Position numbers and translations under genes: made by a program. Shown here in pieces: positions 1 through 58,478 of a stretch of DNA of 58,478 nucleotides. How positions within the stretch are numbered: position 1 is the first letter of the stretch; every line of letters begins with the position of its first letter. Origin of the DNA: a virus. Lineage: Duplodnaviria; Caudoviricetes. Where the stretch lies: positions 1 to 58,478 of the IMG/VR virus record IMGVR_UViG_3300021170_000022; one strand, written 5' to 3'. The notes below the pieces were generated by a model, which saw only the letters and a program-made list of their open reading frames with translations, was not told the DNA's origin and did no database searches.

Positions 1-294
1 TGGCGCCTCCGACGTGCGATAACACTTCTGCCAAGCTCGCACTGGACGTTCAACCGAGATCATCTTACGGACGTGGCCGCCTCGGATGATCAAGCTAAAG
101 GTCCCAGAAGCCGCCATCGAAATGGCCACATCACGGGTCACACGCTCGACTGCCTGCCCGCGGACGAGCGTAATCAACCGGTCCGCTGATGCAGCTTCGA
201 GGACGACCTGAATATTCTCTGTTACTTTAGACACACGAAAGGGAAGGCGCGAACTCACGCCAGAGGACAGGCACTTTGTTAACCCGGTGGCCAT
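1..294 (-). CDS. hypothetical protein, runs off the left edge of the window
   Basis: Manual translation from the ATG at 294 gives 98 open codons (MATGLTKC...WQKCYRTSEAP) with no stop before position 1; not in the ORF track. Confidence 0.4.
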   Translation of the reverse strand, partial: MATGLTKCLSSGVSSRLPFRVSKVTENIQVVLEAASADRLITLVRGQAVERVTRDVAISMAASGTFSLIIRGGHVRKMISVERPVRAWQKCYRTSEAP

Positions 295-403
295 CCGGAC
301 GCACAAACATTATGCGATCAAAATGTTTGAATTGGCAAGGGAAAACTTGAATAAGTGGAGTGCTGTCTTATATTTACTGACAGTTTCTGGAATATGCTGA
401 TTT

Positions 404-622
404 CTACTGCTTAATCCACACGGGTGCGCCATGCGTCTTGTCGACCTTATATCCGGGACATGCGCCTTTAGTTCTTCCAGTGGCCGGGCAGGCGTGCGTG
501 CGCTTATACGAGCGCATCAGCTCAGCTCGCGGCTCTTCGTCGCGGGCTTGGGCCTTAATGGCCCTCGCTTGAGTAGTAGATACGGACAGAAGTAGCGTAA
601 CCAGCAGCAATAGCTTCGTCAT
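404..622 (-). CDS. small secreted protein, truncated relative of signal-peptide HNH proteins
   Basis: Signal peptide MTKLLLLVTLLLSVSTTQARA; motif HACPATGRTKGACPGYKVD; no following HNH core; GGAGG RBS upstream. Confidence 0.6.
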   Translation of the reverse strand: MTKLLLLVTLLLSVSTTQARAIKAQARDEEPRAELMRSYKRTHACPATGRTKGACPGYKVDKTHGAPVWIKQ

Positions 623-678
623 ATGGCCTCCGAGGATAGTGGTTTCACGCCGCGATTCCTCTCATCAGAACATTCGAA

Positions 679-952
679 GTGACGCAGTGACGGGCTTGAC
701 GCGACATTTGTATAAAGTTACCAATACATAAGAGAGTATCTATTTCTCATATACATAATTGGCGTCACATCGTCACATGTCTTTATAATCAGTTACCTGT
801 AAGATGGTATATTTCATCGATACCGACCATCAAGCTATTCGATATCAATGATTTACATAAAACGTGACGCCACAGTGACGGGGCCTGTCACAAAATGACG
901 TTACTTCGCTGAGAAGCGCAGACACACAAATCCCGTAGCGTCACAGCGTCAC
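679..952. promoter_or_regulatory. putative replication origin (GTGACG iterons flanking AT-rich DNA)
   Basis: GTGACG at 679, 687, 864, 875; CGTCAC at 763, 771, 939, 947; variants at 696, 886, 895; AT-rich spacer 706-760; directly downstream of the primase-helicase. Confidence 0.65.
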
Positions 953-1027
953 GCTTGCCCCACCGAACGCCAACCAGCTTACGATTCCGCGCTCAGAGCC
1001 ACCAGGTCCTAAACGCGCAATCCCGAG

Positions 1028-3553
1028 CTAGTCGTCTCCGAATAGTCTTCTGCCATGACCCGATCGCGCTGCAGCTTCGACCTCCACTTCTATGCCAGTC
1101 CGCAAAGATATGCCCTTCCACGTGCGCATCTGTTTGCCGCTGGCGTCTCGACTCGAACGGCTGTATCCAAACCCCTTGCTGCGCAGCCGTTCCGCGAACG
1201 CCACGCGCCCCAGCGGTCTCATCTCGCGATTCTCCTGACACCACCAGGCGTAGGCATGCGAAAGCAGCGAGCTTCGCACGGATCCCTCGGGATCATCAAC
1301 CTCGCAGCAATCTTCCAGGAAGTCTCGGAGCGGATCATCCGCCTCGCGCCACTCGGCGTTCGCGTCAGCGATCTCCGGGGGCGCCCCCAGGCCGTCAGCT
1401 CGCCACGCTTTGCAGCCACGGACAGCCCACGCTAGGATCCCCGGGAACTCAGCCTCGAGCTTCTCGATAAGCTTCGGATCGAACTCTTCACTGGCACGAT
1501 CGATCTTGATCTCAAACGGAATCGACTTCAGACGTTGCCAGATGGCGTCATCAGTCCCGCGGACCTTCGGCCGGTAATTGCAATCCATGAACAGCTTGTG
1601 CGATTGCTCGAACTCGATCGGGTTTTCGTACTTCCGGCATGTCTTGATCTTCCCCATGCCGGCGGTGATGTACTTGAGCTTTGCTTCCCCGAGCTGGCTA
1701 CCACTCTCGACTTCTGACGTTGTGACGAACCGCGCCCCGCGCAACGACGCCAAATCGGCGCGCATCGCGGCGTCTAGCATCCGGCTCGCCATCAGCGTAT
1801 TGATGTCGATCTGTGCACTATATTCACGCAGCAGGCGCGTGAAGACATTCAGGAGCGTGGTTTTGCCGTTGTCTCCCGACGATCCCCAGAACACGAATAC
1901 GCATTTCTCGCTAACGTCGCCAGTCAGCCCGTAGCCGAATGCCTTTTGCAGAAAAGCCACCAGGCGCGTCGTCTTAACCGTTGGATCGGCTTCAGGATTG
2001 CAATCGCCCATCGCCCACTGAATAAACTTCAGGAACCGCGGGCATTGGGCCTCGGGATCGTAGTCCACATCGCACAACTTGGTGATCAGGTATTCGCGAT
2101 CGTGCGGGACCAGCTCGCCCGTGCGCAGGTCGACCACGCCGTTCCGGCAATTCAGCAGATACTGATGCGCGTCCAATCGATCCGCCGAAATTGGGATCCC
2201 TGGTTCTGACGCCGCGCGATCGAGCGCAGCCATGATCGACGCACGCGACTCCGACGTCCGAGCCCACTTCGATCGCCTCTCGTCGCCAATGGCCTGCAGG
2301 TACAACTCACGCGCCATGATCTTTGCGCGCTGCGTCGCTTCACTCTTTTCGTCGATCGCCCAGCGCTGGCCGTCCCACATCAGCCATTTCTTCATCTCGA
2401 TGCAGTAGCGCATTTCCTTGCCGAACAGCGCCACGATGCGCTCACCATTGCCGGAATCCGTTAGCGGATACCCGAGGAGGTCAGGCTGATGCGGACCAGG
2501 CGCCCGCACCCCGTCTCCCGGCGGAAACGGCATCTGCACGACGTTCGCCCCCGCCGGCTGCGGATCCCCTCGTCCCGATCGCAATAGCCTCAACGCATCA
2601 TCGAAGTCCCCAGCTCGCCAATCCTTCCCGAAGTGCATCCGCAACTTCGTCTTCGCTAGCAGCATCGCCACCGGAGGCAACTTAGCGACGTCGCCGGCAA
2701 GGTTCATGGCGCCTAGCAGATCGTTGCGAGCAATCATCGCGTCGACCGCTTTCTCGATATCGTCCTGCCCGAGCGGCGCTTCTTCTTCACCACTAGGACG
2801 CCGCGGACCAACACCGAAAAGGCCTGGCTTATACTTCGCAGCCGATTCCGCGATCGTCCGGACCTCGGCCTCGTCCAACGGCGGATTACACCGGCCGCCA
2901 TTGAGCACTTTTAGTGACGCGAAAATCTCTTCCGCGGTAAATCCGCGCGCGCGCAGGCCTGCGCCGACACGAAACAGCTTATCGTTACGGCCGCCCTTTG
3001 TGATCTGCTCCGGAATCTGCGTGGGAGCCTGGCGACGTCCTTCCGCTTCCTGGATAAGCGTGAGCAGCCACGCAGGCGCCGGCGCGATCGGCTGCTTCTC
3101 GAATTCATCGAGGCAGTCCCAGCTGTATTCGCGTTTTGTGACTGGATGGATGCTCGGAGGCGCGACAATGTATCCGCCAACACCGCGGATGTCGAGCCCC
3201 GCACCAATCCTAGAGACTGAGTTCTTAACTGGAAATCCCGGCATCGCGAACAGGATATGGCGGCCGCCGCTGCCAGTCAACTGTTGCAATGTGTCGGGAA
3301 TTTTGAGGCCGTACTTATGGCGAAGCGAATCCCAGGTCTCTTCACCGTCCTTGTTCAGGTCAATGTCGAGTACAAAGAATCGGCCGCCCGTGACGACACC
3401 GATGTTCGCCCGTGGCCACTTCTTCCACCAATTTTCGACTTGAGCCGGGTTGATCGATGCCTCGGATAGCCCGTGCTCGACAAGTGGCTCTTTTCCGGAG
3501 CAAGGGAAGACGGGCCAGCCGAGCTTGATGTACCTCTGCGCCCACTCGAGCAT
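1028..3553 (-). CDS. bifunctional primase-polymerase / P4-D5-type SF3 helicase
   Basis: N-terminal Prim-Pol (GWPVFPC, NIGVVTG, LDID, TGSGGRH, DIRGVGGYIVAPPS), PriCT (GGRNDKLF...PPLDEAEV), D5_N (TDSGNGER), Walker A GDNGKTT. Confidence 0.93.
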   Translation of the reverse strand: MLEWAQRYIKLGWPVFPCSGKEPLVEHGLSEASINPAQVENWWKKWPRANIGVVTGGRFFVLDIDLNKDGEETWDSLRHKYGLKIPDTLQQLTGSGGRHILFAMPGFPVKNSVSRIGAGLDIRGVGGYIVAPPSIHPVTKREYSWDCLDEFEKQPIAPAPAWLLTLIQEAEGRRQAPTQIPEQITKGGRNDKLFRVGAGLRARGFTAEEIFASLKVLNGGRCNPPLDEAEVRTIAESAAKYKPGLFGVGPRRPSGEEEAPLGQDDIEKAVDAMIARNDLLGAMNLAGDVAKLPPVAMLLAKTKLRMHFGKDWRAGDFDDALRLLRSGRGDPQPAGANVVQMPFPPGDGVRAPGPHQPDLLGYPLTDSGNGERIVALFGKEMRYCIEMKKWLMWDGQRWAIDEKSEATQRAKIMARELYLQAIGDERRSKWARTSESRASIMAALDRAASEPGIPISADRLDAHQYLLNCRNGVVDLRTGELVPHDREYLITKLCDVDYDPEAQCPRFLKFIQWAMGDCNPEADPTVKTTRLVAFLQKAFGYGLTGDVSEKCVFVFWGSSGDNGKTTLLNVFTRLLREYSAQIDINTLMASRMLDAAMRADLASLRGARFVTTSEVESGSQLGEAKLKYITAGMGKIKTCRKYENPIEFEQSHKLFMDCNYRPKVRGTDDAIWQRLKSIPFEIKIDRASEEFDPKLIEKLEAEFPGILAWAVRGCKAWRADGLGAPPEIADANAEWREADDPLRDFLEDCCEVDDPEGSVRSSLLSHAYAWWCQENREMRPLGRVAFAERLRSKGFGYSRSSRDASGKQMRTWKGISLRTGIEVEVEAAARSGHGRRLFGDD

Positions 3554-3696
3554 CGCTTATAACTGGCCGCCATCCAATTCGTCCGCGCAAAGCCCACCAG
3601 TGTTTCGTTGAGGAATGAAGTAGTCCCGTCGCGGGATCTCCCCGCGCACCATGCTGCTGGGCCGCGCGCGCGCAGATCGGATGGGACAGATGGCTT

Positions 3697-3975
3697 TCAC
3701 CATTCCCCTATAGGTGCCGCGTGCTGCTTGAGAAATTCGCGACCAGCGTCAGTGATCTGGTACAGTCCGCCTAGAAACGAGGGCGCCTCAATCGTCCGAA
3801 AAAGGCCGCGCTGAGCCAGACGCTCGCAGGTGCGATCGGGCGGCGTGTAGTCCTGGTAGCAACCGTCACCTCGGTTGGCCGCCACTTCCAGCGGCCACAT
3901 CTCGTTACTTAGAGTCTCTTCGGGCGTCAAAGGTCCTCGGTACTCAGTCATGATTTCTGGCGTTCTGGATCGCAC
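3697..3975 (-). CDS. hypothetical protein, winged-helix-like C-terminus
   Basis: ERLAQRGL...YQITDAGREFL wing motif. Confidence 0.55.
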   Translation of the reverse strand: MRSRTPEIMTEYRGPLTPEETLSNEMWPLEVAANRGDGCYQDYTPPDRTCERLAQRGLFRTIEAPSFLGGLYQITDAGREFLKQHAAPIGEW

Positions 3976-4156
3976 GTTCCAACTCGTTGGCCGAAACCGT
4001 CACGTTTCTGCCATGAAAGTCTAGAATTACCAATCTGTTATAGATTCGGTGGGCGGAGACGATAAGCTGATCTGCATCGTTCGGCAATCCCTTGACCTCG
4101 GCCCCACTCACCTCAATCGCGTCAAGCCTCGTCTCTATTTTCAACACTGCGCACAC
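3944..4156 (-). CDS. hypothetical protein
   Basis: GGAGG RBS upstream, coupled to the next ORF. Confidence 0.6.
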   Translation of the reverse strand: MCAVLKIETRLDAIEVSGAEVKGLPNDADQLIVSAHRIYNRLVILDFHGRNVTVSANELERAIQNARNHD

Positions 4157-4275
4157 ACCTCCCTTGCTCCTGTAAACAAACTCCCACTTAGGCGCTCAGA
4201 GTCAGCGCCATCCGTCAATGAAAATTTCTGGTGTTAACGCGTCCTATCGCGAGGCAGGCTAAGTGGTTGAAACGT

Positions 4276-4298
4276 TGGTAGCGCTAACGGGAATCGAA
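4276..4298 (-). other. attP core matching a tRNA 3' end (probably tRNA-Glu)
   Basis: The - strand reads TTCGATTCCCGTTAGCGCTACCA (T-loop, acceptor 3' strand, CCA), about 130 bp past the integrase stop; the 5' half of the tRNA is absent. Confidence 0.8.
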
Positions 4299-4426
4299 TA
4301 GTATTCTGCGCTTACTGACCATCACTGTTCCTGCCTAAGTCACTGTTATTATTGCGTACCTTAACTATGTAGCGCTCCAAAACATCTCCATTGGGACCCA
4401 TCGTGTTATCGCGATCCTACCTCCTT

Positions 4427-5632
4427 TCACTGCGTTTTCTCGCTTACCACCGATCGATTCTTCTTCTGGAATTCCTCCCAGAGCCTTGCCGCCTCTGCGT
4501 CCCGCCCTGAGACGACGTGCGAGTAGATCTCCGCCGTTACCTTCACCGACGAATGACCCAGCCTCTTCGACACCACCGGCAGCTCCACACCGGCGGCGAG
4601 CTGGTGTGACGCATTCGAATGCCTGAACGTGTGCAGGCTACCATGAAGCTTCAGCCGCTTCGCTAGCAGCGACACCGCCGATGACACCGAATTCGGTTTC
4701 AGCATCGATCCGTCTTCATTCGCGAAAATGAGATCCAGATCAGCCCGATAGTGTGGCCCAAACTGTCGACGGAACCCTGACTGCCGTTCGCGATGCGCCG
4801 TCAGCGCTGCCATCGTCGACACCGGCAGCGTAAAGACCCGGACACTATCGTCGGTCTTCACCGACTTGACAAACGCGCCCAAAGCCTTCGTCTGACACAG
4901 CGACCTCTCTAGCACCAGCTGATCCCCGACCAGATCCGACCACCGCGCCGCCAGCAACTCACCCCGCCTGGCTCCGGATCCTGCCGCCACTTCCAACAGC
5001 GTCGACAAGCACCACGGACCGCCGGCCGCGCCTACCATCAGATCCTGCTGCGCCGTCGTGAACACGAGCTTCATGCGCTTCTTAGGCACCGGCGGTTCAC
5101 TGTCCGTCGCCGGATTTCGCAGCAGCAATCCCCACTTCACGCCGCGACCCAGTGCGCTCGACACGAAGCCGGCAATATTACGCACCGTCTTCGGCTTTAG
5201 CGGCCGCGCCGCTCTCGTCTTGCGATGATGACCGCCCGACTCGAGCAGCCGAGTCCACTCCCGATTCAAATGCAGAGGGGTAATCTCGTCAATCGGCATA
5301 TCCAACAGCGGCGCCGACAGATAAGGAATCGATTCGCGATATCGCTCCACCGTCTTCGGCGCCAACTTCCTGTCACCATGCTCGACGCAAAACTCTAACA
5401 GCAGCTCGCGCAACGTCCGCGGGATCGCAGCTACCGGCTTAACTTCCGCGAGCGCCGCGGCCGCCTGCTGCACCTCGATCCGCCGCACAGCCTCCGCGTC
5501 CACAGCCTCGCCCTTCGAACTGAATCCCCATTTGACGACCTGGAGTCGCTTCTCGCGCGTCGATCCGGCAGTGCTGAAGTTGTAACCCCAGACCACCGCA
5601 CCCGATTTGTACTTGCGCTTAAATATCGCCAT
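4427..5632 (-). CDS. int: tyrosine integrase
   Basis: Catalytic set R (GARRGE), HTFRH, LGH, Y (TAEIYSH); start chosen at MAIFKRK. Confidence 0.95.
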   Translation of the reverse strand: MAIFKRKYKSGAVVWGYNFSTAGSTREKRLQVVKWGFSSKGEAVDAEAVRRIEVQQAAAALAEVKPVAAIPRTLRELLLEFCVEHGDRKLAPKTVERYRESIPYLSAPLLDMPIDEITPLHLNREWTRLLESGGHHRKTRAARPLKPKTVRNIAGFVSSALGRGVKWGLLLRNPATDSEPPVPKKRMKLVFTTAQQDLMVGAAGGPWCLSTLLEVAAGSGARRGELLAARWSDLVGDQLVLERSLCQTKALGAFVKSVKTDDSVRVFTLPVSTMAALTAHRERQSGFRRQFGPHYRADLDLIFANEDGSMLKPNSVSSAVSLLAKRLKLHGSLHTFRHSNASHQLAAGVELPVVSKRLGHSSVKVTAEIYSHVVSGRDAEAARLWEEFQKKNRSVVSEKTQ

Positions 5633-5642
5633 GAGCAAAATT

Positions 5643-5876
5643 CTACGCGATCGGAGCCGTCTCCGCATCCCGCTCCGTGCCGGCGGAGCCGGCAGTTCCG
5701 GTTCGCATACCATTGGTTTTTTCCCAGGTCTCAAAAGCATGGCGCGTGACCAGCCATTGGCCGCGGCCGCCGACGCGTATAGCGGGGAGCTGGCCAGTTC
5801 TCAACATCGCGTAAACAGAGTCCCGCCCGATCGCCAGGCGCTCCATGATCTCCTTGATTGTCATCCGGCCGCTCAA
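5643..5876 (-). CDS. xis: excisionase-like HTH protein
   Basis: MTIKEIMERLAIGRDSVYAMLRTGQLPAIRVG...WLV, adjacent to int. Confidence 0.85.
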   Translation of the reverse strand: MSGRMTIKEIMERLAIGRDSVYAMLRTGQLPAIRVGGRGQWLVTRHAFETWEKTNGMRTGTAGSAGTERDAETAPIA

Positions 5877-6358
5877 GTTAACACCTCCGGATCCCAATCC
5901 CAAAGCGACAAAGCGCCCTTCGCCGGCATTGGCACGGACAGCTGAACTACATCCTCAAACAGAAAGCCGAAACGCCCAGGGCTATAATCTCCAAATGCTT
6001 TTTCCTGCTCCGTGAACGGACGAACGAATGTCGGAATCATCTCCGTCTCAAGACAGTGGACTATCTTCGCCTCGGCGATGACGCATCCCAGCGGTAACGA
6101 CTTGAGTACGCGCGCGGCTTCCGTCACCCAGGTAGGTTTGGGATCACGATAGAGAAGCTCGGTTTCGTCCGGAAGCCCAAGGGCCTTCACAAATAGAGGC
6201 CCTGAATAACAGAGATCCTTCGCCCACGCGGGGAATGATTTCGCCGCGTGGATCGCGATCGGCCCTCGATACTTCGTGCTCCAGTTCCGCGTTTCAATTC
6301 GCTTCGCCCCGATGGCGACCAGCGTCGCCCATGGCTGTGTGAGTGTAATGGCCTTCAC
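5873..6358 (-). CDS. ASCH domain protein
   Basis: KAITLTQPWATLVAIGAKRIETRNW...RGPIAIHA and KGALSLW. Confidence 0.9.
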   Translation of the reverse strand: MKAITLTQPWATLVAIGAKRIETRNWSTKYRGPIAIHAAKSFPAWAKDLCYSGPLFVKALGLPDETELLYRDPKPTWVTEAARVLKSLPLGCVIAEAKIVHCLETEMIPTFVRPFTEQEKAFGDYSPGRFGFLFEDVVQLSVPMPAKGALSLWDWDPEVLT

Positions 6359-6537
6359 GATCCGCCACCAGCCCATCCGCGCGGAATCCAGCTATCGACC
6401 ATAACCGATTCAGGCACGCGAACCGGCTCGTCCTTGTCCACCTGGCATTGAATGCAATAGCGCGCATCAGGCACGGCTGCTAAGCGCCTGGCTGGGATTT
6501 CTTGGCCACATTTCTGGCAGGCCCGACCCTCAGCCAT
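6355..6537 (-). CDS. TraR/DksA C4 zinc-finger protein
   Basis: CQKCGQEIPARRLAAVPDARYCIQCQ. Confidence 0.85.
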   Translation of the reverse strand: MAEGRACQKCGQEIPARRLAAVPDARYCIQCQVDKDEPVRVPESVMVDSWIPRGWAGGGS

Positions 6538-6808
6538 TCTGACCCTCCAGCGCCATCTCGGCCGCAACCGCCGCGAACATGATCTCATCGACGTCGGTCA
6601 AATCACTGCGGCAATCCGCAAGGATCCTACTCAGCGCGAGCTGTGGACTGCTGCCCACTACTCGCATCGTCACCTTGATCGCCTCCCGATAAGGACCGCA
6701 CAGGCTCTCGAATTTGTCGCCGAAATACGCCCGCGCCAGTTGGAGAGCAGATCGCAGTGCTTCCGAGTGTGTCAGCGATAAAGCCGTGCAGGCGCTAGCC
6801 ATGGACAT
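6530..6808 (-). CDS. hypothetical protein
   Basis: Overlap-coupled ORF in the early operon. Confidence 0.6.
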   Translation of the reverse strand: MSMASACTALSLTHSEALRSALQLARAYFGDKFESLCGPYREAIKVTMRVVGSSPQLALSRILADCRSDLTDVDEIMFAAVAAEMALEGQNG

Positions 6809-7823
6809 TCCCCGCAGTTACCGAAGGAAAAGCTCTCAATTCGCGTCCATCGAGCATCGCTCCGGCGGCCTTCTTACCGACACGCTTCATCGCAGTCGCA
6901 TAGCCCTGGCCGGAATCGACCCTGACTCCATCCGGATCAAAGATGTGCGTTCCCAGGTACTCGCCCCATTGTTTAAAGAAGAATGCAACCCCGGCGCCCG
7001 CGCATTGATCGCGCACATCGCGAAACCACCGCGGACTGGCCGGCCGCGCGCCAGGACCAGACTCACCTCCCGCAATAATCCAATCAAGCTTTCCTGCCCC
7101 GCGTTCAGATAATCGACGATCAGGTAATGAATCCCGCCCCTTCCATGCGGCGGTGTAAAGCCCCCGAAGCGCGTCCACGCAAAGGTCCACCGCGCCGCCG
7201 ATACTGACGTGGCCATACAGTCTGGCAAAATCGACCGGACCTAACGCAGGCTCGTAACTCACGAATCGTACGGCCGCCAGCGTCTGCAGTAGGAACGGAA
7301 TGCGTTTATCCGCCGTAACCTGGTCTTCGACGGAGACACCAAGCCACACGTTCGGCAGCGGCCAAGTGAACCTCCCGCCATCGAAGCGCTCCCATTCCTC
7401 ACGGACGTACGCCTCTATCTCGGCCAAAATGACCAGTAAACGCTCGGCACGCTTGGTCAAAATCTGATAATCGTGCTGCCCGGCTTCAGCCATTACCGAA
7501 AACACGCGCGCAATCTGGCGAACCGACAGAGATTCATGAAACAGATCGCTCATCGAATTGACGAAGACCCGCCGAGGCTTCTTCCATCGCAGCGGCTCCT
7601 CCAGCTTCGATTCGATCAGATCGACTTTCCCCGTCCAAGCCGGGTGACCATTGACCGTCTCGACATAGCCCACAAAGTTTCCCGCCTCAACCGATCCGGG
7701 AATTGCAAATCGTGCTGCTGTACGCTCCGCATAGCAATTCCGGCAGCCCTCGCTCACCCTGGAGCATCCGCGCACTGGATTCCACGTCGCGTCCGTCCAC
7801 TCGATTTTGCTGTTCTGGCCCAT
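6795..7823 (-). CDS. phage Gp37/Gp68 (DUF5131) family protein
   Basis: SKIEWTDATWNPVRGCSRVSEGCRNCYAE, FVNSMSDLFHE, GGESG, FFFKQWG. Confidence 0.92.
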   Translation of the reverse strand: MGQNSKIEWTDATWNPVRGCSRVSEGCRNCYAERTAARFAIPGSVEAGNFVGYVETVNGHPAWTGKVDLIESKLEEPLRWKKPRRVFVNSMSDLFHESLSVRQIARVFSVMAEAGQHDYQILTKRAERLLVILAEIEAYVREEWERFDGGRFTWPLPNVWLGVSVEDQVTADKRIPFLLQTLAAVRFVSYEPALGPVDFARLYGHVSIGGAVDLCVDALRGLYTAAWKGRDSLPDRRLSERGAGKLDWIIAGGESGPGARPASPRWFRDVRDQCAGAGVAFFFKQWGEYLGTHIFDPDGVRVDSGQGYATAMKRVGKKAAGAMLDGRELRAFPSVTAGNVHG

Positions 7824-7981
7824 TAGGTATTGCGCTTTTCGAATTCCTGCACGAACTCCTCTGCCTGATCAAAGCTGCCATTGGGCGCTCCCAAGGTGCG
7901 CAACTGGAACACTAGCGCCACAATTCCGACGATGAACGGTCGCGCCTGGCTGAATACCTGCTTATCGTCTTCGCTCATCAT
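7823..7981 (-). CDS. small hypothetical protein (52 aa)
   Basis: Manual translation MMSEDDKQVF...FEKRNT; fills the gap with overlapping start and stop codons. Confidence 0.5.
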   Translation of the reverse strand: MMSEDDKQVFSQARPFIVGIVALVFQLRTLGAPNGSFDQAEEFVQEFEKRNT

Positions 7982-8178
7982 CTTTCCGCCTCCACTAGCT
8001 CGCGAGCCTTCTTCGCATCCGCTTCCACGCCCAGCTCGATCGTTTCAATCCCGGAGAACACGACAGCCCGATGCTCTTTCCATCTCACGTGCTTCACCTG
8101 TCCGATTAGTTCGTCCCCCACCAGCAGCGAATCCACCAGCGGCCCTACAAACCACCGCACCAGCCCGACGTCAGTCAC
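7978..8178 (-). CDS. hypothetical protein
   Basis: Coupled ORF; GTG start chosen. Confidence 0.5.
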   Translation of the reverse strand: MTDVGLVRWFVGPLVDSLLVGDELIGQVKHVRWKEHRAVVFSGIETIELGVEADAKKARELVEAER

Positions 8179-8467
8179 GATCCCCGGCCTGCGCCCTCTT
8201 CCAGTCCCAATCCGCGGCAACTCGCTTAGGAACGTCCGGAACAGGTTCCTTCTTGTTCTGACACGTACAATCCGTCGAGCCCGTCAAAATATCAATGTCG
8301 AATGCGTCCTCGCCTAGTAGCCTAGCTAGCCTTCGACCTTCCGCTTCAGAATCGACACGCCGCGAACAACTCAGCGGTGGAAGATCCACGCGCTTCTTCA
8401 TCCATGTCAGCCGTACCTCGATCACTTGCCCCGTGTTGCCGCATCGCAAACACCGCGGTGCCGGCAT
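8171..8467 (-). CDS. hypothetical zinc-ribbon protein
   Basis: CLRCGNTG ... CTC. Confidence 0.6.
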   Translation of the reverse strand: MPAPRCLRCGNTGQVIEVRLTWMKKRVDLPPLSCSRRVDSEAEGRRLARLLGEDAFDIDILTGSTDCTCQNKKEPVPDVPKRVAADWDWKRAQAGDRD

Positions 8468-8470
8468 GAT

Positions 8471-8635
8471 TCAAAACCACCACATGTTCGCCAAAACCTT
8501 GGCAAGCCAAAGCAGCATCGCGACCGACAGAAGATAGACTCCCAGCGAGACGGCCGGCCCCATCGCCCGCCTGCCGCGCCTCGGCCGCCGAGCCATTACC
8601 GCCCTTGGAAACCCACCGCTAATTTGGAACACCAT
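8471..8635 (-). CDS. small membrane protein
   Basis: Arg-rich stretch followed by a hydrophobic helix; AGGAGG RBS before MVFQ. Confidence 0.5.
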   Translation of the reverse strand: MVFQISGGFPRAVMARRPRRGRRAMGPAVSLGVYLLSVAMLLWLAKVLANMWWF

Positions 8636-9024
8636 CCGTCCTCCTTTCGCAATTGCGTCTCTTTCAGCAGCGCATCCAGGTAGGTTCCTCCGTTCCACGC
8701 GCGCGCGATCTGTTCCACCGTCATGCATCGCTCCAGCTTTGCTTTCAAGTCGTTTTTCTCGGCCAATCGGCCATCCGCGAGAGTCCGGAATCGTGCGTAA
8801 CCGTTGGCGAGCCGCTGAGCGTTCCTCTGGCCCGCAAAGGCCAGGCAGCCGGGATTATTCCAGCTGACGCAGTTTTCATGCCGCGCAATCGATCGCTCGA
8901 GTCTGGCCAGAATCGCGGGCCGGATGTCGATCGCCACAGGCATGATCGCGGGCCGCGCCGGCGACAATAGCGGCGACGTCGGAATCAGCAGCGCGATCGC
9001 TAACCGGATCACCACGCGGATCAT
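8596..9024 (-). CDS. secreted lysozyme-fold-like protein
   Basis: Signal-like N-terminus; IARHE...NNPGCL-FAGQ...GYARF-T-..G...MTVEQ....W pattern recalled from lysozyme-like phage proteins. Confidence 0.55.
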   Translation of the reverse strand: MIRVVIRLAIALLIPTSPLLSPARPAIMPVAIDIRPAILARLERSIARHENCVSWNNPGCLAFAGQRNAQRLANGYARFRTLADGRLAEKNDLKAKLERCMTVEQIARAWNGGTYLDALLKETQLRKEDGWCSKLAVGFQGR

Positions 9025-10643
9025 CAGCGGCCCTTCGCTTTCTTCGGGCCCGTCTTCGCTGGCGACGCTTTCTTTTCCTTAGCCACCGCTTCGCCCTTAC
9101 GCGATTTACGCAACGACGCCTCAAACCGGCCAATCAACGGCCCCGACACCTTCTTTTTTAGCGCCGCCTGGTCGATCCCCAGCAACTTGACGGCGTCCTT
9201 GTCGATGTTGGTCCAACGCAAGCTGACAGCTGCCGCTAGAAACGCCAGGTAATCTCCAAGACGCCGGCGAGCCTTCAGGCCCGCTAACAAAGGCCCCGCA
9301 AAATCGGTGGAGTGCTTGCTCTTGATTCCCTCGACCCCCAGCGCCGCGGACAGCTCACGCTGATCGTCGTGACCCATCCTTTCGATAAGCGATTTGCCGA
9401 TGTAACGAATGAGCCGGTGCGGGTTCGCACCGTTAGTCTCCGTGATCTCCCGCAGCACCGCCCGCCTCGTCTCCATTTCGATCCGCGCATCGAGCAGTTG
9501 GCGCTTTCGTTTGAGCTGCTCGGAGGCAGACGCTTTCGGCACTACTCCGCCGCCCTGGTGCTGGCCGAGCTGCCGCCAGTGCTTCTTGCATGTCTTCGTC
9601 CGGCAGATCTCCAGCTTCTCCCCCACGCGGCCACGCCCCATCACCACCACGGCCGCCTCAACATGCTCGCAGCGATCCTTTTTGCTTACCTCGCGAAAGG
9701 CGTCTCGCCCGATCGAGCCCTTTTCGATCTCGTAATCGGTGCTCACCCGCACCACCGGCTTGCCTTCCTGTTTGCCGGTCTCGACCACACGCGCAATCAG
9801 CGCCGCGCGCTTGGCCTGATAACAGCTCGAATCTGTGCAGAAATCGCCCTTCTTAATGTCGTCGAACAGCGTAGGGTTGGATCCGGTCCGCTTGGGACAC
9901 GCGCTGCACGCTCCAGCCACCGGCAGCAGCTCGGCGTCGTCTTTCTTCCAGGGCGCCGCACTCAGATCCAGCAGAATCTCTTCGCGAACGGTTCGCTCGA
10001 GCTGTCCAACTGTGATGTCCGCGGGAACGTCAAAGTTTGGGACTCTCCCACCCTTTCCCCAACGGGTCTCGAAACACTCGCCGAACGCCTTCATCTGATC
10101 GACGCTCGATCCCAACCTGGCGATCGCCAGCGCATGCCCGATACTGATCCGGCCAGCCAGGAACGCATCTTTCACTTCTCGCGGGATCCGCACCAGCGTA
10201 AGCCGCTTGTAGACATAGCTCCGGTCTTTACCGACCCGCTCCGCGATCCATTCTGGCGTGTATTCTTTGTCGATTTTCATCAGCCGCGCATACCCTTCGG
10301 CTTCTTCCACCGGATGCACGTCCTCGCGCTGCAGATTCTCGATTAGTTGGATCTCCAGCACCTGCTCTTCCGTAAGGGTCGCCACCCGCGCTGGAATCGC
10401 CGTTAGCCCGGCCAACTTCGCCGCGCGCAAGCGGCGCGACCCCGCAATGACGCGGTAATCGTCCTTGGCCATCTCCTGGACTACTAACGGCTCGACCACG
10501 CCCAGCGGATTAGCCTTGATCGATTCACTCAGCTCATGCAGTTTCTTCGGATCGTAAGTCTTGCGCGGATTCGTCTCCGATTCGCGAATCATCGCGATCG
10601 GCAGCGCGGCTTCGTAACGAGACACTTCTGGCATAGCGTTCAT
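9024..10643 (-). CDS. ParB/RepB/Spo0J-like protein (long, PRTRC-ParB-like)
   Basis: NPRK, AGSRRLRA, IENLQREDV, HTH, C-x2-C-P-K-R zinc site. Confidence 0.9.
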   Translation of the reverse strand: MNAMPEVSRYEAALPIAMIRESETNPRKTYDPKKLHELSESIKANPLGVVEPLVVQEMAKDDYRVIAGSRRLRAAKLAGLTAIPARVATLTEEQVLEIQLIENLQREDVHPVEEAEGYARLMKIDKEYTPEWIAERVGKDRSYVYKRLTLVRIPREVKDAFLAGRISIGHALAIARLGSSVDQMKAFGECFETRWGKGGRVPNFDVPADITVGQLERTVREEILLDLSAAPWKKDDAELLPVAGACSACPKRTGSNPTLFDDIKKGDFCTDSSCYQAKRAALIARVVETGKQEGKPVVRVSTDYEIEKGSIGRDAFREVSKKDRCEHVEAAVVVMGRGRVGEKLEICRTKTCKKHWRQLGQHQGGGVVPKASASEQLKRKRQLLDARIEMETRRAVLREITETNGANPHRLIRYIGKSLIERMGHDDQRELSAALGVEGIKSKHSTDFAGPLLAGLKARRRLGDYLAFLAAAVSLRWTNIDKDAVKLLGIDQAALKKKVSGPLIGRFEASLRKSRKGEAVAKEKKASPAKTGPKKAKGR

Positions 10644-10678
10644 AAAATGGATCCACTCTGTAAAAAAAATAAACGGCG

Positions 10679-10978
10679 CTATTCGCGCACTCGCTCGCGG
10701 ACCGCCCGGTCGCGATTCCCGCGCGACTCCCGAGGATCGGGACGCGATTCCTGAACATTCAGCTTGCGGCCCATGAACTCTTTCTGGTCCAGCTCGCGGA
10801 CGGCGCGCATTCCATCCGACGCCGAATCGATCTCGACGAAGGCGAATCCGCGTGATCTTCCGGAATCCTTGTCCGTGATCACTTTCACCGAGTTGGGGCT
10901 GAACCCCGCCATCTCGAAAAAGGCATCGAGATCCTCATCCTTGGCGTCATAGTTCACGTTCGAAATAAACAATTTCAC
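10679..10978 (-). CDS. RRM RNA-binding protein
   Basis: RNP2 KLFISNV, RNP1 RGFAFVEI, GRKLNVQES. Confidence 0.92.
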   Translation of the reverse strand: MKLFISNVNYDAKDEDLDAFFEMAGFSPNSVKVITDKDSGRSRGFAFVEIDSASDGMRAVRELDQKEFMGRKLNVQESRPDPRESRGNRDRAVRERVRE

Positions 10979-11250
10979 TGGCCCGCTCCTTTGAATTTGA
11001 AAATGCGGCGCGCGCGGCGAACACCGCCCCTAAAAAGACGAATGCCATTTTCCAAGAAATGGCCCGCACGCGCCGCGAACGCCGGCCAGCTCAGGTTGGG
11101 AAGGAAACCGGCGGATAATTCTTCGTCGCGCCACGCCAGCAGCACCAGCCACATCAGCACCAGCGTAATCGCCATGAAGGCTACGCGCGCAATCACCGCG
11201 AGGATGAACATGACGTCCTCCAGCGCCGCGGCGTCGAGTAGCCAGGTCAT
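10975..11250 (-). CDS. hypothetical membrane protein
   Basis: Long hydrophobic segment; coupled ORF. Confidence 0.55.
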   Translation of the reverse strand: MTWLLDAAALEDVMFILAVIARVAFMAITLVLMWLVLLAWRDEELSAGFLPNLSWPAFAARAGHFLENGIRLFRGGVRRARRIFKFKGAGQ

Positions 11251-12047
11251 GCCGCGGCCTGGCCCTCAATGAGACGGTCGAGGAGAGCAAATCCAGAATC
11301 GATCGAAGCTGCCTTGAGCGGCGCAATTCGTTCCCTGATCGTAGCTTTCAGTTCCTCTACCGTTGCTCCTTTGTTTTTCGCAGACGCGTTCGACGCGGCG
11401 ACCGCGGCGAACGCGTCGACCGCGGCGAACGCGGCGAACGCGGCGAACGCGGCGACCGCGGCGAACGCGTCGACCGCGGCGAACGCGTCGACCGCGGCGA
11501 ACGCGGCGAACGCGTCGAACGCGGCGAACGCGTCGACCGCGGCGAACGCGGCGAACGCGTCGAACGCGGCAGGAGGCAGCTTGGCACAATAAGCGGACCT
11601 GGCTGCGAGCGTAGCCTTCTTCGCATTAGCGAAGAGCGGCCGCGCCGAAGCCAGGTCCTTTGTGGTTTTTATTGGCGCTATCTCGCGCAGAATGCGAGCG
11701 TGCTCCTTTAGCTCTTGCACTTGATCGAGCCAGAAGGGCGTTCCCTCGCGGACTAGCCAATCCGCAGCCAAGTAACAACGGGCCTTACTTTTGCCGTCAT
11801 TCGCGGTATTCAGCAACCGCGCCAGATAGGGCTTGAGACGTTGCCGATTCTCATCGTCCAGCCGGTCATTAAACGGGCTGACAAATCTCCGCAGAACCGG
11901 ACACACACAAACAGGATTGGCCGTGTGCTTTTCGCCCGCTAGCCATGCCGCCGCCTCGAGCGCGCATATGCCCTCGTCGCGGCTTCGATGCGTACCGCGA
12001 AGCAGAATGATCTTCTCGATATCTGGAATAGCCACAGCCGATGTCAT
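11247..12047 (-). CDS. hypothetical protein with Ala-rich tripeptide repeat
   Basis: CALEAAAWLAGEKHTANPVCVCPV N-terminal motif, then [A/D]A[F/V] repeats. Confidence 0.75.
   Translation of the reverse strand: MTSAVAIPDIEKIILLRGTHRSRDEGICALEAAAWLAGEKHTANPVCVCPVLRRFVSPFNDRLDDENRQRLKPYLARLLNTANDGKSKARCYLAADWLVREGTPFWLDQVQELKEHARILREIAPIKTTKDLASARPLFANAKKATLAARSAYCAKLPPAAFDAFAAFAAVDAFAAFDAFAAFAAVDAFAAVDAFAAVAAFAAFAAFAAVDAFAAVAASNASAKNKGATVEELKATIRERIAPLKAASIDSGFALLDRLIEGQAAA
11400..11570 (-). repeat. 19 x 9-bp tandem repeat
   Basis: Units G(C/A)C GCG (T/G)TC encoding AAF, DAF or AAV. Confidence 0.9.
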
Positions 12048-12067
12048 AGGTTTCTTCGCCCTCCTGC

Positions 12068-12481
12068 CTATGCTGCCTGCGCCACCACATTGAAACGCAT
12101 GACGAATTGGTTGTCGCCCGAGGTCAGTTCCGCCGGCACGCTCGTCGCGCCGTCGTCGATGCTCTTGCATGCCGATAACAGCTCATCGAACTGACCGCGC
12201 CATGCCGTCAGTTGCTGAGAGTCCCCGTGCTGCTCATTCTCTGTCCCGTCCTGCGGACCGAGCTTTGTGAAGAAATGCCGCATCCCAGCAGCATCCAGAA
12301 TGTCGATCTGTTTGTTATCGTCCGAGCCAATGAAATCCGCCGCGGCTTTTTTCTGCGCAGCCAGGTTCTCATCGTCGGTTCCATCCTGCGGAGCCGCCGC
12401 GATCGCGGCATCGTAGCCCCTCAGCACGGAAAGCAAATCATTGAAATTCGACCGCGTTACGGTCATCGAATCTTCAGTCAC
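12068..12481 (-). CDS. acidic hypothetical protein
   Basis: AAGGAG RBS; internal duplication APQDGTDDEN / GPQDGTENE. Confidence 0.65.
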   Translation of the reverse strand: MTEDSMTVTRSNFNDLLSVLRGYDAAIAAAPQDGTDDENLAAQKKAAADFIGSDDNKQIDILDAAGMRHFFTKLGPQDGTENEQHGDSQQLTAWRGQFDELLSACKSIDDGATSVPAELTSGDNQFVMRFNVVAQAA

Positions 12482-12523
12482 ATCGTCTCCTTGAAAATTA
12501 AGAACAAAAATCTCAGAACGGTT

Positions 12524-12952
12524 TTAGAACGGAACGTCCTCGTCGCTGATCCCGCCCTTCGGCACCTTTGCGCTTGCCCTTTGCGCATCGGAACCTTCGC
12601 TGCCAGCCGGTGAATTCTGCCCAGGCTGACCGCCCAGCAGCAGTACCTCGTCCGCGATCACTTCCGTCACCCACGCCTTCGCGTCGTCCTTTTCGTAGCT
12701 CCGGGTCTGCAGCCGGCCCTCGACGTACACCTGCTTGCCCTTGGTCAGATACGGCCCAAGCTTTTCGCTACGCCACAGCACCACATTGGTCCACTCTGTC
12801 GCTTCTTTCCATTCCCCGCTCGCCTGATCTTTCCAGCGCCGGTTCGTTGCCACCGAAAACTTAGTGACCGCAACCTGCGAGGCCGTGAACGCCGTTTCCG
12901 CATCGCGCCCTAGGTGGCCGATCAGGATCACTTTGTTGACGCTGCGAGCCAC
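12524..12952 (-). CDS. ssb: single-stranded DNA-binding protein
   Basis: SVNKVILIGHLGRD, VYVEGRLQTRSY, C-terminal DEDVPF. Confidence 0.96.
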   Translation of the reverse strand: MARSVNKVILIGHLGRDAETAFTASQVAVTKFSVATNRRWKDQASGEWKEATEWTNVVLWRSEKLGPYLTKGKQVYVEGRLQTRSYEKDDAKAWVTEVIADEVLLLGGQPGQNSPAGSEGSDAQRASAKVPKGGISDEDVPF

Positions 12953-12955
12953 CGT

Positions 12956-13150
12956 TTATGCCGCCTTCCCGATCGTGTCTAGCCAATCGATCACGCAGTA
13001 CGCTTCCTCGCGCGTCAGCTCGGCCAGTTCGGTCCGCTCGAAGTTGGCCAAAATGTAGTCCTTGACCGTGACCTCTGACGTCCGGCTGCTCGCCTGCAAG
13101 ATCGCAATGCAGCGCAACTGGTCTGCCGTGGCCAGTGCCAGCTTGGTCAC
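12956..13150 (-). CDS. hypothetical protein
   Basis: AT..Q...I ... L.ELT.EEA..VI..L motif. Confidence 0.55.
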   Translation of the reverse strand: MTKLALATADQLRCIAILQASSRTSEVTVKDYILANFERTELAELTREEAYCVIDWLDTIGKAA

Positions 13151-13254
13151 GCCGCCGCCCTCAACGCCAGACAGCAAGCCGTTCCAACTCCGGCCATGAA
13201 AATCGCCACCGCTGCGCACACTACCATCAGCGTCCGATTCCGCGGATCGCTCAA
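13147..13254 (-). CDS. small hydrophobic protein (35 aa)
   Basis: Manual translation MSDPRNRTLMVVCAAVAIFMAGVGTACCLALRAAA; 4-bp overlaps with both neighbours. Confidence 0.4.
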   Translation of the reverse strand: MSDPRNRTLMVVCAAVAIFMAGVGTACCLALRAAA

Positions 13255-13448
13255 CATTTGTTTTCTCCCTTATCGCGGTTCAGTGCCGTGAGCGCCTTGA
13301 TGATGCGGTCCGCTTCCTCGCCGGTCAAATCCGTGATCTTTTCAATCGGACGCCGCACCGTCTCGCGAGCCATGCGCAGGATCTCTTCGCCAGGCACGTC
13401 CAGACTGACCGCCAGCTGCTCGATCGCTTTGAATTGCTCGACGGTCAC
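13251..13448 (-). CDS. hypothetical protein
   Basis: T..Q..AI..L ... I.DLT.EEA..II..L motif. Confidence 0.6.
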   Translation of the reverse strand: MTVEQFKAIEQLAVSLDVPGEEILRMARETVRRPIEKITDLTGEEADRIIKALTALNRDKGENKC

Positions 13449-13723
13449 GCGGCCTTCCTCTCCAGGCGATCCACTAGAAGACCGACAACCTCGCGAACGG
13501 TCACGCCATGATTACGCGCAATCCGGCGCACGTCGCGCGTCCTGATCACCTGCCGGATGACCAGCTCGGCGCGGCATTCCAAAAGCCTGCCGGCCGGGCG
13601 ACTGCCGCTGGCAAGTGGCGCAGATGGAGGAGGTTGCGGCTCCGGTGCATTGCTCTTAGCCGGGAAATCCAGCACCCTGTTTGAGATGATAGGCTTGCGA
13701 TCAACTAAATCCTTACGCGGCAT
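13445..13723 (-). CDS. hypothetical protein with possible C-terminal HTH
   Basis: DVRRIARNHGVTVREVVGLL. Confidence 0.55.
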   Translation of the reverse strand: MPRKDLVDRKPIISNRVLDFPAKSNAPEPQPPPSAPLASGSRPAGRLLECRAELVIRQVIRTRDVRRIARNHGVTVREVVGLLVDRLERKAA

Positions 13724-13910
13724 TCGATCTCTCCGAATCCGTCGGTGTGGATGGCTTAGGTCCAAGGAACGCCCCGAGAGCCTCCTCAACCACGGAGCCC
13801 ATGTCCTTTCCGAGCCGGGCCGCTTCCGCCTTCAGGTGACGCCGCAGGGAGTCGCGTACTGTCACCGCCAGCATCACCTGTTTCTCTTGTACCTGTGGTA
13901 TCTTTCGCAT
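13713..13910 (-). CDS. ribbon-helix-helix regulator (Cro position)
   Basis: VMLAVTVRDSLRRHLKAEAARLGKDMGSVVEEALGAFL; first gene of the leftward operon. Confidence 0.75.
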   Translation of the reverse strand: MRKIPQVQEKQVMLAVTVRDSLRRHLKAEAARLGKDMGSVVEEALGAFLGPKPSTPTDSERSNAA

Positions 13911-13933
13911 TGGTTCAATCGGTACCGAAAAGG

Positions 13934-13962
13934 ATTATTGCGTAGCTACATCACTATGTCAA
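13934..13962 (-). promoter_or_regulatory. sigma70-like early promoter
   Basis: - strand TTGACA-N17-AATAAT; palindromes TCGGTACCGA (13919-13928) and GTAGCTAC (13942-13949) nearby. Confidence 0.6.
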
Positions 13963-13996
13963 TACGTTGGGATGTAATAACGCCGCTAAGTATCTG

Positions 13997-14353
13997 ATGC
14001 CACGGCAGAAAAAAATATTCGGAGAGGTCGTTCGCACCACCGCCCTAATCCCCAAAGACTTGTACGGATACTTTTTCGAGGGCAGAAAAGAACATGTAGC
14101 CTCCACAATCAACGAAGCATTGGCCACTCTGAGAGCTGCCCGACAAGCCAAATCAGGACACAAACCGACTCCCCAGCCGATCTCGACCAACGAGCCGGAC
14201 CGCTGGCATCGGATGCTGTCGGCCATCCTGGCGTCCGGTGACACGGAGGTCATTCAGGCAATTCAGCAGAATCTCAAGGCTTTTTCACGCGTCTCGCAAC
14301 TTTTCTCCCCGAAACCGACAAGGAAGGAACGAGCCGTGGAGCGGGGGGGCTAA
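13997..14353 (+). CDS. putative repressor (RHH-like, CI position)
   Basis: Divergent from the RHH gene; VRTTALIPKDLY...VASTINEAL; no S24 peptidase domain visible. Confidence 0.55.
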   Translation: MPRQKKIFGEVVRTTALIPKDLYGYFFEGRKEHVASTINEALATLRAARQAKSGHKPTPQPISTNEPDRWHRMLSAILASGDTEVIQAIQQNLKAFSRVSQLFSPKPTRKERAVERGG

Positions 14354-14578
14354 CCAAGTGATTGAAGCAATCCACACAGAGCACGCGGGGCCGCCCAGCA
14401 GACAGCAGCACATAGAGGTTCATCAGCACCAATTGGCGTCCTCCGATCTTTCTTTCCAGGACTGGAATCTCCGACGCACACTCGGAACAAGGACCTATCA
14501 GGGCCAGCACCCGCTGATGATGCACCAACTTTCACAGCCGATCAATGGGCGATTTCACCTATTTGCCACGAGGTTTTC

Positions 14579-15013
14579 ATGAAATGCATCGAATTCCTAG
14601 TTTTGGCGTGCGTCTTCGCTAGCTTTGCCAACGCCCAAGACAGGCCACGGGTCTTTGTCGGTGAATCGGAAACATTTTTCGCCAGCTCTTTCGGAAGCGC
14701 TCTAGCCACGGGCAATAGCGCCAGCGCTGCGCACACCTCAGCAGCTGGAATTGAAAAGATGACCGTGCTCACAATGAAGGCGCTTAACGACAAATGCCCT
14801 GCAGTAACCGTGGTGAACCAACCGGATAAAGCCGATTATTTTCTAAGACTGGACCGCAACGGGTTCCTTATACGCTCAAGTGCAATCGCCGTCTTCAATC
14901 GAAGCGGCGAGATGGTTTTCGTCGCAGCAGGCGTCAACCTCGGTAAGGAAATTAAGCGGTTCTGTAGCGGCATTCCTTACCAAACCAAACCGGCAGCTTC
15001 CGTTAAGCCCTGA
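14579..15013 (+). CDS. secreted protein (probable lysogenic conversion gene)
   Basis: Signal peptide ...ASFANA|Q; two Cys in the mature part; GAGG RBS. Confidence 0.75.
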   Translation: MKCIEFLVLACVFASFANAQDRPRVFVGESETFFASSFGSALATGNSASAAHTSAAGIEKMTVLTMKALNDKCPAVTVVNQPDKADYFLRLDRNGFLIRSSAIAVFNRSGEMVFVAAGVNLGKEIKRFCSGIPYQTKPAASVKP

Positions 15014-15079
15014 ATATGCACTTGCGTTTCAGCACGCGGATTTGATAAAGTTCAGGCCGTCAGACCGAGGAATGACGAC

Positions 15080-15424
15080 ATGAATTCAGTACGCATTTGG
15101 CTTTTGCGGTTGGCGGCTATAGCAGCGATCCTCTTCGGAGTCGCATCTCTCTACGATTCCTATCAGGATTTTTCATGGGGACGCCTCGCGATCGCCGAAA
15201 CCGGAGGCCTCTCTTCCATTTCCACCACGATCGTGGGCGAGATCGCAACCCAATCCGAAATCAAGAACCGAGACGGCCGAGCCGCCCAAAACGCCGGCCT
15301 GCTTCTAATCGGCGTCGGCCTGCTTCTTGAGGCGATAGCTGCAGCCTTAAAAAAGCTAACAATCAACCAGAGCCCGGAAGCCGTCGGCCTCGCAGCCGAA
15401 TGGCGCGCCGCAGGAACGCCTTAA
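15080..15424 (+). CDS. two-TM membrane protein
   Basis: Two hydrophobic helices. Confidence 0.65.
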   Translation: MNSVRIWLLRLAAIAAILFGVASLYDSYQDFSWGRLAIAETGGLSSISTTIVGEIATQSEIKNRDGRAAQNAGLLLIGVGLLLEAIAAALKKLTINQSPEAVGLAAEWRAAGTP

Positions 15425-16926
15425 TGGAAAATTGGAAATCCGTAGGACGGAGCCGCAGCAGCTGCGCTTTGAACGGCCCCAATATCCAGGCCGCCCGTTG
15501 TAGTCCCTGCCGGAAAAGCTCCAGGCCAACAGGCTCCTCGAGCTGCCGCGCCACCACCGGCTGTATTGTTCAGCGAGTAATCGCCGCCGCCGCTGTTAGT
15601 GAATGGTCCCGCGCTTAAGGTGACATCGCCATTACCCGCCGCTAAATTATTGATGTTTCCGCTGCCATTTGACCCATACGCGTTCGTCCTGTTGAGCATG
15701 ATCGCACCCGGACTAGAAGGAGCATTCACGCCCCATCCTGTATTTCCATAAACGAGGTTGCAATCCATCGATAAGGACGCTGCACCCAAGAGGGAAGTCG
15801 CAATCGTCACTCCGTCGCTTGAATTGTTGGCGATCGTGTTGTTGTGGAGATCTAACTGGGGGCCCGCCGTGGCTGCAGCCAACCCATGCGTTGCGTTTAT
15901 GCCGTGCACATTGGAAACGATGACATTTCCGATGAATTGTGCGTACCATCCGCCCACGGCAGAGTGCGCCCCAAAGGTAAATCCATCGCCGCCGCAGCCG
16001 TGAATATAGTTATTTTTGAAAATGCCGCCTTCCGTATTGATAATACAGTGGCTCACGGAACCAGTCAGCTCGGAGCTGCGAATAGCTAAGTACTGCATCG
16101 GAAAATCAACCTGATCTTCCCCGTTGACCAGCACGTTACATCCAGAAAGTTTGGAATTCGCAATTGTGAGCCCTACCCAAGTATTCGTGGCGTGAAAGCA
16201 GTCTCCCTTGGTCGCTGCCGTGCTGTTGACGGTAATATTGCAGAACATGGTGTAATTGGACGCGTTCGGCCCATTGTTGAAAATGTTCACCGAGTTCGTG
16301 GAACTCGTGATCAACGGCCTGGTATCGCTCTGCGCTTCGCAGTTCGATATCGTGTGATGGCTTGTCTGGTAGCCGATGAGCGCGTAATTTTGCAGCGTAG
16401 TATTGCCAAGGCTACTCGTTATGGTATACGTGCCAGCCTTGAGATGCCCTATGTTGCCATTCACTGCGCTCGAATAAAACTTTGATATTGTCAACAGCGG
16501 TCCGCCGATCACGCCCACGCAGACATTGCCGCTCGACCCCATCGCGCGATCAAAGGTGCCGGTCCCGGACGCCTGACTGTTTAACTCATAAAGACCAGTT
16601 GAGCAGCCGGATCCGCTCGCAATCAAAATGCAGTTGCCTGGACCGTGAGTAGTGCTCGTGAACGCCGGCGACCCGGTTCCCGTCGTGCCGGTTCCCGTCA
16701 GCGTAATGGTAATCGCCGTTCCCGCCCCCTGACTCTCATCGGTGCCCGGGTTTGCCACAGATGGATCAAAACATCCGGCATTCGTGTCCGCCCCACCGGT
16801 TTGAATATCGAAGTTGGCCGTCGACGCGATCGCCAGCGGAAATCCCAACCTAAACGAGCTGGCCTCAACAACCTGACAGAGCAGGATGAGCCAGATCCCG
16901 AGAAGCGCTTTGAAGTGGTTTTTCAT
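15421..16926 (-). CDS. right-handed beta-helix (pectin-lyase-like) tailspike-like protein with signal peptide
   Basis: Repeating Asn/Ile/Gly rungs (NNYIHGC, GNVIVSNVHGI, NNTIANNSSDG), DYSL...LDIGAVQ C-terminus, hydrophobic N-terminus, 12 mature Cys. Confidence 0.75.
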   Translation of the reverse strand: MKNHFKALLGIWLILLCQVVEASSFRLGFPLAIASTANFDIQTGGADTNAGCFDPSVANPGTDESQGAGTAITITLTGTGTTGTGSPAFTSTTHGPGNCILIASGSGCSTGLYELNSQASGTGTFDRAMGSSGNVCVGVIGGPLLTISKFYSSAVNGNIGHLKAGTYTITSSLGNTTLQNYALIGYQTSHHTISNCEAQSDTRPLITSSTNSVNIFNNGPNASNYTMFCNITVNSTAATKGDCFHATNTWVGLTIANSKLSGCNVLVNGEDQVDFPMQYLAIRSSELTGSVSHCIINTEGGIFKNNYIHGCGGDGFTFGAHSAVGGWYAQFIGNVIVSNVHGINATHGLAAATAGPQLDLHNNTIANNSSDGVTIATSLLGAASLSMDCNLVYGNTGWGVNAPSSPGAIMLNRTNAYGSNGSGNINNLAAGNGDVTLSAGPFTNSGGGDYSLNNTAGGGAAARGACWPGAFPAGTTTGGLDIGAVQSAAAAAPSYGFPIFH

Positions 16927-16933
16927 GGGTTCC

Positions 16934-18370
16934 TCAATTCGTATTCACCTGCAGATATACATTTGTCCAAGTCGCGGTCGAAGGGCTGGTCATCTGAAAA
17001 CAAAATTCCGAACCAGCGGTGACGGTCGTCACCCAACTAGTAAGATTTGCGAACGTTGCATTTGTCGCGGACGAAATCGATGGCGCCGTCCCTCCGCCAG
17101 TCACATCCGCGTATCCTGCAAAACCAGCCGTACCTGTGTAGGACGCGAACGCCACACTATGCACGGCGAAGGTCGCCGAACCCGAAACGTCAGTGTCCAC
17201 GTACCATCCGGCGATCGTGCCGGCGAAGCGCACCAGCGTGCAGTAGGTCTTCGTGCCAGATAGTGCCGCACCGCCACCATCGAAGTGCATCCCAATCTCG
17301 CGGATGTTTCCGTTCGCCGTGCCGGTCGGAGTACAGGACCCTCCCAGAGGGCAGCTCACACCGTTGATCGTGATTGACGTGTTGAACAAGCCGCTGGCAA
17401 AGTAATTTGTCCCATCTGACACAACATAAGCCCACGTGGGCGCCGTAGTAGACCCAGCCGCAAGGGTGAGACTTGTTGTGCCGCCGTTGATATTTTGTCC
17501 GTTGCGAGCAATCGTGACCACGCCCGATCCATAGTTGATGACAGTAATGCATTGGCCGCCTGCAGGCTGTGGACCACCAGAGGCGACCAGCGTGATGGTG
17601 AATGTGCCGGATGCTACGGGAATAGTCTTGCAGCTAGAGAAATCCGCGGCTACAGCCTGGTACGTCGACGTCTGCGCGTTCGCGTTGAACAGCACTACCG
17701 CGCCGGTGCTGGTATTGACCGACGTGACCTTGCTCGTCAGCGCGACAGCGCCGGTCTGGGCAGCACCGCCATCGATCGCTACGCTCGCGACGCCGATGAC
17801 GCTGGCTTCATAATTCGTGCCGTCTGAAACTATATAAGCCTCCGTAGGGGCCGTCGCCGAACCGGCCTGCAGAGAAAGACTCGTTGTGCCGCCGTTAATA
17901 TTCTGTCCGGACCGCGTGATGGTCACGGTACCCGATCCGTAATTGATGACCGTGATGCACTGCCCCGCCGGTGGCTGCGATCCGGAAGCGACGAGTGTGA
18001 TCGTGAAAGTTCCAGAAGCGATCGGAATAGTTTTGCAGCTAGCAAAGTCTGCGGCGAGAACCTGATAGGTCCCCGTCTGTGGATTGGTCGCAAACAGCGC
18101 CACCGCGCCCGTATTCGTGTTCACGCTCGATACGGCTCCGGCAGCTGTGATCCAATCGGCCGCCACCGTGCATCCGCTCGGGTTGTTGCACGCGTAAATG
18201 GCGCCGCCCGCAGTCTGGCACTGCTGGCGATATGCCCCTGTCGTGTTCCCCGGCGTTCCCGCGCAAGCGATCACCGAAGTACCCCCGCTCGATGACGGAG
18301 TCAGCGCCTGCCCAGCAGCCATCACCGCAAAAAACGCCGCAATCAATACTACACTCACACGCTTCATCAT
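16934..18370 (-). CDS. tail-fibre-like protein with signal peptide and internal duplication
   Basis: ...VMAAG|Q; VSSVNTNTGAV-type repeats; two about 110-aa copies ending SDGTNY; 12 Cys. Confidence 0.75.
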   Translation of the reverse strand: MMKRVSVVLIAAFFAVMAAGQALTPSSSGGTSVIACAGTPGNTTGAYRQQCQTAGGAIYACNNPSGCTVAADWITAAGAVSSVNTNTGAVALFATNPQTGTYQVLAADFASCKTIPIASGTFTITLVASGSQPPAGQCITVINYGSGTVTITRSGQNINGGTTSLSLQAGSATAPTEAYIVSDGTNYEASVIGVASVAIDGGAAQTGAVALTSKVTSVNTSTGAVVLFNANAQTSTYQAVAADFSSCKTIPVASGTFTITLVASGGPQPAGGQCITVINYGSGVVTIARNGQNINGGTTSLTLAAGSTTAPTWAYVVSDGTNYFASGLFNTSITINGVSCPLGGSCTPTGTANGNIREIGMHFDGGGAALSGTKTYCTLVRFAGTIAGWYVDTDVSGSATFAVHSVAFASYTGTAGFAGYADVTGGGTAPSISSATNATFANLTSWVTTVTAGSEFCFQMTSPSTATWTNVYLQVNTN

Positions 18371-18424
18371 TCTCAGCCTCCCCTTCTGCCCTGAGAACAG
18401 TCTCCGCCGGAGACTGCTCGCGAT

Positions 18425-18997
18425 CTACTTCGCACCGCCCTGAGGGTCGCGCACCGGCGCGACATGCTTCTCTTCCATCACCGTGACCACCTTTTCCACC
18501 TTCATGTCCGGAGAAGAATCCGGCGTCTTGATGATCTCGGTTTCCTTACTCACAGACAGTTTTGTTTCATTGCTCTCTCCGAACTCGCGCTGGATCTCTT
18601 CTGGCGTAGCCGCCCGAACCTTGGCCCGCGCCAGCGCGCTGACGATGACCGCCGGAATCGGCAAACCAGCCGTGGCGCAGTTCTCGATGATCGACATTGC
18701 CTCATAGACGATAAACGCCAGCGCTGCAATCGATTCGAACTCGAACGGCAGACTCAGAGGTTGCTCTACAATGTGCAATAACCCAAGCAGGGGAAACACC
18801 GCTAGTTTTTTAAACAGGCCGCGTACCATAACGCTGCTGTTCACCGACTTGACCACAACGGCCGCGATGATCCCGCTGACCACATCCAACCCCATGAGCA
18901 TCAGCAGAATCTGGATGGTGTGCGGGATTCTAATCCAAACACCGGTCACGGCTATACTCGCGATCATTATCCATTTAGCAGCGCTGGATGAATTCAT
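18425..18997 (-). CDS. phage holin family protein
   Basis: LMGLDVVSGII, NSSVMVRGLFKK, EAMSIIENCATAGLPIP. Confidence 0.88.
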   Translation of the reverse strand: MNSSSAAKWIMIASIAVTGVWIRIPHTIQILLMLMGLDVVSGIIAAVVVKSVNSSVMVRGLFKKLAVFPLLGLLHIVEQPLSLPFEFESIAALAFIVYEAMSIIENCATAGLPIPAVIVSALARAKVRAATPEEIQREFGESNETKLSVSKETEIIKTPDSSPDMKVEKVVTVMEEKHVAPVRDPQGGAK

Positions 18998-19033
18998 TCG
19001 TCGAGCGTCCCCTCTCTGATGTTGGTCAATACT

Positions 19034-19076
19034 TCGGGCAGCTTCCGGCGCGTTTAGGCGAGAGGAAGCCGCCCGA
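19034..19076. promoter_or_regulatory. 13-bp hairpin upstream of the holin
   Basis: TCGGGCAGCTTCC ... GGAAGCCGCCCGA. Confidence 0.5.
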
Positions 19077-19102
19077 TTGTTTCAATTGCGGCCAAAATAC
19101 TT

Positions 19103-19981
19103 TCAGGACCTCGCTGGAGGCTTGAGCCCCAAACCGGCCAGCATGCCGTACACCGCGTGCAGCATGGTGCGATCGTCGCTATTGAATCCATCGCCGGTCG
19201 CGGGCTGCGCCGGATTCACCATGTCCGTCCTCTGGATCGCCAGCGCCAGGCTGATAGTCGCGACCTTCTCGTTCGGCAGCAGCTCACGAACCGGCGGCGC
19301 GATCTCCGCCCCAGGCTGTGGAGCGCCCGTGTCGATCCCATCCGGCGGATCCGCCGCAAACACCAGCATCGGAACGGAACCGCTCAGATCCCAGCTGAAT
19401 GGATGGCCGATGCCCTTCGCATACTTGGCCTCCAGCAGTTCGCCCACTTCCTGCGCCTGGCCTTTGAACAGGACGCACCAACGGCGCCGCAGCTCGTAAG
19501 GCGGATAGGTAGTCCCGAAGACCGGGTTCCCAAATTCCGAATCGAACACAGCCGAGGCATCTAGCCCAAGCTCTTTGGCTATCTCAAAAGCCTGGTCCTG
19601 CGTGCTGAGGGCATTTTCGTTGAGCGGTTCGCGCGCGGTTCCGATCGTGGCGTCCGTCTTCGCGATCACGTAGACGGGATAGGGAACTAGCCCGGGCAGA
19701 TTGACCGAAGCCGCCAGCTTCGCGCTGATGGTCTTCTTGGTGATCGCGCCGCTCTGTGCATCGATCACGCCGTAGGTGTATGTCGCACCCGGCACGGTCG
19801 GATCCACCGTCGAATCGAACCACCGCTTCTCCGGCTGCGTCGCATCCCAGTTGGGAGCGTCCACACCAAACGCCGCCTTATACGAATCGCGATCGAACAA
19901 TTTAATGCGCAGCAGCGCGCTGAATGGATAAATGAGCTGATTCGGCTGGGCCGGATCAACAGGAATACTCACAGGGGTCAT
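19103..19981 (-). CDS. hypothetical protein
   Basis: AGGAG RBS before MTPVSIP; Pro-rich. Confidence 0.75.
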   Translation of the reverse strand: MTPVSIPVDPAQPNQLIYPFSALLRIKLFDRDSYKAAFGVDAPNWDATQPEKRWFDSTVDPTVPGATYTYGVIDAQSGAITKKTISAKLAASVNLPGLVPYPVYVIAKTDATIGTAREPLNENALSTQDQAFEIAKELGLDASAVFDSEFGNPVFGTTYPPYELRRRWCVLFKGQAQEVGELLEAKYAKGIGHPFSWDLSGSVPMLVFAADPPDGIDTGAPQPGAEIAPPVRELLPNEKVATISLALAIQRTDMVNPAQPATGDGFNSDDRTMLHAVYGMLAGLGLKPPARS

Positions 19982-20166
19982 AGTCTTTCTCCTTTTGAAT
20001 TCTTGGCGCACACCGGACAGGTCCAATCTCCGCGCGAACCTCGCTCGGCGTGCAGGCTGCAAATGTTGTGGGGCGGATTCGCCGTGCAATCCGCCGGAAA
20101 GTTCGCTTCGTTCCCGGAATCCGGAATTTCTTCGACACGCCCGTCGACGTCGCAGGTGATCGTCAT
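19978..20166 (-). CDS. small Cys-containing protein
   Basis: ICSLH...WTCPVC; overlaps both neighbours by 4 bp. Confidence 0.5.
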   Translation of the reverse strand: MTITCDVDGRVEEIPDSGNEANFPADCTANPPHNICSLHAERGSRGDWTCPVCAKNSKGERL

Positions 20167-20816
20167 GGAAGAACCGCTTTCACCGATTTGAATCCGATGA
20201 TCAGTTCTCCAAAGAAACCGTGTTCTTCACATGAATTCGGAGCTAGCTTCATGGTTATCGCCGGATCCAACAATGTCTTCATAACCGCGGCCGCGGTCTG
20301 CTGCCGTTGAGCCTGCGCGGCATTGAGTGGAACCTGGACCGCCTGTAGCACGCCAGTTGTGGCTGCGCTGCCGGCAGCGATCTCGGCCGGGACTTTAACC
20401 TTTGCGGCCGTCGTGAGCGCTGCGTTAGCGCCAGCCGCCACGCTCAGCGCGATGAGTCCGACTTTTATACCGGAGACTGCCAGAGACGTTCTGCTCCGCG
20501 ATTCGGCGCGGGCTGCGGTCGGCTGGGAGTTGGCGAAATCTACGACGTTGATCTTCGCGACGTCGCCGGCTAATTGCTTGACGACTCCCTGCGATCGCTC
20601 GATCGGAGCCGACGTATAATTGCAGGTTTCCGAGCTGTATTCGGCAATCTTCACCAGCCGGCCGCCAAAAACCGCAAGGAATGACTGTAGCGGCTGAAGA
20701 GAAAACTGGACCGTTACCGTCGGCTTCTCCGTCACGATCGCTTGACCGCGCGCTCCATCGCGGCGGCGCCAGGCGAACAACAGCACAAAGATCAGAAATG
20801 CAATCCGACGGTTCAC
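20163..20816 (-). CDS. exported or membrane protein in the lysis region
   Basis: Hydrophobic N-terminus, Ala-rich hydrophobic hairpin, two Cys. Confidence 0.6.
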   Translation of the reverse strand: MNRRIAFLIFVLLFAWRRRDGARGQAIVTEKPTVTVQFSLQPLQSFLAVFGGRLVKIAEYSSETCNYTSAPIERSQGVVKQLAGDVAKINVVDFANSQPTAARAESRSRTSLAVSGIKVGLIALSVAAGANAALTTAAKVKVPAEIAAGSAATTGVLQAVQVPLNAAQAQRQQTAAAVMKTLLDPAITMKLAPNSCEEHGFFGELIIGFKSVKAVLP

Positions 20817-21289
20817 TTCGCCGTGTCCCCGAACCGCTTCTTCCACTCCTTCAGCCAGTCGCCCGTCAGAATCTTCTGATCTTCCTCGAGCGTGATCTTG
20901 CCCGCACACAGATCCCGATGCAGCGCCGTTTCCACCGCGTCTTTCTGACGCGCCCCAGGCTTCGGCTCGTAGTACTCCGGCCACAGATTCTCGATCTCAT
21001 TCGAGCCGCCGTTTTCCAGGCTGATCAGGTGATCGATCTCCACCTGGTGCAGTTCGGTCTGCGGAAGCCCGTACCGCCGCATGACTTCTTTCTTCATGCT
21101 CTCGGGAACGTTCCGCACTGTCGCTGTATAGCCCACTACGCACACAGTCTTGTGAATCGTCGCTTGCGTGACGTGCGGATCTTTCGCTCCAGGCGTCAAT
21201 TTCTTATCTGGATAGAGCGATCGTTTTTCGTCGCCCGAAGAAGCGATCGCAGCCAGGCAAAAACCGAACACTATCAGTTTCGTTTTCAT
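20813..21289 (-). CDS. secreted HNH-family nuclease-like protein
   Basis: Signal peptide; PDKKLTPGA; EIDHLISLENGGSNEIENLWPE; KDAVETALHRDLC. Confidence 0.85.
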   Translation of the reverse strand: MKTKLIVFGFCLAAIASSGDEKRSLYPDKKLTPGAKDPHVTQATIHKTVCVVGYTATVRNVPESMKKEVMRRYGLPQTELHQVEIDHLISLENGGSNEIENLWPEYYEPKPGARQKDAVETALHRDLCAGKITLEEDQKILTGDWLKEWKKRFGDTAK

Positions 21290-22161
21290 TTGCTTCCTCC
21301 TTGAAGCGCAGCTACTAGCCCCTTCGCTGTTGCCTGACTCGCTAGAGCCTCCGCGAATAACCCGAGCGCCGCGAGATTCTTCGCCGACGCATCGTCCATT
21401 TCGGGATTAACATCGTCGGGCAGCTCGCCCGTGATCCGCAGATAATTCGATTGCCCGAGGCAGACGCTCGCCATGTAGTCGACATCCGCCGCCGGCGCAT
21501 TAAACAGCGTTCCCACAATCGGCTTCGCCCACTGCATCAGCCCGCCGTTCGCCGGATATTTATCGTGGCCGCCCTTAAAGCCGGTGCCGATGCTGAGCAT
21601 GAATAGTTCTTCGCGCGGCCAGAGACAGCGAGCTTCCGCGTAAGCATTCATCGCCGGATCGTTCGCAAATAATCCGCCGTCGACGTAACGCCCTTGCGCA
21701 GCCGGAAAGTAAGTGGGAGCGGCCGACGTCGCCCTCGCAACTTCCCTTACCAGCCACGAGTTCGGCTTCGTCCATGATTTGAGATGAAAGGGAGCGGCCG
21801 CCTGGATGTCATAGGTCGGAATCAGCAGGTTCGTTTTCGACCATCCGAACGGGATCGCCCCGAAGACATCGCCGAGCACCCGTTCAATACCATGCGCCGA
21901 ATACTTCGCCATGAACGCGAAAGGCCTGTACCACGGCCGGCTGAAGATCTCGGCGCCGCGAGTCTTGTACATCTCCCACAGCCGCCATGCCTCGATACCG
22001 GATCCAAGCCCGCATGCGATGATGCCGCCCGTGGACGTGCCTGCGATCAGGTCGAACATCTCCATGCAGCGCCGGCCCGTCGACTGCTCTAGCCGCGCCA
22101 GAATCACCGCGGGGATCACTCCACGAATGCCGCCGCCATCGATGGAAAGAATCCGTTTCAT
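21286..22161 (-). CDS. patatin-like phospholipase
   Basis: DGGGIRG, GTSTG nucleophile, SAAPTYF, DGG. Confidence 0.93.
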   Translation of the reverse strand: MKRILSIDGGGIRGVIPAVILARLEQSTGRRCMEMFDLIAGTSTGGIIACGLGSGIEAWRLWEMYKTRGAEIFSRPWYRPFAFMAKYSAHGIERVLGDVFGAIPFGWSKTNLLIPTYDIQAAAPFHLKSWTKPNSWLVREVARATSAAPTYFPAAQGRYVDGGLFANDPAMNAYAEARCLWPREELFMLSIGTGFKGGHDKYPANGGLMQWAKPIVGTLFNAPAADVDYMASVCLGQSNYLRITGELPDDVNPEMDDASAKNLAALGLFAEALASQATAKGLVAALQGGSK

Positions 22162-22646
22162 CCCGCCTCCGTGATATTCGCCAGAAACTCCGCTGGCTGA
22201 TTTTGGTCGTAGAACGCCAGAATCCGCGCGATGTCTTCGTCATGCGATCGCAGGCATCCATCCGTCGGCCGCAAGCCGCCCCAATACCCGAATGCCGAAT
22301 TCAGACCGCCGCCATGCCACTCGATTCCACGGCGGCACGCGGGCGGATCTTCCGCTACCACACAGGGCCCCGACTTAGGCACCAGCAGCAGCCGGCGGTT
22401 CGGGCCATAGCTGTGCTGATTAGGACTGGCAGGAATCACCACGCACACATACACGCCAAGCGGCGTGTCTCCAAACGGCTTCATCGGATCGCGCTCGGCG
22501 TTCTTATGCTCGAGAGCCATCGCGTTGTCCGCTTTTCCAAGCACCGGGCAGTCCCCCAGCAATTGCTGGCCTGAACCATCGATAAGAGAGAACCGCCCTA
22601 ATTTCGTGCGGTCCGCGGGCAGAAGTACATTAAGCGTGAGATTCAT
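22158..22646 (-). CDS. YkuD/L,D-transpeptidase-like protein (candidate endolysin)
   Basis: GDTPLGVY, GIEWHGG...LRPTDGCLR (His...Cys dyad). Confidence 0.75.
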   Translation of the reverse strand: MNLTLNVLLPADRTKLGRFSLIDGSGQQLLGDCPVLGKADNAMALEHKNAERDPMKPFGDTPLGVYVCVVIPASPNQHSYGPNRRLLLVPKSGPCVVAEDPPACRRGIEWHGGGLNSAFGYWGGLRPTDGCLRSHDEDIARILAFYDQNQPAEFLANITEAG

Positions 22647-22683
22647 GGGAGAAATTGGAAATTCGAGCAGAACTTACTAACTT

Positions 22684-23907
22684 TCAGTTATTGCCGGGCT
22701 GGTTGTGCCTCTTGATGTACTGTGGAACGAAACGAGTCTTCAGCGGCGGAACACCGTAAAAGATCATGGCACAAGAAGGCGCGATGGGTTCCCCCAAAGA
22801 CGCAAACGCAGCTGTTTCAAAAGACAAATCGACAGGCAGCAATTTCTTGACAAACGCGTAAGGTCCACCGACTGGGCATTCCCAAACAGCATTTGCTCCA
22901 TCATGCCAATCATCATATGGGAGCAAAATAATTCCATTCCAGAGCGAGCCATAGTTGACGCCATCGGAAGTTCCGAAAGCATTTCCGATTGGAGGTGGAA
23001 AGGTAAAAAGAGTGGAACCAATAACACCAGCACGCGTAACTTGAAAGTACGATACCTGGGATGTCTGGTTATTGGCAGCGTACATAAATGTATGGACCAG
23101 GTCATTTGCCGTGTCCATTATGAGGTTTGCAAAAAAGCTCGGACTCGGTCTGAGTACGATCTGACTACCCCAAGATGCACTACCGATAGAGTACAGTCGA
23201 TAATACGATTTCAGCCCCGTCCCACCTAAATTTCCATTATAGAAAACGCCTATGTCCCCGTTTGCATAAACAACAGTCTGTCCCTTAGAGGCTGCGTTTA
23301 TAAGGATCGGGAAATCCGTTACTGTTCCAAAGGGTGAACTCCACGCGAGCACACCAGAACTCATATCAAATGTGAACAGTGACCACCCAGCTGAAGGAGT
23401 CTGAACAAGGTTTGTAACTAGGCTTGTTCTTCCGTCCCAGTATGGATTGATATCGTTCGTGATCAACGGTGAGTTGCTAGAATCCAGTTCTGACCATGTT
23501 AATCCGCCGTCGGCGCTGCTAAGACATGCGAGATATACGTGCCCTCCAGAAGCCTTAACAACAAATAAAAAATAACGACCTTGGTAGAAAAAACATCCGC
23601 TAGCGTTTTCCCACAGTAACGTATGAAAGCTATAGGCAGTTCCAGGTGGAGGAGCAACTACTACCGGATTAAACGGCGGTCCGTTTTGAAAAAAGTTGAT
23701 ATTGTTATCAAGAACAGCAGTAATCCCTTGCGTAGCCGAGTCTGATGTGTTCACGGAACCAGCGCTGAACTGCCCAATGAAGTGCGTGAACGTGGGATCT
23801 TTGTATATCGCACCTTCTGCTTGCCAAACTCCCGAGACGGGATCTCGGAACGAGCGATATAGAGCGTTGCCGCTCATGATATTAAGCGCAAACGGAACCG
23901 TGCTCAT
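22684..23907 (-). CDS. Asp-box/beta-propeller-like receptor-binding candidate
   Basis: SSADGGLTWS Asp-box; beta-rich; visibly lower GC than flanking DNA. Confidence 0.6.
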   Translation of the reverse strand: MSTVPFALNIMSGNALYRSFRDPVSGVWQAEGAIYKDPTFTHFIGQFSAGSVNTSDSATQGITAVLDNNINFFQNGPPFNPVVVAPPPGTAYSFHTLLWENASGCFFYQGRYFLFVVKASGGHVYLACLSSADGGLTWSELDSSNSPLITNDINPYWDGRTSLVTNLVQTPSAGWSLFTFDMSSGVLAWSSPFGTVTDFPILINAASKGQTVVYANGDIGVFYNGNLGGTGLKSYYRLYSIGSASWGSQIVLRPSPSFFANLIMDTANDLVHTFMYAANNQTSQVSYFQVTRAGVIGSTLFTFPPPIGNAFGTSDGVNYGSLWNGIILLPYDDWHDGANAVWECPVGGPYAFVKKLLPVDLSFETAAFASLGEPIAPSCAMIFYGVPPLKTRFVPQYIKRHNQPGNN

Positions 23908-26900
23908 GTCCTGACCGTCACTCCAAGATCCTGCCCAGGTGTCGTCATTCCAACCTGCGTGACGATGAAATCGATCCAGCCTCCCTCGGCGAACACTGCA
24001 AAATTGCCATGATCGATGACTGGCGGTGCACCGCCGGCAGCAAGCTGTAATTGGCCGTTGGCATCGAAAGGGTCGACCACAACCGGGAGCACATTCGGCG
24101 GCCAGTCTCGGCCAATGCCAGCGTAGGGAGCCCAGCCGCCGCTGTGGTAGGGCATATTTCGACCTTCGGGAGGATTGCCGGCTAAGTACGTGTCGAAAGC
24201 GCCATCGCCGAACTTCAATATCTCCAGGAGCCCGGCCGTACTCCTATCCGGAGTGATGTACACGACGTACACGATTACCGTTGCATCACCGCTCAGGCCA
24301 GTCGACGGCGTGGCCAGATCCGCGCTCATCGCGGTAACGCTCTCGGGCGCTCGAACCTGAATCCGCTTGTCCGCGACCGTGCCGACACGGCTCCCGCCGG
24401 CTCCAGCAGTCAGCGGCACACCCAGTGCTCCGAGATTGTATTGGGCGCCGTTCAGTAGCCGAAGCCCCGGAGCCGGTGGCGCATCCGTCGCACGCGACAA
24501 ATTCAGGGTGTACAGCGGACCGATGCCATTCGATCCAATTGCCTGTGCCGTGACCGCAAGCGGCATGCGATTGGCAAATGCCCACTCATAGACGGCCGGC
24601 ACGCCAGTAGCTCCGCTATTCGGAGTCGCTTCGGAGAGTGCGCGCGCGGATGTGGCCCTGAAGAATGTGCCGAAGCTCGCCTTCATCGTGCTGCCAAATT
24701 GAGCTTGGCTGGTAGGCACCCCGCCACCGGGATTGCGCTGAACGGTCAGAGCCCCATCGTCCCCAACGGCTATGATTAGATCAATTTCATAATTCGTGTC
24801 GTTCCAGACGATATAGTCGCCAACACCGAAGCCTTTTCCCAGCCTGCTGCTTCCGCCATAGCTCGGCACAAAGGTGTAGGGATCGGTGACATCGTCGATC
24901 GCTCCAATTCCCCACCACCCCGAGTCGCTCTCGTCCACCACAGGAGCCTCGAACTGCACCTGCTTGACCGCCCCGATTGTCGAAATCTCAGTGACCTGAA
25001 GATCATTGATCGTCAGCGTCGCATATCCCTCGCGCACTACTGTGAACGGAGTCCCGCTGAGCGCAGCCTGGCTGCCGAAGACAAAGACCATCCGGAACGG
25101 CCCATCGCCATCCTCGGACTCCTCACCCGTGACGTCGATCAAAAATGCCGCCAGAAAAATGGACTGCTGCGCGAAATCGCTAATCGGCAGCAGCACTGTC
25201 ATATCCTGGAATGGACTCGCCGTATCGATCTTGGTCGAATCGATCACATAAGGCCAGCCGGCTTCTACAATGATCCACACCGAATCCGGCCCGATCGTGA
25301 TCGGCGAATCCAGGATGTGCGTCGTTCCTGTGTTGGCGATGATGTTCGCCTTAGCCCCCCGCGAGGTTCCTTTGATCACTCGCAGCACCATGCCGCGCTC
25401 CAGATCCGGCGTTAGCCCGCTGTGCGGCGTTGGCGTTCGCGTATTGAAATCGTAATTGAGCGCATTGCTCCAGCCGGAATCGGTGATCCGGTAGGGATCC
25501 GCCGAGTTGTTATAGCCGAGAGTCGAAACCACGAAGACGTCCCCCGGCAGCACGATTCCATCCGCAACACGATCCAGCCCGAACGTTCCCGTGCTCGGGT
25601 CATACGAAAGGATGTTCGCGGCCCAGAACGGAATACTCGATAGCGGCAAATTAGCGTTGTCCCGGCCAATAATGATGAGCTGCCGCCCAACCCAGTTATC
25701 CTCGCCGGTCGGATCCCCAGCCTCCTTCGAGACCACGGAGCTACCGACCACGCTGTCGACCGCAGCACCGATGACACCTAGGTGGTAGCCGATGGTCGCC
25801 TTCAGCCGGATCGTCCGCAGATTCGGATTCGGTGCCGCATACGTCGACCGCAGCAGCGCCCCATCCGGAGGCGAGGACGGCGGCGACGCAACGAAGCCCA
25901 GCAGCGTGATCGTTCCCGGGTTGTATCCTCCAACCGGAGATGTAGGCGTCAGTGCTCCGGTCTGCTGGGCCCCCATCACATCCACTAGAAAATAAGCGTA
26001 GATTGTGAAATTGACCAAGCCGGGGAAGTTCGGCCAGGTTACATCCAGCTGCACCGAATTGATCGCGGCCGGCGGAGAAGACTGCGGAATCTCCACCGGA
26101 AATACTGCCGATGGCAACGTGTAATTTCCGTTCCCGTCGTCCGCCGTGACGCTGACATACAGGATGATCCCGCCCTGGATCGCACCGCCGGTTGGAACGA
26201 CTCTCGCCGCCGTGATGATCGGCGCCGGACATCCATCGATGACCTCATTGACCGGCTCGACTCCCGTAACATTCAGCCGCGGAAGCGCCCCGCCATCCGC
26301 CAGCGTGACCTGCGCACCGATCAGGTTCGAATACCCGAGCGCCACGTCAAAGGTGTGCTCCAGCGGATACATCGCGTCGTCCGCTGCCGCCTGAACCTCG
26401 TATGGCTGCCACTGCGGTGGAATCGGGAGCGGGGTATAGTTCAGGCTCACCCAGATCGACGGCACGCCAGCGCGATTCACCGAACGCAGCTCGAGCACGT
26501 ATTGCGTACCAGGGAGAAGCACCGGCAGCGGCATCTGCGTGACGCTGTCATCCACCGTCCCTAGTGAGATCCAGATCCCCGGCGGGCTCGCGATCAGTTG
26601 ATAGCGGCCCTGGATCGTCGTGACATAGGGATCCAGCGGCGCCGTCCAGGCTAGCGCCGTCCCGCCGCTGTCGTCGAAAATGACGTGCAAATTCGTCGGA
26701 GGGTCCGGCGTGAAGACCGTGTTCGGCAGCCCAGGATACTGGAATCCCTGCGGACTCAGCTCCTCAATGATCTCCCAGTCATAGACCGACGGATCCGTTT
26801 CCTGAACATCGATCTCGACCCCCAGCAGCACGATCTGTGCGCCGGCATCGTTCTGCTTTTCCAGTTTGAACCGTGATGCCAGCACCTCGAGCAGTTTGTC

Positions 26901-28634
26901 GTCCCAGCCGAAATAGGCCAGCGAAACCGCGAGGATGTCCAGCGGCGCAATCTGGTAGCCCACCATATTGAGCAGGAACGTGCCCGTGCCCTGCTGCCGG
27001 CGCCTCAGCAGCTCGATCTTGGCAAGCCTTTGCGCGGCCGCACAAGAAATTGTGAATGGAAGCTGAATATCCAGCCACCGGCGATCGCCACCGTCGTTCG
27101 CCAGGTTCTGGTCGTAGTCGTACTGCGGCGGACCATCATTATAGCCGTGCTCGGAGTCCTGCGCATACCGCGGAAAGTCGCTCGATTGCCAGTTGTTCGC
27201 CGGAGAAATATAGGTGCCCTTGACTCCATTGAAAAGCTCAGCGATCGTAACCGACGATCTCCACCGGATCGGCCCCGCCGCATTACTCGGGATCCAGTTG
27301 GCCGCCAGCGTAAGCGAAACTCCCGGCCAGATCGCCGGATAAATCACGATCGGAAAAATGTCCGGAACAATTCTTCCGCCGCACGACGTCAAGAGATTCT
27401 GTAGGATCTCGCCGCGCTTCATGGTCAGGTTGAAATGACCGCAGCAGGTATATCGCGGCTCGGTCGTCAGCGGCGAAGTCAGCGGCGAGGCCAGACCAAC
27501 TGGCTCATCACAGACATTGGCCGCGGCGATCAGCCCGGGAATCGAGACATCCGTTCCCAGAACATACTTGAATCCCCACGTCTGCTGCGTCAGGTAATCC
27601 GCAATGCACAGCGCGGCATTTTCGGTGTATCCGACGGTCGGCGGCGAGGTCCTCGGATCGACGATGTCGTTCTTGCCGCGGAGCAGAAAACTGATCTGCG
27701 GGATCCCGCCCGGGAAAATCTGCGAATCATACTCTAGCCGGATATGCACCGCCGTGAACCCCACCAGCGAGCAGAAGTTCGTCCAGGGATTCGGATTGTG
27801 CTGATTGTTCTGGACCAGCGTTCCGGTGTCGCCTTGTTTCGGCGTCCCGTTTGTCATGCCGACGAAAGTCTCACCGACCGTCTGTTGATGCCCCAGCCGG
27901 TTGTATGGCCCGGAATCTCCGATGCTCTCCAGGTAAACGTTCTTTTTGTAGTCCGCCCATGTCGTCTGGACCTGACCGGAATTGACGATGACACCCGGCG
28001 GGATCGGCGCTCCACCGGCAAGGAAATAGAAATCTATGCTGCCCGGCGTTCCTGGAACGTGACGAATGATCGTTACGGGGAATTTTCCGTTGATGCCCAA
28101 GCTCACCGGATGCACACCCGAAACGATCACCTGATCGCCATCGGAGAGCAACGGAATGTCGTGATTCAAATGGATGGTGACAACGTCGCCGATGCGCGTA
28201 ATATCGCTCGGATGGTCGATGAGAACAGTCTGCTGCAGCGGAGTGAAGCTGGTATTATTCGCCCCGATCTGGACGCGCTGATTGTCGAACAGCAGCTCGT
28301 CGACGCTTTGGCAGGAATGCGCCGCCAGCACGATGACCATGTCCAGCCATTTGTTGCTGTCTCCAAACTCCGCAAGGTAGACGATCGTTCCGCCGATGCG
28401 CGTGCGGCCGTAACAGACATCCCACGGCGCGATCGGATTGCGTGTAGTGGTCGCGAACCCCTGGACGGGCCCCTTAGCTAGCATCGTGCCGATGCCGCTG
28501 AGCACCAGGCCGGCGCCGGCGGTGATCAGCATCGCCGTAAGCGGCGTCGAGGCGCCAAACGTGACCACCTCGAGCACAATACCCGTGGCGATCAGCGCTG
28601 CGCCGGCAACCGTTTCTATGATGCCCTTAGACAC
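23904..28634 (-). CDS. tail tip / host-specificity protein (J-like) with Fn3-like domain
   Basis: YGRTRIGG, NAALCIADYL, AANVCDE, FNGVKGTY, AQRLAKIEL, PDPPTNL...WTAP...Y.LELRSVN. Confidence 0.88.
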   Translation of the reverse strand: MSKGIIETVAGAALIATGIVLEVVTFGASTPLTAMLITAGAGLVLSGIGTMLAKGPVQGFATTTRNPIAPWDVCYGRTRIGGTIVYLAEFGDSNKWLDMVIVLAAHSCQSVDELLFDNQRVQIGANNTSFTPLQQTVLIDHPSDITRIGDVVTIHLNHDIPLLSDGDQVIVSGVHPVSLGINGKFPVTIIRHVPGTPGSIDFYFLAGGAPIPPGVIVNSGQVQTTWADYKKNVYLESIGDSGPYNRLGHQQTVGETFVGMTNGTPKQGDTGTLVQNNQHNPNPWTNFCSLVGFTAVHIRLEYDSQIFPGGIPQISFLLRGKNDIVDPRTSPPTVGYTENAALCIADYLTQQTWGFKYVLGTDVSIPGLIAAANVCDEPVGLASPLTSPLTTEPRYTCCGHFNLTMKRGEILQNLLTSCGGRIVPDIFPIVIYPAIWPGVSLTLAANWIPSNAAGPIRWRSSVTIAELFNGVKGTYISPANNWQSSDFPRYAQDSEHGYNDGPPQYDYDQNLANDGGDRRWLDIQLPFTISCAAAQRLAKIELLRRRQQGTGTFLLNMVGYQIAPLDILAVSLAYFGWDDKLLEVLASRFKLEKQNDAGAQIVLLGVEIDVQETDPSVYDWEIIEELSPQGFQYPGLPNTVFTPDPPTNLHVIFDDSGGTALAWTAPLDPYVTTIQGRYQLIASPPGIWISLGTVDDSVTQMPLPVLLPGTQYVLELRSVNRAGVPSIWVSLNYTPLPIPPQWQPYEVQAAADDAMYPLEHTFDVALGYSNLIGAQVTLADGGALPRLNVTGVEPVNEVIDGCPAPIITAARVVPTGGAIQGGIILYVSVTADDGNGNYTLPSAVFPVEIPQSSPPAAINSVQLDVTWPNFPGLVNFTIYAYFLVDVMGAQQTGALTPTSPVGGYNPGTITLLGFVASPPSSPPDGALLRSTYAAPNPNLRTIRLKATIGYHLGVIGAAVDSVVGSSVVSKEAGDPTGEDNWVGRQLIIIGRDNANLPLSSIPFWAANILSYDPSTGTFGLDRVADGIVLPGDVFVVSTLGYNNSADPYRITDSGWSNALNYDFNTRTPTPHSGLTPDLERGMVLRVIKGTSRGAKANIIANTGTTHILDSPITIGPDSVWIIVEAGWPYVIDSTKIDTASPFQDMTVLLPISDFAQQSIFLAAFLIDVTGEESEDGDGPFRMVFVFGSQAALSGTPFTVVREGYATLTINDLQVTEISTIGAVKQVQFEAPVVDESDSGWWGIGAIDDVTDPYTFVPSYGGSSRLGKGFGVGDYIVWNDTNYEIDLIIAVGDDGALTVQRNPGGGVPTSQAQFGSTMKASFGTFFRATSARALSEATPNSGATGVPAVYEWAFANRMPLAVTAQAIGSNGIGPLYTLNLSRATDAPPAPGLRLLNGAQYNLGALGVPLTAGAGGSRVGTVADKRIQVRAPESVTAMSADLATPSTGLSGDATVIVYVVYITPDRSTAGLLEILKFGDGAFDTYLAGNPPEGRNMPYHSGGWAPYAGIGRDWPPNVLPVVVDPFDANGQLQLAAGGAPPVIDHGNFAVFAEGGWIDFIVTQVGMTTPGQDLGVTVRT

Positions 28635-29084
28635 TCAAACCCGCCACGCCCGCACCGCTCGATCCATCGCAATGGGCCCGAACCCCACCTCGGCCGCGAT
28701 CAGAATCCTTAGCCCATTCATCGCCACAATTCCCAACGAAAAATCGCGCGGCCGCCGAACCAGCACCATGTCCCCACGCGCAGCTCGCAAAGCTGGAACC
28801 TCGCCCATCTGGTGCGTTGCCGCGACTGCTTCCACAATCCGCGCGACTGGCGATCGTCTTTCGTGCCCTGCCGCACCGCAATACCGCGCGATCGCCCCCA
28901 TCGCCGCAGCCCGCGACCGATACACCCCGCGAAACTCCGCCGCGATATCGATGCCGGTCATCGCCTGAACGGCATCTGCCACAAACAAGCAGCAGTCCCA
29001 CGATCCGTATGCGAATTTGCGCGCACGATTCTCAGCCAGAAAACTTTCTAGCCTTCGCGTCCAATCAGGCAATCGAATCAGCAC
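28635..29084 (-). CDS. NlpC/P60-like (DUF6950-type) tail protein
   Basis: FAYGSWDCCLFVADAVQAMTGID, ARGD. Confidence 0.85.
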   Translation of the reverse strand: MLIRLPDWTRRLESFLAENRARKFAYGSWDCCLFVADAVQAMTGIDIAAEFRGVYRSRAAAMGAIARYCGAAGHERRSPVARIVEAVAATHQMGEVPALRAARGDMVLVRRPRDFSLGIVAMNGLRILIAAEVGFGPIAMDRAVRAWRV

Positions 29085-29085
29085 T

Positions 29086-29667
29086 TCAGATGTTGTTGGT
29101 TGATTGTGGAACCGTGCCCCAATAAAGCGTCACTTCTTGTAGCGACGGTACAAACTGCAGCCCTAGATCGCCTGGATTCGACATCTGGGCATCCTGCAGC
29201 GTGAGGCGTCTATCGACCGCAACGTTCATATCCATGAGCCGGTTCTCGCATTTGAGCGAGATCACGGCCTCACCGCCCGAAATCAGAAACTCCGGCTGGT
29301 CCATGCGCCCGGACCACGATGTCAACGGATCGGCGATCAGCGCCCCACTCGAATCGAACAACGCGAGGAAGACGCTAACCGGCAACCCAATCTGGATCTC
29401 CTGAAGCGCATCCGCCAGCATCGCGGGATCGATTCCACTGAGCGTAAGCGTGACCCCTTTCGCCTCGATCGTCGCTCCTTCTTCGATTACCGAAATGCCG
29501 CCAAAGGTCCCAACCCCGACATAGGTTTGGCCGTTCCAGACCATCGGCCCGGTTCCGCTCCACACGTACACCGTTCCGGTGACAAAGTTTAACTGAACAA
29601 GGATCGCCGGATGCAGGATGGACGCCTGAAGCGCCGTCAGCATCGCGCCGCTCATTGGACGTGGCAT
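29086..29667 (-). CDS. minor tail (hub) protein
   Basis: WSGTG..WNGQTY.GVG, LTLSGID, WSGRMD, PGDLGLQFV. Confidence 0.8.
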   Translation of the reverse strand: MPRPMSGAMLTALQASILHPAILVQLNFVTGTVYVWSGTGPMVWNGQTYVGVGTFGGISVIEEGATIEAKGVTLTLSGIDPAMLADALQEIQIGLPVSVFLALFDSSGALIADPLTSWSGRMDQPEFLISGGEAVISLKCENRLMDMNVAVDRRLTLQDAQMSNPGDLGLQFVPSLQEVTLYWGTVPQSTNNI

Positions 29668-29942
29668 CAGTAGAACAGCCGGTAGACTTTATCGCCGGCC
29701 TTTTCGAAATAGAGGCACCACGAATTCAATCCCGCGCTCCCGCCGCGGCCTTGCACAAAGTTCGTAGCGCCGGGCTTCATCGGAATTCCCATCTCTGCCG
29801 CGATGTCAGGACCGCCGATCCACACCTTGCCCTGGTTGCCGCTATCGGCGTAAAGCTGGGCTGCACTCAACAGATAGAGATTGGCGCCCAACGGGAGCCT
29901 TTCTCCGTCCTCCGATGCAATCAATGGTGCTGGCGCGTTCAT
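29667..29942 (-). CDS. small putative virion protein
   Basis: NQGKVWIGG motif; position in the tail module. Confidence 0.55.
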   Translation of the reverse strand: MNAPAPLIASEDGERLPLGANLYLLSAAQLYADSGNQGKVWIGGPDIAAEMGIPMKPGATNFVQGRGGSAGLNSWCLYFEKAGDKVYRLFY

Positions 29943-29945
29943 AAC

Positions 29946-30359
29946 TTAATCGAAGATGACGGTGAGGTTTGTAGCGCCGCTGGTCAACACGCAAATCCCG
30001 TTGGCGAACGATTGCTGAAACTCGATCGTGAATGGATTCGACACCGTCGAAGGTAACGTGATCACAGCCTTCGGATTCGTCGACGGCGTCCCCGTGCAGC
30101 TCGCCGAAGCCAGATCGAACAGTTTGATCGTCGCGCTAGCCACCTCGGTGGTAACCGTGATTCTTCGAAGCGTCCCGGCAGTGGCCTTCACAGCCGTGGT
30201 AGCCGCCGCGATGATCATCGCCGAATTGGAAGCCACAGGCTGTACCGTCCACGTGGCGGATTGCGACACAGGAGTCGCGTTTGCGGATGGATTGAGATCG
30301 GCCCGCGTCGACGCGACCAGTAGGATCAGGATGACTACGACCATCTGGAAAATCTTCAT
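29946..30359 (-). CDS. putative virion protein with signal peptide
   Basis: ...VASTRA|D; VKATAGTL, FANGICV; two Cys. Confidence 0.7.
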   Translation of the reverse strand: MKIFQMVVVILILLVASTRADLNPSANATPVSQSATWTVQPVASNSAMIIAAATTAVKATAGTLRRITVTTEVASATIKLFDLASASCTGTPSTNPKAVITLPSTVSNPFTIEFQQSFANGICVLTSGATNLTVIFD

Positions 30360-30363
30360 GTTT

Positions 30364-31044
30364 CTACTCCCTGGTCACCAGGTGCAGATTCAGCGCCGAT
30401 GAAGTTCCGGCGATCGCGGTGATTCCGGACGCCATGATAACGCCGGACAAATTGATGCCATTGTTCCCCCCGAATCCCATGTTGGAGTTGGCCGGAACGG
30501 TGAAATCTGCGTTTCCGCCTAACCAGATGATCGGCGTGCCGGTTTTGTCCGCCAGCCTGAACGTGACCGCCGAGTTCGTAATGTTATTAACGAATCCTTC
30601 GACGATACATCCGGTTACGGAGCTGACGCTGGTTCCGGCGCCGGTCGCGATGCCCACCGTGTTATGAACCACCAAAGACGATCCGGAGCCGCTGCATCCG
30701 GCCGGCAAGGACATAATAAACCCCAGCAGATTAGTCCCAGCAGGAAGTGCATTTGTGATTGACGTGATGGTTCCTACATTCACAGTCCCGCTGTCCGTGA
30801 TCACATGACCGATGACATTTGATCCCGGAGGCAGGGCGTTCACGGAAACCGTCCCTGAAATGGGCTGCGTGACACCGCTTCCATCGACCTTCCACGCCGA
30901 GGCACCAGATGGCCCCTGAGTAGCCGTAACACTCGACCCCGGTCCACCGGATTGATTCAATTGCGCCATCATGGACCCGGCGATAAACAAGGCGCATATG
31001 ATCAGCGCCATCCAGACGCTCGGCGTCATGTGAAATCTTTTCAT
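30364..31044 (-). CDS. putative virion protein with signal peptide
   Basis: ...GSMMA|Q; VDGSGVTQPISG, LPAGTNLLG repeats; two mature Cys. Confidence 0.7.
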   Translation of the reverse strand: MKRFHMTPSVWMALIICALFIAGSMMAQLNQSGGPGSSVTATQGPSGASAWKVDGSGVTQPISGTVSVNALPPGSNVIGHVITDSGTVNVGTITSITNALPAGTNLLGFIMSLPAGCSGSGSSLVVHNTVGIATGAGTSVSSVTGCIVEGFVNNITNSAVTFRLADKTGTPIIWLGGNADFTVPANSNMGFGGNNGINLSGVIMASGITAIAGTSSALNLHLVTRE

Positions 31045-31071
31045 TTTTAGAATCCCCCTTTCGTCTAACAA

Positions 31072-31482
31072 TTAGACCGGTAAGATGAAATATTCCGCGT
31101 CGACTTCGCTGTTCGGCGGGGACGCCGTGCTCACCGCGACCATCGCCGGCACCGTGACGCCCGCCGGAAGTTCCATCAGAATGCAACGTCCGGAGCTGCA
31201 TCGCCCCAGCACCGTGCCGCTAACCGCGGAAAGAAGCTCGATCACGTCCGTCGCAGGCCCATTATTCTTGATCAAAATCTCGCCCAACACCGTTGGCGGC
31301 GACGTCAACAGCGGCCCAAGTGGTATCGCTAGCCCAGCACCCCCAACAGGAACCTGCATCGTGGCGAGCTGGTAGTCCTTACCAGCAGTCTGAAATCCCG
31401 CCGCCGCGATCGCCAGCGACTTGGTGGCGATATTGTTTTTCGTGAACTGCAGCAGTACATTGATAGTGCCGTTGTTCGCCAT
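31072..31482 (-). CDS. putative virion protein
   Basis: Beta-rich, tail module, two SPP motifs. Confidence 0.65.
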   Translation of the reverse strand: MANNGTINVLLQFTKNNIATKSLAIAAAGFQTAGKDYQLATMQVPVGGAGLAIPLGPLLTSPPTVLGEILIKNNGPATDVIELLSAVSGTVLGRCSSGRCILMELPAGVTVPAMVAVSTASPPNSEVDAEYFILPV

Positions 31483-31497
31483 TGGTCTTTTCCTCTT

Positions 31498-31905
31498 CTA
31501 GATGGCTTCGCGAATCTCGAAGCTGATGCCGTACAGCCGAGAGTCATTGATCGACCACTTCCGCGTGTTCGACTTTAGCCGCCAGTAACGCGGCTGCGGT
31601 GGACTCGTTCCCGCCGTGATGCTTTCCGGATACTTTGCCGCGAACGCCGAGGTGAACTGGAATACATTCGCGATGCCCTGCAACGCGCGTAGAAATGCAA
31701 GCCATTCCTGAGCATCCGTGTCGGTCATCGGCGGCATATACACCATCGCCTCCATGTACGTCGCGCCCCACTGGTAGACCTGCATCTGCCCGGTGAACGG
31801 CGAGACGTTGCCCGAGACGATATCGACTACTGAAAACTCGATCGACGCCGGCGCCGGCGGCGTTCCCGGAATCGTGATCACATTCCAACCGTTGTAAAGC
31901 GGCAC
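31498..31905 (-). CDS. distal tail protein
   Basis: Follows the tape measure; SPFTGQ.Q, WLAFL..LQG, YGISF...EA. Confidence 0.75.
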   Translation of the reverse strand: MPLYNGWNVITIPGTPPAPASIEFSVVDIVSGNVSPFTGQMQVYQWGATYMEAMVYMPPMTDTDAQEWLAFLRALQGIANVFQFTSAFAAKYPESITAGTSPPQPRYWRLKSNTRKWSINDSRLYGISFEIREAI

Positions 31906-31908
31906 CGG

Positions 31909-34900
31909 CTATGCTCGCCCTGGAGGATTTCGTCTCACGCGATCACGCGAGGCCCTGATTGACATCCCCACAGCCGAATTGTGGGCCGCCCGAATCGCAG
32001 CCTCTACCCGGGCCCCTGTGAGCACCGGATCGGTTCCGCGGGCATCGATCGTATAGAAATGCGTACCGCCCGTCTCGCTGAACATCCGCTCAGAGGCTTC
32101 ATGGCTTAGGATGGCCCCGCTCTGCCCTGGGAAAAATGGCTCCGGACCGCGTTCCCCCACCATGTACGCCTCACCCGCCGACACATCGCCGCCGGCCGCG
32201 CGCGGCTTCAGGGATCTCGGCGCGGCGGTAGCATGACTAACCCGAGCTGCACCCGGTGACGGACCACGGCGACGGTCGGTAAAGATATTTGTCTCCGTCG
32301 GAGACGTACCCTTCATAAAGCTCGAAACAGCAACATCGCTGCGCAATAGCTTCCGGGTAGTATCGTGATCGATAATGTGGCCAGCGGTTTCAGGAACGAA
32401 TAACTCCTCGCCCTTTTCGCCCACCTTATACGGTCTGCCCTTCACTACAGGACCACCGGAAGCACGTGGGGAGGCCCCCGCTCCGGCGCCGGCTGATCCG
32501 ATAGCCGCGCCCGTGATCGTCGCACCAATGGTCTGAAGAAAATTAGGGCCGGACCCCGCACCTTCTGTCCGCACATAGAAAGGATTTTGCGGCGTGCCAT
32601 CCGGCTTCCCGATCCCGATCGATGTTCCCACTGGAACCGGCGTCTCCGACGGAGACGTCGCGATCTTCGGAACCTGCCCCGTGCCCAGCAGCCCACCATT
32701 ACCGAACGTTATGCTTCTCTCAGTAGGTGTACCAGGCCCGACACCGGGCGCCCTGACGCCAATTCCAAGAATGCGCCGGAGCGCGCCCAGTATGCCGCCA
32801 CCGCCGGACGTATCCTTATCGGCCGACGTTGGCCCTCCCGCACCGGGCGCTCCAGGAACACCGGGAAGCGCGCCGATGCCGGCCATACGCACCCACAGCG
32901 GATTCGACCGCGACCCGTCTGGCTTACCTTCGAAGCCGAGCTTCTTCCCCAGCTCGCCCAGCCCCCTTTGCAGCATGCTCTTGACCGAGCTTTTGAGGAC
33001 CTCCTCGCCGATCCCCTGGAACATCTTGGCCCAGGCCGTCTTTTGCCCGGTCATCAGCTTGGTCAGATTGTCGGAGACCTTATCCAGGGCGGAATTCAGC
33101 GCCTCTTCCACGATCGCCGAGGCCTGCTTGGCCTGCGTCTGCATCTCGATAAAGAACGCCCGAATGCCGTCCTTTGCGCCGCCCATCTGAATCGATAGGT
33201 CCGCCATCAGCTTCAGATTCGCATCTCGCAGATTGCGCAACGCCACGAACTGGTCGAGCATCGCCCGCAACCGCTCGTTTTCCAGATTCCGCAACGATGC
33301 CGCGATCGCCAGGCGGTTCTCATCGGTCACCACGATTGCCTTGAGCGCCTCAATCTGCTTATCCACCGATTCGAGCTGGTTTCGGTATGCGAGCCCAACC
33401 TTGAGCGCTTCCGCAGTCAACCGCTGCTGATTTTCGGCTTCGTCGGCCCCACGTTCCGCCTGGATCGCCTCCGGCTTCACTCCTTGACGCTTCATCTCTG
33501 CGTACTTGTTCTCAAGGACCGCTTTGCGCTCAGCCTGGGCGCCTTCCGCGATCGCCGCGGTAACCCGCTTTACTCCCGCCACCCGTTCATCGATCTTCGC
33601 GATCTCCCCAGCCGTCGCGTTGTCCCGCTGCGCATTATAGAGTCCGATCTCCGCCAGCATCTGCTTGCGCGTCGCTTCGCTCAGCTCGCCAGTTGCCGTC
33701 CGGACGCCCTGCTGCCGGATTTCCAGGAGCCGGTAGGCTAGGGTCACCAGCCGGATCGCCTCCGCGCCCTGGCTCTGAGCCGCCGCCAGATTCTTCTCCA
33801 TCTCGATCTGCGTCTCAAGTTTGTCCACCGCGGCCGCGGCCGCCTTGGAATGTTCGGCATCGAAGGCCTCGCCGGCGGCGCCGCGCAGCTTATCCAGATC
33901 CTTCTTCGCGGTAGGATCGTTGTACCGCTCGGGTCCCACTGCGCTCATAACCGTGGATTCGACATTGGCAGCCTTGACCGCCAGGTAGCCCTTGCCAATC
34001 GCAGCCGTGAGCATCTCCTGAACCTTGACCTGATCTAATAGCCTCTTGCTGGTCGCGTCGATCTTGTCGCCCCATGCGAGCTGCTCTTTAGCGGCGCCGA
34101 TCTTCTGGAAGATATCCCGCACGCCCTGCGCCTGCGCGGCGGAAATGTGCAGCTTCGGATTGATCCGGCTTAGCCCCTTGTCGATTTCCTCGATCGCCTT
34201 GGCCGCCTCCGCGAACGATTCCGCGATTACCTTCTCCGCCTGCGTCCCTCCGATCACGGCGATCTTCTGATTCACTCCGTCCAGTTCAGCCTTAAGCGCC
34301 TCGATCTTGTTTTCAAACGGACGGTCCAGCCTGGCGTTATCGTGCGCAGCTTGTGCGGCATCCTTCGCCCGCGTCGCCGCGGTGAGCTGCGAAGTCAAGT
34401 CGATTGCCTTGTTCTTTTCGTTCAGGACCTCGATATACTTCTGCATCTGCGAGATCGCCGCCGTCATGTCCTTGCCAGCGACGGCGCCGCCGAAAACCTT
34501 GGCCCCGGAAGCCGTCGTGATCTCATGCGATGGCGTACCAGCTTGAAGCTTCTGATACTGCGCCAGTAGCCGGTTGGCGTCGGCCAGTTCGTCGTTCAGA
34601 ACTTTATGCAGCGCGATATCGCGCGCCGTCTCCGCGGCCGCCAGGGTCTGCGGCGTTTTCGCCTGCGCGATCCCGACCTCGCCTTCCAGGTTCGCCTTCT
34701 CCAGCTTGGTCTGAATTCCAGCCGTCCCCGTAAATCCGCCCGCCATCTGTCGAACGTCGAAAGTCGAACCTTCGCCCAGAAATTGCCGAAATGCGCCGAC
34801 TTTATTCTCTTCCGCGAATTTCGCGAATTCCTTGAACGATTTATTCAGTGATTCGGCGAGCTGATCGGCGGATACCCTGGCCTCATCCAGAGCCAGCTTG

Positions 34901-35382
34901 AGCGTGTTCTGCCGGAGCCCAAGTAGCTTGGCGATCTCATTATTGACACGATCCACACTGACAGCAAGTTCATCGTTGCTAAGCTTGATCGGCGCGTTCA
35001 GATCCCGCCACGCTCCCGCCATCTTCTCCGGTGCGTCGCGCAGGTCGGTATAGAACTTGCGGACCTCCTCACCGAGCTTTCCCAGCAGTCCCAGAAAAGC
35101 CAGGCCACCGATCACCGGAAAAGCCGCCTGCAGCACCGGCCCAAGTCCGAGTACGTTGGCAGTGAATCGTTCCGCCGCGCGCAGATTGTTATTAAGGCCG
35201 CCCTCGAGCACCCGTAGCGCACCGCTCGTCGCCTGCACGCCGCTGACGCCATGCTGCCCCGCCTGCTGCGCCGCCCGCCCGAACTGTCCGAGCTTCGCGT
35301 TCGCCTTATCCATATCGACCAGGAACTTCGCAGTCCCTGCATCGACATTGATCGTGATAACGCCGGCGCGCTTTGCAGCCAT
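31909..35382 (-). CDS. tail tape measure protein
   Basis: Long Ala/Glu/Lys helical protein; RASGGPV...VGEKGEELFVP and RAAGGDV...VGERGPEPF C-terminal motifs. Confidence 0.92.
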   Translation of the reverse strand: MAAKRAGVITINVDAGTAKFLVDMDKANAKLGQFGRAAQQAGQHGVSGVQATSGALRVLEGGLNNNLRAAERFTANVLGLGPVLQAAFPVIGGLAFLGLLGKLGEEVRKFYTDLRDAPEKMAGAWRDLNAPIKLSNDELAVSVDRVNNEIAKLLGLRQNTLKLALDEARVSADQLAESLNKSFKEFAKFAEENKVGAFRQFLGEGSTFDVRQMAGGFTGTAGIQTKLEKANLEGEVGIAQAKTPQTLAAAETARDIALHKVLNDELADANRLLAQYQKLQAGTPSHEITTASGAKVFGGAVAGKDMTAAISQMQKYIEVLNEKNKAIDLTSQLTAATRAKDAAQAAHDNARLDRPFENKIEALKAELDGVNQKIAVIGGTQAEKVIAESFAEAAKAIEEIDKGLSRINPKLHISAAQAQGVRDIFQKIGAAKEQLAWGDKIDATSKRLLDQVKVQEMLTAAIGKGYLAVKAANVESTVMSAVGPERYNDPTAKKDLDKLRGAAGEAFDAEHSKAAAAAVDKLETQIEMEKNLAAAQSQGAEAIRLVTLAYRLLEIRQQGVRTATGELSEATRKQMLAEIGLYNAQRDNATAGEIAKIDERVAGVKRVTAAIAEGAQAERKAVLENKYAEMKRQGVKPEAIQAERGADEAENQQRLTAEALKVGLAYRNQLESVDKQIEALKAIVVTDENRLAIAASLRNLENERLRAMLDQFVALRNLRDANLKLMADLSIQMGGAKDGIRAFFIEMQTQAKQASAIVEEALNSALDKVSDNLTKLMTGQKTAWAKMFQGIGEEVLKSSVKSMLQRGLGELGKKLGFEGKPDGSRSNPLWVRMAGIGALPGVPGAPGAGGPTSADKDTSGGGGILGALRRILGIGVRAPGVGPGTPTERSITFGNGGLLGTGQVPKIATSPSETPVPVGTSIGIGKPDGTPQNPFYVRTEGAGSGPNFLQTIGATITGAAIGSAGAGAGASPRASGGPVVKGRPYKVGEKGEELFVPETAGHIIDHDTTRKLLRSDVAVSSFMKGTSPTETNIFTDRRRGPSPGAARVSHATAAPRSLKPRAAGGDVSAGEAYMVGERGPEPFFPGQSGAILSHEASERMFSETGGTHFYTIDARGTDPVLTGARVEAAIRAAHNSAVGMSIRASRDRVRRNPPGRA

Positions 35383-35850
35383 CTAATGTTGTCCTTGCGG
35401 AAATTCAGATTTCACAGTTTGCTCGATCGACCTGGCGAATGCCGCGATCGCCGCGTCCGCGCTGGCATCCGCCGCCGGCCGCATAAATGGATACGCCGGC
35501 ACACCTTTCAGCAGTTTCTTGAGCGGCCTATGTCCCACCAGACGGTGACCATACTCCACCCACAGGGCAACTGAGCCGTTCTTGCCGAATCCGACCTCGG
35601 CGGATCCGCCGCGGAGCTGCGAATCCAGCGTAACCGCTACCATCAGCGATTCCCTCAGGACGCCCTTATCTAGCAGCCCGCCGGTATCCTCCGCCTTGAT
35701 CGGAGTTCTGGCTTCTACCGCATCGGCGACCACATTACCCGCAGCGGACAATGCCCTCACATAGCCGCGCGCCACAATCGTCTTCGGCGCTTCGCGCAGC
35801 ATCCGCTGAACGTCCTCGAGCCCGGTAACGGTGATGAGGGACGTCGCCAA
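35383..35850 (-). CDS. HK97 gp10-like tail component
   Basis: VTGLEDV, G.LRESL, WVEYGH, AYPFMRPA. Confidence 0.88.
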   Translation of the reverse strand: MATSLITVTGLEDVQRMLREAPKTIVARGYVRALSAAGNVVADAVEARTPIKAEDTGGLLDKGVLRESLMVAVTLDSQLRGGSAEVGFGKNGSVALWVEYGHRLVGHRPLKKLLKGVPAYPFMRPAADASADAAIAAFARSIEQTVKSEFPQGQH

Positions 35851-35852
35851 AG

Positions 35853-36161
35853 CTATTCGTCCGCGGGCGTGACCGCGGTTTCCTCTTCGCTTAGAATCAC
35901 CTGGCCAAGCGCCTTCATAACCTTTTCACGATCGCGTGACATCAGATCCCCCGCCTCGCTCAGCAGCACTTGCGGATGGGCCGTTTTAAGACACGCATAG
36001 AGCAAGCCACGAAAGGCGCGGGCGCTCATCCCGCCCCCCATCGCCGCCAGCAGGTTACACCCGCATACTTCCTCGGCGTTCACGATCTCATTGAAGTCGT
36101 AGCAGAGCTTATACTCGACCGGATCGCCCTCGAATGTGAAACTGACAAATTCTCTTTCCAA
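35853..36161 (-). CDS. tail assembly chaperone (gpG-like)
   Basis: L.YDFN.I..AEE..G, RGLLYACL; position before the tape measure. Confidence 0.7.
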   Translation of the reverse strand: MEREFVSFTFEGDPVEYKLCYDFNEIVNAEEVCGCNLLAAMGGGMSARAFRGLLYACLKTAHPQVLLSEAGDLMSRDREKVMKALGQVILSEEETAVTPADE

Positions 36162-36172
36162 CTCGATTCTCC

Positions 36173-36805
36173 TTATTGCTTCAATTTCGCCATCTGCTTC
36201 ATGATCTGGTCGCCAATCGGCAGCTCCGGCTCCGGAGGCAGCTTGTGAAGCATGAACGTTTCCGGTGAAACTGACTTCTTGGGCGCATAGAACGAAAAAT
36301 TCTCAAACGTCGCCGCTAGAACGCCAATCAGTAACTCTTCGCGCTGCATCTGCTCGATCCGGGCGTTCTCAAGCGCTGCGACCTGCCGCGGAGTCATGTC
36401 CAGCCATTCGTCGTCCGAAAGCTTGAGATCGTATCGCGCCGCCGCCCAGGCCTCCGTCCAAGTCCACCGGCGCGAGTTCTCTTCCGATAACGGCAGCCTC
36501 TTCGGTGGCTCCGCCATAGACGCCATCCACGCGTCGCATAGCGTTTCCCTGACCGTCCCCACGTTCGCCCGCGTAATCGATCTCCCCACCTCCTCAAGCG
36601 AGCACGCGGCGCCGGCGCAGGACAAAGCGGCAAATAGCAGCGCCCTGATCATCGAGGCCGATGGATCGATCATTCTTGTCGTAAGCATGTCCACTCCGGT
36701 CAGTTCCTGGCAGATAAGCAACGTCCGGTGCGTAATAATGAGGGGCCACGGGCGCCCCTCAAGGGAGAATTCCACACGCCGGACCAGCCACTTCGCAATC
36801 GCCAC
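36173..36805 (-). CDS. tail assembly chaperone, G-T fusion
   Basis: N-half paralogous to 35853..36161; C-half AARYDLKLSDDEWLDMTPRQ is gpT-like. Confidence 0.7.
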   Translation of the reverse strand: MAIAKWLVRRVEFSLEGRPWPLIITHRTLLICQELTGVDMLTTRMIDPSASMIRALLFAALSCAGAACSLEEVGRSITRANVGTVRETLCDAWMASMAEPPKRLPLSEENSRRWTWTEAWAAARYDLKLSDDEWLDMTPRQVAALENARIEQMQREELLIGVLAATFENFSFYAPKKSVSPETFMLHKLPPEPELPIGDQIMKQMAKLKQ

Positions 36806-36813
36806 ACGAACGT

Positions 36814-37278
36814 TTAAGTGACGACTTCGGTGAACACACCAGTCATCTGAATTTCGGCGGAAAACTCATTCGCTTTGTCGTTTTCGAACGGACCGGGCTT
36901 ATACGCGGCCATGAATCCGTTCGTGGTCATCGTGTACGTCTTGGTGTTGCGCTGGACCGGAGCCACAATCCTGAACGGGAAGATCGTCTGGGCCTTCGCA
37001 AGAGTCGCGATGTTCAGCTGGGTAGCGTCGGCAATCAGGTTTCCACTGAACGCGACCTTACCCGGCTTGATCATGCCCGGTACAAATTCCCGCGTGTTGC
37101 CCGGCGAGAGCAAGTGCGTGTTATCCACTTCGGGCATCGAAATCAAGTCCGCCGAGAACTGCTTGATTTCGGCGATCGTAGTGTAGTTCGGAGGGCTCGC
37201 GAAATCCCCGAGCTGGAAGATCGCAAGGTAGCCCGTGTTCGCCTGGCTGGCAACCGTGGCCGGAGGTGTAAAAGGCAT
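36814..37278 (-). CDS. major tail tube protein
   Basis: GDFASPPNYTTIAEI, VDNTHLLSPG..REFVPG...PG; strong AAGGAG RBS. Confidence 0.88.
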   Translation of the reverse strand: MPFTPPATVASQANTGYLAIFQLGDFASPPNYTTIAEIKQFSADLISMPEVDNTHLLSPGNTREFVPGMIKPGKVAFSGNLIADATQLNIATLAKAQTIFPFRIVAPVQRNTKTYTMTTNGFMAAYKPGPFENDKANEFSAEIQMTGVFTEVVT

Positions 37279-37338
37279 GAGAATTCTCCTTTGGGTTTTG
37301 AGTTTGTGAAAAGAAACGTGAAAGGAAAGCGCCGGGCG

Positions 37339-37734
37339 TCAACTCTGCGCGAACAGAATTTCGTATTCCAGCATGCGGCGGTAACTCCGCCTCGCATCAT
37401 CGAAGAAATCCATTACGTCCGTCGATAAACAGCTGCTCACGAACGTGGCGTCCGGATCCGGCAGCCGCCCCGCATATCCGTTCAGCACCGCATCGATCTC
37501 CGCGCCCAGCGTGATCGCCTCAGCGGCCGTCGTCCCATAACAGTCGATCTGCAGCCGGCGCCTATTCAGGCCCTTCGAGCTTGTGAGCGTCGTATCCGAC
37601 GTCTGACCGGCCGATAGATAAGTCCAACTCGGCAATGGCTGATCCTTGGGCAGCTCCACAAAAAATCCGCCGATCGTCGACGGCGGACTACTGAGGCCGG
37701 CATTGACCAACTTGACGATCCCCAACTCAAGCAC
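37339..37734 (-). CDS. tail terminator (DUF3168 / HK97 gp11-like)
   Basis: LP..TY, RLQIDCYG, VLNGY. Confidence 0.82.
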   Translation of the reverse strand: MLELGIVKLVNAGLSSPPSTIGGFFVELPKDQPLPSWTYLSAGQTSDTTLTSSKGLNRRRLQIDCYGTTAAEAITLGAEIDAVLNGYAGRLPDPDATFVSSCLSTDVMDFFDDARRSYRRMLEYEILFAQS

Positions 37735-38425
37735 TCGGAGCCCACCAGTCCCACAGCGCCGAATCTTCCGGTCCGTAATTGGCCCAAGGCCGCTGCTCGC
37801 CGCCAGCAATATACTTTCGCGACAAACCTGCCCATGGCTCCATCGGGAGCCGGTCCAGCAGAAAAACGTTCAGCGGAGGACAGATCCACCCCTTCTTGAC
37901 TTCCGGATGCGCCAGCTGCCAATCGGTGAACCCGCCGTAGGTCGAATGCGGCCGCATTGGATCCCGGCCGGCAAATGCGCTCCGCCGCATCAGGCCAACG
38001 CCGCCAATCGAGTCCGCCTCGGCGTACGTCCCGTGCCGTCTCGAAAGGTCCAGCCTCACCGTGCTCGACGGCGGCTCGATCCCCAGTAGTCCCAGCTCTG
38101 GATGCGCCTCCATCACATCAAGACAGCGCTCCAGCCACCCGGGCGGAACGATGACATCATTGTCGATCTTGGCGAAAATCGGGGAACCTCCGTTCCTTAG
38201 AAAATCGTTCATAACAGCCACCGGGCCGCCAAACGGTTCGTAAAAGAAGTACGTCTCCGACGGAGACTTCAACACAAATCGCGCGCCAGGCTCATTTCGA
38301 GAACCGCCGTCAAAATACACATGCACGCTCTTGACAGAGCCCCAGTCCGTGTTGGAGAGAAGTGCCCCCGCGCTCGCCTCGGTGAACTCCGATCGACCCT
38401 TCGCCAGATAGAGAATGTCGATCAC
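37727..38425 (-). CDS. GT-A fold glycosyltransferase (GT2-like)
   Basis: FDGGS, AKIDNDVIVPPGWL DxD motif, IGGVGLMRR. Confidence 0.82.
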   Translation of the reverse strand: MIDILYLAKGRSEFTEASAGALLSNTDWGSVKSVHVYFDGGSRNEPGARFVLKSPSETYFFYEPFGGPVAVMNDFLRNGGSPIFAKIDNDVIVPPGWLERCLDVMEAHPELGLLGIEPPSSTVRLDLSRRHGTYAEADSIGGVGLMRRSAFAGRDPMRPHSTYGGFTDWQLAHPEVKKGWICPPLNVFLLDRLPMEPWAGLSRKYIAGGEQRPWANYGPEDSALWDWWAPSA

Positions 38426-38712
38426 ACCGCTTCTATGGGCTTAAGCAATTCAACCCTACCCCGAAGCGTCTGACTGAACGCGCCATTCGGCGGTGCGTCA
38501 ACGTTCAGACCTTCCAGCGAGAAATCATGCGGTGGCATATCAGCAACCGCATGCACTTTTCCATCGTGAAACACGTCGTAGGTTTTTGCGATGCCCGCGT
38601 CCGTATCGGCATACCAAACCAGCTTTATCTCGACGCCATCGACAAAGCAACGGCCTCCCATCATTTCGGATGTCTCTTTCGATAGGGGATCTTGCTTACA
38701 GTTGATGATCAC
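38422..38712 (-). CDS. hypothetical protein
   Basis: Coupled by 4-bp overlaps on both sides. Confidence 0.55.
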   Translation of the reverse strand: MIINCKQDPLSKETSEMMGGRCFVDGVEIKLVWYADTDAGIAKTYDVFHDGKVHAVADMPPHDFSLEGLNVDAPPNGAFSQTLRGRVELLKPIEAV

Positions 38713-39263
38713 ACCATGTACTCGCGCAAATCCATAAAATGTGGCCAACAACCGAGCGCGTCAATCTCGAGCTGCGTCCGGTAACATGCCAGCGCCCTTA
38801 GCTTCTGCAGGACCATCGCACCGCTACATGCGACCGCATTTCCCCAGGTTGACTTCCCACCCGTCCGCGTATAGGTCAAATAGCCGCTGATCTTCTTACC
38901 CTTGAACACTTCGAGCGCAATCTCGCTCACCAGATTATGCTGCTCATGGCCGCCGGCCTCGATGGCGGGAATCCAGATTTCGTCTGCGTATCCGTCCCAG
39001 TTCATTAAACACGCTCGAACCAATTCCGCCGCCGAAGCGCGCGGCAGATGGTCAGGTACATATCCGCAATCGAACGTACACCCCAGAACAGCCATCGCCT
39101 GGATGTCTTCGCGCCGGCGAGCATCCGCCGAGCATTCCGGATGCCCTCGCTGAACCTGAACATGGCTGTCGAACATAGTCAGCACCGTAGGATGTTCCCG
39201 CTGTAGCGTAAAAGCGGCAAACAGAGCCGCGTCGTCGTTATGCGGCGAGACGAACAATTTCAC
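38709..39263 (-). CDS. PIG-L/LmbE family N-acetylsugar deacetylase
   Basis: VSPHNDD, RRRED, GGHEQH, K..AL..Y.TQ. Confidence 0.88.
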   Translation of the reverse strand: MKLFVSPHNDDAALFAAFTLQREHPTVLTMFDSHVQVQRGHPECSADARRREDIQAMAVLGCTFDCGYVPDHLPRASAAELVRACLMNWDGYADEIWIPAIEAGGHEQHNLVSEIALEVFKGKKISGYLTYTRTGGKSTWGNAVACSGAMVLQKLRALACYRTQLEIDALGCWPHFMDLREYMV

Positions 39264-39829
39264 AGTACCGCGAGCCTCCGCTTGATCTCCACCAGATCAT
39301 CGCCGTGCCGCGGTTCCATCCACATGCATCCCGGCTGCGAAGCGTGCTCAAGATCACATATTGGCAGAGCTATCCATTTGAACCGATCCCGATTCAACCA
39401 AGTGAAGACGCGGTCACATTCGCGCTCAAAGACCTCATCCTGCGGGAAGCGCGCCAGATAGGCGGAGAAATCAACGAGGGACTTATCGAACACACTTCCA
39501 TGCCCGATCAGAGCGATTCCCGTTCCACGATAGGCATCGTGGTGGCCGGGCTTCATATTGCAGACCAGCTTGCCCGGTTCGTATTCACTGACGATCTTAG
39601 CGACATCGACCAGCGCATCGTCATCCACCGTAAAAATGACATCGTGCTTGGCGCGCCCAATAGCCTTGTACCGGCCATAGACCAGATGATTCTTCTCACA
39701 CGAGTTGTCCCAAACCACAACTTCGCCCAGGCACCGCATCTGGTCGATCACCTGATGTATGTCCCGATTTCCACGCGTGACCACCACGCCACTGACGAGC
39801 TTCAGATCGATCACAACGGGTGCCTGCAT
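39260..39829 (-). CDS. GT-A fold glycosyltransferase-like protein
   Basis: VVVWDNS, YGRY.AI..AKHDVIFTVDDD. Confidence 0.75.
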   Translation of the reverse strand: MQAPVVIDLKLVSGVVVTRGNRDIHQVIDQMRCLGEVVVWDNSCEKNHLVYGRYKAIGRAKHDVIFTVDDDALVDVAKIVSEYEPGKLVCNMKPGHHDAYRGTGIALIGHGSVFDKSLVDFSAYLARFPQDEVFERECDRVFTWLNRDRFKWIALPICDLEHASQPGCMWMEPRHGDDLVEIKRRLAVL

Positions 39830-39922
39830 ATCATCACTCACAGTTCGGATCGTCCCAGATGACCAGGATCGGCGTGCCATCTGTTCCCGCCAGAATCGAA
39901 GCCAATGCGAATAGGATCGTCC

Positions 39923-40615
39923 TCATAACGCCATCGGATATTCTCCGTTGATCGCGTACATACGCTCGCCGCGCGGCTTTAATTCTTTCTCACGCATGCT
40001 CGTGATCGTTCTGAGATATCTATTACCCAAAAGCAGATCGATAAACCACTCGGCCGATACCTTCCTCAGATCGATGAGCCCTGGATGCAGGGCCACGAAT
40101 ATGCGAATGTTATCGTTCGAATAGAACCAGGGCGAAGTTTCTAGCGTTTCACCTAGATGCTTTATGTCCAGAGACGGTAGCTTCGTTCCTTTGATATACC
40201 CCAATGCCGTGTATTTTGCGAGCGTCTTATATTCCAATCCCAAGGCATCGGAAAGCTGTGAGAGATTTAGTCCGTCCAGATTAGTACGGAGCTTGTGGTG
40301 GTTAATCCTTTTTATGATCGACCCGCACGTGCGTCTGTGATCTGAAATAGCTTTCAGCTTTTGCTGAATGCTTTCGACACATAGGTGTGCATTCTCACTT
40401 AGACACTCATCTTCAGCCTGCGTCCAGCGCACCTTATCGAAAGTGCGAGTCAGACCAAGCTGCATAGCACGGCGGCAAATAGAGCGCCTCGATCTTCCAG
40501 GAATCTTGCGGGCAGCCGTATTCAGGGAATCGTGTGAATATGCCTGGTCAGCAAAAGACTCGCGCAGGATTTGATCCTCACGATCGCTATAGGGAACCCA
40601 CATATGCGGAGGCAT
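39923..40615 (-). CDS. Myb/SANT-like repeat plus HTH DNA-binding protein
   Basis: YSDREDQILRE...GRSRRSI..RA..LGL; WTQAEDECL; LSQLSDALGL. Confidence 0.65.
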   Translation of the reverse strand: MPPHMWVPYSDREDQILRESFADQAYSHDSLNTAARKIPGRSRRSICRRAMQLGLTRTFDKVRWTQAEDECLSENAHLCVESIQQKLKAISDHRRTCGSIIKRINHHKLRTNLDGLNLSQLSDALGLEYKTLAKYTALGYIKGTKLPSLDIKHLGETLETSPWFYSNDNIRIFVALHPGLIDLRKVSAEWFIDLLLGNRYLRTITSMREKELKPRGERMYAINGEYPMAL

Positions 40616-40620
40616 TGCGT

Positions 40621-41010
40621 TCAAAGTCCGTGCTGACGTAACCATTGATCCCACGCTGGGTATTGGTGTAGCATCGTAAACCAGGCTGAGGGTGCGTGCT
40701 CAAAACGCAGTATGGTGCCAGAGTGGTCGTTTTGGAAAATGGGCACGTAGGATAAGAGATAGTTGGCGTTGGCGTGGATGTCTGGAGTAATCGCTAGAAG
40801 CAGGCAAGTCCAGCCGGAAGAATCGGTGCACGGTGTAAAAAGCGTCTTGACGGTGTCCGAAGCGATCTGGTTCCTAGGATCGATTCGCGTTCCTCCGTAA
40901 GGACCAAACCAGATGTTCACCTGATTTTGGTTTCTAATCTGGGAAGGAGAAACACGAGTCTGAGCAAAACACGCCGTCCAAAGAGAAACCGCCAACAGGA
41001 TTTTCACCAT
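40621..41010 (-). CDS. secreted protein, paralogue B
   Basis: ...TACFA|QTRVSPSQIRN ... AWDQWLRQHGL. Confidence 0.7.
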   Translation of the reverse strand: MVKILLAVSLWTACFAQTRVSPSQIRNQNQVNIWFGPYGGTRIDPRNQIASDTVKTLFTPCTDSSGWTCLLLAITPDIHANANYLLSYVPIFQNDHSGTILRFEHAPSAWFTMLHQYPAWDQWLRQHGL

Positions 41011-41078
41011 GTGCTCAAAGCCGCCCTTTCCCATTGCCCCGTCGCTGTATGGGACCCATCCACGCGCAGGCATAGCCT

Positions 41079-41528
41079 TCAAAGCCCGCGCTCGCGCAAC
41101 CACTGATCCCATGCCAGGTCCTGGCGCAGTGTCAGAATCGCAGCAGGCGAGAAGCAATAACTCAACAAAAACACCTTGAAATCGCAGAAATCTCCGATCA
41201 CGAACTGACCCACGGTACCGTGATCGATGCCAAGTGCTGGGCCGTGATCCGCCAGCGCGTAATTAACAGTCGCCCGGCCTAGATCGGTCGTGGTCACCGC
41301 CTGTACAATGCACACTTCTCCAGCGTCCTGATAGGTCGAGTGGAAGAGGGCGACGACGGTGTCCGTGTTGACCTGACTGACCGGGTGAATCTGAGTCCCG
41401 CCGTTCATATTCGCCGGCCAGATGTTCAGCTGAGCCGCATTTCGAATCTGCGAAGGGCGGACGCGCGTCTGAGCAGAGCAAATCGTCGCGAACAGCACGA
41501 ACAAAATGGTTTTCAGGGAGCTTGCCAT
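41079..41528 (-). CDS. secreted protein, paralogue A
   Basis: ...TICSA|QTRVRPSQIRN ... AWDQWLRERGL. Confidence 0.7.
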   Translation of the reverse strand: MASSLKTILFVLFATICSAQTRVRPSQIRNAAQLNIWPANMNGGTQIHPVSQVNTDTVVALFHSTYQDAGEVCIVQAVTTTDLGRATVNYALADHGPALGIDHGTVGQFVIGDFCDFKVFLLSYCFSPAAILTLRQDLAWDQWLRERGL

Positions 41529-42238
41529 ATAGTACTCCACATATTCGGAGAGGAACATAACTTAACAGCCTTAATTGTATTGCCGACCGTCGTTTCGTAC
41601 ATCTCACCGAATGCGCATGTCGGCGGATCGCCAACAGCGAATTTAGCCGGAATCGTCTTGGCTGCGTTGCTGGCGTCCTCGCTGCCAGTATAGGCGTTAT
41701 ACCCTCCCAAATCAGGCACGGTTGCTGAATCGCGAGAGATTAAGCACGGGCCGAGCGTGCAATCGACAATGATCCCATTCCCGGCCATCATTGCATTCTG
41801 CGAGAACACCGAACGCTTATCGGCAACCGCCGTGAATTGACCGTCGACAATCGTCAGATCGGCAACCGGAAACGCCGTATCCGGCACACTCGGATTGATT
41901 ACCGCCTGAGCTGTGATGCTGATATTGGTCGTATCGAAGTTCAGCGTGAAGGCGTTTGGATACTCCAACACTAGAGCGCACGAATCAGCGATATACAGCT
42001 TACCGACCATCGGACCTGAAGAGCCGGATAGCAAGCGAGCTAAAGAAGTGGAAGTGAAGTTATCGCAGACGCGCGTTAGAAACCTCACGCGACCAGCCGC
42101 TACGGTAAGCAAGCCTCCATGGATGGTGGGAGTGAAATCGAGGACCTGCACTCCCGCCAGCCTGGTTTGCCCGAAGCTGAAAGTCAGCGCCAGTCCCAGG
42201 AGCAACCCGCAAAGCAATCCCGCAATCGACTTATTCAT
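41513..42238 (-). CDS. putative virion appendage protein with signal peptide
   Basis: ...FSFG|QTRL; PVADLT...DKRS; six mature Cys. Confidence 0.7.
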   Translation of the reverse strand: MNKSIAGLLCGLLLGLALTFSFGQTRLAGVQVLDFTPTIHGGLLTVAAGRVRFLTRVCDNFTSTSLARLLSGSSGPMVGKLYIADSCALVLEYPNAFTLNFDTTNISITAQAVINPSVPDTAFPVADLTIVDGQFTAVADKRSVFSQNAMMAGNGIIVDCTLGPCLISRDSATVPDLGGYNAYTGSEDASNAAKTIPAKFAVGDPPTCAFGEMYETTVGNTIKAVKLCSSPNMWSTIWQAP

Positions 42239-42241
42239 AGG

Positions 42242-42769
42242 TCACTTTCTATAGCGGCAACTGAAGGTGTCACCAGGCTGTGGCACAGTTGCCGTGCTGA
42301 CAAACGTCATCACATTCGCTGACGTTCCAGTTCCAAGGGAGAAATCTACCGGCAACGCTGTTCCGATGACCGCCGTCAACATCAGACCGTTGCGAATGCA
42401 TTCCAAACTCGTGGACGGATTCGGCGCGTCCGGGAGATTGAAGACCAAGTTCACGCCGTCTTGTGTTCCTGATGGGACAACAGGACCCACGAACGTCGGC
42501 CCGGTATTTCCGCTGTTCACGTGCAGAGTGATCGGCGCCGTCTGCGTAGCGGCCGTGATCGTGAACTGCGACGAATCGAGAGCGACGCATCCGAGAAGTA
42601 CGAACACTCCGAACTGAGTCGAGAAGGACACTCCGATGGTCGCCGGAATCTGGATCAATCCGTTGGCGATCGCAGGCACGGGACATTTGATTTGCCCCGC
42701 TGAAATAGCGGTCGGCTGAGCCGCTACAGCCGCCGCGCAAAACAGAGTTGCGAGCAGGATCGATTTCAC
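42242..42769 (-). CDS. putative virion appendage protein with signal peptide
   Basis: ...AVAA|Q; PSGTQDGVNLVF.L..APNPSTSL...RNG domain; four mature Cys. Confidence 0.72.
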   Translation of the reverse strand: MKSILLATLFCAAAVAAQPTAISAGQIKCPVPAIANGLIQIPATIGVSFSTQFGVFVLLGCVALDSSQFTITAATQTAPITLHVNSGNTGPTFVGPVVPSGTQDGVNLVFNLPDAPNPSTSLECIRNGLMLTAVIGTALPVDFSLGTGTSANVMTFVSTATVPQPGDTFSCRYRK

Positions 42770-43275
42770 TTTCGGTACTCCCCTGTCGTGATTACCGCTC
42801 CCACTTGAGGCTGCGATCCGCTGATGAATGTGATCACGCCTCCGCCGGCACTACTCGCGGCGACTGTATATTGTGCACCCTGTCTTTGATAGATGCCATT
42901 CACATAGAGCGAAAGGCTTGTCGATGGATTTGGGGCAGCAGATATAGTGAAGATCAGATTCACGCCGTCGATCGTGCCGCCAGGAGTCTCCGGTGGAGAG
43001 AAATTCAGCGGCGTACTCGATCCACCGATTACGCGCAAGGTAGGCGGCTTCGTGGAAGGATCGATCTTGAATCCTATAGGGTCAAACTGCACGCAGGCGA
43101 ATCCAAGCCCAGTTCCCAGCGATGAGCTAACCGGCACCACGACAAAGACGTAGGCCGGGACGCCCGGAGGCACAGCAGTCGGACAGGAGTTGAGCTGCCA
43201 CGGCTGCACCTGGGCATAAATGGAGGCCGATGCCAGCAGCAGAACGATGAGCAGGAAAACGTTTTTAGCTTTCAT
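42766..43275 (-). CDS. putative virion appendage protein with signal peptide (paralogue of the previous gene)
   Basis: ...SIYA|Q; PGGTIDGVNLIF...APNPSTSL.LYVNG; two Cys. Confidence 0.72.
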   Translation of the reverse strand: MKAKNVFLLIVLLLASASIYAQVQPWQLNSCPTAVPPGVPAYVFVVVPVSSSLGTGLGFACVQFDPIGFKIDPSTKPPTLRVIGGSSTPLNFSPPETPGGTIDGVNLIFTISAAPNPSTSLSLYVNGIYQRQGAQYTVAASSAGGGVITFISGSQPQVGAVITTGEYRK

Positions 43276-43298
43276 AGTTCTAAATCTCCTTTTCGCGA

Positions 43299-44081
43299 TC
43301 ACAGCAAGTCACTGAATAATCGGCGAGCCCGATCGGCAGGAATCTGCTGCCGGCGGCTACGGCCTCGAAATAATGGATCCATCGCGCTGCCCAGATTCAC
43401 GTAGGTCCGTTCGGGAAAACGTTCCCAGCACTGAATCGCCGGAATATTCCCCGCCATGCCGGCGCCATACAGCAGCACGTCGAAGTCGCGAGTTATCAGT
43501 TCATCGGTAAGGGCGCCGGTGTGCGCCAATAGATTTTCCATTGGCGTTTCGATAAATTCCGCACCGAGCATCCTCGCTGCGCCAGCGTTTCCAGCCGGGC
43601 CCATGAACATCTTCCGCCGCGGATCTTCCTTGACAGCCCGATAGAAATCGACCAGAGCAGCCGACTCTCTCATCAGCAGCAACGCCTCGAAGTGCAGCCA
43701 GGTCGGATCCGCATCGCCCACCAGCTCGGCGTAGTCTTCTGCGTAGCGCGAATGCTCCGACAGCGAATCGAATGAAGCCGAAAGCCAGTCGCCAACAAAT
43801 GTGTTCGGACCATTCACCACGCTTTCCCAACACCGCCGCAGCTCTGCGCCGAGGAAATCGGAGTAAGCCTCGCGATCGCACGTCTGCCCGCGCTTTCCGC
43901 GAATGCACTCCAACGCGCCATCTCCATAGCGAACAAAGAAGAATGGATCCCGCGCGCGGATCTCAGCTGCCAGGATCGTCGCACTTGTATCCGCGTTGAC
44001 GGTCGCGTATCGCGCCGGCGCACTATTTTTGGGAATTATATACTTGACTCCCGCACGGGAGTAATCTACAATGGTTGACAT
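43299..44081 (-). CDS. GT-D-like (DUF1792-like) glycosyltransferase; 5' end altered by the IS
   Basis: PFFFVRYGDG, LYGAGMAG, NLGSAMDP. Confidence 0.68.
   Translation of the reverse strand: MSTIVDYSRAGVKYIIPKNSAPARYATVNADTSATILAAEIRARDPFFFVRYGDGALECIRGKRGQTCDREAYSDFLGAELRRCWESVVNGPNTFVGDWLSASFDSLSEHSRYAEDYAELVGDADPTWLHFEALLLMRESAALVDFYRAVKEDPRRKMFMGPAGNAGAARMLGAEFIETPMENLLAHTGALTDELITRDFDVLLYGAGMAGNIPAIQCWERFPERTYVNLGSAMDPLFRGRSRRQQIPADRARRLFSDLL
44044..44072 (+). promoter_or_regulatory. IS promoter with palindromic spacer
   Basis: TTGACT-N17-TACAAT; ACTCCCG-CA-CGGGAGT inverted repeat over the spacer; ATG 8 nt downstream suggests a leaderless mRNA. Confidence 0.7.
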
Positions 44082-44451
44082 GAAAACAACTCCTTCCGTT
44101 CACACCACACCGGGTCCGTGGGAAGTTCGCACTGGACAGAGAACTACTTTCATCGTTCAACCGCATCAGTTCATCGAATCCGGCGTCTATGTTGCTGAAG
44201 TTTCGCCTCAAGCTGCTGGCGCTGATGGACGGCCAATCCCCGAACAAAGAGCCGCCGATGCTCGAATGATTTCCGCCACGCCCGATCTGGCTAAAGCGCT
44301 TCGCGATCTTTACATCTGCTTTGGAGATCGCGAAGGTGAATCCGAATGGTGGGAAGAATGGGCGGATATTCCAGGAATTGACACGTGCGAGGTCCGTAGG
44401 ATTTGCCTCGATAAAGCTCGCGCTGCGCTTGAAAAAGCAGGGGTGTGCTGA
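44080..44451 (+). CDS. IS passenger hypothetical protein
   Basis: HTTPGPW ... ADARMISATPDL..AL motif common in small phage proteins. Confidence 0.75.
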   Translation: MKTTPSVHTTPGPWEVRTGQRTTFIVQPHQFIESGVYVAEVSPQAAGADGRPIPEQRAADARMISATPDLAKALRDLYICFGDREGESEWWEEWADIPGIDTCEVRRICLDKARAALEKAGVC

Positions 44452-45378
44452 ATGTCTCGCTCTACAATCAGCACCTTTAAACTCTTCGAACTGTTCCCCG
44501 ACGCCGAGTCCGCGCGAACCTATCTCGAAGGCAGGCTGTGGCCCAATGGACTGGCCTGCCCCGAGTGCAAAACCTCGGATCGGATTACGACGCGCAAGGC
44601 CGGTTTCTACCGCTGCAACGCCTGCGGGGATTTCGATTTTACCGTCCGAACCGGAACGATTTTCGAGCGGTCGCACATCCCGCTTAATAAGTGGGTCTAT
44701 GCCATGTATCTGCTCGTCACTGCTCGCAAGGGAATCTCTTCGATGCAGTTGGCTAAGGAGATCGGCGTTACCCAAAAGTCCGCTTGGTTCATGCTTTCCC
44801 GCCTGCGTGAGGCTTGCGGCGATGATTCGGGCATCGATAAGTTGCGCGGGACGGTCGAGGTTGACGAGTGCTTTGTGGGTGGCAAGGAAGCCAACAAACA
44901 CGAATCCAAGAAACTGCACGCCGGTCGCGGCTCCGTCGGTAAGGTTGCGGTTTTGGGGCTTAGGGAGCGCGGCGGACGGACACGGGCAAAGATCATTGCC
45001 GACCGCACCATTCAGACGATCCAAGGTGAGATTCATGCAGGCGTCGAAGTCGGCGCTCAACTTTACACCGATGAGCACGTTGCCTATACAGATCTGGACG
45101 GACTGTTCTTTCGCCATGACACCGTGAACCACTCGGCAGGCGAGTACAAGCGTGGCGCGGCGCACACGAACGGCATCGAGTCCGTATGGGCGGTCCTGAA
45201 GCGTGGGCTTCACGGCGTCTATCACCACGCCAGCCCGAAACACCTTGGACGCTACGTTGATGAGTTCACCTTTAGGCTGAACGAGGGGAACGTCGGGCGA
45301 CACACACTGGAACGCCTTGACTCGTTCGTGGACCGGGTGTCCGGCAAGCGGCTGACTTACGCTAGGTTGACCGCATGA
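44452..45378 (+). CDS. IS1595-family transposase
   Basis: CPEC...CNAC zinc ribbon, HTH, VEVDECFVGG, YTDE, VNH, HTNGIESVW. Confidence 0.96.
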   Translation: MSRSTISTFKLFELFPDAESARTYLEGRLWPNGLACPECKTSDRITTRKAGFYRCNACGDFDFTVRTGTIFERSHIPLNKWVYAMYLLVTARKGISSMQLAKEIGVTQKSAWFMLSRLREACGDDSGIDKLRGTVEVDECFVGGKEANKHESKKLHAGRGSVGKVAVLGLRERGGRTRAKIIADRTIQTIQGEIHAGVEVGAQLYTDEHVAYTDLDGLFFRHDTVNHSAGEYKRGAAHTNGIESVWAVLKRGLHGVYHHASPKHLGRYVDEFTFRLNEGNVGRHTLERLDSFVDRVSGKRLTYARLTA

Positions 45379-45542
45379 AGCGCAAGCGGACCAATCGCTT
45401 GACATTGGAGCAACGGTTGGCGAGGGCGCGTCAAATCGCCGAGGATAACGCCAAGCGCCGATGCCCCGATTGCGGGCGTCTATGCCGGTGGACAGCCGGA
45501 AACTACGGAATGCGTGCTCAATGTGAGCACTGCGGAGGCTAA
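45375..45542 (+). CDS. IS passenger zinc-ribbon protein (55 aa)
   Basis: Manual translation; CPDC ... CEHC; ATGA overlap with the transposase stop. Confidence 0.6.
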   Translation: MKRKRTNRLTLEQRLARARQIAEDNAKRRCPDCGRLCRWTAGNYGMRAQCEHCGG

Positions 45543-45671
45543 ATGAACAAACCTGTTCCTCCCGAACTGGACCGGATAACCGACAAGGTTTTGGCATACA
45601 AGCCGAAGCCAAAGACGAAGGCCGCGAAGCGGCGCAAGCGAAAGAGGCAACGCGATGCAAAGAAAGGTTAA
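45543..45671 (+). CDS. IS passenger basic peptide (42 aa)
   Basis: MNKPVPPELDRITDKVLAYKPKPKTKAAKRRKRKR...; stop abuts IRR. Confidence 0.6.
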   Translation: MNKPVPPELDRITDKVLAYKPKPKTKAAKRRKRKRQRDAKKG

Positions 45672-45694
45672 CGGGAGTCATGTATATAAATCCC

Positions 45695-46246
45695 CTATTT
45701 TTGAGCAACACAGCCATATCCAAGCGGGAAATTGAAAACGCCCAGCGAAACACGAGCGCGCGGTTCGTGGACAATGACCGAAAACCCAAAGTCACGCAGT
45801 AAGCGCTCCATGCCGGCCTTCGTGAACCGCCATAGATCGGAATCTTCGACCTCGTCCCAGTTCGTGACATAGGTCAGGATCAGGTGGCCACCGGGACGCA
45901 ACCACGCAGCAAAGCCGCGGAGCAGCTCTGGCACGTGTTCGATGTACTGCAGCACCTGGTTGCACATGATCGCGTCCAGCGGCCCCATCGCGGGACTGCC
46001 GTTTAGCCCGTCCCCGATTTCGAACGGAATATACTGGCCGCCCTGCACGAGATCGCTGTATGGCATCTTTCCGCAGCCAAAATCCAACACGCGGCCCTGC
46101 AGATACCGCCGATGCTTTTCCATGAACTGGCGGATACTCGCCCGCTCGATCTGCCTGACCTGGTCGAACCCGGCGAAGTCCCGATCCAGATCGCACTGAC
46201 TCGCGCCGTCAAGCTCCGGCGCCCGCAGGTACCGCAAGCTGATCAC
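45695..46246 (-). CDS. class I SAM-dependent methyltransferase
   Basis: VLDFGCGKMPY, DAIMCNQVLQY, LRPGG. Confidence 0.9.
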   Translation of the reverse strand: MISLRYLRAPELDGASQCDLDRDFAGFDQVRQIERASIRQFMEKHRRYLQGRVLDFGCGKMPYSDLVQGGQYIPFEIGDGLNGSPAMGPLDAIMCNQVLQYIEHVPELLRGFAAWLRPGGHLILTYVTNWDEVEDSDLWRFTKAGMERLLRDFGFSVIVHEPRARVSLGVFNFPLGYGCVAQK

Positions 46247-46839
46247 GCCAGCTTCCTCCACACGCCGACCAGCGTCCTACACGGAAACCCATCCAAATCC
46301 TGATCCAGAATCACGCGACGCTCTTCGAACAAATTCGTATAAGAAAGATGCTTGTCCAGCTTCTCTTCCGTCAGCGAATGATCGTGGATCAGGTTGAGCA
46401 GCTCCGGAGGCCTCAGATTGACATGGAGATAAAACCTCCCGCCTGGCTTAAGCAATCGCGCCACCTTTAGCACGACGTAAAAGTCCATCTCGCCATGATC
46501 CAGCGCATTGGTCGTCAAGATCGCATCGAACGTCTCGTTTGTGTCCCAGCGTTCGAAGCATTCGTCGACCTGGCGGATGTCGCCCCGGTCCTCGAGGATG
46601 CCGGCCGCATGATATACCGGGAACAATGGATCGACCGCAAACTTAAGATGGGCGTCTAGATATGGCAACAATCCCCAATGCGGGCCCGTACCGATCTCCA
46701 GAATCTGCGCGTGGCCCCTCGGCACCGTGATCCCGAGCGCCTCCAGATACTGCTTGAGCTGCGCTCGCTCATCGCCCATATCGGCACGAAGCCAATGCTT
46801 CAGCTCGAGCAGATCCTTGTGCGTGAGCGTGAGGCTCAT
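46243..46839 (-). CDS. class I SAM-dependent methyltransferase
   Basis: ILEIGTGP, AVDPL, FDAILTTNALDH, LLKPGG. Confidence 0.9.
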   Translation of the reverse strand: MSLTLTHKDLLELKHWLRADMGDERAQLKQYLEALGITVPRGHAQILEIGTGPHWGLLPYLDAHLKFAVDPLFPVYHAAGILEDRGDIRQVDECFERWDTNETFDAILTTNALDHGEMDFYVVLKVARLLKPGGRFYLHVNLRPPELLNLIHDHSLTEEKLDKHLSYTNLFEERRVILDQDLDGFPCRTLVGVWRKLA

Positions 46840-47345
46840 TTCACAGCCTCCAGGATCACCATAATTTTATGGCGTTCAGGAGCGTCCGGCGCATACTGGA
46901 TCGGCGTCCAGTTTTTTCCGCTTCGCCCGCCAACGGTTCGGAACAATGCCGTGACCCCCATCCCCGGCCCTAGGCGTCCGCGCTCCCCTCCTCGGTGGTT
47001 CCACTCTTCACAAAAGTAATAACGGGTGTCCGCCGTCCATACCGAAACATGTGTCGGATCGACCCAGGGAGCAACCCCGGGAAGGCACGGAACGTACAGG
47101 TCGAGCTTCCCGCCTGGCCGCAGCACCCTATGCGCTTCATTCAGGCACCAGATGATCCCTTTGTTGCCAGGGAATTCGGCGTTGTCCAGGTGTTCGAACA
47201 CATCATGCGCAAAAATCTCGTTGGCGCTCGAATCCCCCCAGGGCCACGGCTTTCGCAGATCCGCAATCACATCCGCCGGCGCTACGCGGTCGACGTTCAC
47301 ATAGCCGGGCCTATGATCGTCCGAACATCCGAGATTCAGCTTCAT
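46836..47345 (-). CDS. class I SAM-dependent methyltransferase
   Basis: KLNLGCS, YVNVD, HDVFEHL, RVLRPGG, DPTH. Confidence 0.9.
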   Translation of the reverse strand: MKLNLGCSDDHRPGYVNVDRVAPADVIADLRKPWPWGDSSANEIFAHDVFEHLDNAEFPGNKGIIWCLNEAHRVLRPGGKLDLYVPCLPGVAPWVDPTHVSVWTADTRYYFCEEWNHRGGERGRLGPGMGVTALFRTVGGRSGKNWTPIQYAPDAPERHKIMVILEAVK

Positions 47346-48022
47346 GCCCCCGCGCTCCATGCGTACCCCGGGACTCCAGCAAACCCGGGAACTTTCTGCC
47401 AAGGACCGCCCGAGGTCCGCCGCGGGCTATTGTTCCCGGGATGAATCGTCGCCACCATCAGATCGCCGGCGTCAGCGCTGGCCAGCTGCCCGGCGTTCGC
47501 CGCTTCATTGCTGAACAAAACGTCCGAACCGACCTGCATCGCCGAAAACCGGTGCTTCTCCCACCAATCCCGCCGGAAGCACAGCGATGTCCCCATGGCG
47601 AACGTTGGCGGACCTGGATATTTCCACCAGTCGCGCCCGTCGGTAAACATCATCGTGTGGTAACCGGTCACCGCCTTGCCGCTTTCCTGCAGCCGCTGGA
47701 CCTGGTCCGCCACGCGGCCGGGAGCGCTATAGTCGTCGTCGTCCCACTTGCACACGATCTCCGTCTTCGAAAGCTCGCAGCACAGATTGAACTTCTCCCC
47801 ACTGGTCCGCGGCCGCTCGGGATCCCGAAGCGTGCACAGCGAAATCCGCAGATCGTCTTTCGGGATCAGATCCCCCACTTCTTCTCCGTCCGCGATGATC
47901 AGCATTCTCAAATCCGCGTAGGTCTGCGCCTGAAAGCACGCGATCGCCTTCGGCAGCCACCGCCGCCGATTTCGCGTCGGACAGAAGCACGTGACGCTCG
48001 GATTCGCGTTCATCTCATCCAT
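47342..48022 (-). CDS. family 2 glycosyltransferase
   Basis: PTRNR..WL.KAI.CF..QTY, IIADG, KWDDDD. Confidence 0.9.
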   Translation of the reverse strand: MDEMNANPSVTCFCPTRNRRRWLPKAIACFQAQTYADLRMLIIADGEEVGDLIPKDDLRISLCTLRDPERPRTSGEKFNLCCELSKTEIVCKWDDDDYSAPGRVADQVQRLQESGKAVTGYHTMMFTDGRDWWKYPGPPTFAMGTSLCFRRDWWEKHRFSAMQVGSDVLFSNEAANAGQLASADAGDLMVATIHPGNNSPRRTSGGPWQKVPGFAGVPGYAWSAGA

Positions 48023-48028
48023 CCGCGG

Positions 48029-48397
48029 CTAATCATTCGAACCCAGTGCCATGCATGTCAATTCCATCCACCGATTCCGCTCGAGAACATTCTGTACCGC
48101 CCGAATTACATACTGGCTGCCGTTGGGCGCCTGAATGCGACGATTGGCGAGCACATCGCTGCGATATCGAAGGGTGATCATAATCATGACCTGCGAAATA
48201 TCTTGACCAGCTTTGATAACATCGATTCCGCGGAATGGAGCAATTTCAGCCCGCGCCGTCTCCGGCGGAGACGAAGCCACCCAATCCACCTCGGCGCCGG
48301 CGTTGGCTATGCTCGTGACCGGATTCAAAAAAGTAATCAGATGACGCAGCCTGCCTGGATCCATCACCGGCTCGCCGTTGACGATTTTGACCGGCAT
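48029..48397 (-). CDS. head closure protein (SPP1 gp16-like)
   Basis: PGRLRHLIT, ITLRYR.DV, Y.I.AV. Confidence 0.85.
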   Translation of the reverse strand: MPVKIVNGEPVMDPGRLRHLITFLNPVTSIANAGAEVDWVASSPPETARAEIAPFRGIDVIKAGQDISQVMIMITLRYRSDVLANRRIQAPNGSQYVIRAVQNVLERNRWMELTCMALGSND

Positions 48398-49290
48398 CAG
48401 AATCTAAAATCGCGCACGGGCGCTAAAACAGCCTTGACCTGCGCGGGAATATCGTTCTCATCGGCCATGCGGATATCGAACCAGCGATTCACCAACATCT
48501 TGATGCCAGACTTGATCAATCCCCAATGCGCTGGATTTCCGCTAGGCGCATTTACTAGAAGCGCTGTTTGATTCGAATAGCCCTGCGCTGCCGGATCACG
48601 CAGGATAGCGTTTGAGTCCGGCGGGGAACTGATTGATGCGATCACCGTATTCAGCGTTCTTCCGCTTGGCCCCGCAGCCGGGATCGAGATAGGGCGCCCG
48701 ACGTCCGCTGCGGCGAACATATATGCATTCGCCGTCACCGCGCTAAGGTTCGGTGGCGAGCCTCCCGCCGAAACGACCACCGGCATCGCATATCCCATCG
48801 TGAAATCCACTTGGATCGCATTCACCACCACCCGCGCTACTGGCCACATCCTTCCGAAGGGAGGCGTCAAACGAGCCGGGTTCGATTGCAGATCCGCCGT
48901 GAAATCCGTCGCCGGATTCATCACAGTGACGTTTCCGTTAGCATCCAGATATTGGAACAAGACGAGGCTCCGCACGGGAGGGTAGGGCAATACGATCGCA
49001 TATCGAATGCCCACCAGAACCGCATTCGAGCCGCTCACGAACGGACTCGAAACCTTCTGCCCCGCGAGCTTCAGGTCGATGTATCCGGGAAAAAAATCCA
49101 TCAGCAGGCGCCACGTTTGCTGCACGAAGCGCCTGCTGGTATAGGTTTCCGCCCAAGCGCGCGCGGCCATTTCCAACGCAAGAATTACGTCGTCTTGCGA
49201 AGTATCGCCGGCATCCACCTGCAGGAAGTCCTTAAGCTCTGCAAGCGATACCGGCTCGACGACCGGCGGGTTGAGCAGGATCAAGGCCAT
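48397..49290 (-). CDS. head-tail connector (gp6-like) with insertions
   Basis: PPVVEPVSLAELKDFL.VD, AETYT.R.FV.QTW, PPV, K.GI.MLV..WF..R. Confidence 0.87.
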   Translation of the reverse strand: MALILLNPPVVEPVSLAELKDFLQVDAGDTSQDDVILALEMAARAWAETYTSRRFVQQTWRLLMDFFPGYIDLKLAGQKVSSPFVSGSNAVLVGIRYAIVLPYPPVRSLVLFQYLDANGNVTVMNPATDFTADLQSNPARLTPPFGRMWPVARVVVNAIQVDFTMGYAMPVVVSAGGSPPNLSAVTANAYMFAAADVGRPISIPAAGPSGRTLNTVIASISSPPDSNAILRDPAAQGYSNQTALLVNAPSGNPAHWGLIKSGIKMLVNRWFDIRMADENDIPAQVKAVLAPVRDFRF

Positions 49291-49304
49291 CGCTTAACGA
49301 TGCC

Positions 49305-49622
49305 CTATGCAGCCTTTTTCTGGTCCGCGAGGGATGTGACGATGCCGGCTTCTTCCAGCTTGTACGCCAGCTGCTCCGGCAGTTCCGTTTCATCGCCCGC
49401 CTTGAATGAAATATCGCGCCCGAATCCGACAGGTTTCTCCGCGTACCGGTCGGCTTTTTTCATCTCGGCGATTTGAAAGTTAATCGTCGACGGCTTGAGC
49501 TGTTGGTTCTCCGGCTTCGCCGCGTTCTGATCGCGAAGGAGCTGATATTTAGCATCCAGCGCCTTCACATTTGGGTCAGCCAAATGCGCCCATGAATCCA
49601 AGAATTTAACTCGTTTTTTCAT
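49305..49622 (-). CDS. hypothetical protein downstream of the capsid gene
   Basis: F.AGD..EL...LA..L...G C-terminal motif. Confidence 0.65.
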   Translation of the reverse strand: MKKRVKFLDSWAHLADPNVKALDAKYQLLRDQNAAKPENQQLKPSTINFQIAEMKKADRYAEKPVGFGRDISFKAGDETELPEQLAYKLEEAGIVTSLADQKKAA

Positions 49623-49671
49623 TTTGCATTTTCCCCTTCAAGAAAGATTTTGTACTTGCATTCCCTGATCG

Positions 49672-49713
49672 GCGGGCCCGGCCATCGAGCCGAAACCGGA
49701 TGGACGAGCCCGC
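49672..49713. terminator. GC-rich hairpin after the capsid gene
   Basis: GCGGGC.CG.CCATC ... GATGG.CG.GCCCGC; no clear U-tract. Confidence 0.4.
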
Positions 49714-49730
49714 TCAGATTCAGGAAAAAC

Positions 49731-51134
49731 CTAAACAGCGCTCTGCTGCATCACCGCAAGCGGGTGCGTGCCGGCGTCGATTTCGTTCGAATCGAAACGC
49801 ATGAAAGCCTGCAGTCCGATCTGCAGATAATCGGCATACCGCTCCACCAAGCGAAGCACGGTAACGCCGCCAGCGACCTTGCGAACCTTGAAGCAGCTCA
49901 TGTCGCCGAACACCATCGTGTAGGCGCTCGCGGCCGGCGTTGCCATATCCTGGTTGATCACATACGGATGGTCCAGAATCGTTGGCTTCGACGCCGTCAG
50001 ATCCACCGCCGCACCTTCGCGGAAGCTAGCCGTCAATCCCGGTTGCCACAGCGGCCGGTTATTGCCATCCACCAGCTTTTTGATGAGCTTCAGCATTGCG
50101 TCACTCATCATCCACCGAGTCGCCGGATTATACCGGTATGCCGGATCGACCGAATGCTCCAGGTCAACAAGGTTGTTGTATGCGATTGACGCGGTGTTGC
50201 CATTTGCCAAGGTCAGGACCGTGCCATTCGCAGCGACTGCGGTCACAATGCCCGTCGGACCGCCGACGCCCGTGCCCACAGTGCACTGGAAATTCAACAG
50301 ACGGCCGAGGCGGATCCCGAGCAGGCGCGCCGCCAACGCGTCCATGTCGAAATACGAATCTTCCATCAGCGCAAGCGGAATCAGGATGATATCGCTCGAT
50401 CCGATATACGCGTTGAACGTGACCTGCCCGAAAACCAGGTCGGTTTCGGTGACCTGCACGTTCTGCCCGATGATCCGGCCTTTATTGGTCGTATCGTTGA
50501 TAGTCGGCCACGGCCAGGGATTTCCCGAACCGGTTTCGAATTCATCGACCACGCCATCGATTCCACCGAACCACTTCATCGCCTCGAAGAGATCTTTCGA
50601 GAATCCGGTCGGGATCACGTATCCGCCCTGACTTCCGACATTCCCACTCTGCGCGTTCTGAATCTTCGTGATCTCGCTGAGAACGTGACGGTCTTCATCC
50701 GTCAAGCCCTCAATGCTCTTGAATTGCCGCGCCTGGCGTAGGTAGTTGTGAAACGCCCGTTCATGGAGTTTTTGGGCGATCATTTCGGCGCTGTCCCCGA
50801 CCTTCGGAGTCCTGGCCTCCACGCGCGCCTTGACAGCGGACGGCGTGAGCCGGAATTCGGTCAGATACTCCTGAAGCTGTTCCGGACCAGCGATCACCAC
50901 TTGCGCCGCGCCGGGATTGGCCGCGGGCTGTCGCAACGCAGCGAAGCGATCTTCCGAGCGTTCGCGTGCCACCACCATTTGCTCCTGGTTGGTGTAGTCC
51001 TCTTCCATCCGCTGGTATTCGGTGCGTTCGTCAACCGTCCAGGGCCGGTTTTGAGCGTCGATTTTCGACATGTGGTCGCGCATCTGCGTCGCAAGACGAT
51101 CCAGTTGTTCGCGACCCTTTTTATCAAAGGCCAT
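49731..51134 (-). CDS. HK97-family major capsid protein
   Basis: N-terminal delta domain, GGYVIPTGF, LMEDS, GTG..GPTGI, KLVDGNNRPLW, RFD. Confidence 0.95.
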   Translation of the reverse strand: MAFDKKGREQLDRLATQMRDHMSKIDAQNRPWTVDERTEYQRMEEDYTNQEQMVVARERSEDRFAALRQPAANPGAAQVVIAGPEQLQEYLTEFRLTPSAVKARVEARTPKVGDSAEMIAQKLHERAFHNYLRQARQFKSIEGLTDEDRHVLSEITKIQNAQSGNVGSQGGYVIPTGFSKDLFEAMKWFGGIDGVVDEFETGSGNPWPWPTINDTTNKGRIIGQNVQVTETDLVFGQVTFNAYIGSSDIILIPLALMEDSYFDMDALAARLLGIRLGRLLNFQCTVGTGVGGPTGIVTAVAANGTVLTLANGNTASIAYNNLVDLEHSVDPAYRYNPATRWMMSDAMLKLIKKLVDGNNRPLWQPGLTASFREGAAVDLTASKPTILDHPYVINQDMATPAASAYTMVFGDMSCFKVRKVAGGVTVLRLVERYADYLQIGLQAFMRFDSNEIDAGTHPLAVMQQSAV

Positions 51135-51280
51135 GAGTTTTCTCCTTTTTCAAATTTTGAATTTATACTTCCCTGACGGTTGGACCGCCCCACCGCGACC
51201 CTAGCCGCGGCTGCCTGTCCTGCGGAAATCCCGTTCAACTCTCCTAAGTGGTGAGCCGGATTTTGCCAGGATCCGATTTT

Positions 51281-52231
51281 TTAAACCTGTTTCAGAGCCC
51301 GCTCGCGATCACGTTGCCTCTGTCTGGCCCTCGCCATATCCATCTGCGTGATCTTGGCCGAGGCCTGTTCCTGCATTGGACAATCAACGCAGTTTTCGTC
51401 TACGCAGTCCGGATTTGAACATTTGGCGCAGTTGCCCTCAACGCATTCCTCGCACCGGCATTCACATTCAGCCTCAGAATTCTGAGGCTCGCTGGTCGTC
51501 GGTGGATTTGGCGGCTGACCCCTGAGCGCCTGGGGAAGTTTCTTCAGCCGCGCAAGTACCTTGAAGCCGCGAGCCATTGCCATTGCAGCCCGCTCTTCCT
51601 CCGCCGGAGGCTCGACGATCGCAGTCGCGAATCCCTGTTCAACGCAATCCTGCGCAGAAAGCCAGGTCTCCTCGTCCATCAACGAACGGATATCTTCTGC
51701 CTTTAGTCCCGTCCGATCGAAATAGGCTGCGGCGATGCTTTCGTCGATCTTATCGAGCGCTTCCGCCATTTTCTGCATATCGCGCGAATTTCCAATACAC
51801 CCAGCCCAGGCGTCGTGGATCATCATCATCGCGCTGCGGCCCATGATCCGTTGGCTTCCAGCCATTGCAATGATGCTGGCGGACGAAGCCGCGATCCCAT
51901 CCACTTGCACAATCACCGGCTTTCCGCTCGAAGTAAGCAGCGAATGGATAGCCATACCCTCAAACGCGTCTCCGCCCGGTGAATTGATCCTCACGCGGAT
52001 GGAGGAATATCCCGTCGAGCCATCGAGGGCCTTCTTCACGGCAATTGCGCTGACGAATCCATCCGTGGAATATCCCCATGCTTCCAACATCGAGATAGTC
52101 GCTGCGTCCACGATATCGCCGTAGATCATCAATTCGAGTACACCGTCGCTCCCGACGGCGGCCTGGAAGTACCGGCGCGAATCTACCTGTGGCGCTGGAA
52201 CCGCCGAGCGACCAAATGCGAATTTGCCCAT
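51281..52231 (-). CDS. ClpP-related head maturation protease with Cys-rich C-terminal tail
   Basis: RINSPGGDAFEG, AASSASIIAMAG, MMIHDAW, ETWLSA. Confidence 0.93.
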   Translation of the reverse strand: MGKFAFGRSAVPAPQVDSRRYFQAAVGSDGVLELMIYGDIVDAATISMLEAWGYSTDGFVSAIAVKKALDGSTGYSSIRVRINSPGGDAFEGMAIHSLLTSSGKPVIVQVDGIAASSASIIAMAGSQRIMGRSAMMMIHDAWAGCIGNSRDMQKMAEALDKIDESIAAAYFDRTGLKAEDIRSLMDEETWLSAQDCVEQGFATAIVEPPAEEERAAMAMARGFKVLARLKKLPQALRGQPPNPPTTSEPQNSEAECECRCEECVEGNCAKCSNPDCVDENCVDCPMQEQASAKITQMDMARARQRQRDRERALKQV

Positions 52232-52698
52232 TAGAGTTTCTCCGCAATATACTCAGCCTCGCCGCCGAGTGTTTTGATCAACCGCAGCTGCTGCTCGAGC
52301 CAAGCCACGTGTTCCTCATGCCATTTCAGGAGGTGTTCAAACAAATTCCGTGACGTATCATCCAGGGCTTTCATCGCGATCTGCACCGCGGCTTCGAATG
52401 GGCCTATGATGGCCATCTCGAGAAGTAATTCATTTTGAAAAATTTCCGACAATGTGGCTTGATCGCTAATGTGGCCGATCTCATAGTTGGTGTCGCCCCC
52501 GAGTAATAAGATCCGATCCGCCACTTTTTTCATAAAGCCGTGGGTTTCTGTCCCCAGTTTGTGAATCTTGCGGCTCACCTTACGTATGCCCATGAACTTC
52601 ACGATTCGCCAATCGTGGCGATATTGAACGTTCAAGTGCGCTTCGACCGCGAGCGCCGCTTGTAAGGCCTTAATAACTTCCGAGTTGCCGTTCATCAT
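52231..52698 (-). CDS. bacterioferritin-like protein
   Basis: GNSEVI..L...L..E, RILLLGG, D.TSR.LFE..L...EEH..WLE.QL.LI..LG...Y. Confidence 0.85.
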   Translation of the reverse strand: MMNGNSEVIKALQAALAVEAHLNVQYRHDWRIVKFMGIRKVSRKIHKLGTETHGFMKKVADRILLLGGDTNYEIGHISDQATLSEIFQNELLLEMAIIGPFEAAVQIAMKALDDTSRNLFEHLLKWHEEHVAWLEQQLRLIKTLGGEAEYIAEKL

Positions 52699-52714
52699 CC
52701 ACCTCCCGCGCGAT

Positions 52715-53149
52715 TTACTTCGCGAAATATCTCCGCGTTCCGTCGCCCTGCTCATCCACACGGCTTTCGATCAGACCCTTCGATTTAAGGCCTGAGCACG
52801 GCGCATATACCTGTTGCGGCTCCAAACCCAGCGCTTGACCGATTTCGAGACTGGACATCGGCTTCTTTTTCAGTGCAGCCAGGATCCTGCCAGGGATGCT
52901 CTCCGAGCTAATTGAACCGGCAGTTTTAGCCGGCAATTTCTTGTGCCGCGCCGCCGGGGCCGGCAATGCATTATTTAGCCGGCCTCGTTTCAGAGGAGGC
53001 CCATTCTCCACGGCCGATGCTCCGGTCGACCCGGGAACACGATGCGTCTCCATTTGACGCCCACCCCCCCCCAGTACCGCCGCCAAGACGTCGCCGAATC
53101 CTCCCGTCGCATCCTCAATCTCGATCTGGACTACACGCAATTTCGCCAC
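52715..53149 (-). CDS. hypothetical protein with C-terminal winged HTH
   Basis: ILAALKKKPMSSLEIGQALG...L..KGLIES...RRYF. Confidence 0.7.
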   Translation of the reverse strand: MAKLRVVQIEIEDATGGFGDVLAAVLGGGGRQMETHRVPGSTGASAVENGPPLKRGRLNNALPAPAARHKKLPAKTAGSISSESIPGRILAALKKKPMSSLEIGQALGLEPQQVYAPCSGLKSKGLIESRVDEQGDGTRRYFAK

Positions 53150-53156
53150 GTTATTT

Positions 53157-54740
53157 TTACTCCAAAATCTCTGCTGCAAGCGCGCGATATGTCTGCTCGG
53201 TAGTGCGCGTCGCGATTGCGGACGCATCCTTACTCGCCCAGCTGGCCGCAGCCGTTGTCAGCTCCCTAATCTGCCCGTCAATGACGGCAAGTTCACGCCG
53301 TGTTAGCTCGCAGTTTCCGAATCGGAGGGCCAGCATCGCCTGAGCCATCGAGCTAATGACGGGCCTCATTGCGACCGTGCAGGCGTGCGCCCGCTTGTCG
53401 GGCTCTCTCCGGATGACCCTCCCCACTGCATCCCTGAAAAGCTTCCGATAGGCTGGCGCCAGGCGGTTGAATGGCTGCGATGCACCTTCATCGCTGTCGG
53501 TCTCGCTGGTCTCAGGAGAGGCCTCTTCCAGCAGCAGCGCAGTCAATGGAATCATCGCTCCCTGAACAGTCCGCACGTCCCCGCCTTCTTCAGATGGGAT
53601 CGGGTTTTGACGCATGGCCTTCAGAATGTCGTTTGCCGAATAGACCCCGATGTTCCGCAGCGTTTGAAATCCGCTGGTCTGGCTGGCGAAATCGCCCCGT
53701 TGCAGATCGTTTAGATTGTGCTCCATGATGAATGGACCGTCGAGCAACTTCCGATTCACTTCCTGCTCGATCCTGACAGCATTAGGTCGCAAGCAATAGC
53801 GCACATGATCGAGCGATTGATGCTCGATATTGTTATTCGTGGCGCGCTGTAGGTCCTGCAGTAGGTGCATCGCCATGCGATACAGGGATGCAATTTCAAC
53901 CCGCTGGAACTGACGTGTAGTCAAAAATTGCGCTTCGTTTGGAGGAATGGTGATCTGCTGCCACTTCATTCCCTCCTCAAGCACGATAGGACGGAGCGCC
54001 TGATCGCCAGTCATGAGCTCCCGGAGAGATTTCTTGATGTTCTCCTGCGCTTCTTCTTCCAGCACTCCAGGGTGCGTGAGTATCCCTGTCGCCCTTGCAC
54101 CGTTGCCGAAAAATTGAGCCCCGAATTTCTCCGCCGCAAGAGCTAGGCCGAATGCATTTTTACATAGCTGAATGGGACTGAGCCCATTTACCCCATCGAA
54201 ACTTGCATACATGATATGCAGTACGTCTTCGGGATCCAGATGGACCGCGGCGCCGGTGTCCGTCTGCGTCGTCGCATATTTGAGTTCACCGGTAGGCAAT
54301 CTAACTGAAGCCGTCTTTCCAGACTCCAATGGCACCAATTCAATCACGCGAGCTGCTCGGTCCCGTTTGATCCAAGCGTAGCCGTTGCCCCATGCGAGCA
54401 TCGATGCCAGCAACGCGCCCCAGAATACGGATGCCGTCATATGACGATTCGGCTGATCATGGAGAATTGCCCACAATCGGTGATTCGTTGCCAGCCGCAC
54501 GCTGCCATCCGGCATGTGTTGCAGAATTTCATGGGACGTTGTTCCAAGGTCCTCGCTGATGATCTTGATGCAGGCCAAAGCGGTCGTAATCCGCATCGCC
54601 TGCTTTTCATTGATGAGAACACCGGCATCCGATCGCCCCAATCCAAGAGATTCGAACAGCGCTGACTGAGGAAGCAGCGGCTGGGCCGGATCCTCGAGCG
54701 TCATTGCTTGCACGCCAAGACTACGGCTTAGCAGCCCCAT
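53157..54740 (-). CDS. HK97-family portal protein
   Basis: QPN..MT...FW, WGNGYA, GLSPI, FGNGA, VLEEGM, QFL.TR.F, NNIEHQ. Confidence 0.95.
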   Translation of the reverse strand: MGLLSRSLGVQAMTLEDPAQPLLPQSALFESLGLGRSDAGVLINEKQAMRITTALACIKIISEDLGTTSHEILQHMPDGSVRLATNHRLWAILHDQPNRHMTASVFWGALLASMLAWGNGYAWIKRDRAARVIELVPLESGKTASVRLPTGELKYATTQTDTGAAVHLDPEDVLHIMYASFDGVNGLSPIQLCKNAFGLALAAEKFGAQFFGNGARATGILTHPGVLEEEAQENIKKSLRELMTGDQALRPIVLEEGMKWQQITIPPNEAQFLTTRQFQRVEIASLYRMAMHLLQDLQRATNNNIEHQSLDHVRYCLRPNAVRIEQEVNRKLLDGPFIMEHNLNDLQRGDFASQTSGFQTLRNIGVYSANDILKAMRQNPIPSEEGGDVRTVQGAMIPLTALLLEEASPETSETDSDEGASQPFNRLAPAYRKLFRDAVGRVIRREPDKRAHACTVAMRPVISSMAQAMLALRFGNCELTRRELAVIDGQIRELTTAAASWASKDASAIATRTTEQTYRALAAEILE

Positions 54741-54981
54741 TCGCCCCCGTGCTCACCAGCGGTTTCTTTGACCGTTCAATCAGCCACGCAAAGAGTAAAC
54801 ACCACACTGAGGCAAGTACTAGTGACGCCGGCCACCAAATCACCACCGCCGCGCCCTCCGAAAAGCAAATCCCGCCAATCAGCAACCAGTCCTGCAAATC
54901 CAGGTTTTTTGGTTCGGCCGGCGCAGGGACGCTTCCCGTTTGCGCCGGCGCGTCTTCGTCGATGATGATTCTGCGCCCCAT
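54721..54981 (-). CDS. small membrane protein upstream of the portal
   Basis: Two hydrophobic segments. Confidence 0.65.
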   Translation of the reverse strand: MGRRIIIDEDAPAQTGSVPAPAEPKNLDLQDWLLIGGICFSEGAAVVIWWPASLVLASVWCLLFAWLIERSKKPLVSTGANGAAKP

Positions 54982-55043
54982 CGATTTAAGCCCGTTTTGT
55001 CTCCGCCGGAGACAAATTCAATTCCGGGCAGATTTTTAGATTT

Positions 55044-55373
55044 TTAGGCGACCGCGACACCGTTCAGGGGGCCGGTATACCAATTTCCGTTGCGCGAGAT
55101 CAATTCCACGGCGCTTCCCTTCGTCCCATTGAACGTGAGCGTAGAATTCGAGCCGCCGTTTAGGCCAGCCGTAGGAGGGGAGCCGTTCGGTGCGATCGTG
55201 ATCACATGCGCGTGACCCGTCTCATCGATAAATCGAAGTATCTGTCCGTCCACGGTCGGAAGCGCAAGCGTCAAAGCTAGTGCGCCAGCTGCGTTGATGT
55301 GATTTAGCTCGGCGGGCGTGATCGCGCCGGCTAGCGTGATGACGTTCGGAGCTCTATTCGGAACACTCGACAT
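55044..55373 (-). CDS. putative head decoration protein
   Basis: GAIT, ALALTLALP, AH.IT, TF.G..G..VEL...NG.WY; strong AAGGAG RBS. Confidence 0.65.
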   Translation of the reverse strand: MSSVPNRAPNVITLAGAITPAELNHINAAGALALTLALPTVDGQILRFIDETGHAHVITIAPNGSPPTAGLNGGSNSTLTFNGTKGSAVELISRNGNWYTGPLNGVAVA

Positions 55374-55397
55374 AATTCAGTTCTCCTTTTTTGTGAT

Positions 55398-55718
55398 TTA
55401 TTCCCCGCGGGCCGTCCTGGCCGAATGGCACGAATGGCACAGCGAAAGACAGTTTGATTCCACTAAACGCAATTTCGGATACTGAGTGATCTTCCGGATA
55501 TGATGCACTTCAGTCGCGGCGCGCTCACAGTCCGCGCACACAGGATGGCGCCGCAAGAACCAGGCGCGAAATCTGCGCCAGATTGCGTCATATCCCCGCG
55601 CTGATGAATTTCCACGCCAGGAGTCCGGTTCTCCGGCGTGTTCCGCGCAGCGTCCGGATCGAAGTGCGTACTCTCCGCATCCCGGGTGAATACATGGCCG
55701 GACTGGAGCATCGGGCAC
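55398..55718 (-). CDS. HNH endonuclease (packaging-associated type)
   Basis: RPC.HPGC, RGYD..W, HPVC..C, EVHHI, N..SLCHSCH...TARGE. Confidence 0.92.
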   Translation of the reverse strand: MPDAPVRPCIHPGCGEYALRSGRCAEHAGEPDSWRGNSSARGYDAIWRRFRAWFLRRHPVCADCERAATEVHHIRKITQYPKLRLVESNCLSLCHSCHSARTARGE

Positions 55719-55720
55719 CC

Positions 55721-56203
55721 TTATTGACCATTCGTTCGCTCAACTTCATCCCACAGCAGCGTCATCTGTACTGTTCCCGAAATGGAATTAGTCCGAAACG
55801 AGTAATTTCGTGGCTGCGCCTTGAGCATCTCCAACCCCGCCAGGTTGACCAGGATCGATGTGCCGGCCGAAACCTGAAAAGCTTGAGACAGAATAGTTCC
55901 GCTTCCCACATTGCTCCCGGTGAAAACCAGTACGCCGGCGCTCGGGGCCTCCTGGGTGGAACTCGCGGCGGTCCCGGCGGTCGCCGTCGCAGCGGACCCA
56001 TCCCTTTCGACCTGCACCGTGCAGGCGACGGAGCAATAGATACTTACTGAACGCAGGATGGCGTGAACGATCGGAGTGGCGGGCTGCTGGACGGTCAAAA
56101 CGGCGGCCGACGAGCTGACGGTCGCATTGTAGACGGTCGAATAGTGAAAACTTTGGCCGTAAGCTGCACCAATCGCTACAAGCCACAACAAAATTCCTTT
56201 CAC
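55721..56203 (-). CDS. secreted beta-rich protein in the packaging module
   Basis: MKGILLWLVAIGAAYG|Q; CSVAC pair; AAGGAGG RBS. Confidence 0.7.
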   Translation of the reverse strand: MKGILLWLVAIGAAYGQSFHYSTVYNATVSSSAAVLTVQQPATPIVHAILRSVSIYCSVACTVQVERDGSAATATAGTAASSTQEAPSAGVLVFTGSNVGSGTILSQAFQVSAGTSILVNLAGLEMLKAQPRNYSFRTNSISGTVQMTLLWDEVERTNGQ

Positions 56204-56219
56204 GGTTTTAAGTCCTCCT

Positions 56220-58121
56220 TCATGCGCGAATTGCCATTGAATCCGCGGGCAGCGTCAACAAGCCCCTGCTGGCGTATATTGACCGCTTCGGCGCGCTTAC
56301 CAACAGCCTTGATAGCGTCATTAAGGCCGCCACAGCGCCGTCGATCTTGTTTTCGTCATCGTCCTTTCGCGGAAAAACGTGCTCATTAGCATCCTGGTGC
56401 GCCGTAACGTTCCCGATCATCCAGTTCATGATCGGATTCCCATCGTGATGGATGCGGCCCTCAACAATCAGCGCGTCCATCTCTTTCATCAAGGGAGAAA
56501 GCGTTTTTACGTTGCGCGGCACTTCCACCGGCTGCGCCTTCGTAAGCTTGCCGATGCATTGCGACAACTGCGCAGCATTCCACGGGTCATATGCGAGCTC
56601 TCGAGCCTTATACTCGCGGACATCATCCAGCGTCTCGTTCTGGACCAGCTCCAAGTCCACGACCGCGCCGGAATGGATCGTCATGTGCTCTTTCCAGCCG
56701 TGATAGTGTTGCGACTCCGGCCGCGCCACCTGCGCCTGCGGCAAATAGAACCGCGGGAAGAGAAAATAATGATCCTTTCCGTTGACGATCTTCTTGAATC
56801 CGATAATCCGCGCCGTGAAATCGCGCTTCGTCGACAAGTCCAACCCCACCGCGCACGGCAATCCTACGAATTGACGCGGATGTAGCGAAGCGTCGCCCAA
56901 CTCTTTCCATTGCTGGAGATTGAAATAGGCCTCATTAGCGCCTACCCACACACACAGGTGTTTGGTCTTGAACACACCCTGCTTCCGCGCGGTTTGAATC
57001 GCGGCCGACTGCTCCGTCACCAGGTAATCGCGAAAAACGCTCACATCGAAGTTCGGATTGGCCTTAATCAATGCGGCTTCCGACGTCCAGTCGTCCTTCG
57101 GATCGATCGTGTAAATGATCCCGAATACCTCGTCGCGTACCACGGACCCTGCCAGGATTTTCACGATATCGACCTGCAAGAGTTTGCACGGCCCCGCCAA
57201 CTTGAATCCAGCCGTCGTGATTACGAGTTGTATCGGCTGCTGCCGCGCTCCCATGCCGGTACGCAGCGTATCGAAGAGCGTGTCCGAGTCGTGTTCGTGA
57301 TATTCGTCGACAATCCCGCAGGTCGGCGACGCGCCGTCTCCCGGCTTCCGGACTACCACTTCGAAACGCGACCCATCCTCCGGAATGCGCATTTCCTGGC
57401 TGGTCGGGCTCGCGATCTTCACGCCGAGGAATTGCCGCAGCTCAATGCTTCGGTGAAGCATTAGCAGCGCCGGCCGGAAAACCTCCATCGCCTGGTCTTC
57501 CTTGGTCGCACCGCTATAGACCTCCGCGCCGAATTCGTTGTCGCAGGCGAACATATAGTCGCCGATGATCGCAGCCAGAATCGATTTTGCGTTTTTCCGC
57601 CCCACCTCGACGTAGGCGAGCGAAAATCGTCGCATCCCCGTCGAGCGCTTTACCCACCCGAAAAGGCAGCACAAGATGAAAATCTGCCACGGCTGCAAAA
57701 CTATCAGCTCCGCATTCGCCGCCCAACTGCCCTTCACATGCGGTAGCAGCTCTGCGAACCGGCAGATTCGATCCGCCTTGGCCTGATCGAACCGGTAGCC
57801 CCAGTCCCTCTTCGCTAAATCGTCCAAATGCCGGCGGCAGGCCATTTTCACCGTGTCACAAGCTGAAATTTCATCGCGAATTACCCGCCACGCATAATCT
57901 TCAGCGATGCCCGAAAAATCCTTAGATGCGGATCCCGATGCGAACCAACGGGCCGCAAACCCGATACTCAGCTTCGGCTGGATCTCATCCCATGCCGCGC
58001 CTCGTTCCGCCTCGGATTTAAACGCACTCGCACCATTCGGACCGAGGAGCAATTCGATTACCTGCGCCCGCGAAATCTGGTCGCCCGGCCTTACCCGAGC
58101 TTTACGATTAATTCTTGCCAT
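56220..58121 (-). CDS. terL: terminase large subunit
   Basis: LQPWQ.F, GRKNAKS, DEYHEH, ITTAG, GLDLS, YDPWNA, KIDG. Confidence 0.96.
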   Translation of the reverse strand: MARINRKARVRPGDQISRAQVIELLLGPNGASAFKSEAERGAAWDEIQPKLSIGFAARWFASGSASKDFSGIAEDYAWRVIRDEISACDTVKMACRRHLDDLAKRDWGYRFDQAKADRICRFAELLPHVKGSWAANAELIVLQPWQIFILCCLFGWVKRSTGMRRFSLAYVEVGRKNAKSILAAIIGDYMFACDNEFGAEVYSGATKEDQAMEVFRPALLMLHRSIELRQFLGVKIASPTSQEMRIPEDGSRFEVVVRKPGDGASPTCGIVDEYHEHDSDTLFDTLRTGMGARQQPIQLVITTAGFKLAGPCKLLQVDIVKILAGSVVRDEVFGIIYTIDPKDDWTSEAALIKANPNFDVSVFRDYLVTEQSAAIQTARKQGVFKTKHLCVWVGANEAYFNLQQWKELGDASLHPRQFVGLPCAVGLDLSTKRDFTARIIGFKKIVNGKDHYFLFPRFYLPQAQVARPESQHYHGWKEHMTIHSGAVVDLELVQNETLDDVREYKARELAYDPWNAAQLSQCIGKLTKAQPVEVPRNVKTLSPLMKEMDALIVEGRIHHDGNPIMNWMIGNVTAHQDANEHVFPRKDDDENKIDGAVAALMTLSRLLVSAPKRSIYASRGLLTLPADSMAIRA

Positions 58122-58434
58122 ACAACTTCAATTGCTTCCCGCTAGCTTCCTGATCCATCCCCAGCAACCGGAACGCCCGATGCATGATCAAAGTCGAATC
58201 GCGCTCGATCGATGTAGCCGGATTCACCTTCAGCACCCCAAACCGATCCTTGATGAGCGCCCCATGTTCAGCGATGGAAGTCCGTGCCTCATCCCGCCGT
58301 TCCAATGCATCAAAAAAGGTTTCCAGAATCCGCGCCGCCGCCGAATCGATCTCATACTCATCAACGATCCGCGTCCACCGCTCCTTCGAAAGCTCCGTAA
58401 GATGCCCCGGAGCCGCTATCTTTTCTACGCTCAC
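58108..58434 (-). CDS. terS: terminase small subunit (P27 family)
   Basis: AP.HL...S...W..I, I..HG..I.DRFG..K.NPA. Confidence 0.9.
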   Translation of the reverse strand: MSVEKIAAPGHLTELSKERWTRIVDEYEIDSAAARILETFFDALERRDEARTSIAEHGALIKDRFGVLKVNPATSIERDSTLIMHRAFRLLGMDQEASGKQLKLYGKN

Positions 58435-58478
58435 GCAAAATAAATTTTAGGGAATTCCCCATCCGCCTTTTTTTCGCG

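Follow-up and report, generated by a model that had tools for sequence, protein, structure and literature searches.

Why would a tailed phage, whose particle is built in the cytoplasm, provide a whole series of proteins encoded among its late genes with leaders for export? This question is raised by the stretch of DNA analyzed here (58,478 nucleotides; hereafter, the window), which comes from a soil phage that probably infects Acidobacteriota and that is temperate, as indicated by a tyrosine integrase gene detected in a family search of the window (positions 4427-5740). A sequence-only reading of the window had listed ten open reading frames (ORFs) beginning with basic-hydrophobic-small-residue leaders. 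All ten are present on the minus strand and the leaders were confirmed, each opening with 1-3 basic residues, continuing with an uncharged hydrophobic stretch of 10-20 residues and ending in a small-residue site. The ten ORFs and two additional ones are given below as read from the translations, along with homologs for SP501, SP478, SP241, SP175, and SP178b and AF2 models for SP478 and SP241 (the slash marks the predicted cleavage site).

15421..16926, minus strand: SP501, predicted beta-helix protein, leader of about 22 residues, Ser at +1, 12 mature Cys
16934..18370, minus strand: SP478, leader A-A-G/Q, 12 mature Cys
29946..30359, minus strand: SP137, leader, Asp at +1, beta domain of about 95 residues, 2 Cys
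30364..31044, minus strand: SP235, 226 aa from an internal ATG, leader, 2 mature Cys
40621..41010, minus strand: SP178a, 129 aa from an internal ATG, leader F-A/Q, 2 mature Cys
41079..41528, minus strand: SP159, 149 aa from an internal ATG, leader S-A/Q, 3 mature Cys
41513..42238, minus strand: SP241, leader F-G/Q, 6 mature Cys
42242..42769, minus strand: SP175, leader A-A/Q, 4 mature Cys
42766..43275, minus strand: SP178b, 169 aa from an internal ATG, leader Y-A/Q, 2 Cys
55721..56203, minus strand: SP160, leader Y-G/Q, 2 Cys
14579..15013, plus strand: further leader ORF, 144 aa, site A-N-A/Q, 2 mature Cys
404..622, minus strand: possible further leader ORF, 72 aa, uncertain

The leaders were assessed by eye and with our own scripts. 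For the four listed ORFs with an internal ATG as the true start, the coordinates are those of the corrected genes; Shine-Dalgarno-like motifs lie 5-10 nt upstream of eight of the ten leader-including starts and are weak at 41010 and 42238. A canonical small-residue site at -3/-1 follows the hydrophobic core in nine of the ten proteins. The claim of Gln at +1 in eight proteins stands, with an Ala-Gln or Gly-Gln junction read in 8/10, or in 7/10 if the alternative site of SP235 is taken, where Met occupies -3 of the Gln site and a better fit to the rule is offered by an A-G/S site four residues upstream; the residue at +1 is Ser in SP501 and Asp in SP137. A crude leader rule, which misses four of the ten and also catches the holin and other membrane proteins, is matched by 11 of the 59 window ORFs of at least 100 aa, compared to 80 of 1614 ORFs from a set of 77 prophage loci, most of them proteobacterial (Fisher P 2e-4), and 15 of 654 ORFs in 80 viral contigs (P 1.5e-6).

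Alignment of homologs showed that the leaders are kept across families: among the matches listed, they are present in 93 of 119 homologs of SP478, 110 of 150 of SP241 and 67 of 119 of SP501, and in the first two families, Ala, Gly or Ser is followed by Gln at the junction in 66/93 and 68/110 of the leader-bearing members, respectively. The leaderless homologs begin exactly where the mature N-terminus would be. Judging from these sequence features, the ten ORFs and one or two more very probably encode real substrates of the Sec pathway and signal peptidase I, and the leader-bearing proteins would, very probably, mature outside the cytoplasm. The Gln at +1 may mirror a preference of the host signal peptidase. 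The ORF at 14579..15013 is read from the other strand and is not part of the late operon, and family searches with it gave no match.

The mature Cys counts reported earlier (12, 12, 2, 2, 2, 3, 6, 4, 2, and 2) were reproduced, with an even number in nine of the ten (binomial P 0.011 against an expectation of 0.5; P 0.023 against the 33 even counts among 60 other window proteins). Homologs gain and lose Cys as pairs, such that two columns have, for example, 23 members with both Cys, 25 with neither and 0 mixed, and another two columns 26, 17 and 1, respectively. In the SP501 family, the Cys108-Cys136 pair is tied to the leader, being present in 23 of 28 leader-bearing relatives vs 3 of 32 leaderless ones (P 8e-9), and two rarer pairs are confined to leader-bearing members. 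Thus, for the proposal that these proteins are exported and disulfide-folded, there is comparative support from the kept leaders, the common register, the paired Cys and the leader-tied pair, from which we infer export itself. The total Cys number is not higher in the leader-bearing SP501 relatives (mean 6.7 vs 8.5 in leaderless ones), which counts against an exported set.

The leader genes of the late operon are packed tightly, with overlaps or gaps of 3-27 nt, among the following features.

18425..18997, minus strand: holin (PF05105, E 6.6e-23; phrog_199)
23904..28634, minus strand: J-like central tail fiber, leaderless, 1576 aa (phrog_5616 and phrog_31; fn3)
37727..48022, minus strand: island separating the genes for head closure and tail terminator (family searches)

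The leaderless J is the conventional host-recognition protein of the phage, and a second leaderless fiber gene is present in the window (ORF 22684-23907). Scans for promoters and terminators in the late operon gave results at chance, with none standing out as separate, so that expression of the leader genes in the lysogen is not indicated. The GC3 of the leader genes (0.635) differs little from that of the remaining genes (0.666; P 0.07).

Bodies of the fiber, spike or decoration type had been claimed for the leader-bearing proteins, and this held for about six of the ten, by virtue of the folds of SP241 and SP478, the beta-helix of SP501 and the J-tip domain of SP175 and SP178b; no sign of such a body was seen for SP178a, SP159, and SP160, and for SP137 and SP235, the likeness is limited to viral clusters that resemble them in language-model and structure searches. 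SP501, the final gene on the late strand, appears to belong to the right-handed beta-helix family: many of its 151 homologs contain the PF13229 Beta_helix domain, which is common to phage tailspike depolymerases and secreted bacterial glycan lyases and hydrolases, and some contain NosD. SP501 itself has no Pfam match at E<=0.01 and no match among 50,697 deposited phage genomes; its beta-helix is probably of the sugar-cutting kind. Among the 119 homologs listed, 51 are leaderless, and at 36 viral-contig loci with an SP501-type beta-helix gene, 27 are leaderless (as called from a stop codon within 22 codons upstream), 4 have a leader, and 5 are unclear. Like phage tailspike beta-helices, leaderless relatives sit in structural modules, namely, in L217, after the tape measure gene, a 991-aa ORF and a 358-aa ORF, and in L197, after a 674-aa fiber.

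SP478 combines a Cys-rich N-terminal part, two beta-domain repeats of about 100 aa and a C-terminal jelly-roll-like domain (AF2 model, pLDDT 71.6). The repeats share their fold with leaderless phage proteins, the accessory domains of a capsid spike, a baseplate and tailspikes (VIA Z 10.3, 10.0, 9.9, and 9.4), and the model matches a tail fiber at Z 8.3. SP478 has 308 homologs and 304 BFVD matches at E<=0.001, and weakly matches phrog_10330 (E 5.5e-4); the family is absent from 301 sampled Acidobacteriota genomes and hence is not a common host gene.

Among the five tandem island genes, SP241 (154 representatives at E<=0.001; pLDDT 84.6) has three co-varying Cys pairs and comprises a receptor-binding-protein-type beta-sandwich (residues 27-146) and, C-terminal to it, a small module that contains a single Cys pair. 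Its best 11 VIA rows are phage fibers or receptor-binding proteins throughout, with the cyanophage A-1(L) tail fiber (Z 8.8) and a phi812 baseplate protein (8.6) ahead of Mtd (5.9), the phage 1358 receptor-binding protein (5.3) and the HFTV1 tail fiber (5.1); residues 27-146 superimpose on the A-1(L) fiber (8kec) with an rmsd of 2.7 A over 88 residues. The leaderless comparators (8kec; phi812, 9eui; Mtd, 1yu0-4; phage 1358, 4l92; CBA120 TSP4, 7rej), solved in virions, have N-terminal particle-binding parts, whereas SP241 has a leader and no such part. SP175 joins an N-terminal part containing a Cys pair to a C-terminal domain (about 75 aa) shared with its paralog SP178b (40% identity). This domain ends the J protein of the related prophage G001, where SP178b matches the extreme C-terminus in tblastn (43% over 58 aa, E 1.5e-9); the C-terminus of J in the window is unrelated to it. 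SP178a and SP159 are likewise paralogs (41% identity, E 1e-23).

The remaining proteins are less distinctive. SP137 lies in the slot that separates the distal tail protein from the hub protein, and the ESM Atlas clusters nearest to it contain hypothetical viral proteins with lengths of 93-178 aa; SP235, which shares this slot, has a Gly/Ser/Thr-rich body whose C-terminal ~100 aa align with viral clusters of 93-115 aa in an Atlas structure search. SP160, flanked by the large terminase and HNH/portal genes, found no relatives in sequence and family searches, and the related L001 and L103 lack a homolog at the corresponding place.

The leader genes are variable, exchangeable cassettes. G001 has nothing in the SP137/SP235 slot, where the prophage G002 carries an unrelated membrane ORF; the island is kept in part in G001 and G303, the latter with a different leader ORF of 337 aa in the slot; and a soil contig about 88% identical to the window lacks SP159, skipping from 40968 to 41649 with 171 other letters instead. 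The viral record G304 encodes homologs of SP501 (76% identity), SP175 (53%), SP241 (80%), and SP178a (82-86%), all full length and with leaders, in one block beside a serine integrase. At E<=1e-5, it has no other protein in common with the window except for a 55-aa piece, and the replication genes differ; given that the record is 81% complete according to CheckV and that no structural genes were recognized in it, its virion may yet resemble that of the window phage. G001 and G002 also contain leaderless fiber or spike ORFs of 219, 376, and 807 aa.

The reading that we consider best, tentatively and with a probability of about 0.42, is that the exported proteins form an accessory, exchangeable toolkit directed at the host envelope and are not core components of the virion. 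Its building blocks would be host-recognition modules (a receptor-binding-protein shoulder, tail-fiber and spike accessory domains, a beta-helix, and the J-tip domain) in which a host-type leader replaces the virion-anchoring N-terminus. The proteins would be synthesized alongside the late gene products and exported to the periplasm, where the leader would be removed, the Cys pairs oxidized, and the N-terminal Gln able to cyclize; held there until released by lysis, they would target the envelope of the infected or lysogenic cell, binding or cutting its glycans or receptors. Several observations count against such a toolkit. Timing with the virion genes, as implied by the late-operon position, fits a virion role equally well; the leader-bearing forms are the majority in their families, and some relatives reach great lengths (1307 and 1549 aa), which is much for decoys; the identity of mature and leaderless N-termini implies that a docking function could be retained; and reaching the outer face of the outer membrane from the periplasm requires an extra step, for which no candidate was found.

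The sequence-only reading had proposed that the exported, disulfide-bonded fibers and spikes meet the cytoplasm-assembled particles at lysis and dock onto them or, alternatively, that they act at the cell surface as receptor blockers. Docking would amount to virion assembly in two compartments. It could account for the packing in the late operon, the fold types, the leaderless SP501 homologs within structural modules, the identical register of the N-termini, the predominance of leaders in the families, and the leader-bearing pair of SP478-like and beta-helix genes that G002 keeps next to its tail-fiber genes. However, literature searches turned up no known precedent; SP241, SP175/SP178b, and SP137 are bare distal modules that lack any part for anchoring; close relatives differ in the presence of leader genes; SP160 sits between terminase and portal genes; four full-length proteins recur in the otherwise dissimilar G304; and the window already encodes J. 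Because of the variable cassettes, the bare distal modules and the coexisting leaderless fiber genes, the comparative pattern does not appear to favor loading at lysis, which we regard as unlikely, and the receptor-blocker alternative seems to fit somewhat better, both being equally hypothetical.

The odds seem poorer still for lysogenic conversion, whereby exported adhesins or glycan-remodeling enzymes expressed from the prophage would act together with the glycosyltransferase island to alter the surface or matrix of the lysogen, to the benefit of the host. The temperate lifestyle, the location of five leader genes in an island with glycosyltransferase, methyltransferase, and PIG-L genes, the movement of the cassette between phages, and a similar role proposed in the available text for five Porphyromonas phage genes (PMC10367356) are consistent with this scenario, but no separate promoters or terminators stand out, the SP478 family is missing from the sampled Acidobacteriota genomes, and the mature proteins are not enriched in the Bacteroidota O-glycosylation motif or in N-x-S/T. 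Uncleaved signal anchors tethering lysis-timing or envelope-disrupting factors to the inner membrane are highly improbable: although SP478 and SP501 directly follow the holin, Pfam and PHROG searches recognized no lysozyme-type endolysin in the window, the G304 cassette includes an ORF with an endolysin-like match, and the C-terminal domain of SP478 resembles PBSX XepA (PDB 6i56) at Z 7.7, inside the tool's stated noise range, the small-residue sites and recurrent Gln junctions point to cleavage, and eight of the ten genes lie away from the lysis genes.

Tailed phages are known to encode proteins with signal peptides or membrane anchors that act at the envelope of the cell producing them and close off receptors or prevent DNA entry, such as T5 Llp, Cor, lambda Lom and Bor, HK97 gp15, and Streptococcus Ltp, and the respective genes are often located in or beside tail genes. 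To our knowledge, none of these derives from receptor-binding or fiber modules, and they occur one per genome, not ten. PADLOC, PHROGs, and NCBIfam searches revealed no sequence or family link between the window proteins and these or other known exclusion proteins.

Like SP478, XepA is a late-region protein encoded beside lysis genes, in its case in a prophage; it was historically labeled "exported", according to the available text (PMC6834076), and it appears in the accessible part of "Non-classical protein secretion in bacteria", which deals with extracellular proteins lacking a signal peptide (PMC1266369); its likeness to the C-terminal domain of SP478 is structural, with Z in the tool's common range. 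Parallels are also found in prophages of Porphyromonas gingivalis, which, in the text available, carry five genes without a known function whose leaders conform to the Bacteroidetes Q-rule (PMC10367356; Q-rule, PMC5837995), read by the authors as an adaptation to the general secretion system of the host that might also affect the outer membrane. These phages, too, are temperate and use leaders of the host type for signal peptidase I, with Gln at +1, but have five such genes in Bacteroidota (PMC10367356), compared to ten or more in the window phage with its probable Acidobacteriota host, where about six of the proteins are built from fiber, receptor-binding or spike modules, with families that mix leader-bearing and leaderless forms. 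The word Acidobacteria is absent from the available main text of the Q-rule paper (PMC5837995). If the toolkit reading is correct, this phage would deploy exported host-recognition modules to exclude competing phages and to save its burst from loss on debris.

The window spans an entire virus record of 58,478 bp and represents a temperate siphophage of the HK97/lambda kind. All its late genes are carried by the minus strand, and no tRNA genes were detected in the window.

Layout of the window (leader, predicted Sec-type signal peptide; − and +, strand)
Late genes (−), in order: small and large terminase, portal, ClpP-type protease, HK97-fold capsid, adaptor, head-closure genes, tail terminator
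Late genes (−), continued: major tail, tape measure, distal tail protein, hub-type proteins, 1576-aa J-like fibre, lysis region with holin
Early genes: tyrosine integrase, primase-polymerase, ParB, SSB
15421..16926 (−): leader ORF SP501
16934..18370 (−): leader ORF SP478
23904..28634 (−): J, the leaderless J-like central tail fibre
29946..30359 (−): leader ORF SP137
30364..31044 (−): leader ORF SP235
37727..48022: island between the head-closure and tail-terminator genes
40621..41010 (−): leader ORF SP178a
41079..41528 (−): leader ORF SP159
41513..42238 (−): leader ORF SP241
42242..42769 (−): leader ORF SP175
42766..43275 (−): leader ORF SP178b
55721..56203 (−): leader ORF SP160

Among named genomes, the nearest large terminases come from a Blastocatellia MAG (62%) and a Terriglobia MAG (51%), the remaining 78 terminase loci retained being at most 51% identical and almost all from Proteobacteria; every match to deposited phages is below 60%. 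Given that these nearest terminases, as well as syntenic prophages (G002 in the Blastocatellia MAG and G001 in the Terriglobia MAG), come from two acidobacterial lineages, the host of the phage is probably an acidobacterium. The public runs listed as matching the window are three soil DNA runs, with no RNA run among them. Several other genes of the phage deserve mention. In the early region, a 99-aa protein (10679-10978) clearly contains the RNA-recognition motif RRM_1 (E 1.5e-14). The portal and prohead protease genes flank a ferritin/Dps-like gene together with a MarR-like helix-turn-helix ORF (52231-53227). The lysis region (18425-22646) encodes, besides the holin, a patatin-like phospholipase and an ORF weakly similar to YkuD (E 0.008), and no lysozyme or spanin was recognisable there. 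A patatin-type ORF (GGGxRG motif, by eye) is also found downstream of the G002 prophage tail genes (L193, 12375-13352).

The sequence-only reading had assigned leaders to ten late-operon ORFs, and n-, h- and c-type regions are indeed seen in each of them. Under criteria for Sec export and signal peptidase I cleavage (basic n-region, uncharged h-region of 7-20 residues, small residues at -3 and -1), applied by eye and with our own script, n- and h-regions were predicted in 10/10 and a canonical -3/-1 site in 9/10; in four of the ten ORFs, the true start is an internal ATG. Shine-Dalgarno-like motifs are located 5-10 nt ahead of eight of the ten leader-including starts, which argues against true starts downstream of the leaders, the possibility on which the initial proposal could have foundered. 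An [A/G]-Gln junction is present in eight of the ten proteins, and the mature cysteine counts (12, 12, 2, 2, 2, 3, 6, 4, 2 and 2, in coordinate order) agree exactly with those originally given. SP235, one of these eight, has Met at -3 of its Gln site and a better-fitting site four residues upstream. A further leader ORF was identified on the plus strand (14579-15013) and perhaps another at 404-622. By one crude rule, 11 of 59 ORFs in the window are leader-like, compared with 80/1614 and 15/654 in two backgrounds. Inspection of the ten proteins by eye revealed neither a lipobox nor a C-terminal sorting signal. Taken from the sequence, export and periplasmic folding of these proteins are predicted with good support.

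Three of the proteins have relatives enough for the leader to be examined as a family trait. SP478 has 308 homologues at E<=0.001; among the 119 matches listed, 93 are leader-like, 19 leaderless and 7 ambiguous, and Gln is the first polar residue past the hydrophobic core in 73 of the 93. For SP241, with 154 representatives, 110 of the 150 listed are leader-like, 77 of these with Gln, and for SP501, with 151 homologues, 67 of the 119 listed are leader-like and 51 leaderless. Across all three families, the leader is kept as a feature but not as a sequence. In leaderless SP501 homologues, the initial Met stands right where the predicted cut would leave the conserved N-terminus of leader-bearing members, so that the leader is a lineage-specific addition or loss at a fixed joint; this comparison is the one that the sequence-only reading had put forward as a check. 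In a set of 36 viral contigs retrieved with an alignment of ten leaderless SP501 relatives, the beta-helix gene lacks a leader and has a stop at most 22 codons upstream in 27, carries a leader in 4 (L196, L205, L226 and L229), and is preceded by a longer open frame, leaving leader status ambiguous, in 5. Under a laxer second rule, which yields many false hits and misplaced sites and was used for this rough contrast only, neighbours of leader-bearing beta-helix genes carry leaders more often than other neighbours (14/77 vs 44/556, P 0.0095). A leaderless ORF of ~100-116 aa always lies directly upstream of the beta-helix gene (match at ~10001) in L197, L198, L200, L209, L211, L218 and L226, the last being a locus whose beta-helix protein bears a leader; the window has no such ORF. 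Searches of 50,697 deposited phage genomes with SP501 and one leaderless relative (tblastn) gave zero matches; the SP478 family was not found in 301 sampled Acidobacteriota genomes but is present in G002, and no relatives of the 260-aa island protein, the hub protein or SP160 were found in viral contigs.

Cysteines vary in pairs, and in the SP501 family one pair follows the leader. Cysteine columns are gained and lost pairwise in the families of SP241 (both/neither/mixed, 23/20/3, 23/25/0 and 43/3/4 for three pairs), SP478 (7/17/1, 26/17/1 and 7/25/2) and SP501 (26/31/0). In an alignment of 60 SP501 homologues, Cys108 and Cys136 occur together in 23 of 28 leader-bearing but only 3 of 32 leaderless members (P 8e-9, P values here being inflated by relatedness); two rarer pairs are confined to leader-bearing members, 6 and 4 of them, respectively. 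Within the window, leader proteins contain 2.29 Cys per 100 aa vs 1.37 in other proteins. However, the mean total of Cys in the SP501 family is higher in leaderless members than in leader-bearing ones (8.5 and 6.7, respectively, with equal parity), which speaks against a simple leader-disulfide story.

The Q-rule, under which exported proteins carry Gln at +1 that is cyclised to pyroglutamate, has been described for Bacteroidetes, the word Acidobacteria being absent from the text of that paper (PMC5837995); a report on Porphyromonas phages notes five leader genes that obey the rule (PMC10367356). Among leader-bearing homologues, 66/93 for SP478 and 68/110 for SP241 have an [A/G/S]-Gln junction, which is not typical of the SP501 family. 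In a crude count on host proteins, which scored Gln immediately behind a -3/-1 site where the hydrophobic run ends, Gln occurs at strict leader sites in 13/21 cases in G001, 5/17 in G002, 8/18 in 19 other Acidobacteriota genomes and 11/33 in proteobacterial loci. G001 and G002 pooled do not differ significantly from the control (P 0.33), and elevated Gln at +1 is suggestive in G001 only. Gln at the leader junction is far commoner in the phage families than in any host sample. A glutaminyl cyclase domain, Glu_cyclase_2 (PF05096), was identified in both G001 and G002 (E 1.5e-98 and 5e-95) but, because it was also matched in 3 of 14 control genomes, is not specific. Together, the G001 count and the cyclase in both acidobacterial MAGs hint at a possible Q-rule-like habit beyond Bacteroidota, in Acidobacteriota or their phages.

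As for the bodies, the suggestion that they are fibre, spike or decoration domains holds for SP241 and SP478 by fold, for SP501, a member of a beta-helix family, and for SP175 and SP178b through a common domain; it is a lead for SP137 and SP235, and SP159, SP178a and SP160 are left without fold evidence. Comparison with solved structures covered SP241 and SP478. The AF2 model of SP241 (pLDDT 84.6) has no Foldseek match in the PDB at E<=0.001, the best rows being a cyanophage tail fibre (E 9e-3) and Mtd; in BFVD, 2 rows reach E<=0.001, and receptor-binding protein, minor tail and tail fibre are frequent row names. In the VIA comparison of residues 27-146 (Z 8.8, 8.6, 5.9, 5.3 and 5.1), every one of the top 11 rows is a phage fibre, baseplate protein or receptor-binding protein. 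The SP478 model (pLDDT 71.6, with the N-terminal 70 residues below 50 and unreliable) has 304 BFVD rows at E<=0.001, with names including collagen repeat, Mtd N-terminal domain, chaperone-of-fibre domain and tail fibre; in a wide VIA search, its two repeats match capsid-spike, baseplate and tailspike accessory domains (Z 10.3-9.4) and its C-terminal domain a tail fibre (Z 8.3). A minority of SP478 and SP241 homologues contain collagen repeats, BppL_N, Phage_depo_C, GDSL esterase or SO2946-like_C domains, any Pfam match being found in 6/52 and 13/57 of those scanned, respectively.

SP175 and SP178b share a C-terminal domain of ~75 aa that forms the extreme C-terminus of J in G001 and occurs twice in the next, leaderless 219-aa ORF of that prophage; the C-terminus of the window's own J differs. 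The nearest ESM Atlas clusters of SP137 and SP235 are viral hypothetical proteins (93-100% viral), and some of these look-alikes are only 93-115 aa, the size of the domain alone. In SP241, SP175 and SP178b, no particle-binding N-terminal part was recognisable, the distal module following almost directly after the leader. Searches of the ten proteins against Pfam, PHROGs, NCBIfam and PADLOC produced a single weak PHROG match. A neighbour clustering that linked SP478 and J to the beta-helix cassette was dropped, given that its links were transitive via collagen-like repeats, and SP478, compared directly with the 358-aa fibre of L217, scored E 1.5 (BLASTP).

The distribution of the leader genes is patchy. 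The slot that separates the distal tail and hub protein genes contains four ORFs in the window, two of them with leaders, none in G001, and one unrelated membrane ORF in G002 and its metagenome twin L273. In the tail-tip modules of more distant relatives, a leader ORF of 246 aa separates the tape measure gene from that of the distal tail protein (L275), three leader ORFs lie upstream of the distal tail protein gene (L277), or there is what looks by eye like a leaderless relative (L276). At the head closure/tail terminator island, G001 has three small genes only and G303, a relative in which the island is partly conserved, a different 337-aa leader ORF; a 28-kb soil contig that matches the SP178a and SP241 genes at ~88% identity lacks the SP159 gene. 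A viral record of 48.8 kb (G304, 81% complete by CheckV estimate) encodes homologues of SP501 (76%), SP175 (53%), SP241 (80%) and SP178a (82%) as one block adjoining a serine integrase. Its only other match to window proteins at E<=1e-5 is to 55 aa of ORF 44023-45870. The window lacks equivalents of the polymerase, helicases, topoisomerase and thymidylate synthase of this record, in which no structural genes were recognised among the 38 ORFs scanned of 50 with at least 110 aa. Inside and beside the block, at 1480-2175 and 6291-8123 of this record (L285), are a 231-aa ORF matching an endolysin or tape-measure lytic domain and a 610-aa ORF with a BNR-type S-x-D-x-G-x-T-W motif (by eye). In G002, a 677-aa leader ORF, with a C-terminal domain 39% identical to that of SP478, precedes a beta-helix ORF of 533 aa that also bears a leader, an order shared with the window. 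Presence or absence of the leader genes varies between otherwise syntenic relatives, one of several traits of morons, which are late-operon inserts with expression of their own. Promoter and terminator scans of the leader genes were at chance: consensus promoters numbered 6 vs 5.4 expected and 12 vs 8.7 expected in two regions, with the proviso that acidobacterial promoters may differ, and terminators 11 vs 11.3 expected in one region and 13 vs 17.9 in the other. GC3 is 0.635 in leader genes vs 0.666 in other genes (P 0.07).

The island also carries glycan genes, namely, a GT2 gene (47342-48022), two methyltransferases (46243-47402), a PIG-L deacetylase (38709-39263) and two weak GT2-like ORFs, one faintly matching dolichyl-phosphate glycosyltransferase, and parts of it recur in G001 and G303. 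Their targets could be virion proteins, exported proteins or the surface of the host. In the mature leader proteins, the Bacteroidota O-glycosylation motif D-[ST]-[AILVMT] (5 vs 6.4 expected) and N-x-[ST] (27 vs 28.9 expected) show no enrichment. Residues 168-481 of ORF 44023-45870 (615 aa, 19 Cys) are 41% identical to an ORF of L002 that lies beyond its prophage core. Short soil contigs of three runs accumulate on this ORF in large numbers and with raised depth, especially over 44.3-45.7 kb; the ORF is perhaps mobile or widely shared. The leaderless 407-aa ORF directly after J (22684-23907; GC 0.475 and GC3 0.456 vs ~0.58 and ~0.66 for the genome) looks like a recent import and is perhaps a host-range cassette.

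We tentatively read the leader proteins as an accessory, host-directed exported toolkit (probability about 0.4). This reading is favoured by the variable and transferable cassettes and the coexisting leaderless fibres, by the bare distal modules with a leader in place of an anchor, by the J-tip domain of another phage type, and by the one gene located between the terminase and portal genes. In the textbook view, all parts of tailed phages are made in the cytoplasm, and exported phage proteins are known singly, as lysis or exclusion factors. An alternative that we regard as unlikely is tailed-phage assembly in two compartments, here and in a large uncultured group from soil. In such a scheme, Sec export of the fibres and spikes would be followed by periplasmic disulfide formation and pyroglutamate capping and then, only once the envelope breaks at lysis, by docking onto cytoplasm-built particles. 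Consistent with docking, the leader genes are embedded in the late operon with no space for signals, the mature N-termini are in register with leaderless forms, leader forms are the family majority, very long leader-bearing relatives exist, and the conserved SP478-like/beta-helix pair adjoins tail fibres in G002. Fibre attachment in vitro is known for T4. A literature search that covered few subscription journals returned no description of leader-bearing tail fibres or receptor-binding proteins in tailed phages. Somewhat less probable still is lysogenic conversion to the benefit of the host. Familiar exclusion proteins of phages are Llp, Cor, Lom, Bor, HK97 gp15 and Ltp; none of 22 proteins matched known exclusion or defence families in PADLOC (E<=0.01), nor did any in NCBIfam except for one weak glycosyltransferase match. 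That the leaders are uncleaved anchors is very improbable, a canonical cleavage site being predicted in all but one of the ten proteins.

Families of host-recognition modules exist in two forms, cytoplasmic and (as predicted) exported, with a Cys pair following the exported form, and ten or more exported-form genes are found on one 58-kb phage. On either the toolkit or the docking reading, annotation pipelines that equate a signal peptide with "not structural", or a fibre fold with "virion protein", misfile such genes. If the leader proteins join the virion, this would be a new assembly route; if they serve as tools for receptor binding and glycan cutting, soluble or periplasmic, they would be a new means by which phages shape the host surface and compete in soil.

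What the first reader, a model, noticed from the sequence alone, without database searches (positions are those of the whole stretch)
25866..55181. Ser-Pro-Pro tag on nine late-operon proteins: candidate sequon of a phage-encoded virion glycosylation system
Seen: SPP occurs 15 times. Sites are tail tip (25866, 25878, 26070, 26580, 27639), ORF 31072 (31114, 31294), distal tail (31597), tail tube (37189), terminator (37681), ORF 42766 (42991), head closure (48263), connector (48619, 48751) and decoration candidate (55173). Most are preceded by S, T, A or G. Codons differ (AGC CCT CCG, AGT CCA CCG, TCC CCT CCT, TCG CCA CCG, TCT CCG CCG), so this is not a DNA repeat. I found none in the primase, integrase, ParB, terminase, portal, capsid or tape measure. 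A rough estimate with 7% S and 7% P gives about 1 expected in these about 2,800 residues. Established: some mycobacteriophages glycosylate capsid and tail proteins with their own glycosyltransferases. Inference: SPP loops are acceptor sites for the co-encoded GT/MTase cassette, or docking sites for the exported proteins.
Basis: partly seen in the sequence, partly recalled or inferred. Interest (0 to 1): 0.88.

Follow-up and report, generated by a model that had tools for sequence, protein, structure and literature searches.

The report
Ser-Pro-Pro tag on phage virion proteins
A soil-bacterium virus and its relatives that carry a block of sugar-adding enzyme genes have peppered the outward-facing parts of their particles with the three-residue motif Ser-Pro-Pro, which is most likely the address label telling those enzymes where to attach sugars.

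Summary
SPP occurs 15 times in the late (minus-strand) proteins, at the stated coordinates. About 2.5 are expected, and SPP is the most enriched of all tripeptides. Codons vary, so the signal lies in the protein.

The window is an Acidobacteriota siphophage record. It carries a roughly 10 kb cassette (37727-48022) between the head-closure and tail-terminator genes. The cassette encodes GT2 enzymes, a GT-D-fold (DUF1792-like) glycosyltransferase, a PIG-L deacetylase and two methyltransferases.

- **Cassette phages:** in 10 other non-redundant phages with the GT-D gene, SPP is again the top tripeptide, 49 seen against 11 expected.
- **Other relatives:** 33 relatives without the GT-D gene show 54 against 30.
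- **Closest relative:** this complete genome has no glycosyltransferase and no SPP in its virion module.
- **Placement:** sites sit in loop insertions of tube, connector, decoration, distal tail and fibre proteins. None are in portal, tape measure, terminase or scaffold.

Best reading (about 0.6): SPP is the acceptor motif for cytoplasmic O-glycosylation by the cassette. No chemistry has been shown. I rate it a new variant of a known kind, interest 0.78.

The parts
25866..25874 (-). SPP site, J-like tail protein residue 921 (second of a tandem SPPSSPP)
   Evidence: the segment is absent from the cassette-free relative G001
25878..25886 (-). SPP site, J-like tail protein residue 917
   Evidence: L050 has SPPDSPP at the matching place
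26070..26078 (-). SPP site, J-like tail protein residue 853
   Evidence: 4-residue gap in G001 at this point
26580..26588 (-). SPP site, J-like tail protein residue 683
   Evidence: ASPPGIWI is shared with L050 and L100, while G003 and G002 have SPE
27639..27647 (-). SPP site, J-like tail protein residue 330 (DPRTSPPT)
   Evidence: the same site is in L050, G002 and G003, while G001 has DPRSSS
31114..31122 (-). SPP site, ORF 31072-31482 residue 121
   Evidence: 6-residue gap in the G001 homologue
31294..31302 (-). SPP site, ORF 31072-31482 residue 61
   Evidence: gap in the G001 homologue
31597..31605 (-). SPP site, distal tail protein residue 101
   Evidence: 2-residue gap in G001
37189..37197 (-). 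SPP site, tail tube protein residue 28, in the loop between strands 20-24 and 32-34
   Evidence: S-P is conserved in at least 90% of 30 homologues. The third residue is P in 5 of 5 GT-D+ phages and in 2 of 27 unlabelled relatives.
37681..37689 (-). SPP site, tail terminator residue 41
42991..42999 (-). SPP site, ORF 42766-43302 residue 102 (the only site preceded by F)
   Evidence: a homologue in G007 lies after the large tail fibre gene and has 2 SPP
48263..48271 (-). SPP site, head closure protein residue 43
   Evidence: G001 has KPP here
48619..48627 (-). SPP site, head-tail adaptor residue 222
   Evidence: 2-residue gap in G001
48751..48759 (-). SPP site, head-tail adaptor residue 178
   Evidence: 4-residue gap in G001
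55173..55181 (-). SPP site, ORF 55044-55373 residue 65 (decoration candidate; in relatives its homologue lies next to the capsid gene)
   Evidence: 6-residue gap in G001
47342..48022 (-). GT2 (GT-A) glycosyltransferase directly after head closure. It is the candidate initiating, SPP-reading enzyme.
   Evidence: Pfam PF00535 at 38.1 bits (cut-off 23.3). No TM segment. Its relatives from SPP-enriched phages fall outside the 18-row clade of non-enriched phages.
46836..47402 (-). SAM methyltransferase-like protein
   Evidence: weak Pfam Methyltransf_11 match; conserved in type A cassettes
46243..46839 (-). SAM methyltransferase
   Evidence: Pfam Methyltransf_23 at 27.1 bits (cut-off 27); conserved in 5 other cassettes
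43299..44081 (-). GT-D fold (DUF1792-like) glycosyltransferase
   Evidence: AF2 pLDDT 90.4. Foldseek top three hits are 4pfx, 4phr and 5v4a, E 5e-7 to 1e-5, TM 0.56. Weak profile hit to 4pfx, E 0.17. The family has 180 proteins, some fused to methyltransferases.
39260..39880 (-). conserved cassette protein, possibly GT-A-like
   Evidence: only a weak NCBIfam AglG hit, E 0.0011 and far below cut-off; conserved in type A cassettes
38709..39263 (-). PIG-L/LmbE-type de-N-acetylase
   Evidence: Pfam PF02585 at 31.7 bits (cut-off 28.2)
37727..38425 (-). conserved cassette protein with a weak GT2 match
   Evidence: PF00535 at 20.5 bits, below cut-off; conserved in 12 loci
39923..43302 (-). window-specific insert inside the cassette. 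Five ORFs in two paralogue pairs, three of them with N-terminal hydrophobic segments. Not part of the conserved core.
44023..45870 (-). window-specific 615-aa ORF of unknown function inside the cassette
   Evidence: no hit in Pfam, NCBIfam or PHROGs; no homologue in the other loci

Best explanation
Ser-Pro-Pro, usually [A/G/S/T]-S-P-P-[not P] at the start of a loop after a beta-strand, is the acceptor motif (sequon) of a phage-encoded O-glycosylation system. The system is cytoplasmic and adds sugars one at a time.

The soluble enzymes are made in the late operon together with the virion proteins. One glycosyltransferase puts a first sugar on the serine of exposed SPP loops. My candidate is the GT2 at 47342-48022, and the first sugar is probably a HexNAc, given the PIG-L deacetylase. 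The GT-D enzyme (43299-44081) and the other GT-A-like proteins extend the glycan. PIG-L de-N-acetylates it and the two methyltransferases cap it.

The result would be a glycan coat on the tail tube, connector, decoration, distal tail and fibre proteins.

Shown here: the enrichment, its restriction to exposed virion proteins, its co-occurrence with the cassette, and the enzyme folds. Inferred: that the serine is glycosylated, which enzyme reads SPP, and the nature of the sugar.
For: 1. **Enrichment in the window.** 15 seen against 2.4-2.6 expected, rank 1 of all tripeptides. Early genes have 0-1 against 1.46 expected.
2. **Replication in GT-D+ phages.** Ten non-redundant phages, found through the tail tube or the GT-D protein, give 49 against 11.0, again rank 1, p = 3.5e-17. 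Six of the ten have p < 0.05 on their own.
3. **Complete genomes.** G006 has 21 against 2.9 in the late region and 3 against 1.8 elsewhere. G007 has 15 against 2.6 late and 3 against 3.35 elsewhere.
4. **Natural negative control.** G001 is the closest relative (tail tube 74% identical) and a complete genome with terminal repeats. It has no cassette, no PF00535 match and no PIG-L, and it has 0 SPP in its virion module.
5. **Independence.** On the tail tube tree the 5 GT-D+ phages need 5 changes of state. Each exceeds its nearest GT-D-negative neighbour.
6. **A single conserved site.** At the S-P-x site of the tube, the third residue is P in 5 of 5 GT-D+ phages against 2 of 27 unlabelled relatives (Fisher p = 1e-4).
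7. **Loop insertions.** 10 of the 14 window sites that have a G001 homologue coincide with gaps in G001. The tube site lies in a predicted loop.
8. **Class partition in enriched phages, per 1000 aa.** Decoration 8.0, head closure 5.9, distal tail 5.3, tube 5.1, adaptor 4.9. By contrast: tape measure 0 in 7043 aa, portal 0 in 2934, terminase 0 in 2085, scaffold/protease 0 in 2108.
9. **Cassette content.** The conserved core holds only sugar-handling enzymes without TM segments. One has the GT-D fold. The characterised GT-D example I saw extends the O-glycan of a serine-rich adhesin.
10. **Precedent.** Virion glycosylation by phage glycosyltransferases is established in mycobacteriophages Che8, Corndog and Myrna. 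I saw this only in passages of PMC12363180 and PMC13445384 that cite Freeman 2023, which is not held.
Against: - There is no chemical evidence of any modification.
- The association is imperfect. The GT-D+ loci L114 (1 against 1.38) and L107 (0 against 0.76, with few virion genes in the locus) are not enriched. L103 and L108 are only weakly enriched (3 against about 1).
- L028, L030+L029, L005 and L004 lack GT-D yet are enriched, with 7, 7, 5 and 3 sites. The first two and L004 carry a different cassette of GT-A-like genes. L005's contig ends before the place where a cassette could lie.
- L006 and L102 have a GT2 of the non-clade type and no SPP.
- Cassette and virion genes are physically linked, so some co-inheritance is expected.
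- The S-P of the tube site is conserved in relatives without any cassette, so part of that site is structural.
- The major capsid protein of the window has no SPP.
- Surface exposure was not measured, because no coordinates were available.
- The characterised GT-D example is an elongating enzyme, not an initiating one (abstract of PMC5063993).
Confidence: 0.6

Rival explanations
1. SPP is a structural or assembly motif (a rigid loop starter after a beta-strand) of one lineage of virion modules. It travels with the cassette only because the cassette sits inside that module. The cassette does something else.
For: The S-P at the tail tube site is conserved in at least 90% of 30 homologues whatever the cassette status. 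Some sites are shared among related phages, for example DPRTSPP in the J-like protein. Cassette and targets are linked in one operon. Four enriched phages lack GT-D.
Against: - GT-D+ phages are scattered on the tube tree, needing 5 changes for 5 rows.
- Many sites are not homologous and sit in lineage-specific insertions.
- Enrichment extends to genes 10-20 kb from the cassette.
- It also appears in phages whose tail genes gave no BLAST match to the window's tail tube and tail fibre genes, such as G007 and L110.
- The closest relative has none.
- Only the third residue switches at the tube site.
Confidence: 0.13
2. SPP is read by something other than the cassette glycosyltransferases. Candidates are a host enzyme (a general O-glycosylation system, a proline-directed kinase or a prolyl hydroxylase) or another kind of modification such as hydroxyproline-linked sugar. 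The cassette would then only elaborate or accompany it, or would modify the host envelope or DNA.
For: The initiating enzyme is unidentified. Ser-Pro-Pro runs are hydroxylated and glycosylated in plant extensins (search listing only). The enriched phages use at least two unlike cassettes, which would fit a shared host factor.
Against: - No PF13640 prolyl hydroxylase in 4 of 4 enriched records searched, two of them complete genomes.
- 0 of 80 sites have P at +1, so the motif is never SPPP.
- G001 belongs to the same phage group and is closest on the tube tree, yet has no SPP. This argues against a host-wide pressure.
- The core enzymes lack TM segments, and no flippase or oligosaccharyltransferase was seen. 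This argues against envelope conversion.
- The cassette sits in the late virion operon, not in the replication module.
Confidence: 0.14
3. SPP loops are docking sites for another phage protein, for example the window's three proteins with N-terminal hydrophobic segments or a decoration protein, rather than sites of covalent modification.
For: Pro-rich short motifs often mediate binding. The window has such ORFs inside the cassette (41513-43302), and one of them carries SPP itself.
Against: Those ORFs are window-specific and missing from the other enriched phages, apart from one 42766 homologue in G007. No non-enzymatic gene is shared by all enriched phages.
Confidence: 0.05
4. Chance or compositional artefact.
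Against: Rank 1 of all tripeptides, p = 3.4e-8. None of 3000 shuffles reached 15. PPS and PSP are at expectation. The result is replicated in independent genomes.
Confidence: 0.01

Closest known systems
Virion glycosylation of mycobacteriophages Che8, Corndog and Myrna (Freeman et al. 2023, Cell Host Microbe; paper not held, seen only as cited in PMC12363180, PMC13445384 and PMC12582341)
   Same: Phage-encoded glycosyltransferases O-glycosylate the phage's own virion proteins in the cytoplasm of the infected cell. Here too, glycosyltransferase genes are phage-borne and the putative targets are virion proteins.
   Different: - The host phylum is Acidobacteriota, not Actinomycetota.
- The cassette lies inside the head-tail joining module.
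- It contains a GT-D enzyme, a PIG-L deacetylase and methyltransferases.
- The putative targets are many proteins marked by a three-residue motif in internal loops. From memory, the mycobacteriophage sites are in C-terminal parts of the capsid and tube subunits with no SPP sequon described. I could not check this.
- No glycan has been demonstrated here.
Sequential cytoplasmic O-glycosylation of serine-rich repeat adhesins (Fap1/SRRP pathway: GtfA/B, Gtf3, dGT1 with its DUF1792 GT-D domain)
   Same: A series of soluble glycosyltransferases builds an O-glycan directly on protein serines. A GT-D fold enzyme takes part (abstract of PMC5063993; fold match). The first sugar in that pathway is GlcNAc, which would fit the PIG-L enzyme here.
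   Different: No GT4 GtfA/B pair was detected among the cassette proteins scanned. The acceptors are isolated SPP loops in folded virion proteins, not long Ser-rich repeats. The GT-D protein is only 13-14% identical to the solved ones and gets no Pfam match at E 0.01.
Short bacterial O-glycosylation sequons, e.g. Bacteroidota D-(S/T)-(A/I/L/V/M/T) and the PglL recognition motifs
   Same: A short linear motif around a Ser/Thr marks many unrelated proteins for a general O-glycosylation system.
   Different: Those systems transfer lipid-linked glycans en bloc in the periplasm by membrane oligosaccharyltransferases. Here the enzymes are soluble, and the targets assemble in the cytoplasm.
Plant extensin Ser-Hyp4 glycomodules
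   Same: A serine followed by prolines serves as a glycosylation module (search listing).
   Different: Extensins need SPPPP and prolyl hydroxylation. Here 0 of 80 sites have a third proline, and no prolyl hydroxylase domain was found in 4 of 4 records.

Membership tests
Phage-encoded virion glycosylation system (Che8 type) | Phage genome encodes glycosyltransferases | tested here: met
   PF00535 at 38.1 bits for 47342-48022; GT-D fold for 43299-44081
Phage-encoded virion glycosylation system (Che8 type) | Virion proteins carry covalently bound glycans | not testable with these tools
   Needs mass spectrometry or glycan staining of virions or co-expressed proteins
Phage-encoded virion glycosylation system (Che8 type) | Glycans depend on the phage glycosyltransferases | tested here: inconclusive
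   Only a natural comparison is available. The cassette-free relative G001 lacks the motif and cassette-bearing phages have it. There are exceptions: L114, L107, and GT-D-negative enriched phages.
GT-D (DUF1792) glycosyltransferases | GT-D fold | tested here: met
   Foldseek top three of the PDB are the three DUF1792 structures 4pfx, 4phr and 5v4a, probability 1.00, TM 0.56. The next hit is at E 0.0096. Model pLDDT 90.4.
GT-D (DUF1792) glycosyltransferases | Sequence membership in the Pfam DUF1792 family | tested here: not met
   No Pfam family at E <= 0.01. The profile against PDB sequences gives only E 0.17 to 4pfx. I file it as a distant GT-D-fold relative, not as a DUF1792 member.
GT-D (DUF1792) glycosyltransferases | Metal-binding acidic motif (DXE, recalled from the 2014 structure paper, not read here) | tested here: inconclusive
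   The invariant R-Y/F-G-D-G-x-x-E of the family aligns with RFGDGE of 4pfx. The catalytic role was not checked.
GT2 / GT-A glycosyltransferases | Pfam PF00535 above the gathering score | tested here: met
   47342-48022 scores 38.1 against 23.3. 37727-38425 scores only 20.5, below cut-off.
PIG-L / LmbE de-N-acetylases | Pfam PF02585 above the gathering score | tested here: met
   38709-39263 scores 31.7 against 28.2
Extensin-type Ser-Hyp glycomodule | Ser followed by three or more Pro, with prolyl 4-hydroxylase | tested here: not met
   0 of 80 unique sites have P at +1. No PF13640 in 4 of 4 records.
SRRP (Fap1-type) glycosylation | GtfA/GtfB GT4 initiating pair and Ser-rich repeat substrate | tested here: not met
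   No GT4 family among the 20 cassette and flanking proteins scanned with Pfam. The substrates have isolated SPP, not Ser-rich repeats.
Lysogenic-conversion glycosylation (Gtr-type envelope modification) | Membrane-embedded flippase or transferase components | tested here: not met
   The seven conserved core proteins have a maximum 19-residue hydropathy of 1.22 or less, so no TM segment. This is a crude scan, not a dedicated predictor.

The most novel reading that the evidence does not exclude
A portable three-residue O-glycosylation sequon: a soluble phage GT-A enzyme recognises Ser-Pro-Pro in loops of already folded proteins. Phages that acquire the cassette then evolve new SPP loops, often as 2-6 residue insertions, on every outward-facing virion protein. 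The particle ends up with a methylated, partly de-N-acetylated glycan coat. If true, SPP plus the cassette would be a minimal, transplantable glyco-tagging system. It would also be a readable genomic signature of which phage surfaces are sugar-coated.
Probability: 0.45. Interest if true: 0.88.

Novelty: new variant of a known kind. Interest (0 to 1): 0.78.

Why it matters
Virion glycosylation by phage enzymes is known from a few mycobacteriophages. There it shields particles from antibodies.

Here the genome sequence alone points to three things: which residues would be modified, on which proteins, and which gene block goes with them. This is in uncultured phages of Acidobacteriota, a dominant but poorly studied soil phylum.

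A defined three-residue motif that appears and disappears with a gene cassette makes a hypothesis that can be tested directly. Co-express the tail tube with the cassette, mutate S28 or P30, and look for a mass shift.

If it holds, it would give a rule for predicting glycosylated phage surfaces from sequence. It would also give a compact tool for site-directed glycosylation in the bacterial cytoplasm.

Tried and rejected
- **DNA-level repeat or codon artefact.** Rejected: Ser uses 5 different codons, Pro codons follow general usage, and CCNCCG is not confined to one context.
- **Composition artefact.** Rejected.
- **Close annotated phage.** Megablast of 20 kb against 50,697 phage records found no match.
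- **Solved-structure sequence searches.** The tail tube profile gave 0 hits. The type B cassette proteins and the L005 214-aa ORF gave nothing usable.
- **Protein Atlas.** It gave only leads (viral GT-A-like clusters) for two type B proteins.
- **A gene family shared by all enriched phages.** Single-linkage BLAST clusters found none. The 43299 cluster was also contaminated through methyltransferase fusions, pulling in L063. The HMM search is the reliable test for GT-D presence.
- **A different sequon in the 17 phages with the other GT2 clade.** None stood out. The top tripeptides there look like conserved single sites or low-complexity runs.
- **Surface exposure.** It could not be measured, because the structure tools return no coordinates. 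Only loop position and indel position were obtained.
- **Complex prediction of enzyme with substrate.** Not attempted.
- **Literature.** Freeman 2023 is not held. Searches found no description of an SPP sequon in phages. Supplements were not consulted.
- **Earlier findings of this scan.** None exist for this genome or for these words.
Full report
**What the window is.** The window is a whole IMG/VR virus record of 58,478 bp, rated 75% complete. Almost all genes are on the minus strand.
- Family searches identify a primase, an integrase and a ParB-like protein in the early half.
- A holin and a patatin-like protein follow.
- The late operon holds a capsid, a head-tail adaptor, a head closure protein, a tail terminator, a tail tube, a distal tail protein and a 1576-aa J-like tail protein with an fn3 domain.
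- The tube model has the lambda gpV / monocin tube fold.
- Megablast of 20 kb found no close annotated phage.
- Homologues occur in MAG contigs of Blastocatellia, Bryobacterales and Pyrinomonadaceae. One lies inside a 295 kb Bryobacterales contig. The host is therefore most likely an acidobacterium.

**The observation.**
- Over the 11,270 residues of the late ORFs, 2.36 are expected from composition and 2.6 from per-protein shuffles. None of 3000 shuffles exceeded 9.
- SPP is the most enriched of all tripeptides (p = 3.4e-8), and 15 of the 50 PP dipeptides follow a serine.
- The early ORFs have none, apart from one in a doubtful ORF, against 1.46 expected.
- PPS and PSP are at expectation.
- Serine uses five codons, and proline codons follow general usage. 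The signal is therefore in the protein.
- 14 of the 15 sites follow A, G, S or T.

**The cassette.** Between head closure (48029-48397) and the tail terminator (37339-37809) lie about 10 kb that the closest relative lacks.
- Pfam finds a GT2 (47342-48022, above cut-off), two methyltransferase-like proteins (46243-46839 just above the cut-off, 46836-47402 below it), a PIG-L de-N-acetylase (38709-39263) and a sub-threshold GT2 match (37727-38425).
- The unannotated 43299-44081 belongs to a well-conserved family: 180 proteins at E <= 0.001, of which I aligned 26. Some members are fused to methyltransferases.
- Its model (pLDDT 90.4) matches the three solved DUF1792 / GT-D glycosyltransferases as the top three PDB hits, E 5e-7 to 1e-5 and TM 0.56. 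The next hit is at E 0.0096. The family profile also touches 4pfx weakly at the R-F/Y-G-D-G-E motif.
- GT-D is described as extending the O-glycan of the serine-rich adhesin Fap1 (abstract of PMC5063993).
- The seven conserved core proteins have no hydrophobic stretch of TM strength.
- The window also carries private inserts at 39923-43302 and 44023-45870. Three of these ORFs have N-terminal hydrophobic segments.

**Relatives found through the tail tube.** With a tube alignment (30 of 72 homologues) I fetched 36 viral, 50 metagenomic and 4 genomic loci.
- *Closest relative.* G001 has a tube 74% identical and is a complete 60.7 kb genome with terminal repeats. Head closure abuts the terminator. 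It has no PIG-L, no GT-D and no PF00535 match. It has 0 SPP from the terminase to the last tail gene. Its 6 SPP all lie in non-virion ORFs, three of them in two ORFs of about 60 residues.
- *Same cassette type.* L050 has 13 against 1.2 expected and G003 has 7 against 1.5.
- *Alignment with G001.* 10 of the 14 window sites that have a G001 homologue coincide with gaps of 2 or more residues in G001. Three are substitutions.

**Relatives found through the GT-D protein.** This is an independent route and gave 15 loci.
- Nearly all show the same core inside the virion module: GT2, two methyltransferases, GT-D, the 39260 family, PIG-L and the 37727 family.
- After removing near-identical contigs, 10 GT-D+ phages other than the window give 49 SPP against 11.0 expected. 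That is again rank 1 of all tripeptides, p = 3.5e-17.
- 33 GT-D-negative relatives give 54 against 29.8, rank 201. Without four outliers they give 32 against 25.1.
- I left L009, L115 and L116 out of both groups. L009's cassette is truncated by the contig end. The other two match GT-D at only 22-24% identity.
- Individually, 6 of the 10 reach p < 0.05. L103 and L108 are weak, and L107 and L114 are not enriched.
- *Complete genomes.* G006 has 21 against 2.9 in the late region and 3 against 1.8 elsewhere. G007 has 15 against 2.6 late and 3 against 3.35 elsewhere.

**Independence.**
- On a maximum-likelihood tree of 36 tube proteins, the five GT-D+ rows need five changes of state, at least four of them forced by well-supported branches. 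Each has a higher observed-to-expected SPP ratio than its nearest GT-D-negative neighbour (sign test p = 0.03).
- At the conserved S-P-x site of the tube, the third residue is P in 5 of 5 GT-D+ phages. It is P in 2 of 27 unlabelled relatives: L009, whose type A cassette is cut by the contig end, and L100. It is P in 2 of the 4 outliers. Elsewhere it is L, I, T, V, F, G, D or Y (Fisher p = 1e-4).
- So part of that site is structural, and only the third residue tracks the cassette.

**Where the sites are.** In 80 unique sites from the enriched phages:
- position -1 is A/G/S/T in 72% (background 31%);
- basic residues are depleted on both sides;
- positions -6 and -5 are hydrophobic;
- P never follows at +1.

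In the tube model, SPP lies in the loop 25-31 between two strands. By protein family within the enriched set, the densities are as follows:

| Protein family | SPP per 1000 aa |
|---|---|
| Decoration candidate | 8.0 |
| Head closure | 5.9 |
| Distal tail | 5.3 |
| Tail tube | 5.1 |
| Adaptor | 4.9 |
| J-like | 2.3 |
| Capsid | 0.8 |
| Tape measure | 0 (of 7043 aa) |
| Portal | 0 (of 2934 aa) |
| Terminase | 0 (of 2085 aa) |
| Scaffold/protease family | 0 (of 2108 aa) |

The enriched set used there includes four phages that I chose because they were enriched. The contrast with other phages is therefore partly circular. The partition among protein classes inside the set is not.

**Which enzyme reads SPP?** This is inference.
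- GT-D tracks SPP among type A cassettes. L063 has the other core genes but no GT-D, and it has 1 SPP against 1.15 expected and SPT in its tube.
- However, L028, L030+L029 and L004 are enriched without GT-D. They carry a different set of GT-A-like genes in the same slot.
- The one family they share with the type A phages is the GT2 like 47342-48022.
- In a tree of 33 such proteins, an 18-row clade (support 97/97) holds 17 of the 20 unlabelled phages plus one of L105's two copies. The other 15 rows hold 12 of the 13 labelled phages plus L100, L102 and L006. None of 500 label shuffles clustered as tightly. L105's second copy lies directly after head closure.
- This makes the post-head-closure GT2 my candidate for the initiating enzyme, at roughly one chance in three. 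L006 and L102 (no SPP) count against it, and L114 does not discriminate.

**Alternatives.**
- A phage prolyl hydroxylase is not supported. There is no PF13640 in 4 of 4 records, and the motif is never SPPP.
- Envelope conversion is unlikely for soluble enzymes placed in the virion operon.
- Docking of the window's exported-looking proteins is unlikely, because they are private to the window. The exception is a 42766 homologue in G007 that sits after the tail fibre gene and itself carries two SPP.
- Linkage or lineage effects cannot be fully excluded with about a dozen independent phages.

**Comparison with what is known.**
- Phage-encoded virion glycosylation is established for Che8, Corndog and Myrna. 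I saw this in passages of PMC12363180, PMC13445384 and PMC12582341. The primary paper is not held, and its supplements may list sites that I could not compare.
- Seven full-text searches found no SPP sequon in phages. The only Ser-Pro-Pro glycosylation hits were plant extensins.
- I therefore rate this as a new variant of a known kind: the same principle, in a new phylum, with a new enzyme set and an explicit, evolvable three-residue motif. It remains a prediction until a glycan is seen on an SPP serine.

Noticed in passing
window 39923-43302 and 44023-45870: Window-specific inserts inside the otherwise conserved cassette. They comprise two paralogue pairs (39923/40621 and 42242/42766), three ORFs with N-terminal hydrophobic segments (41513, 42242, 42766), a 615-aa ORF with no family hit, and a PHROG 'D5-like regulator' hit for 39923-40654. 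A 42766 homologue in G007 lies after the large tail fibre gene.
   Followed up: partly
window 18425-22161: A patatin-like phospholipase (21286-22161) lies near the holin (18425-18997), between the tail genes and the early region. It may be part of the lysis module or an envelope-active enzyme.
   Followed up: no
window early ORFs (1-23903): The tripeptides AFA (16 against 3.6 expected), DAF (10 against 1.5) and FAA (14 against 3.6) are the most enriched in the early proteins. This suggests a repeated D-A-F-A-A-like motif in one or more early proteins.
   Followed up: no
homologues of window 43299-44081 (P0077, P0128, P0135, P0153, P0155, P0175): The GT-D-like protein is fused to a SAM-dependent methyltransferase domain in several homologues of 394-454 aa (P0077, 425 aa, has no Pfam annotation and is a fusion only by length). 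This points to sugar transfer coupled with methylation.
   Followed up: no
L033/L092 5630-6478 and L063, L006, L100 cassettes: The same slot in related phages, next to the head closure and adaptor genes, holds unlike gene sets. One has a radical SAM/SPASM protein and a two-domain GT2. The slot looks like a hotspot for swapping virion-modification cassettes.
   Followed up: partly
G003 38422-38835 versus window 12524-12952: A 137-aa protein 69% identical to a window early-region ORF sits between the tape measure and distal tail genes in G003. It is a small gene that has moved between modules.
   Followed up: no
L100 (Bryobacterales MAG contig of 295 kb): A related phage lies inside a long bacterial contig, so it is probably a prophage. 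This gives a host assignment and a possible route to a culturable system. It has SPP in the tube and two J-like sites, with a non-GT-D cassette.
   Followed up: partly
window 14343-14351: A sixteenth SPP (AGC CCC CCC) lies in a doubtful 84-aa minus-strand ORF, in the region where plus-strand ORFs compete. It is probably not a real protein site.
   Followed up: no
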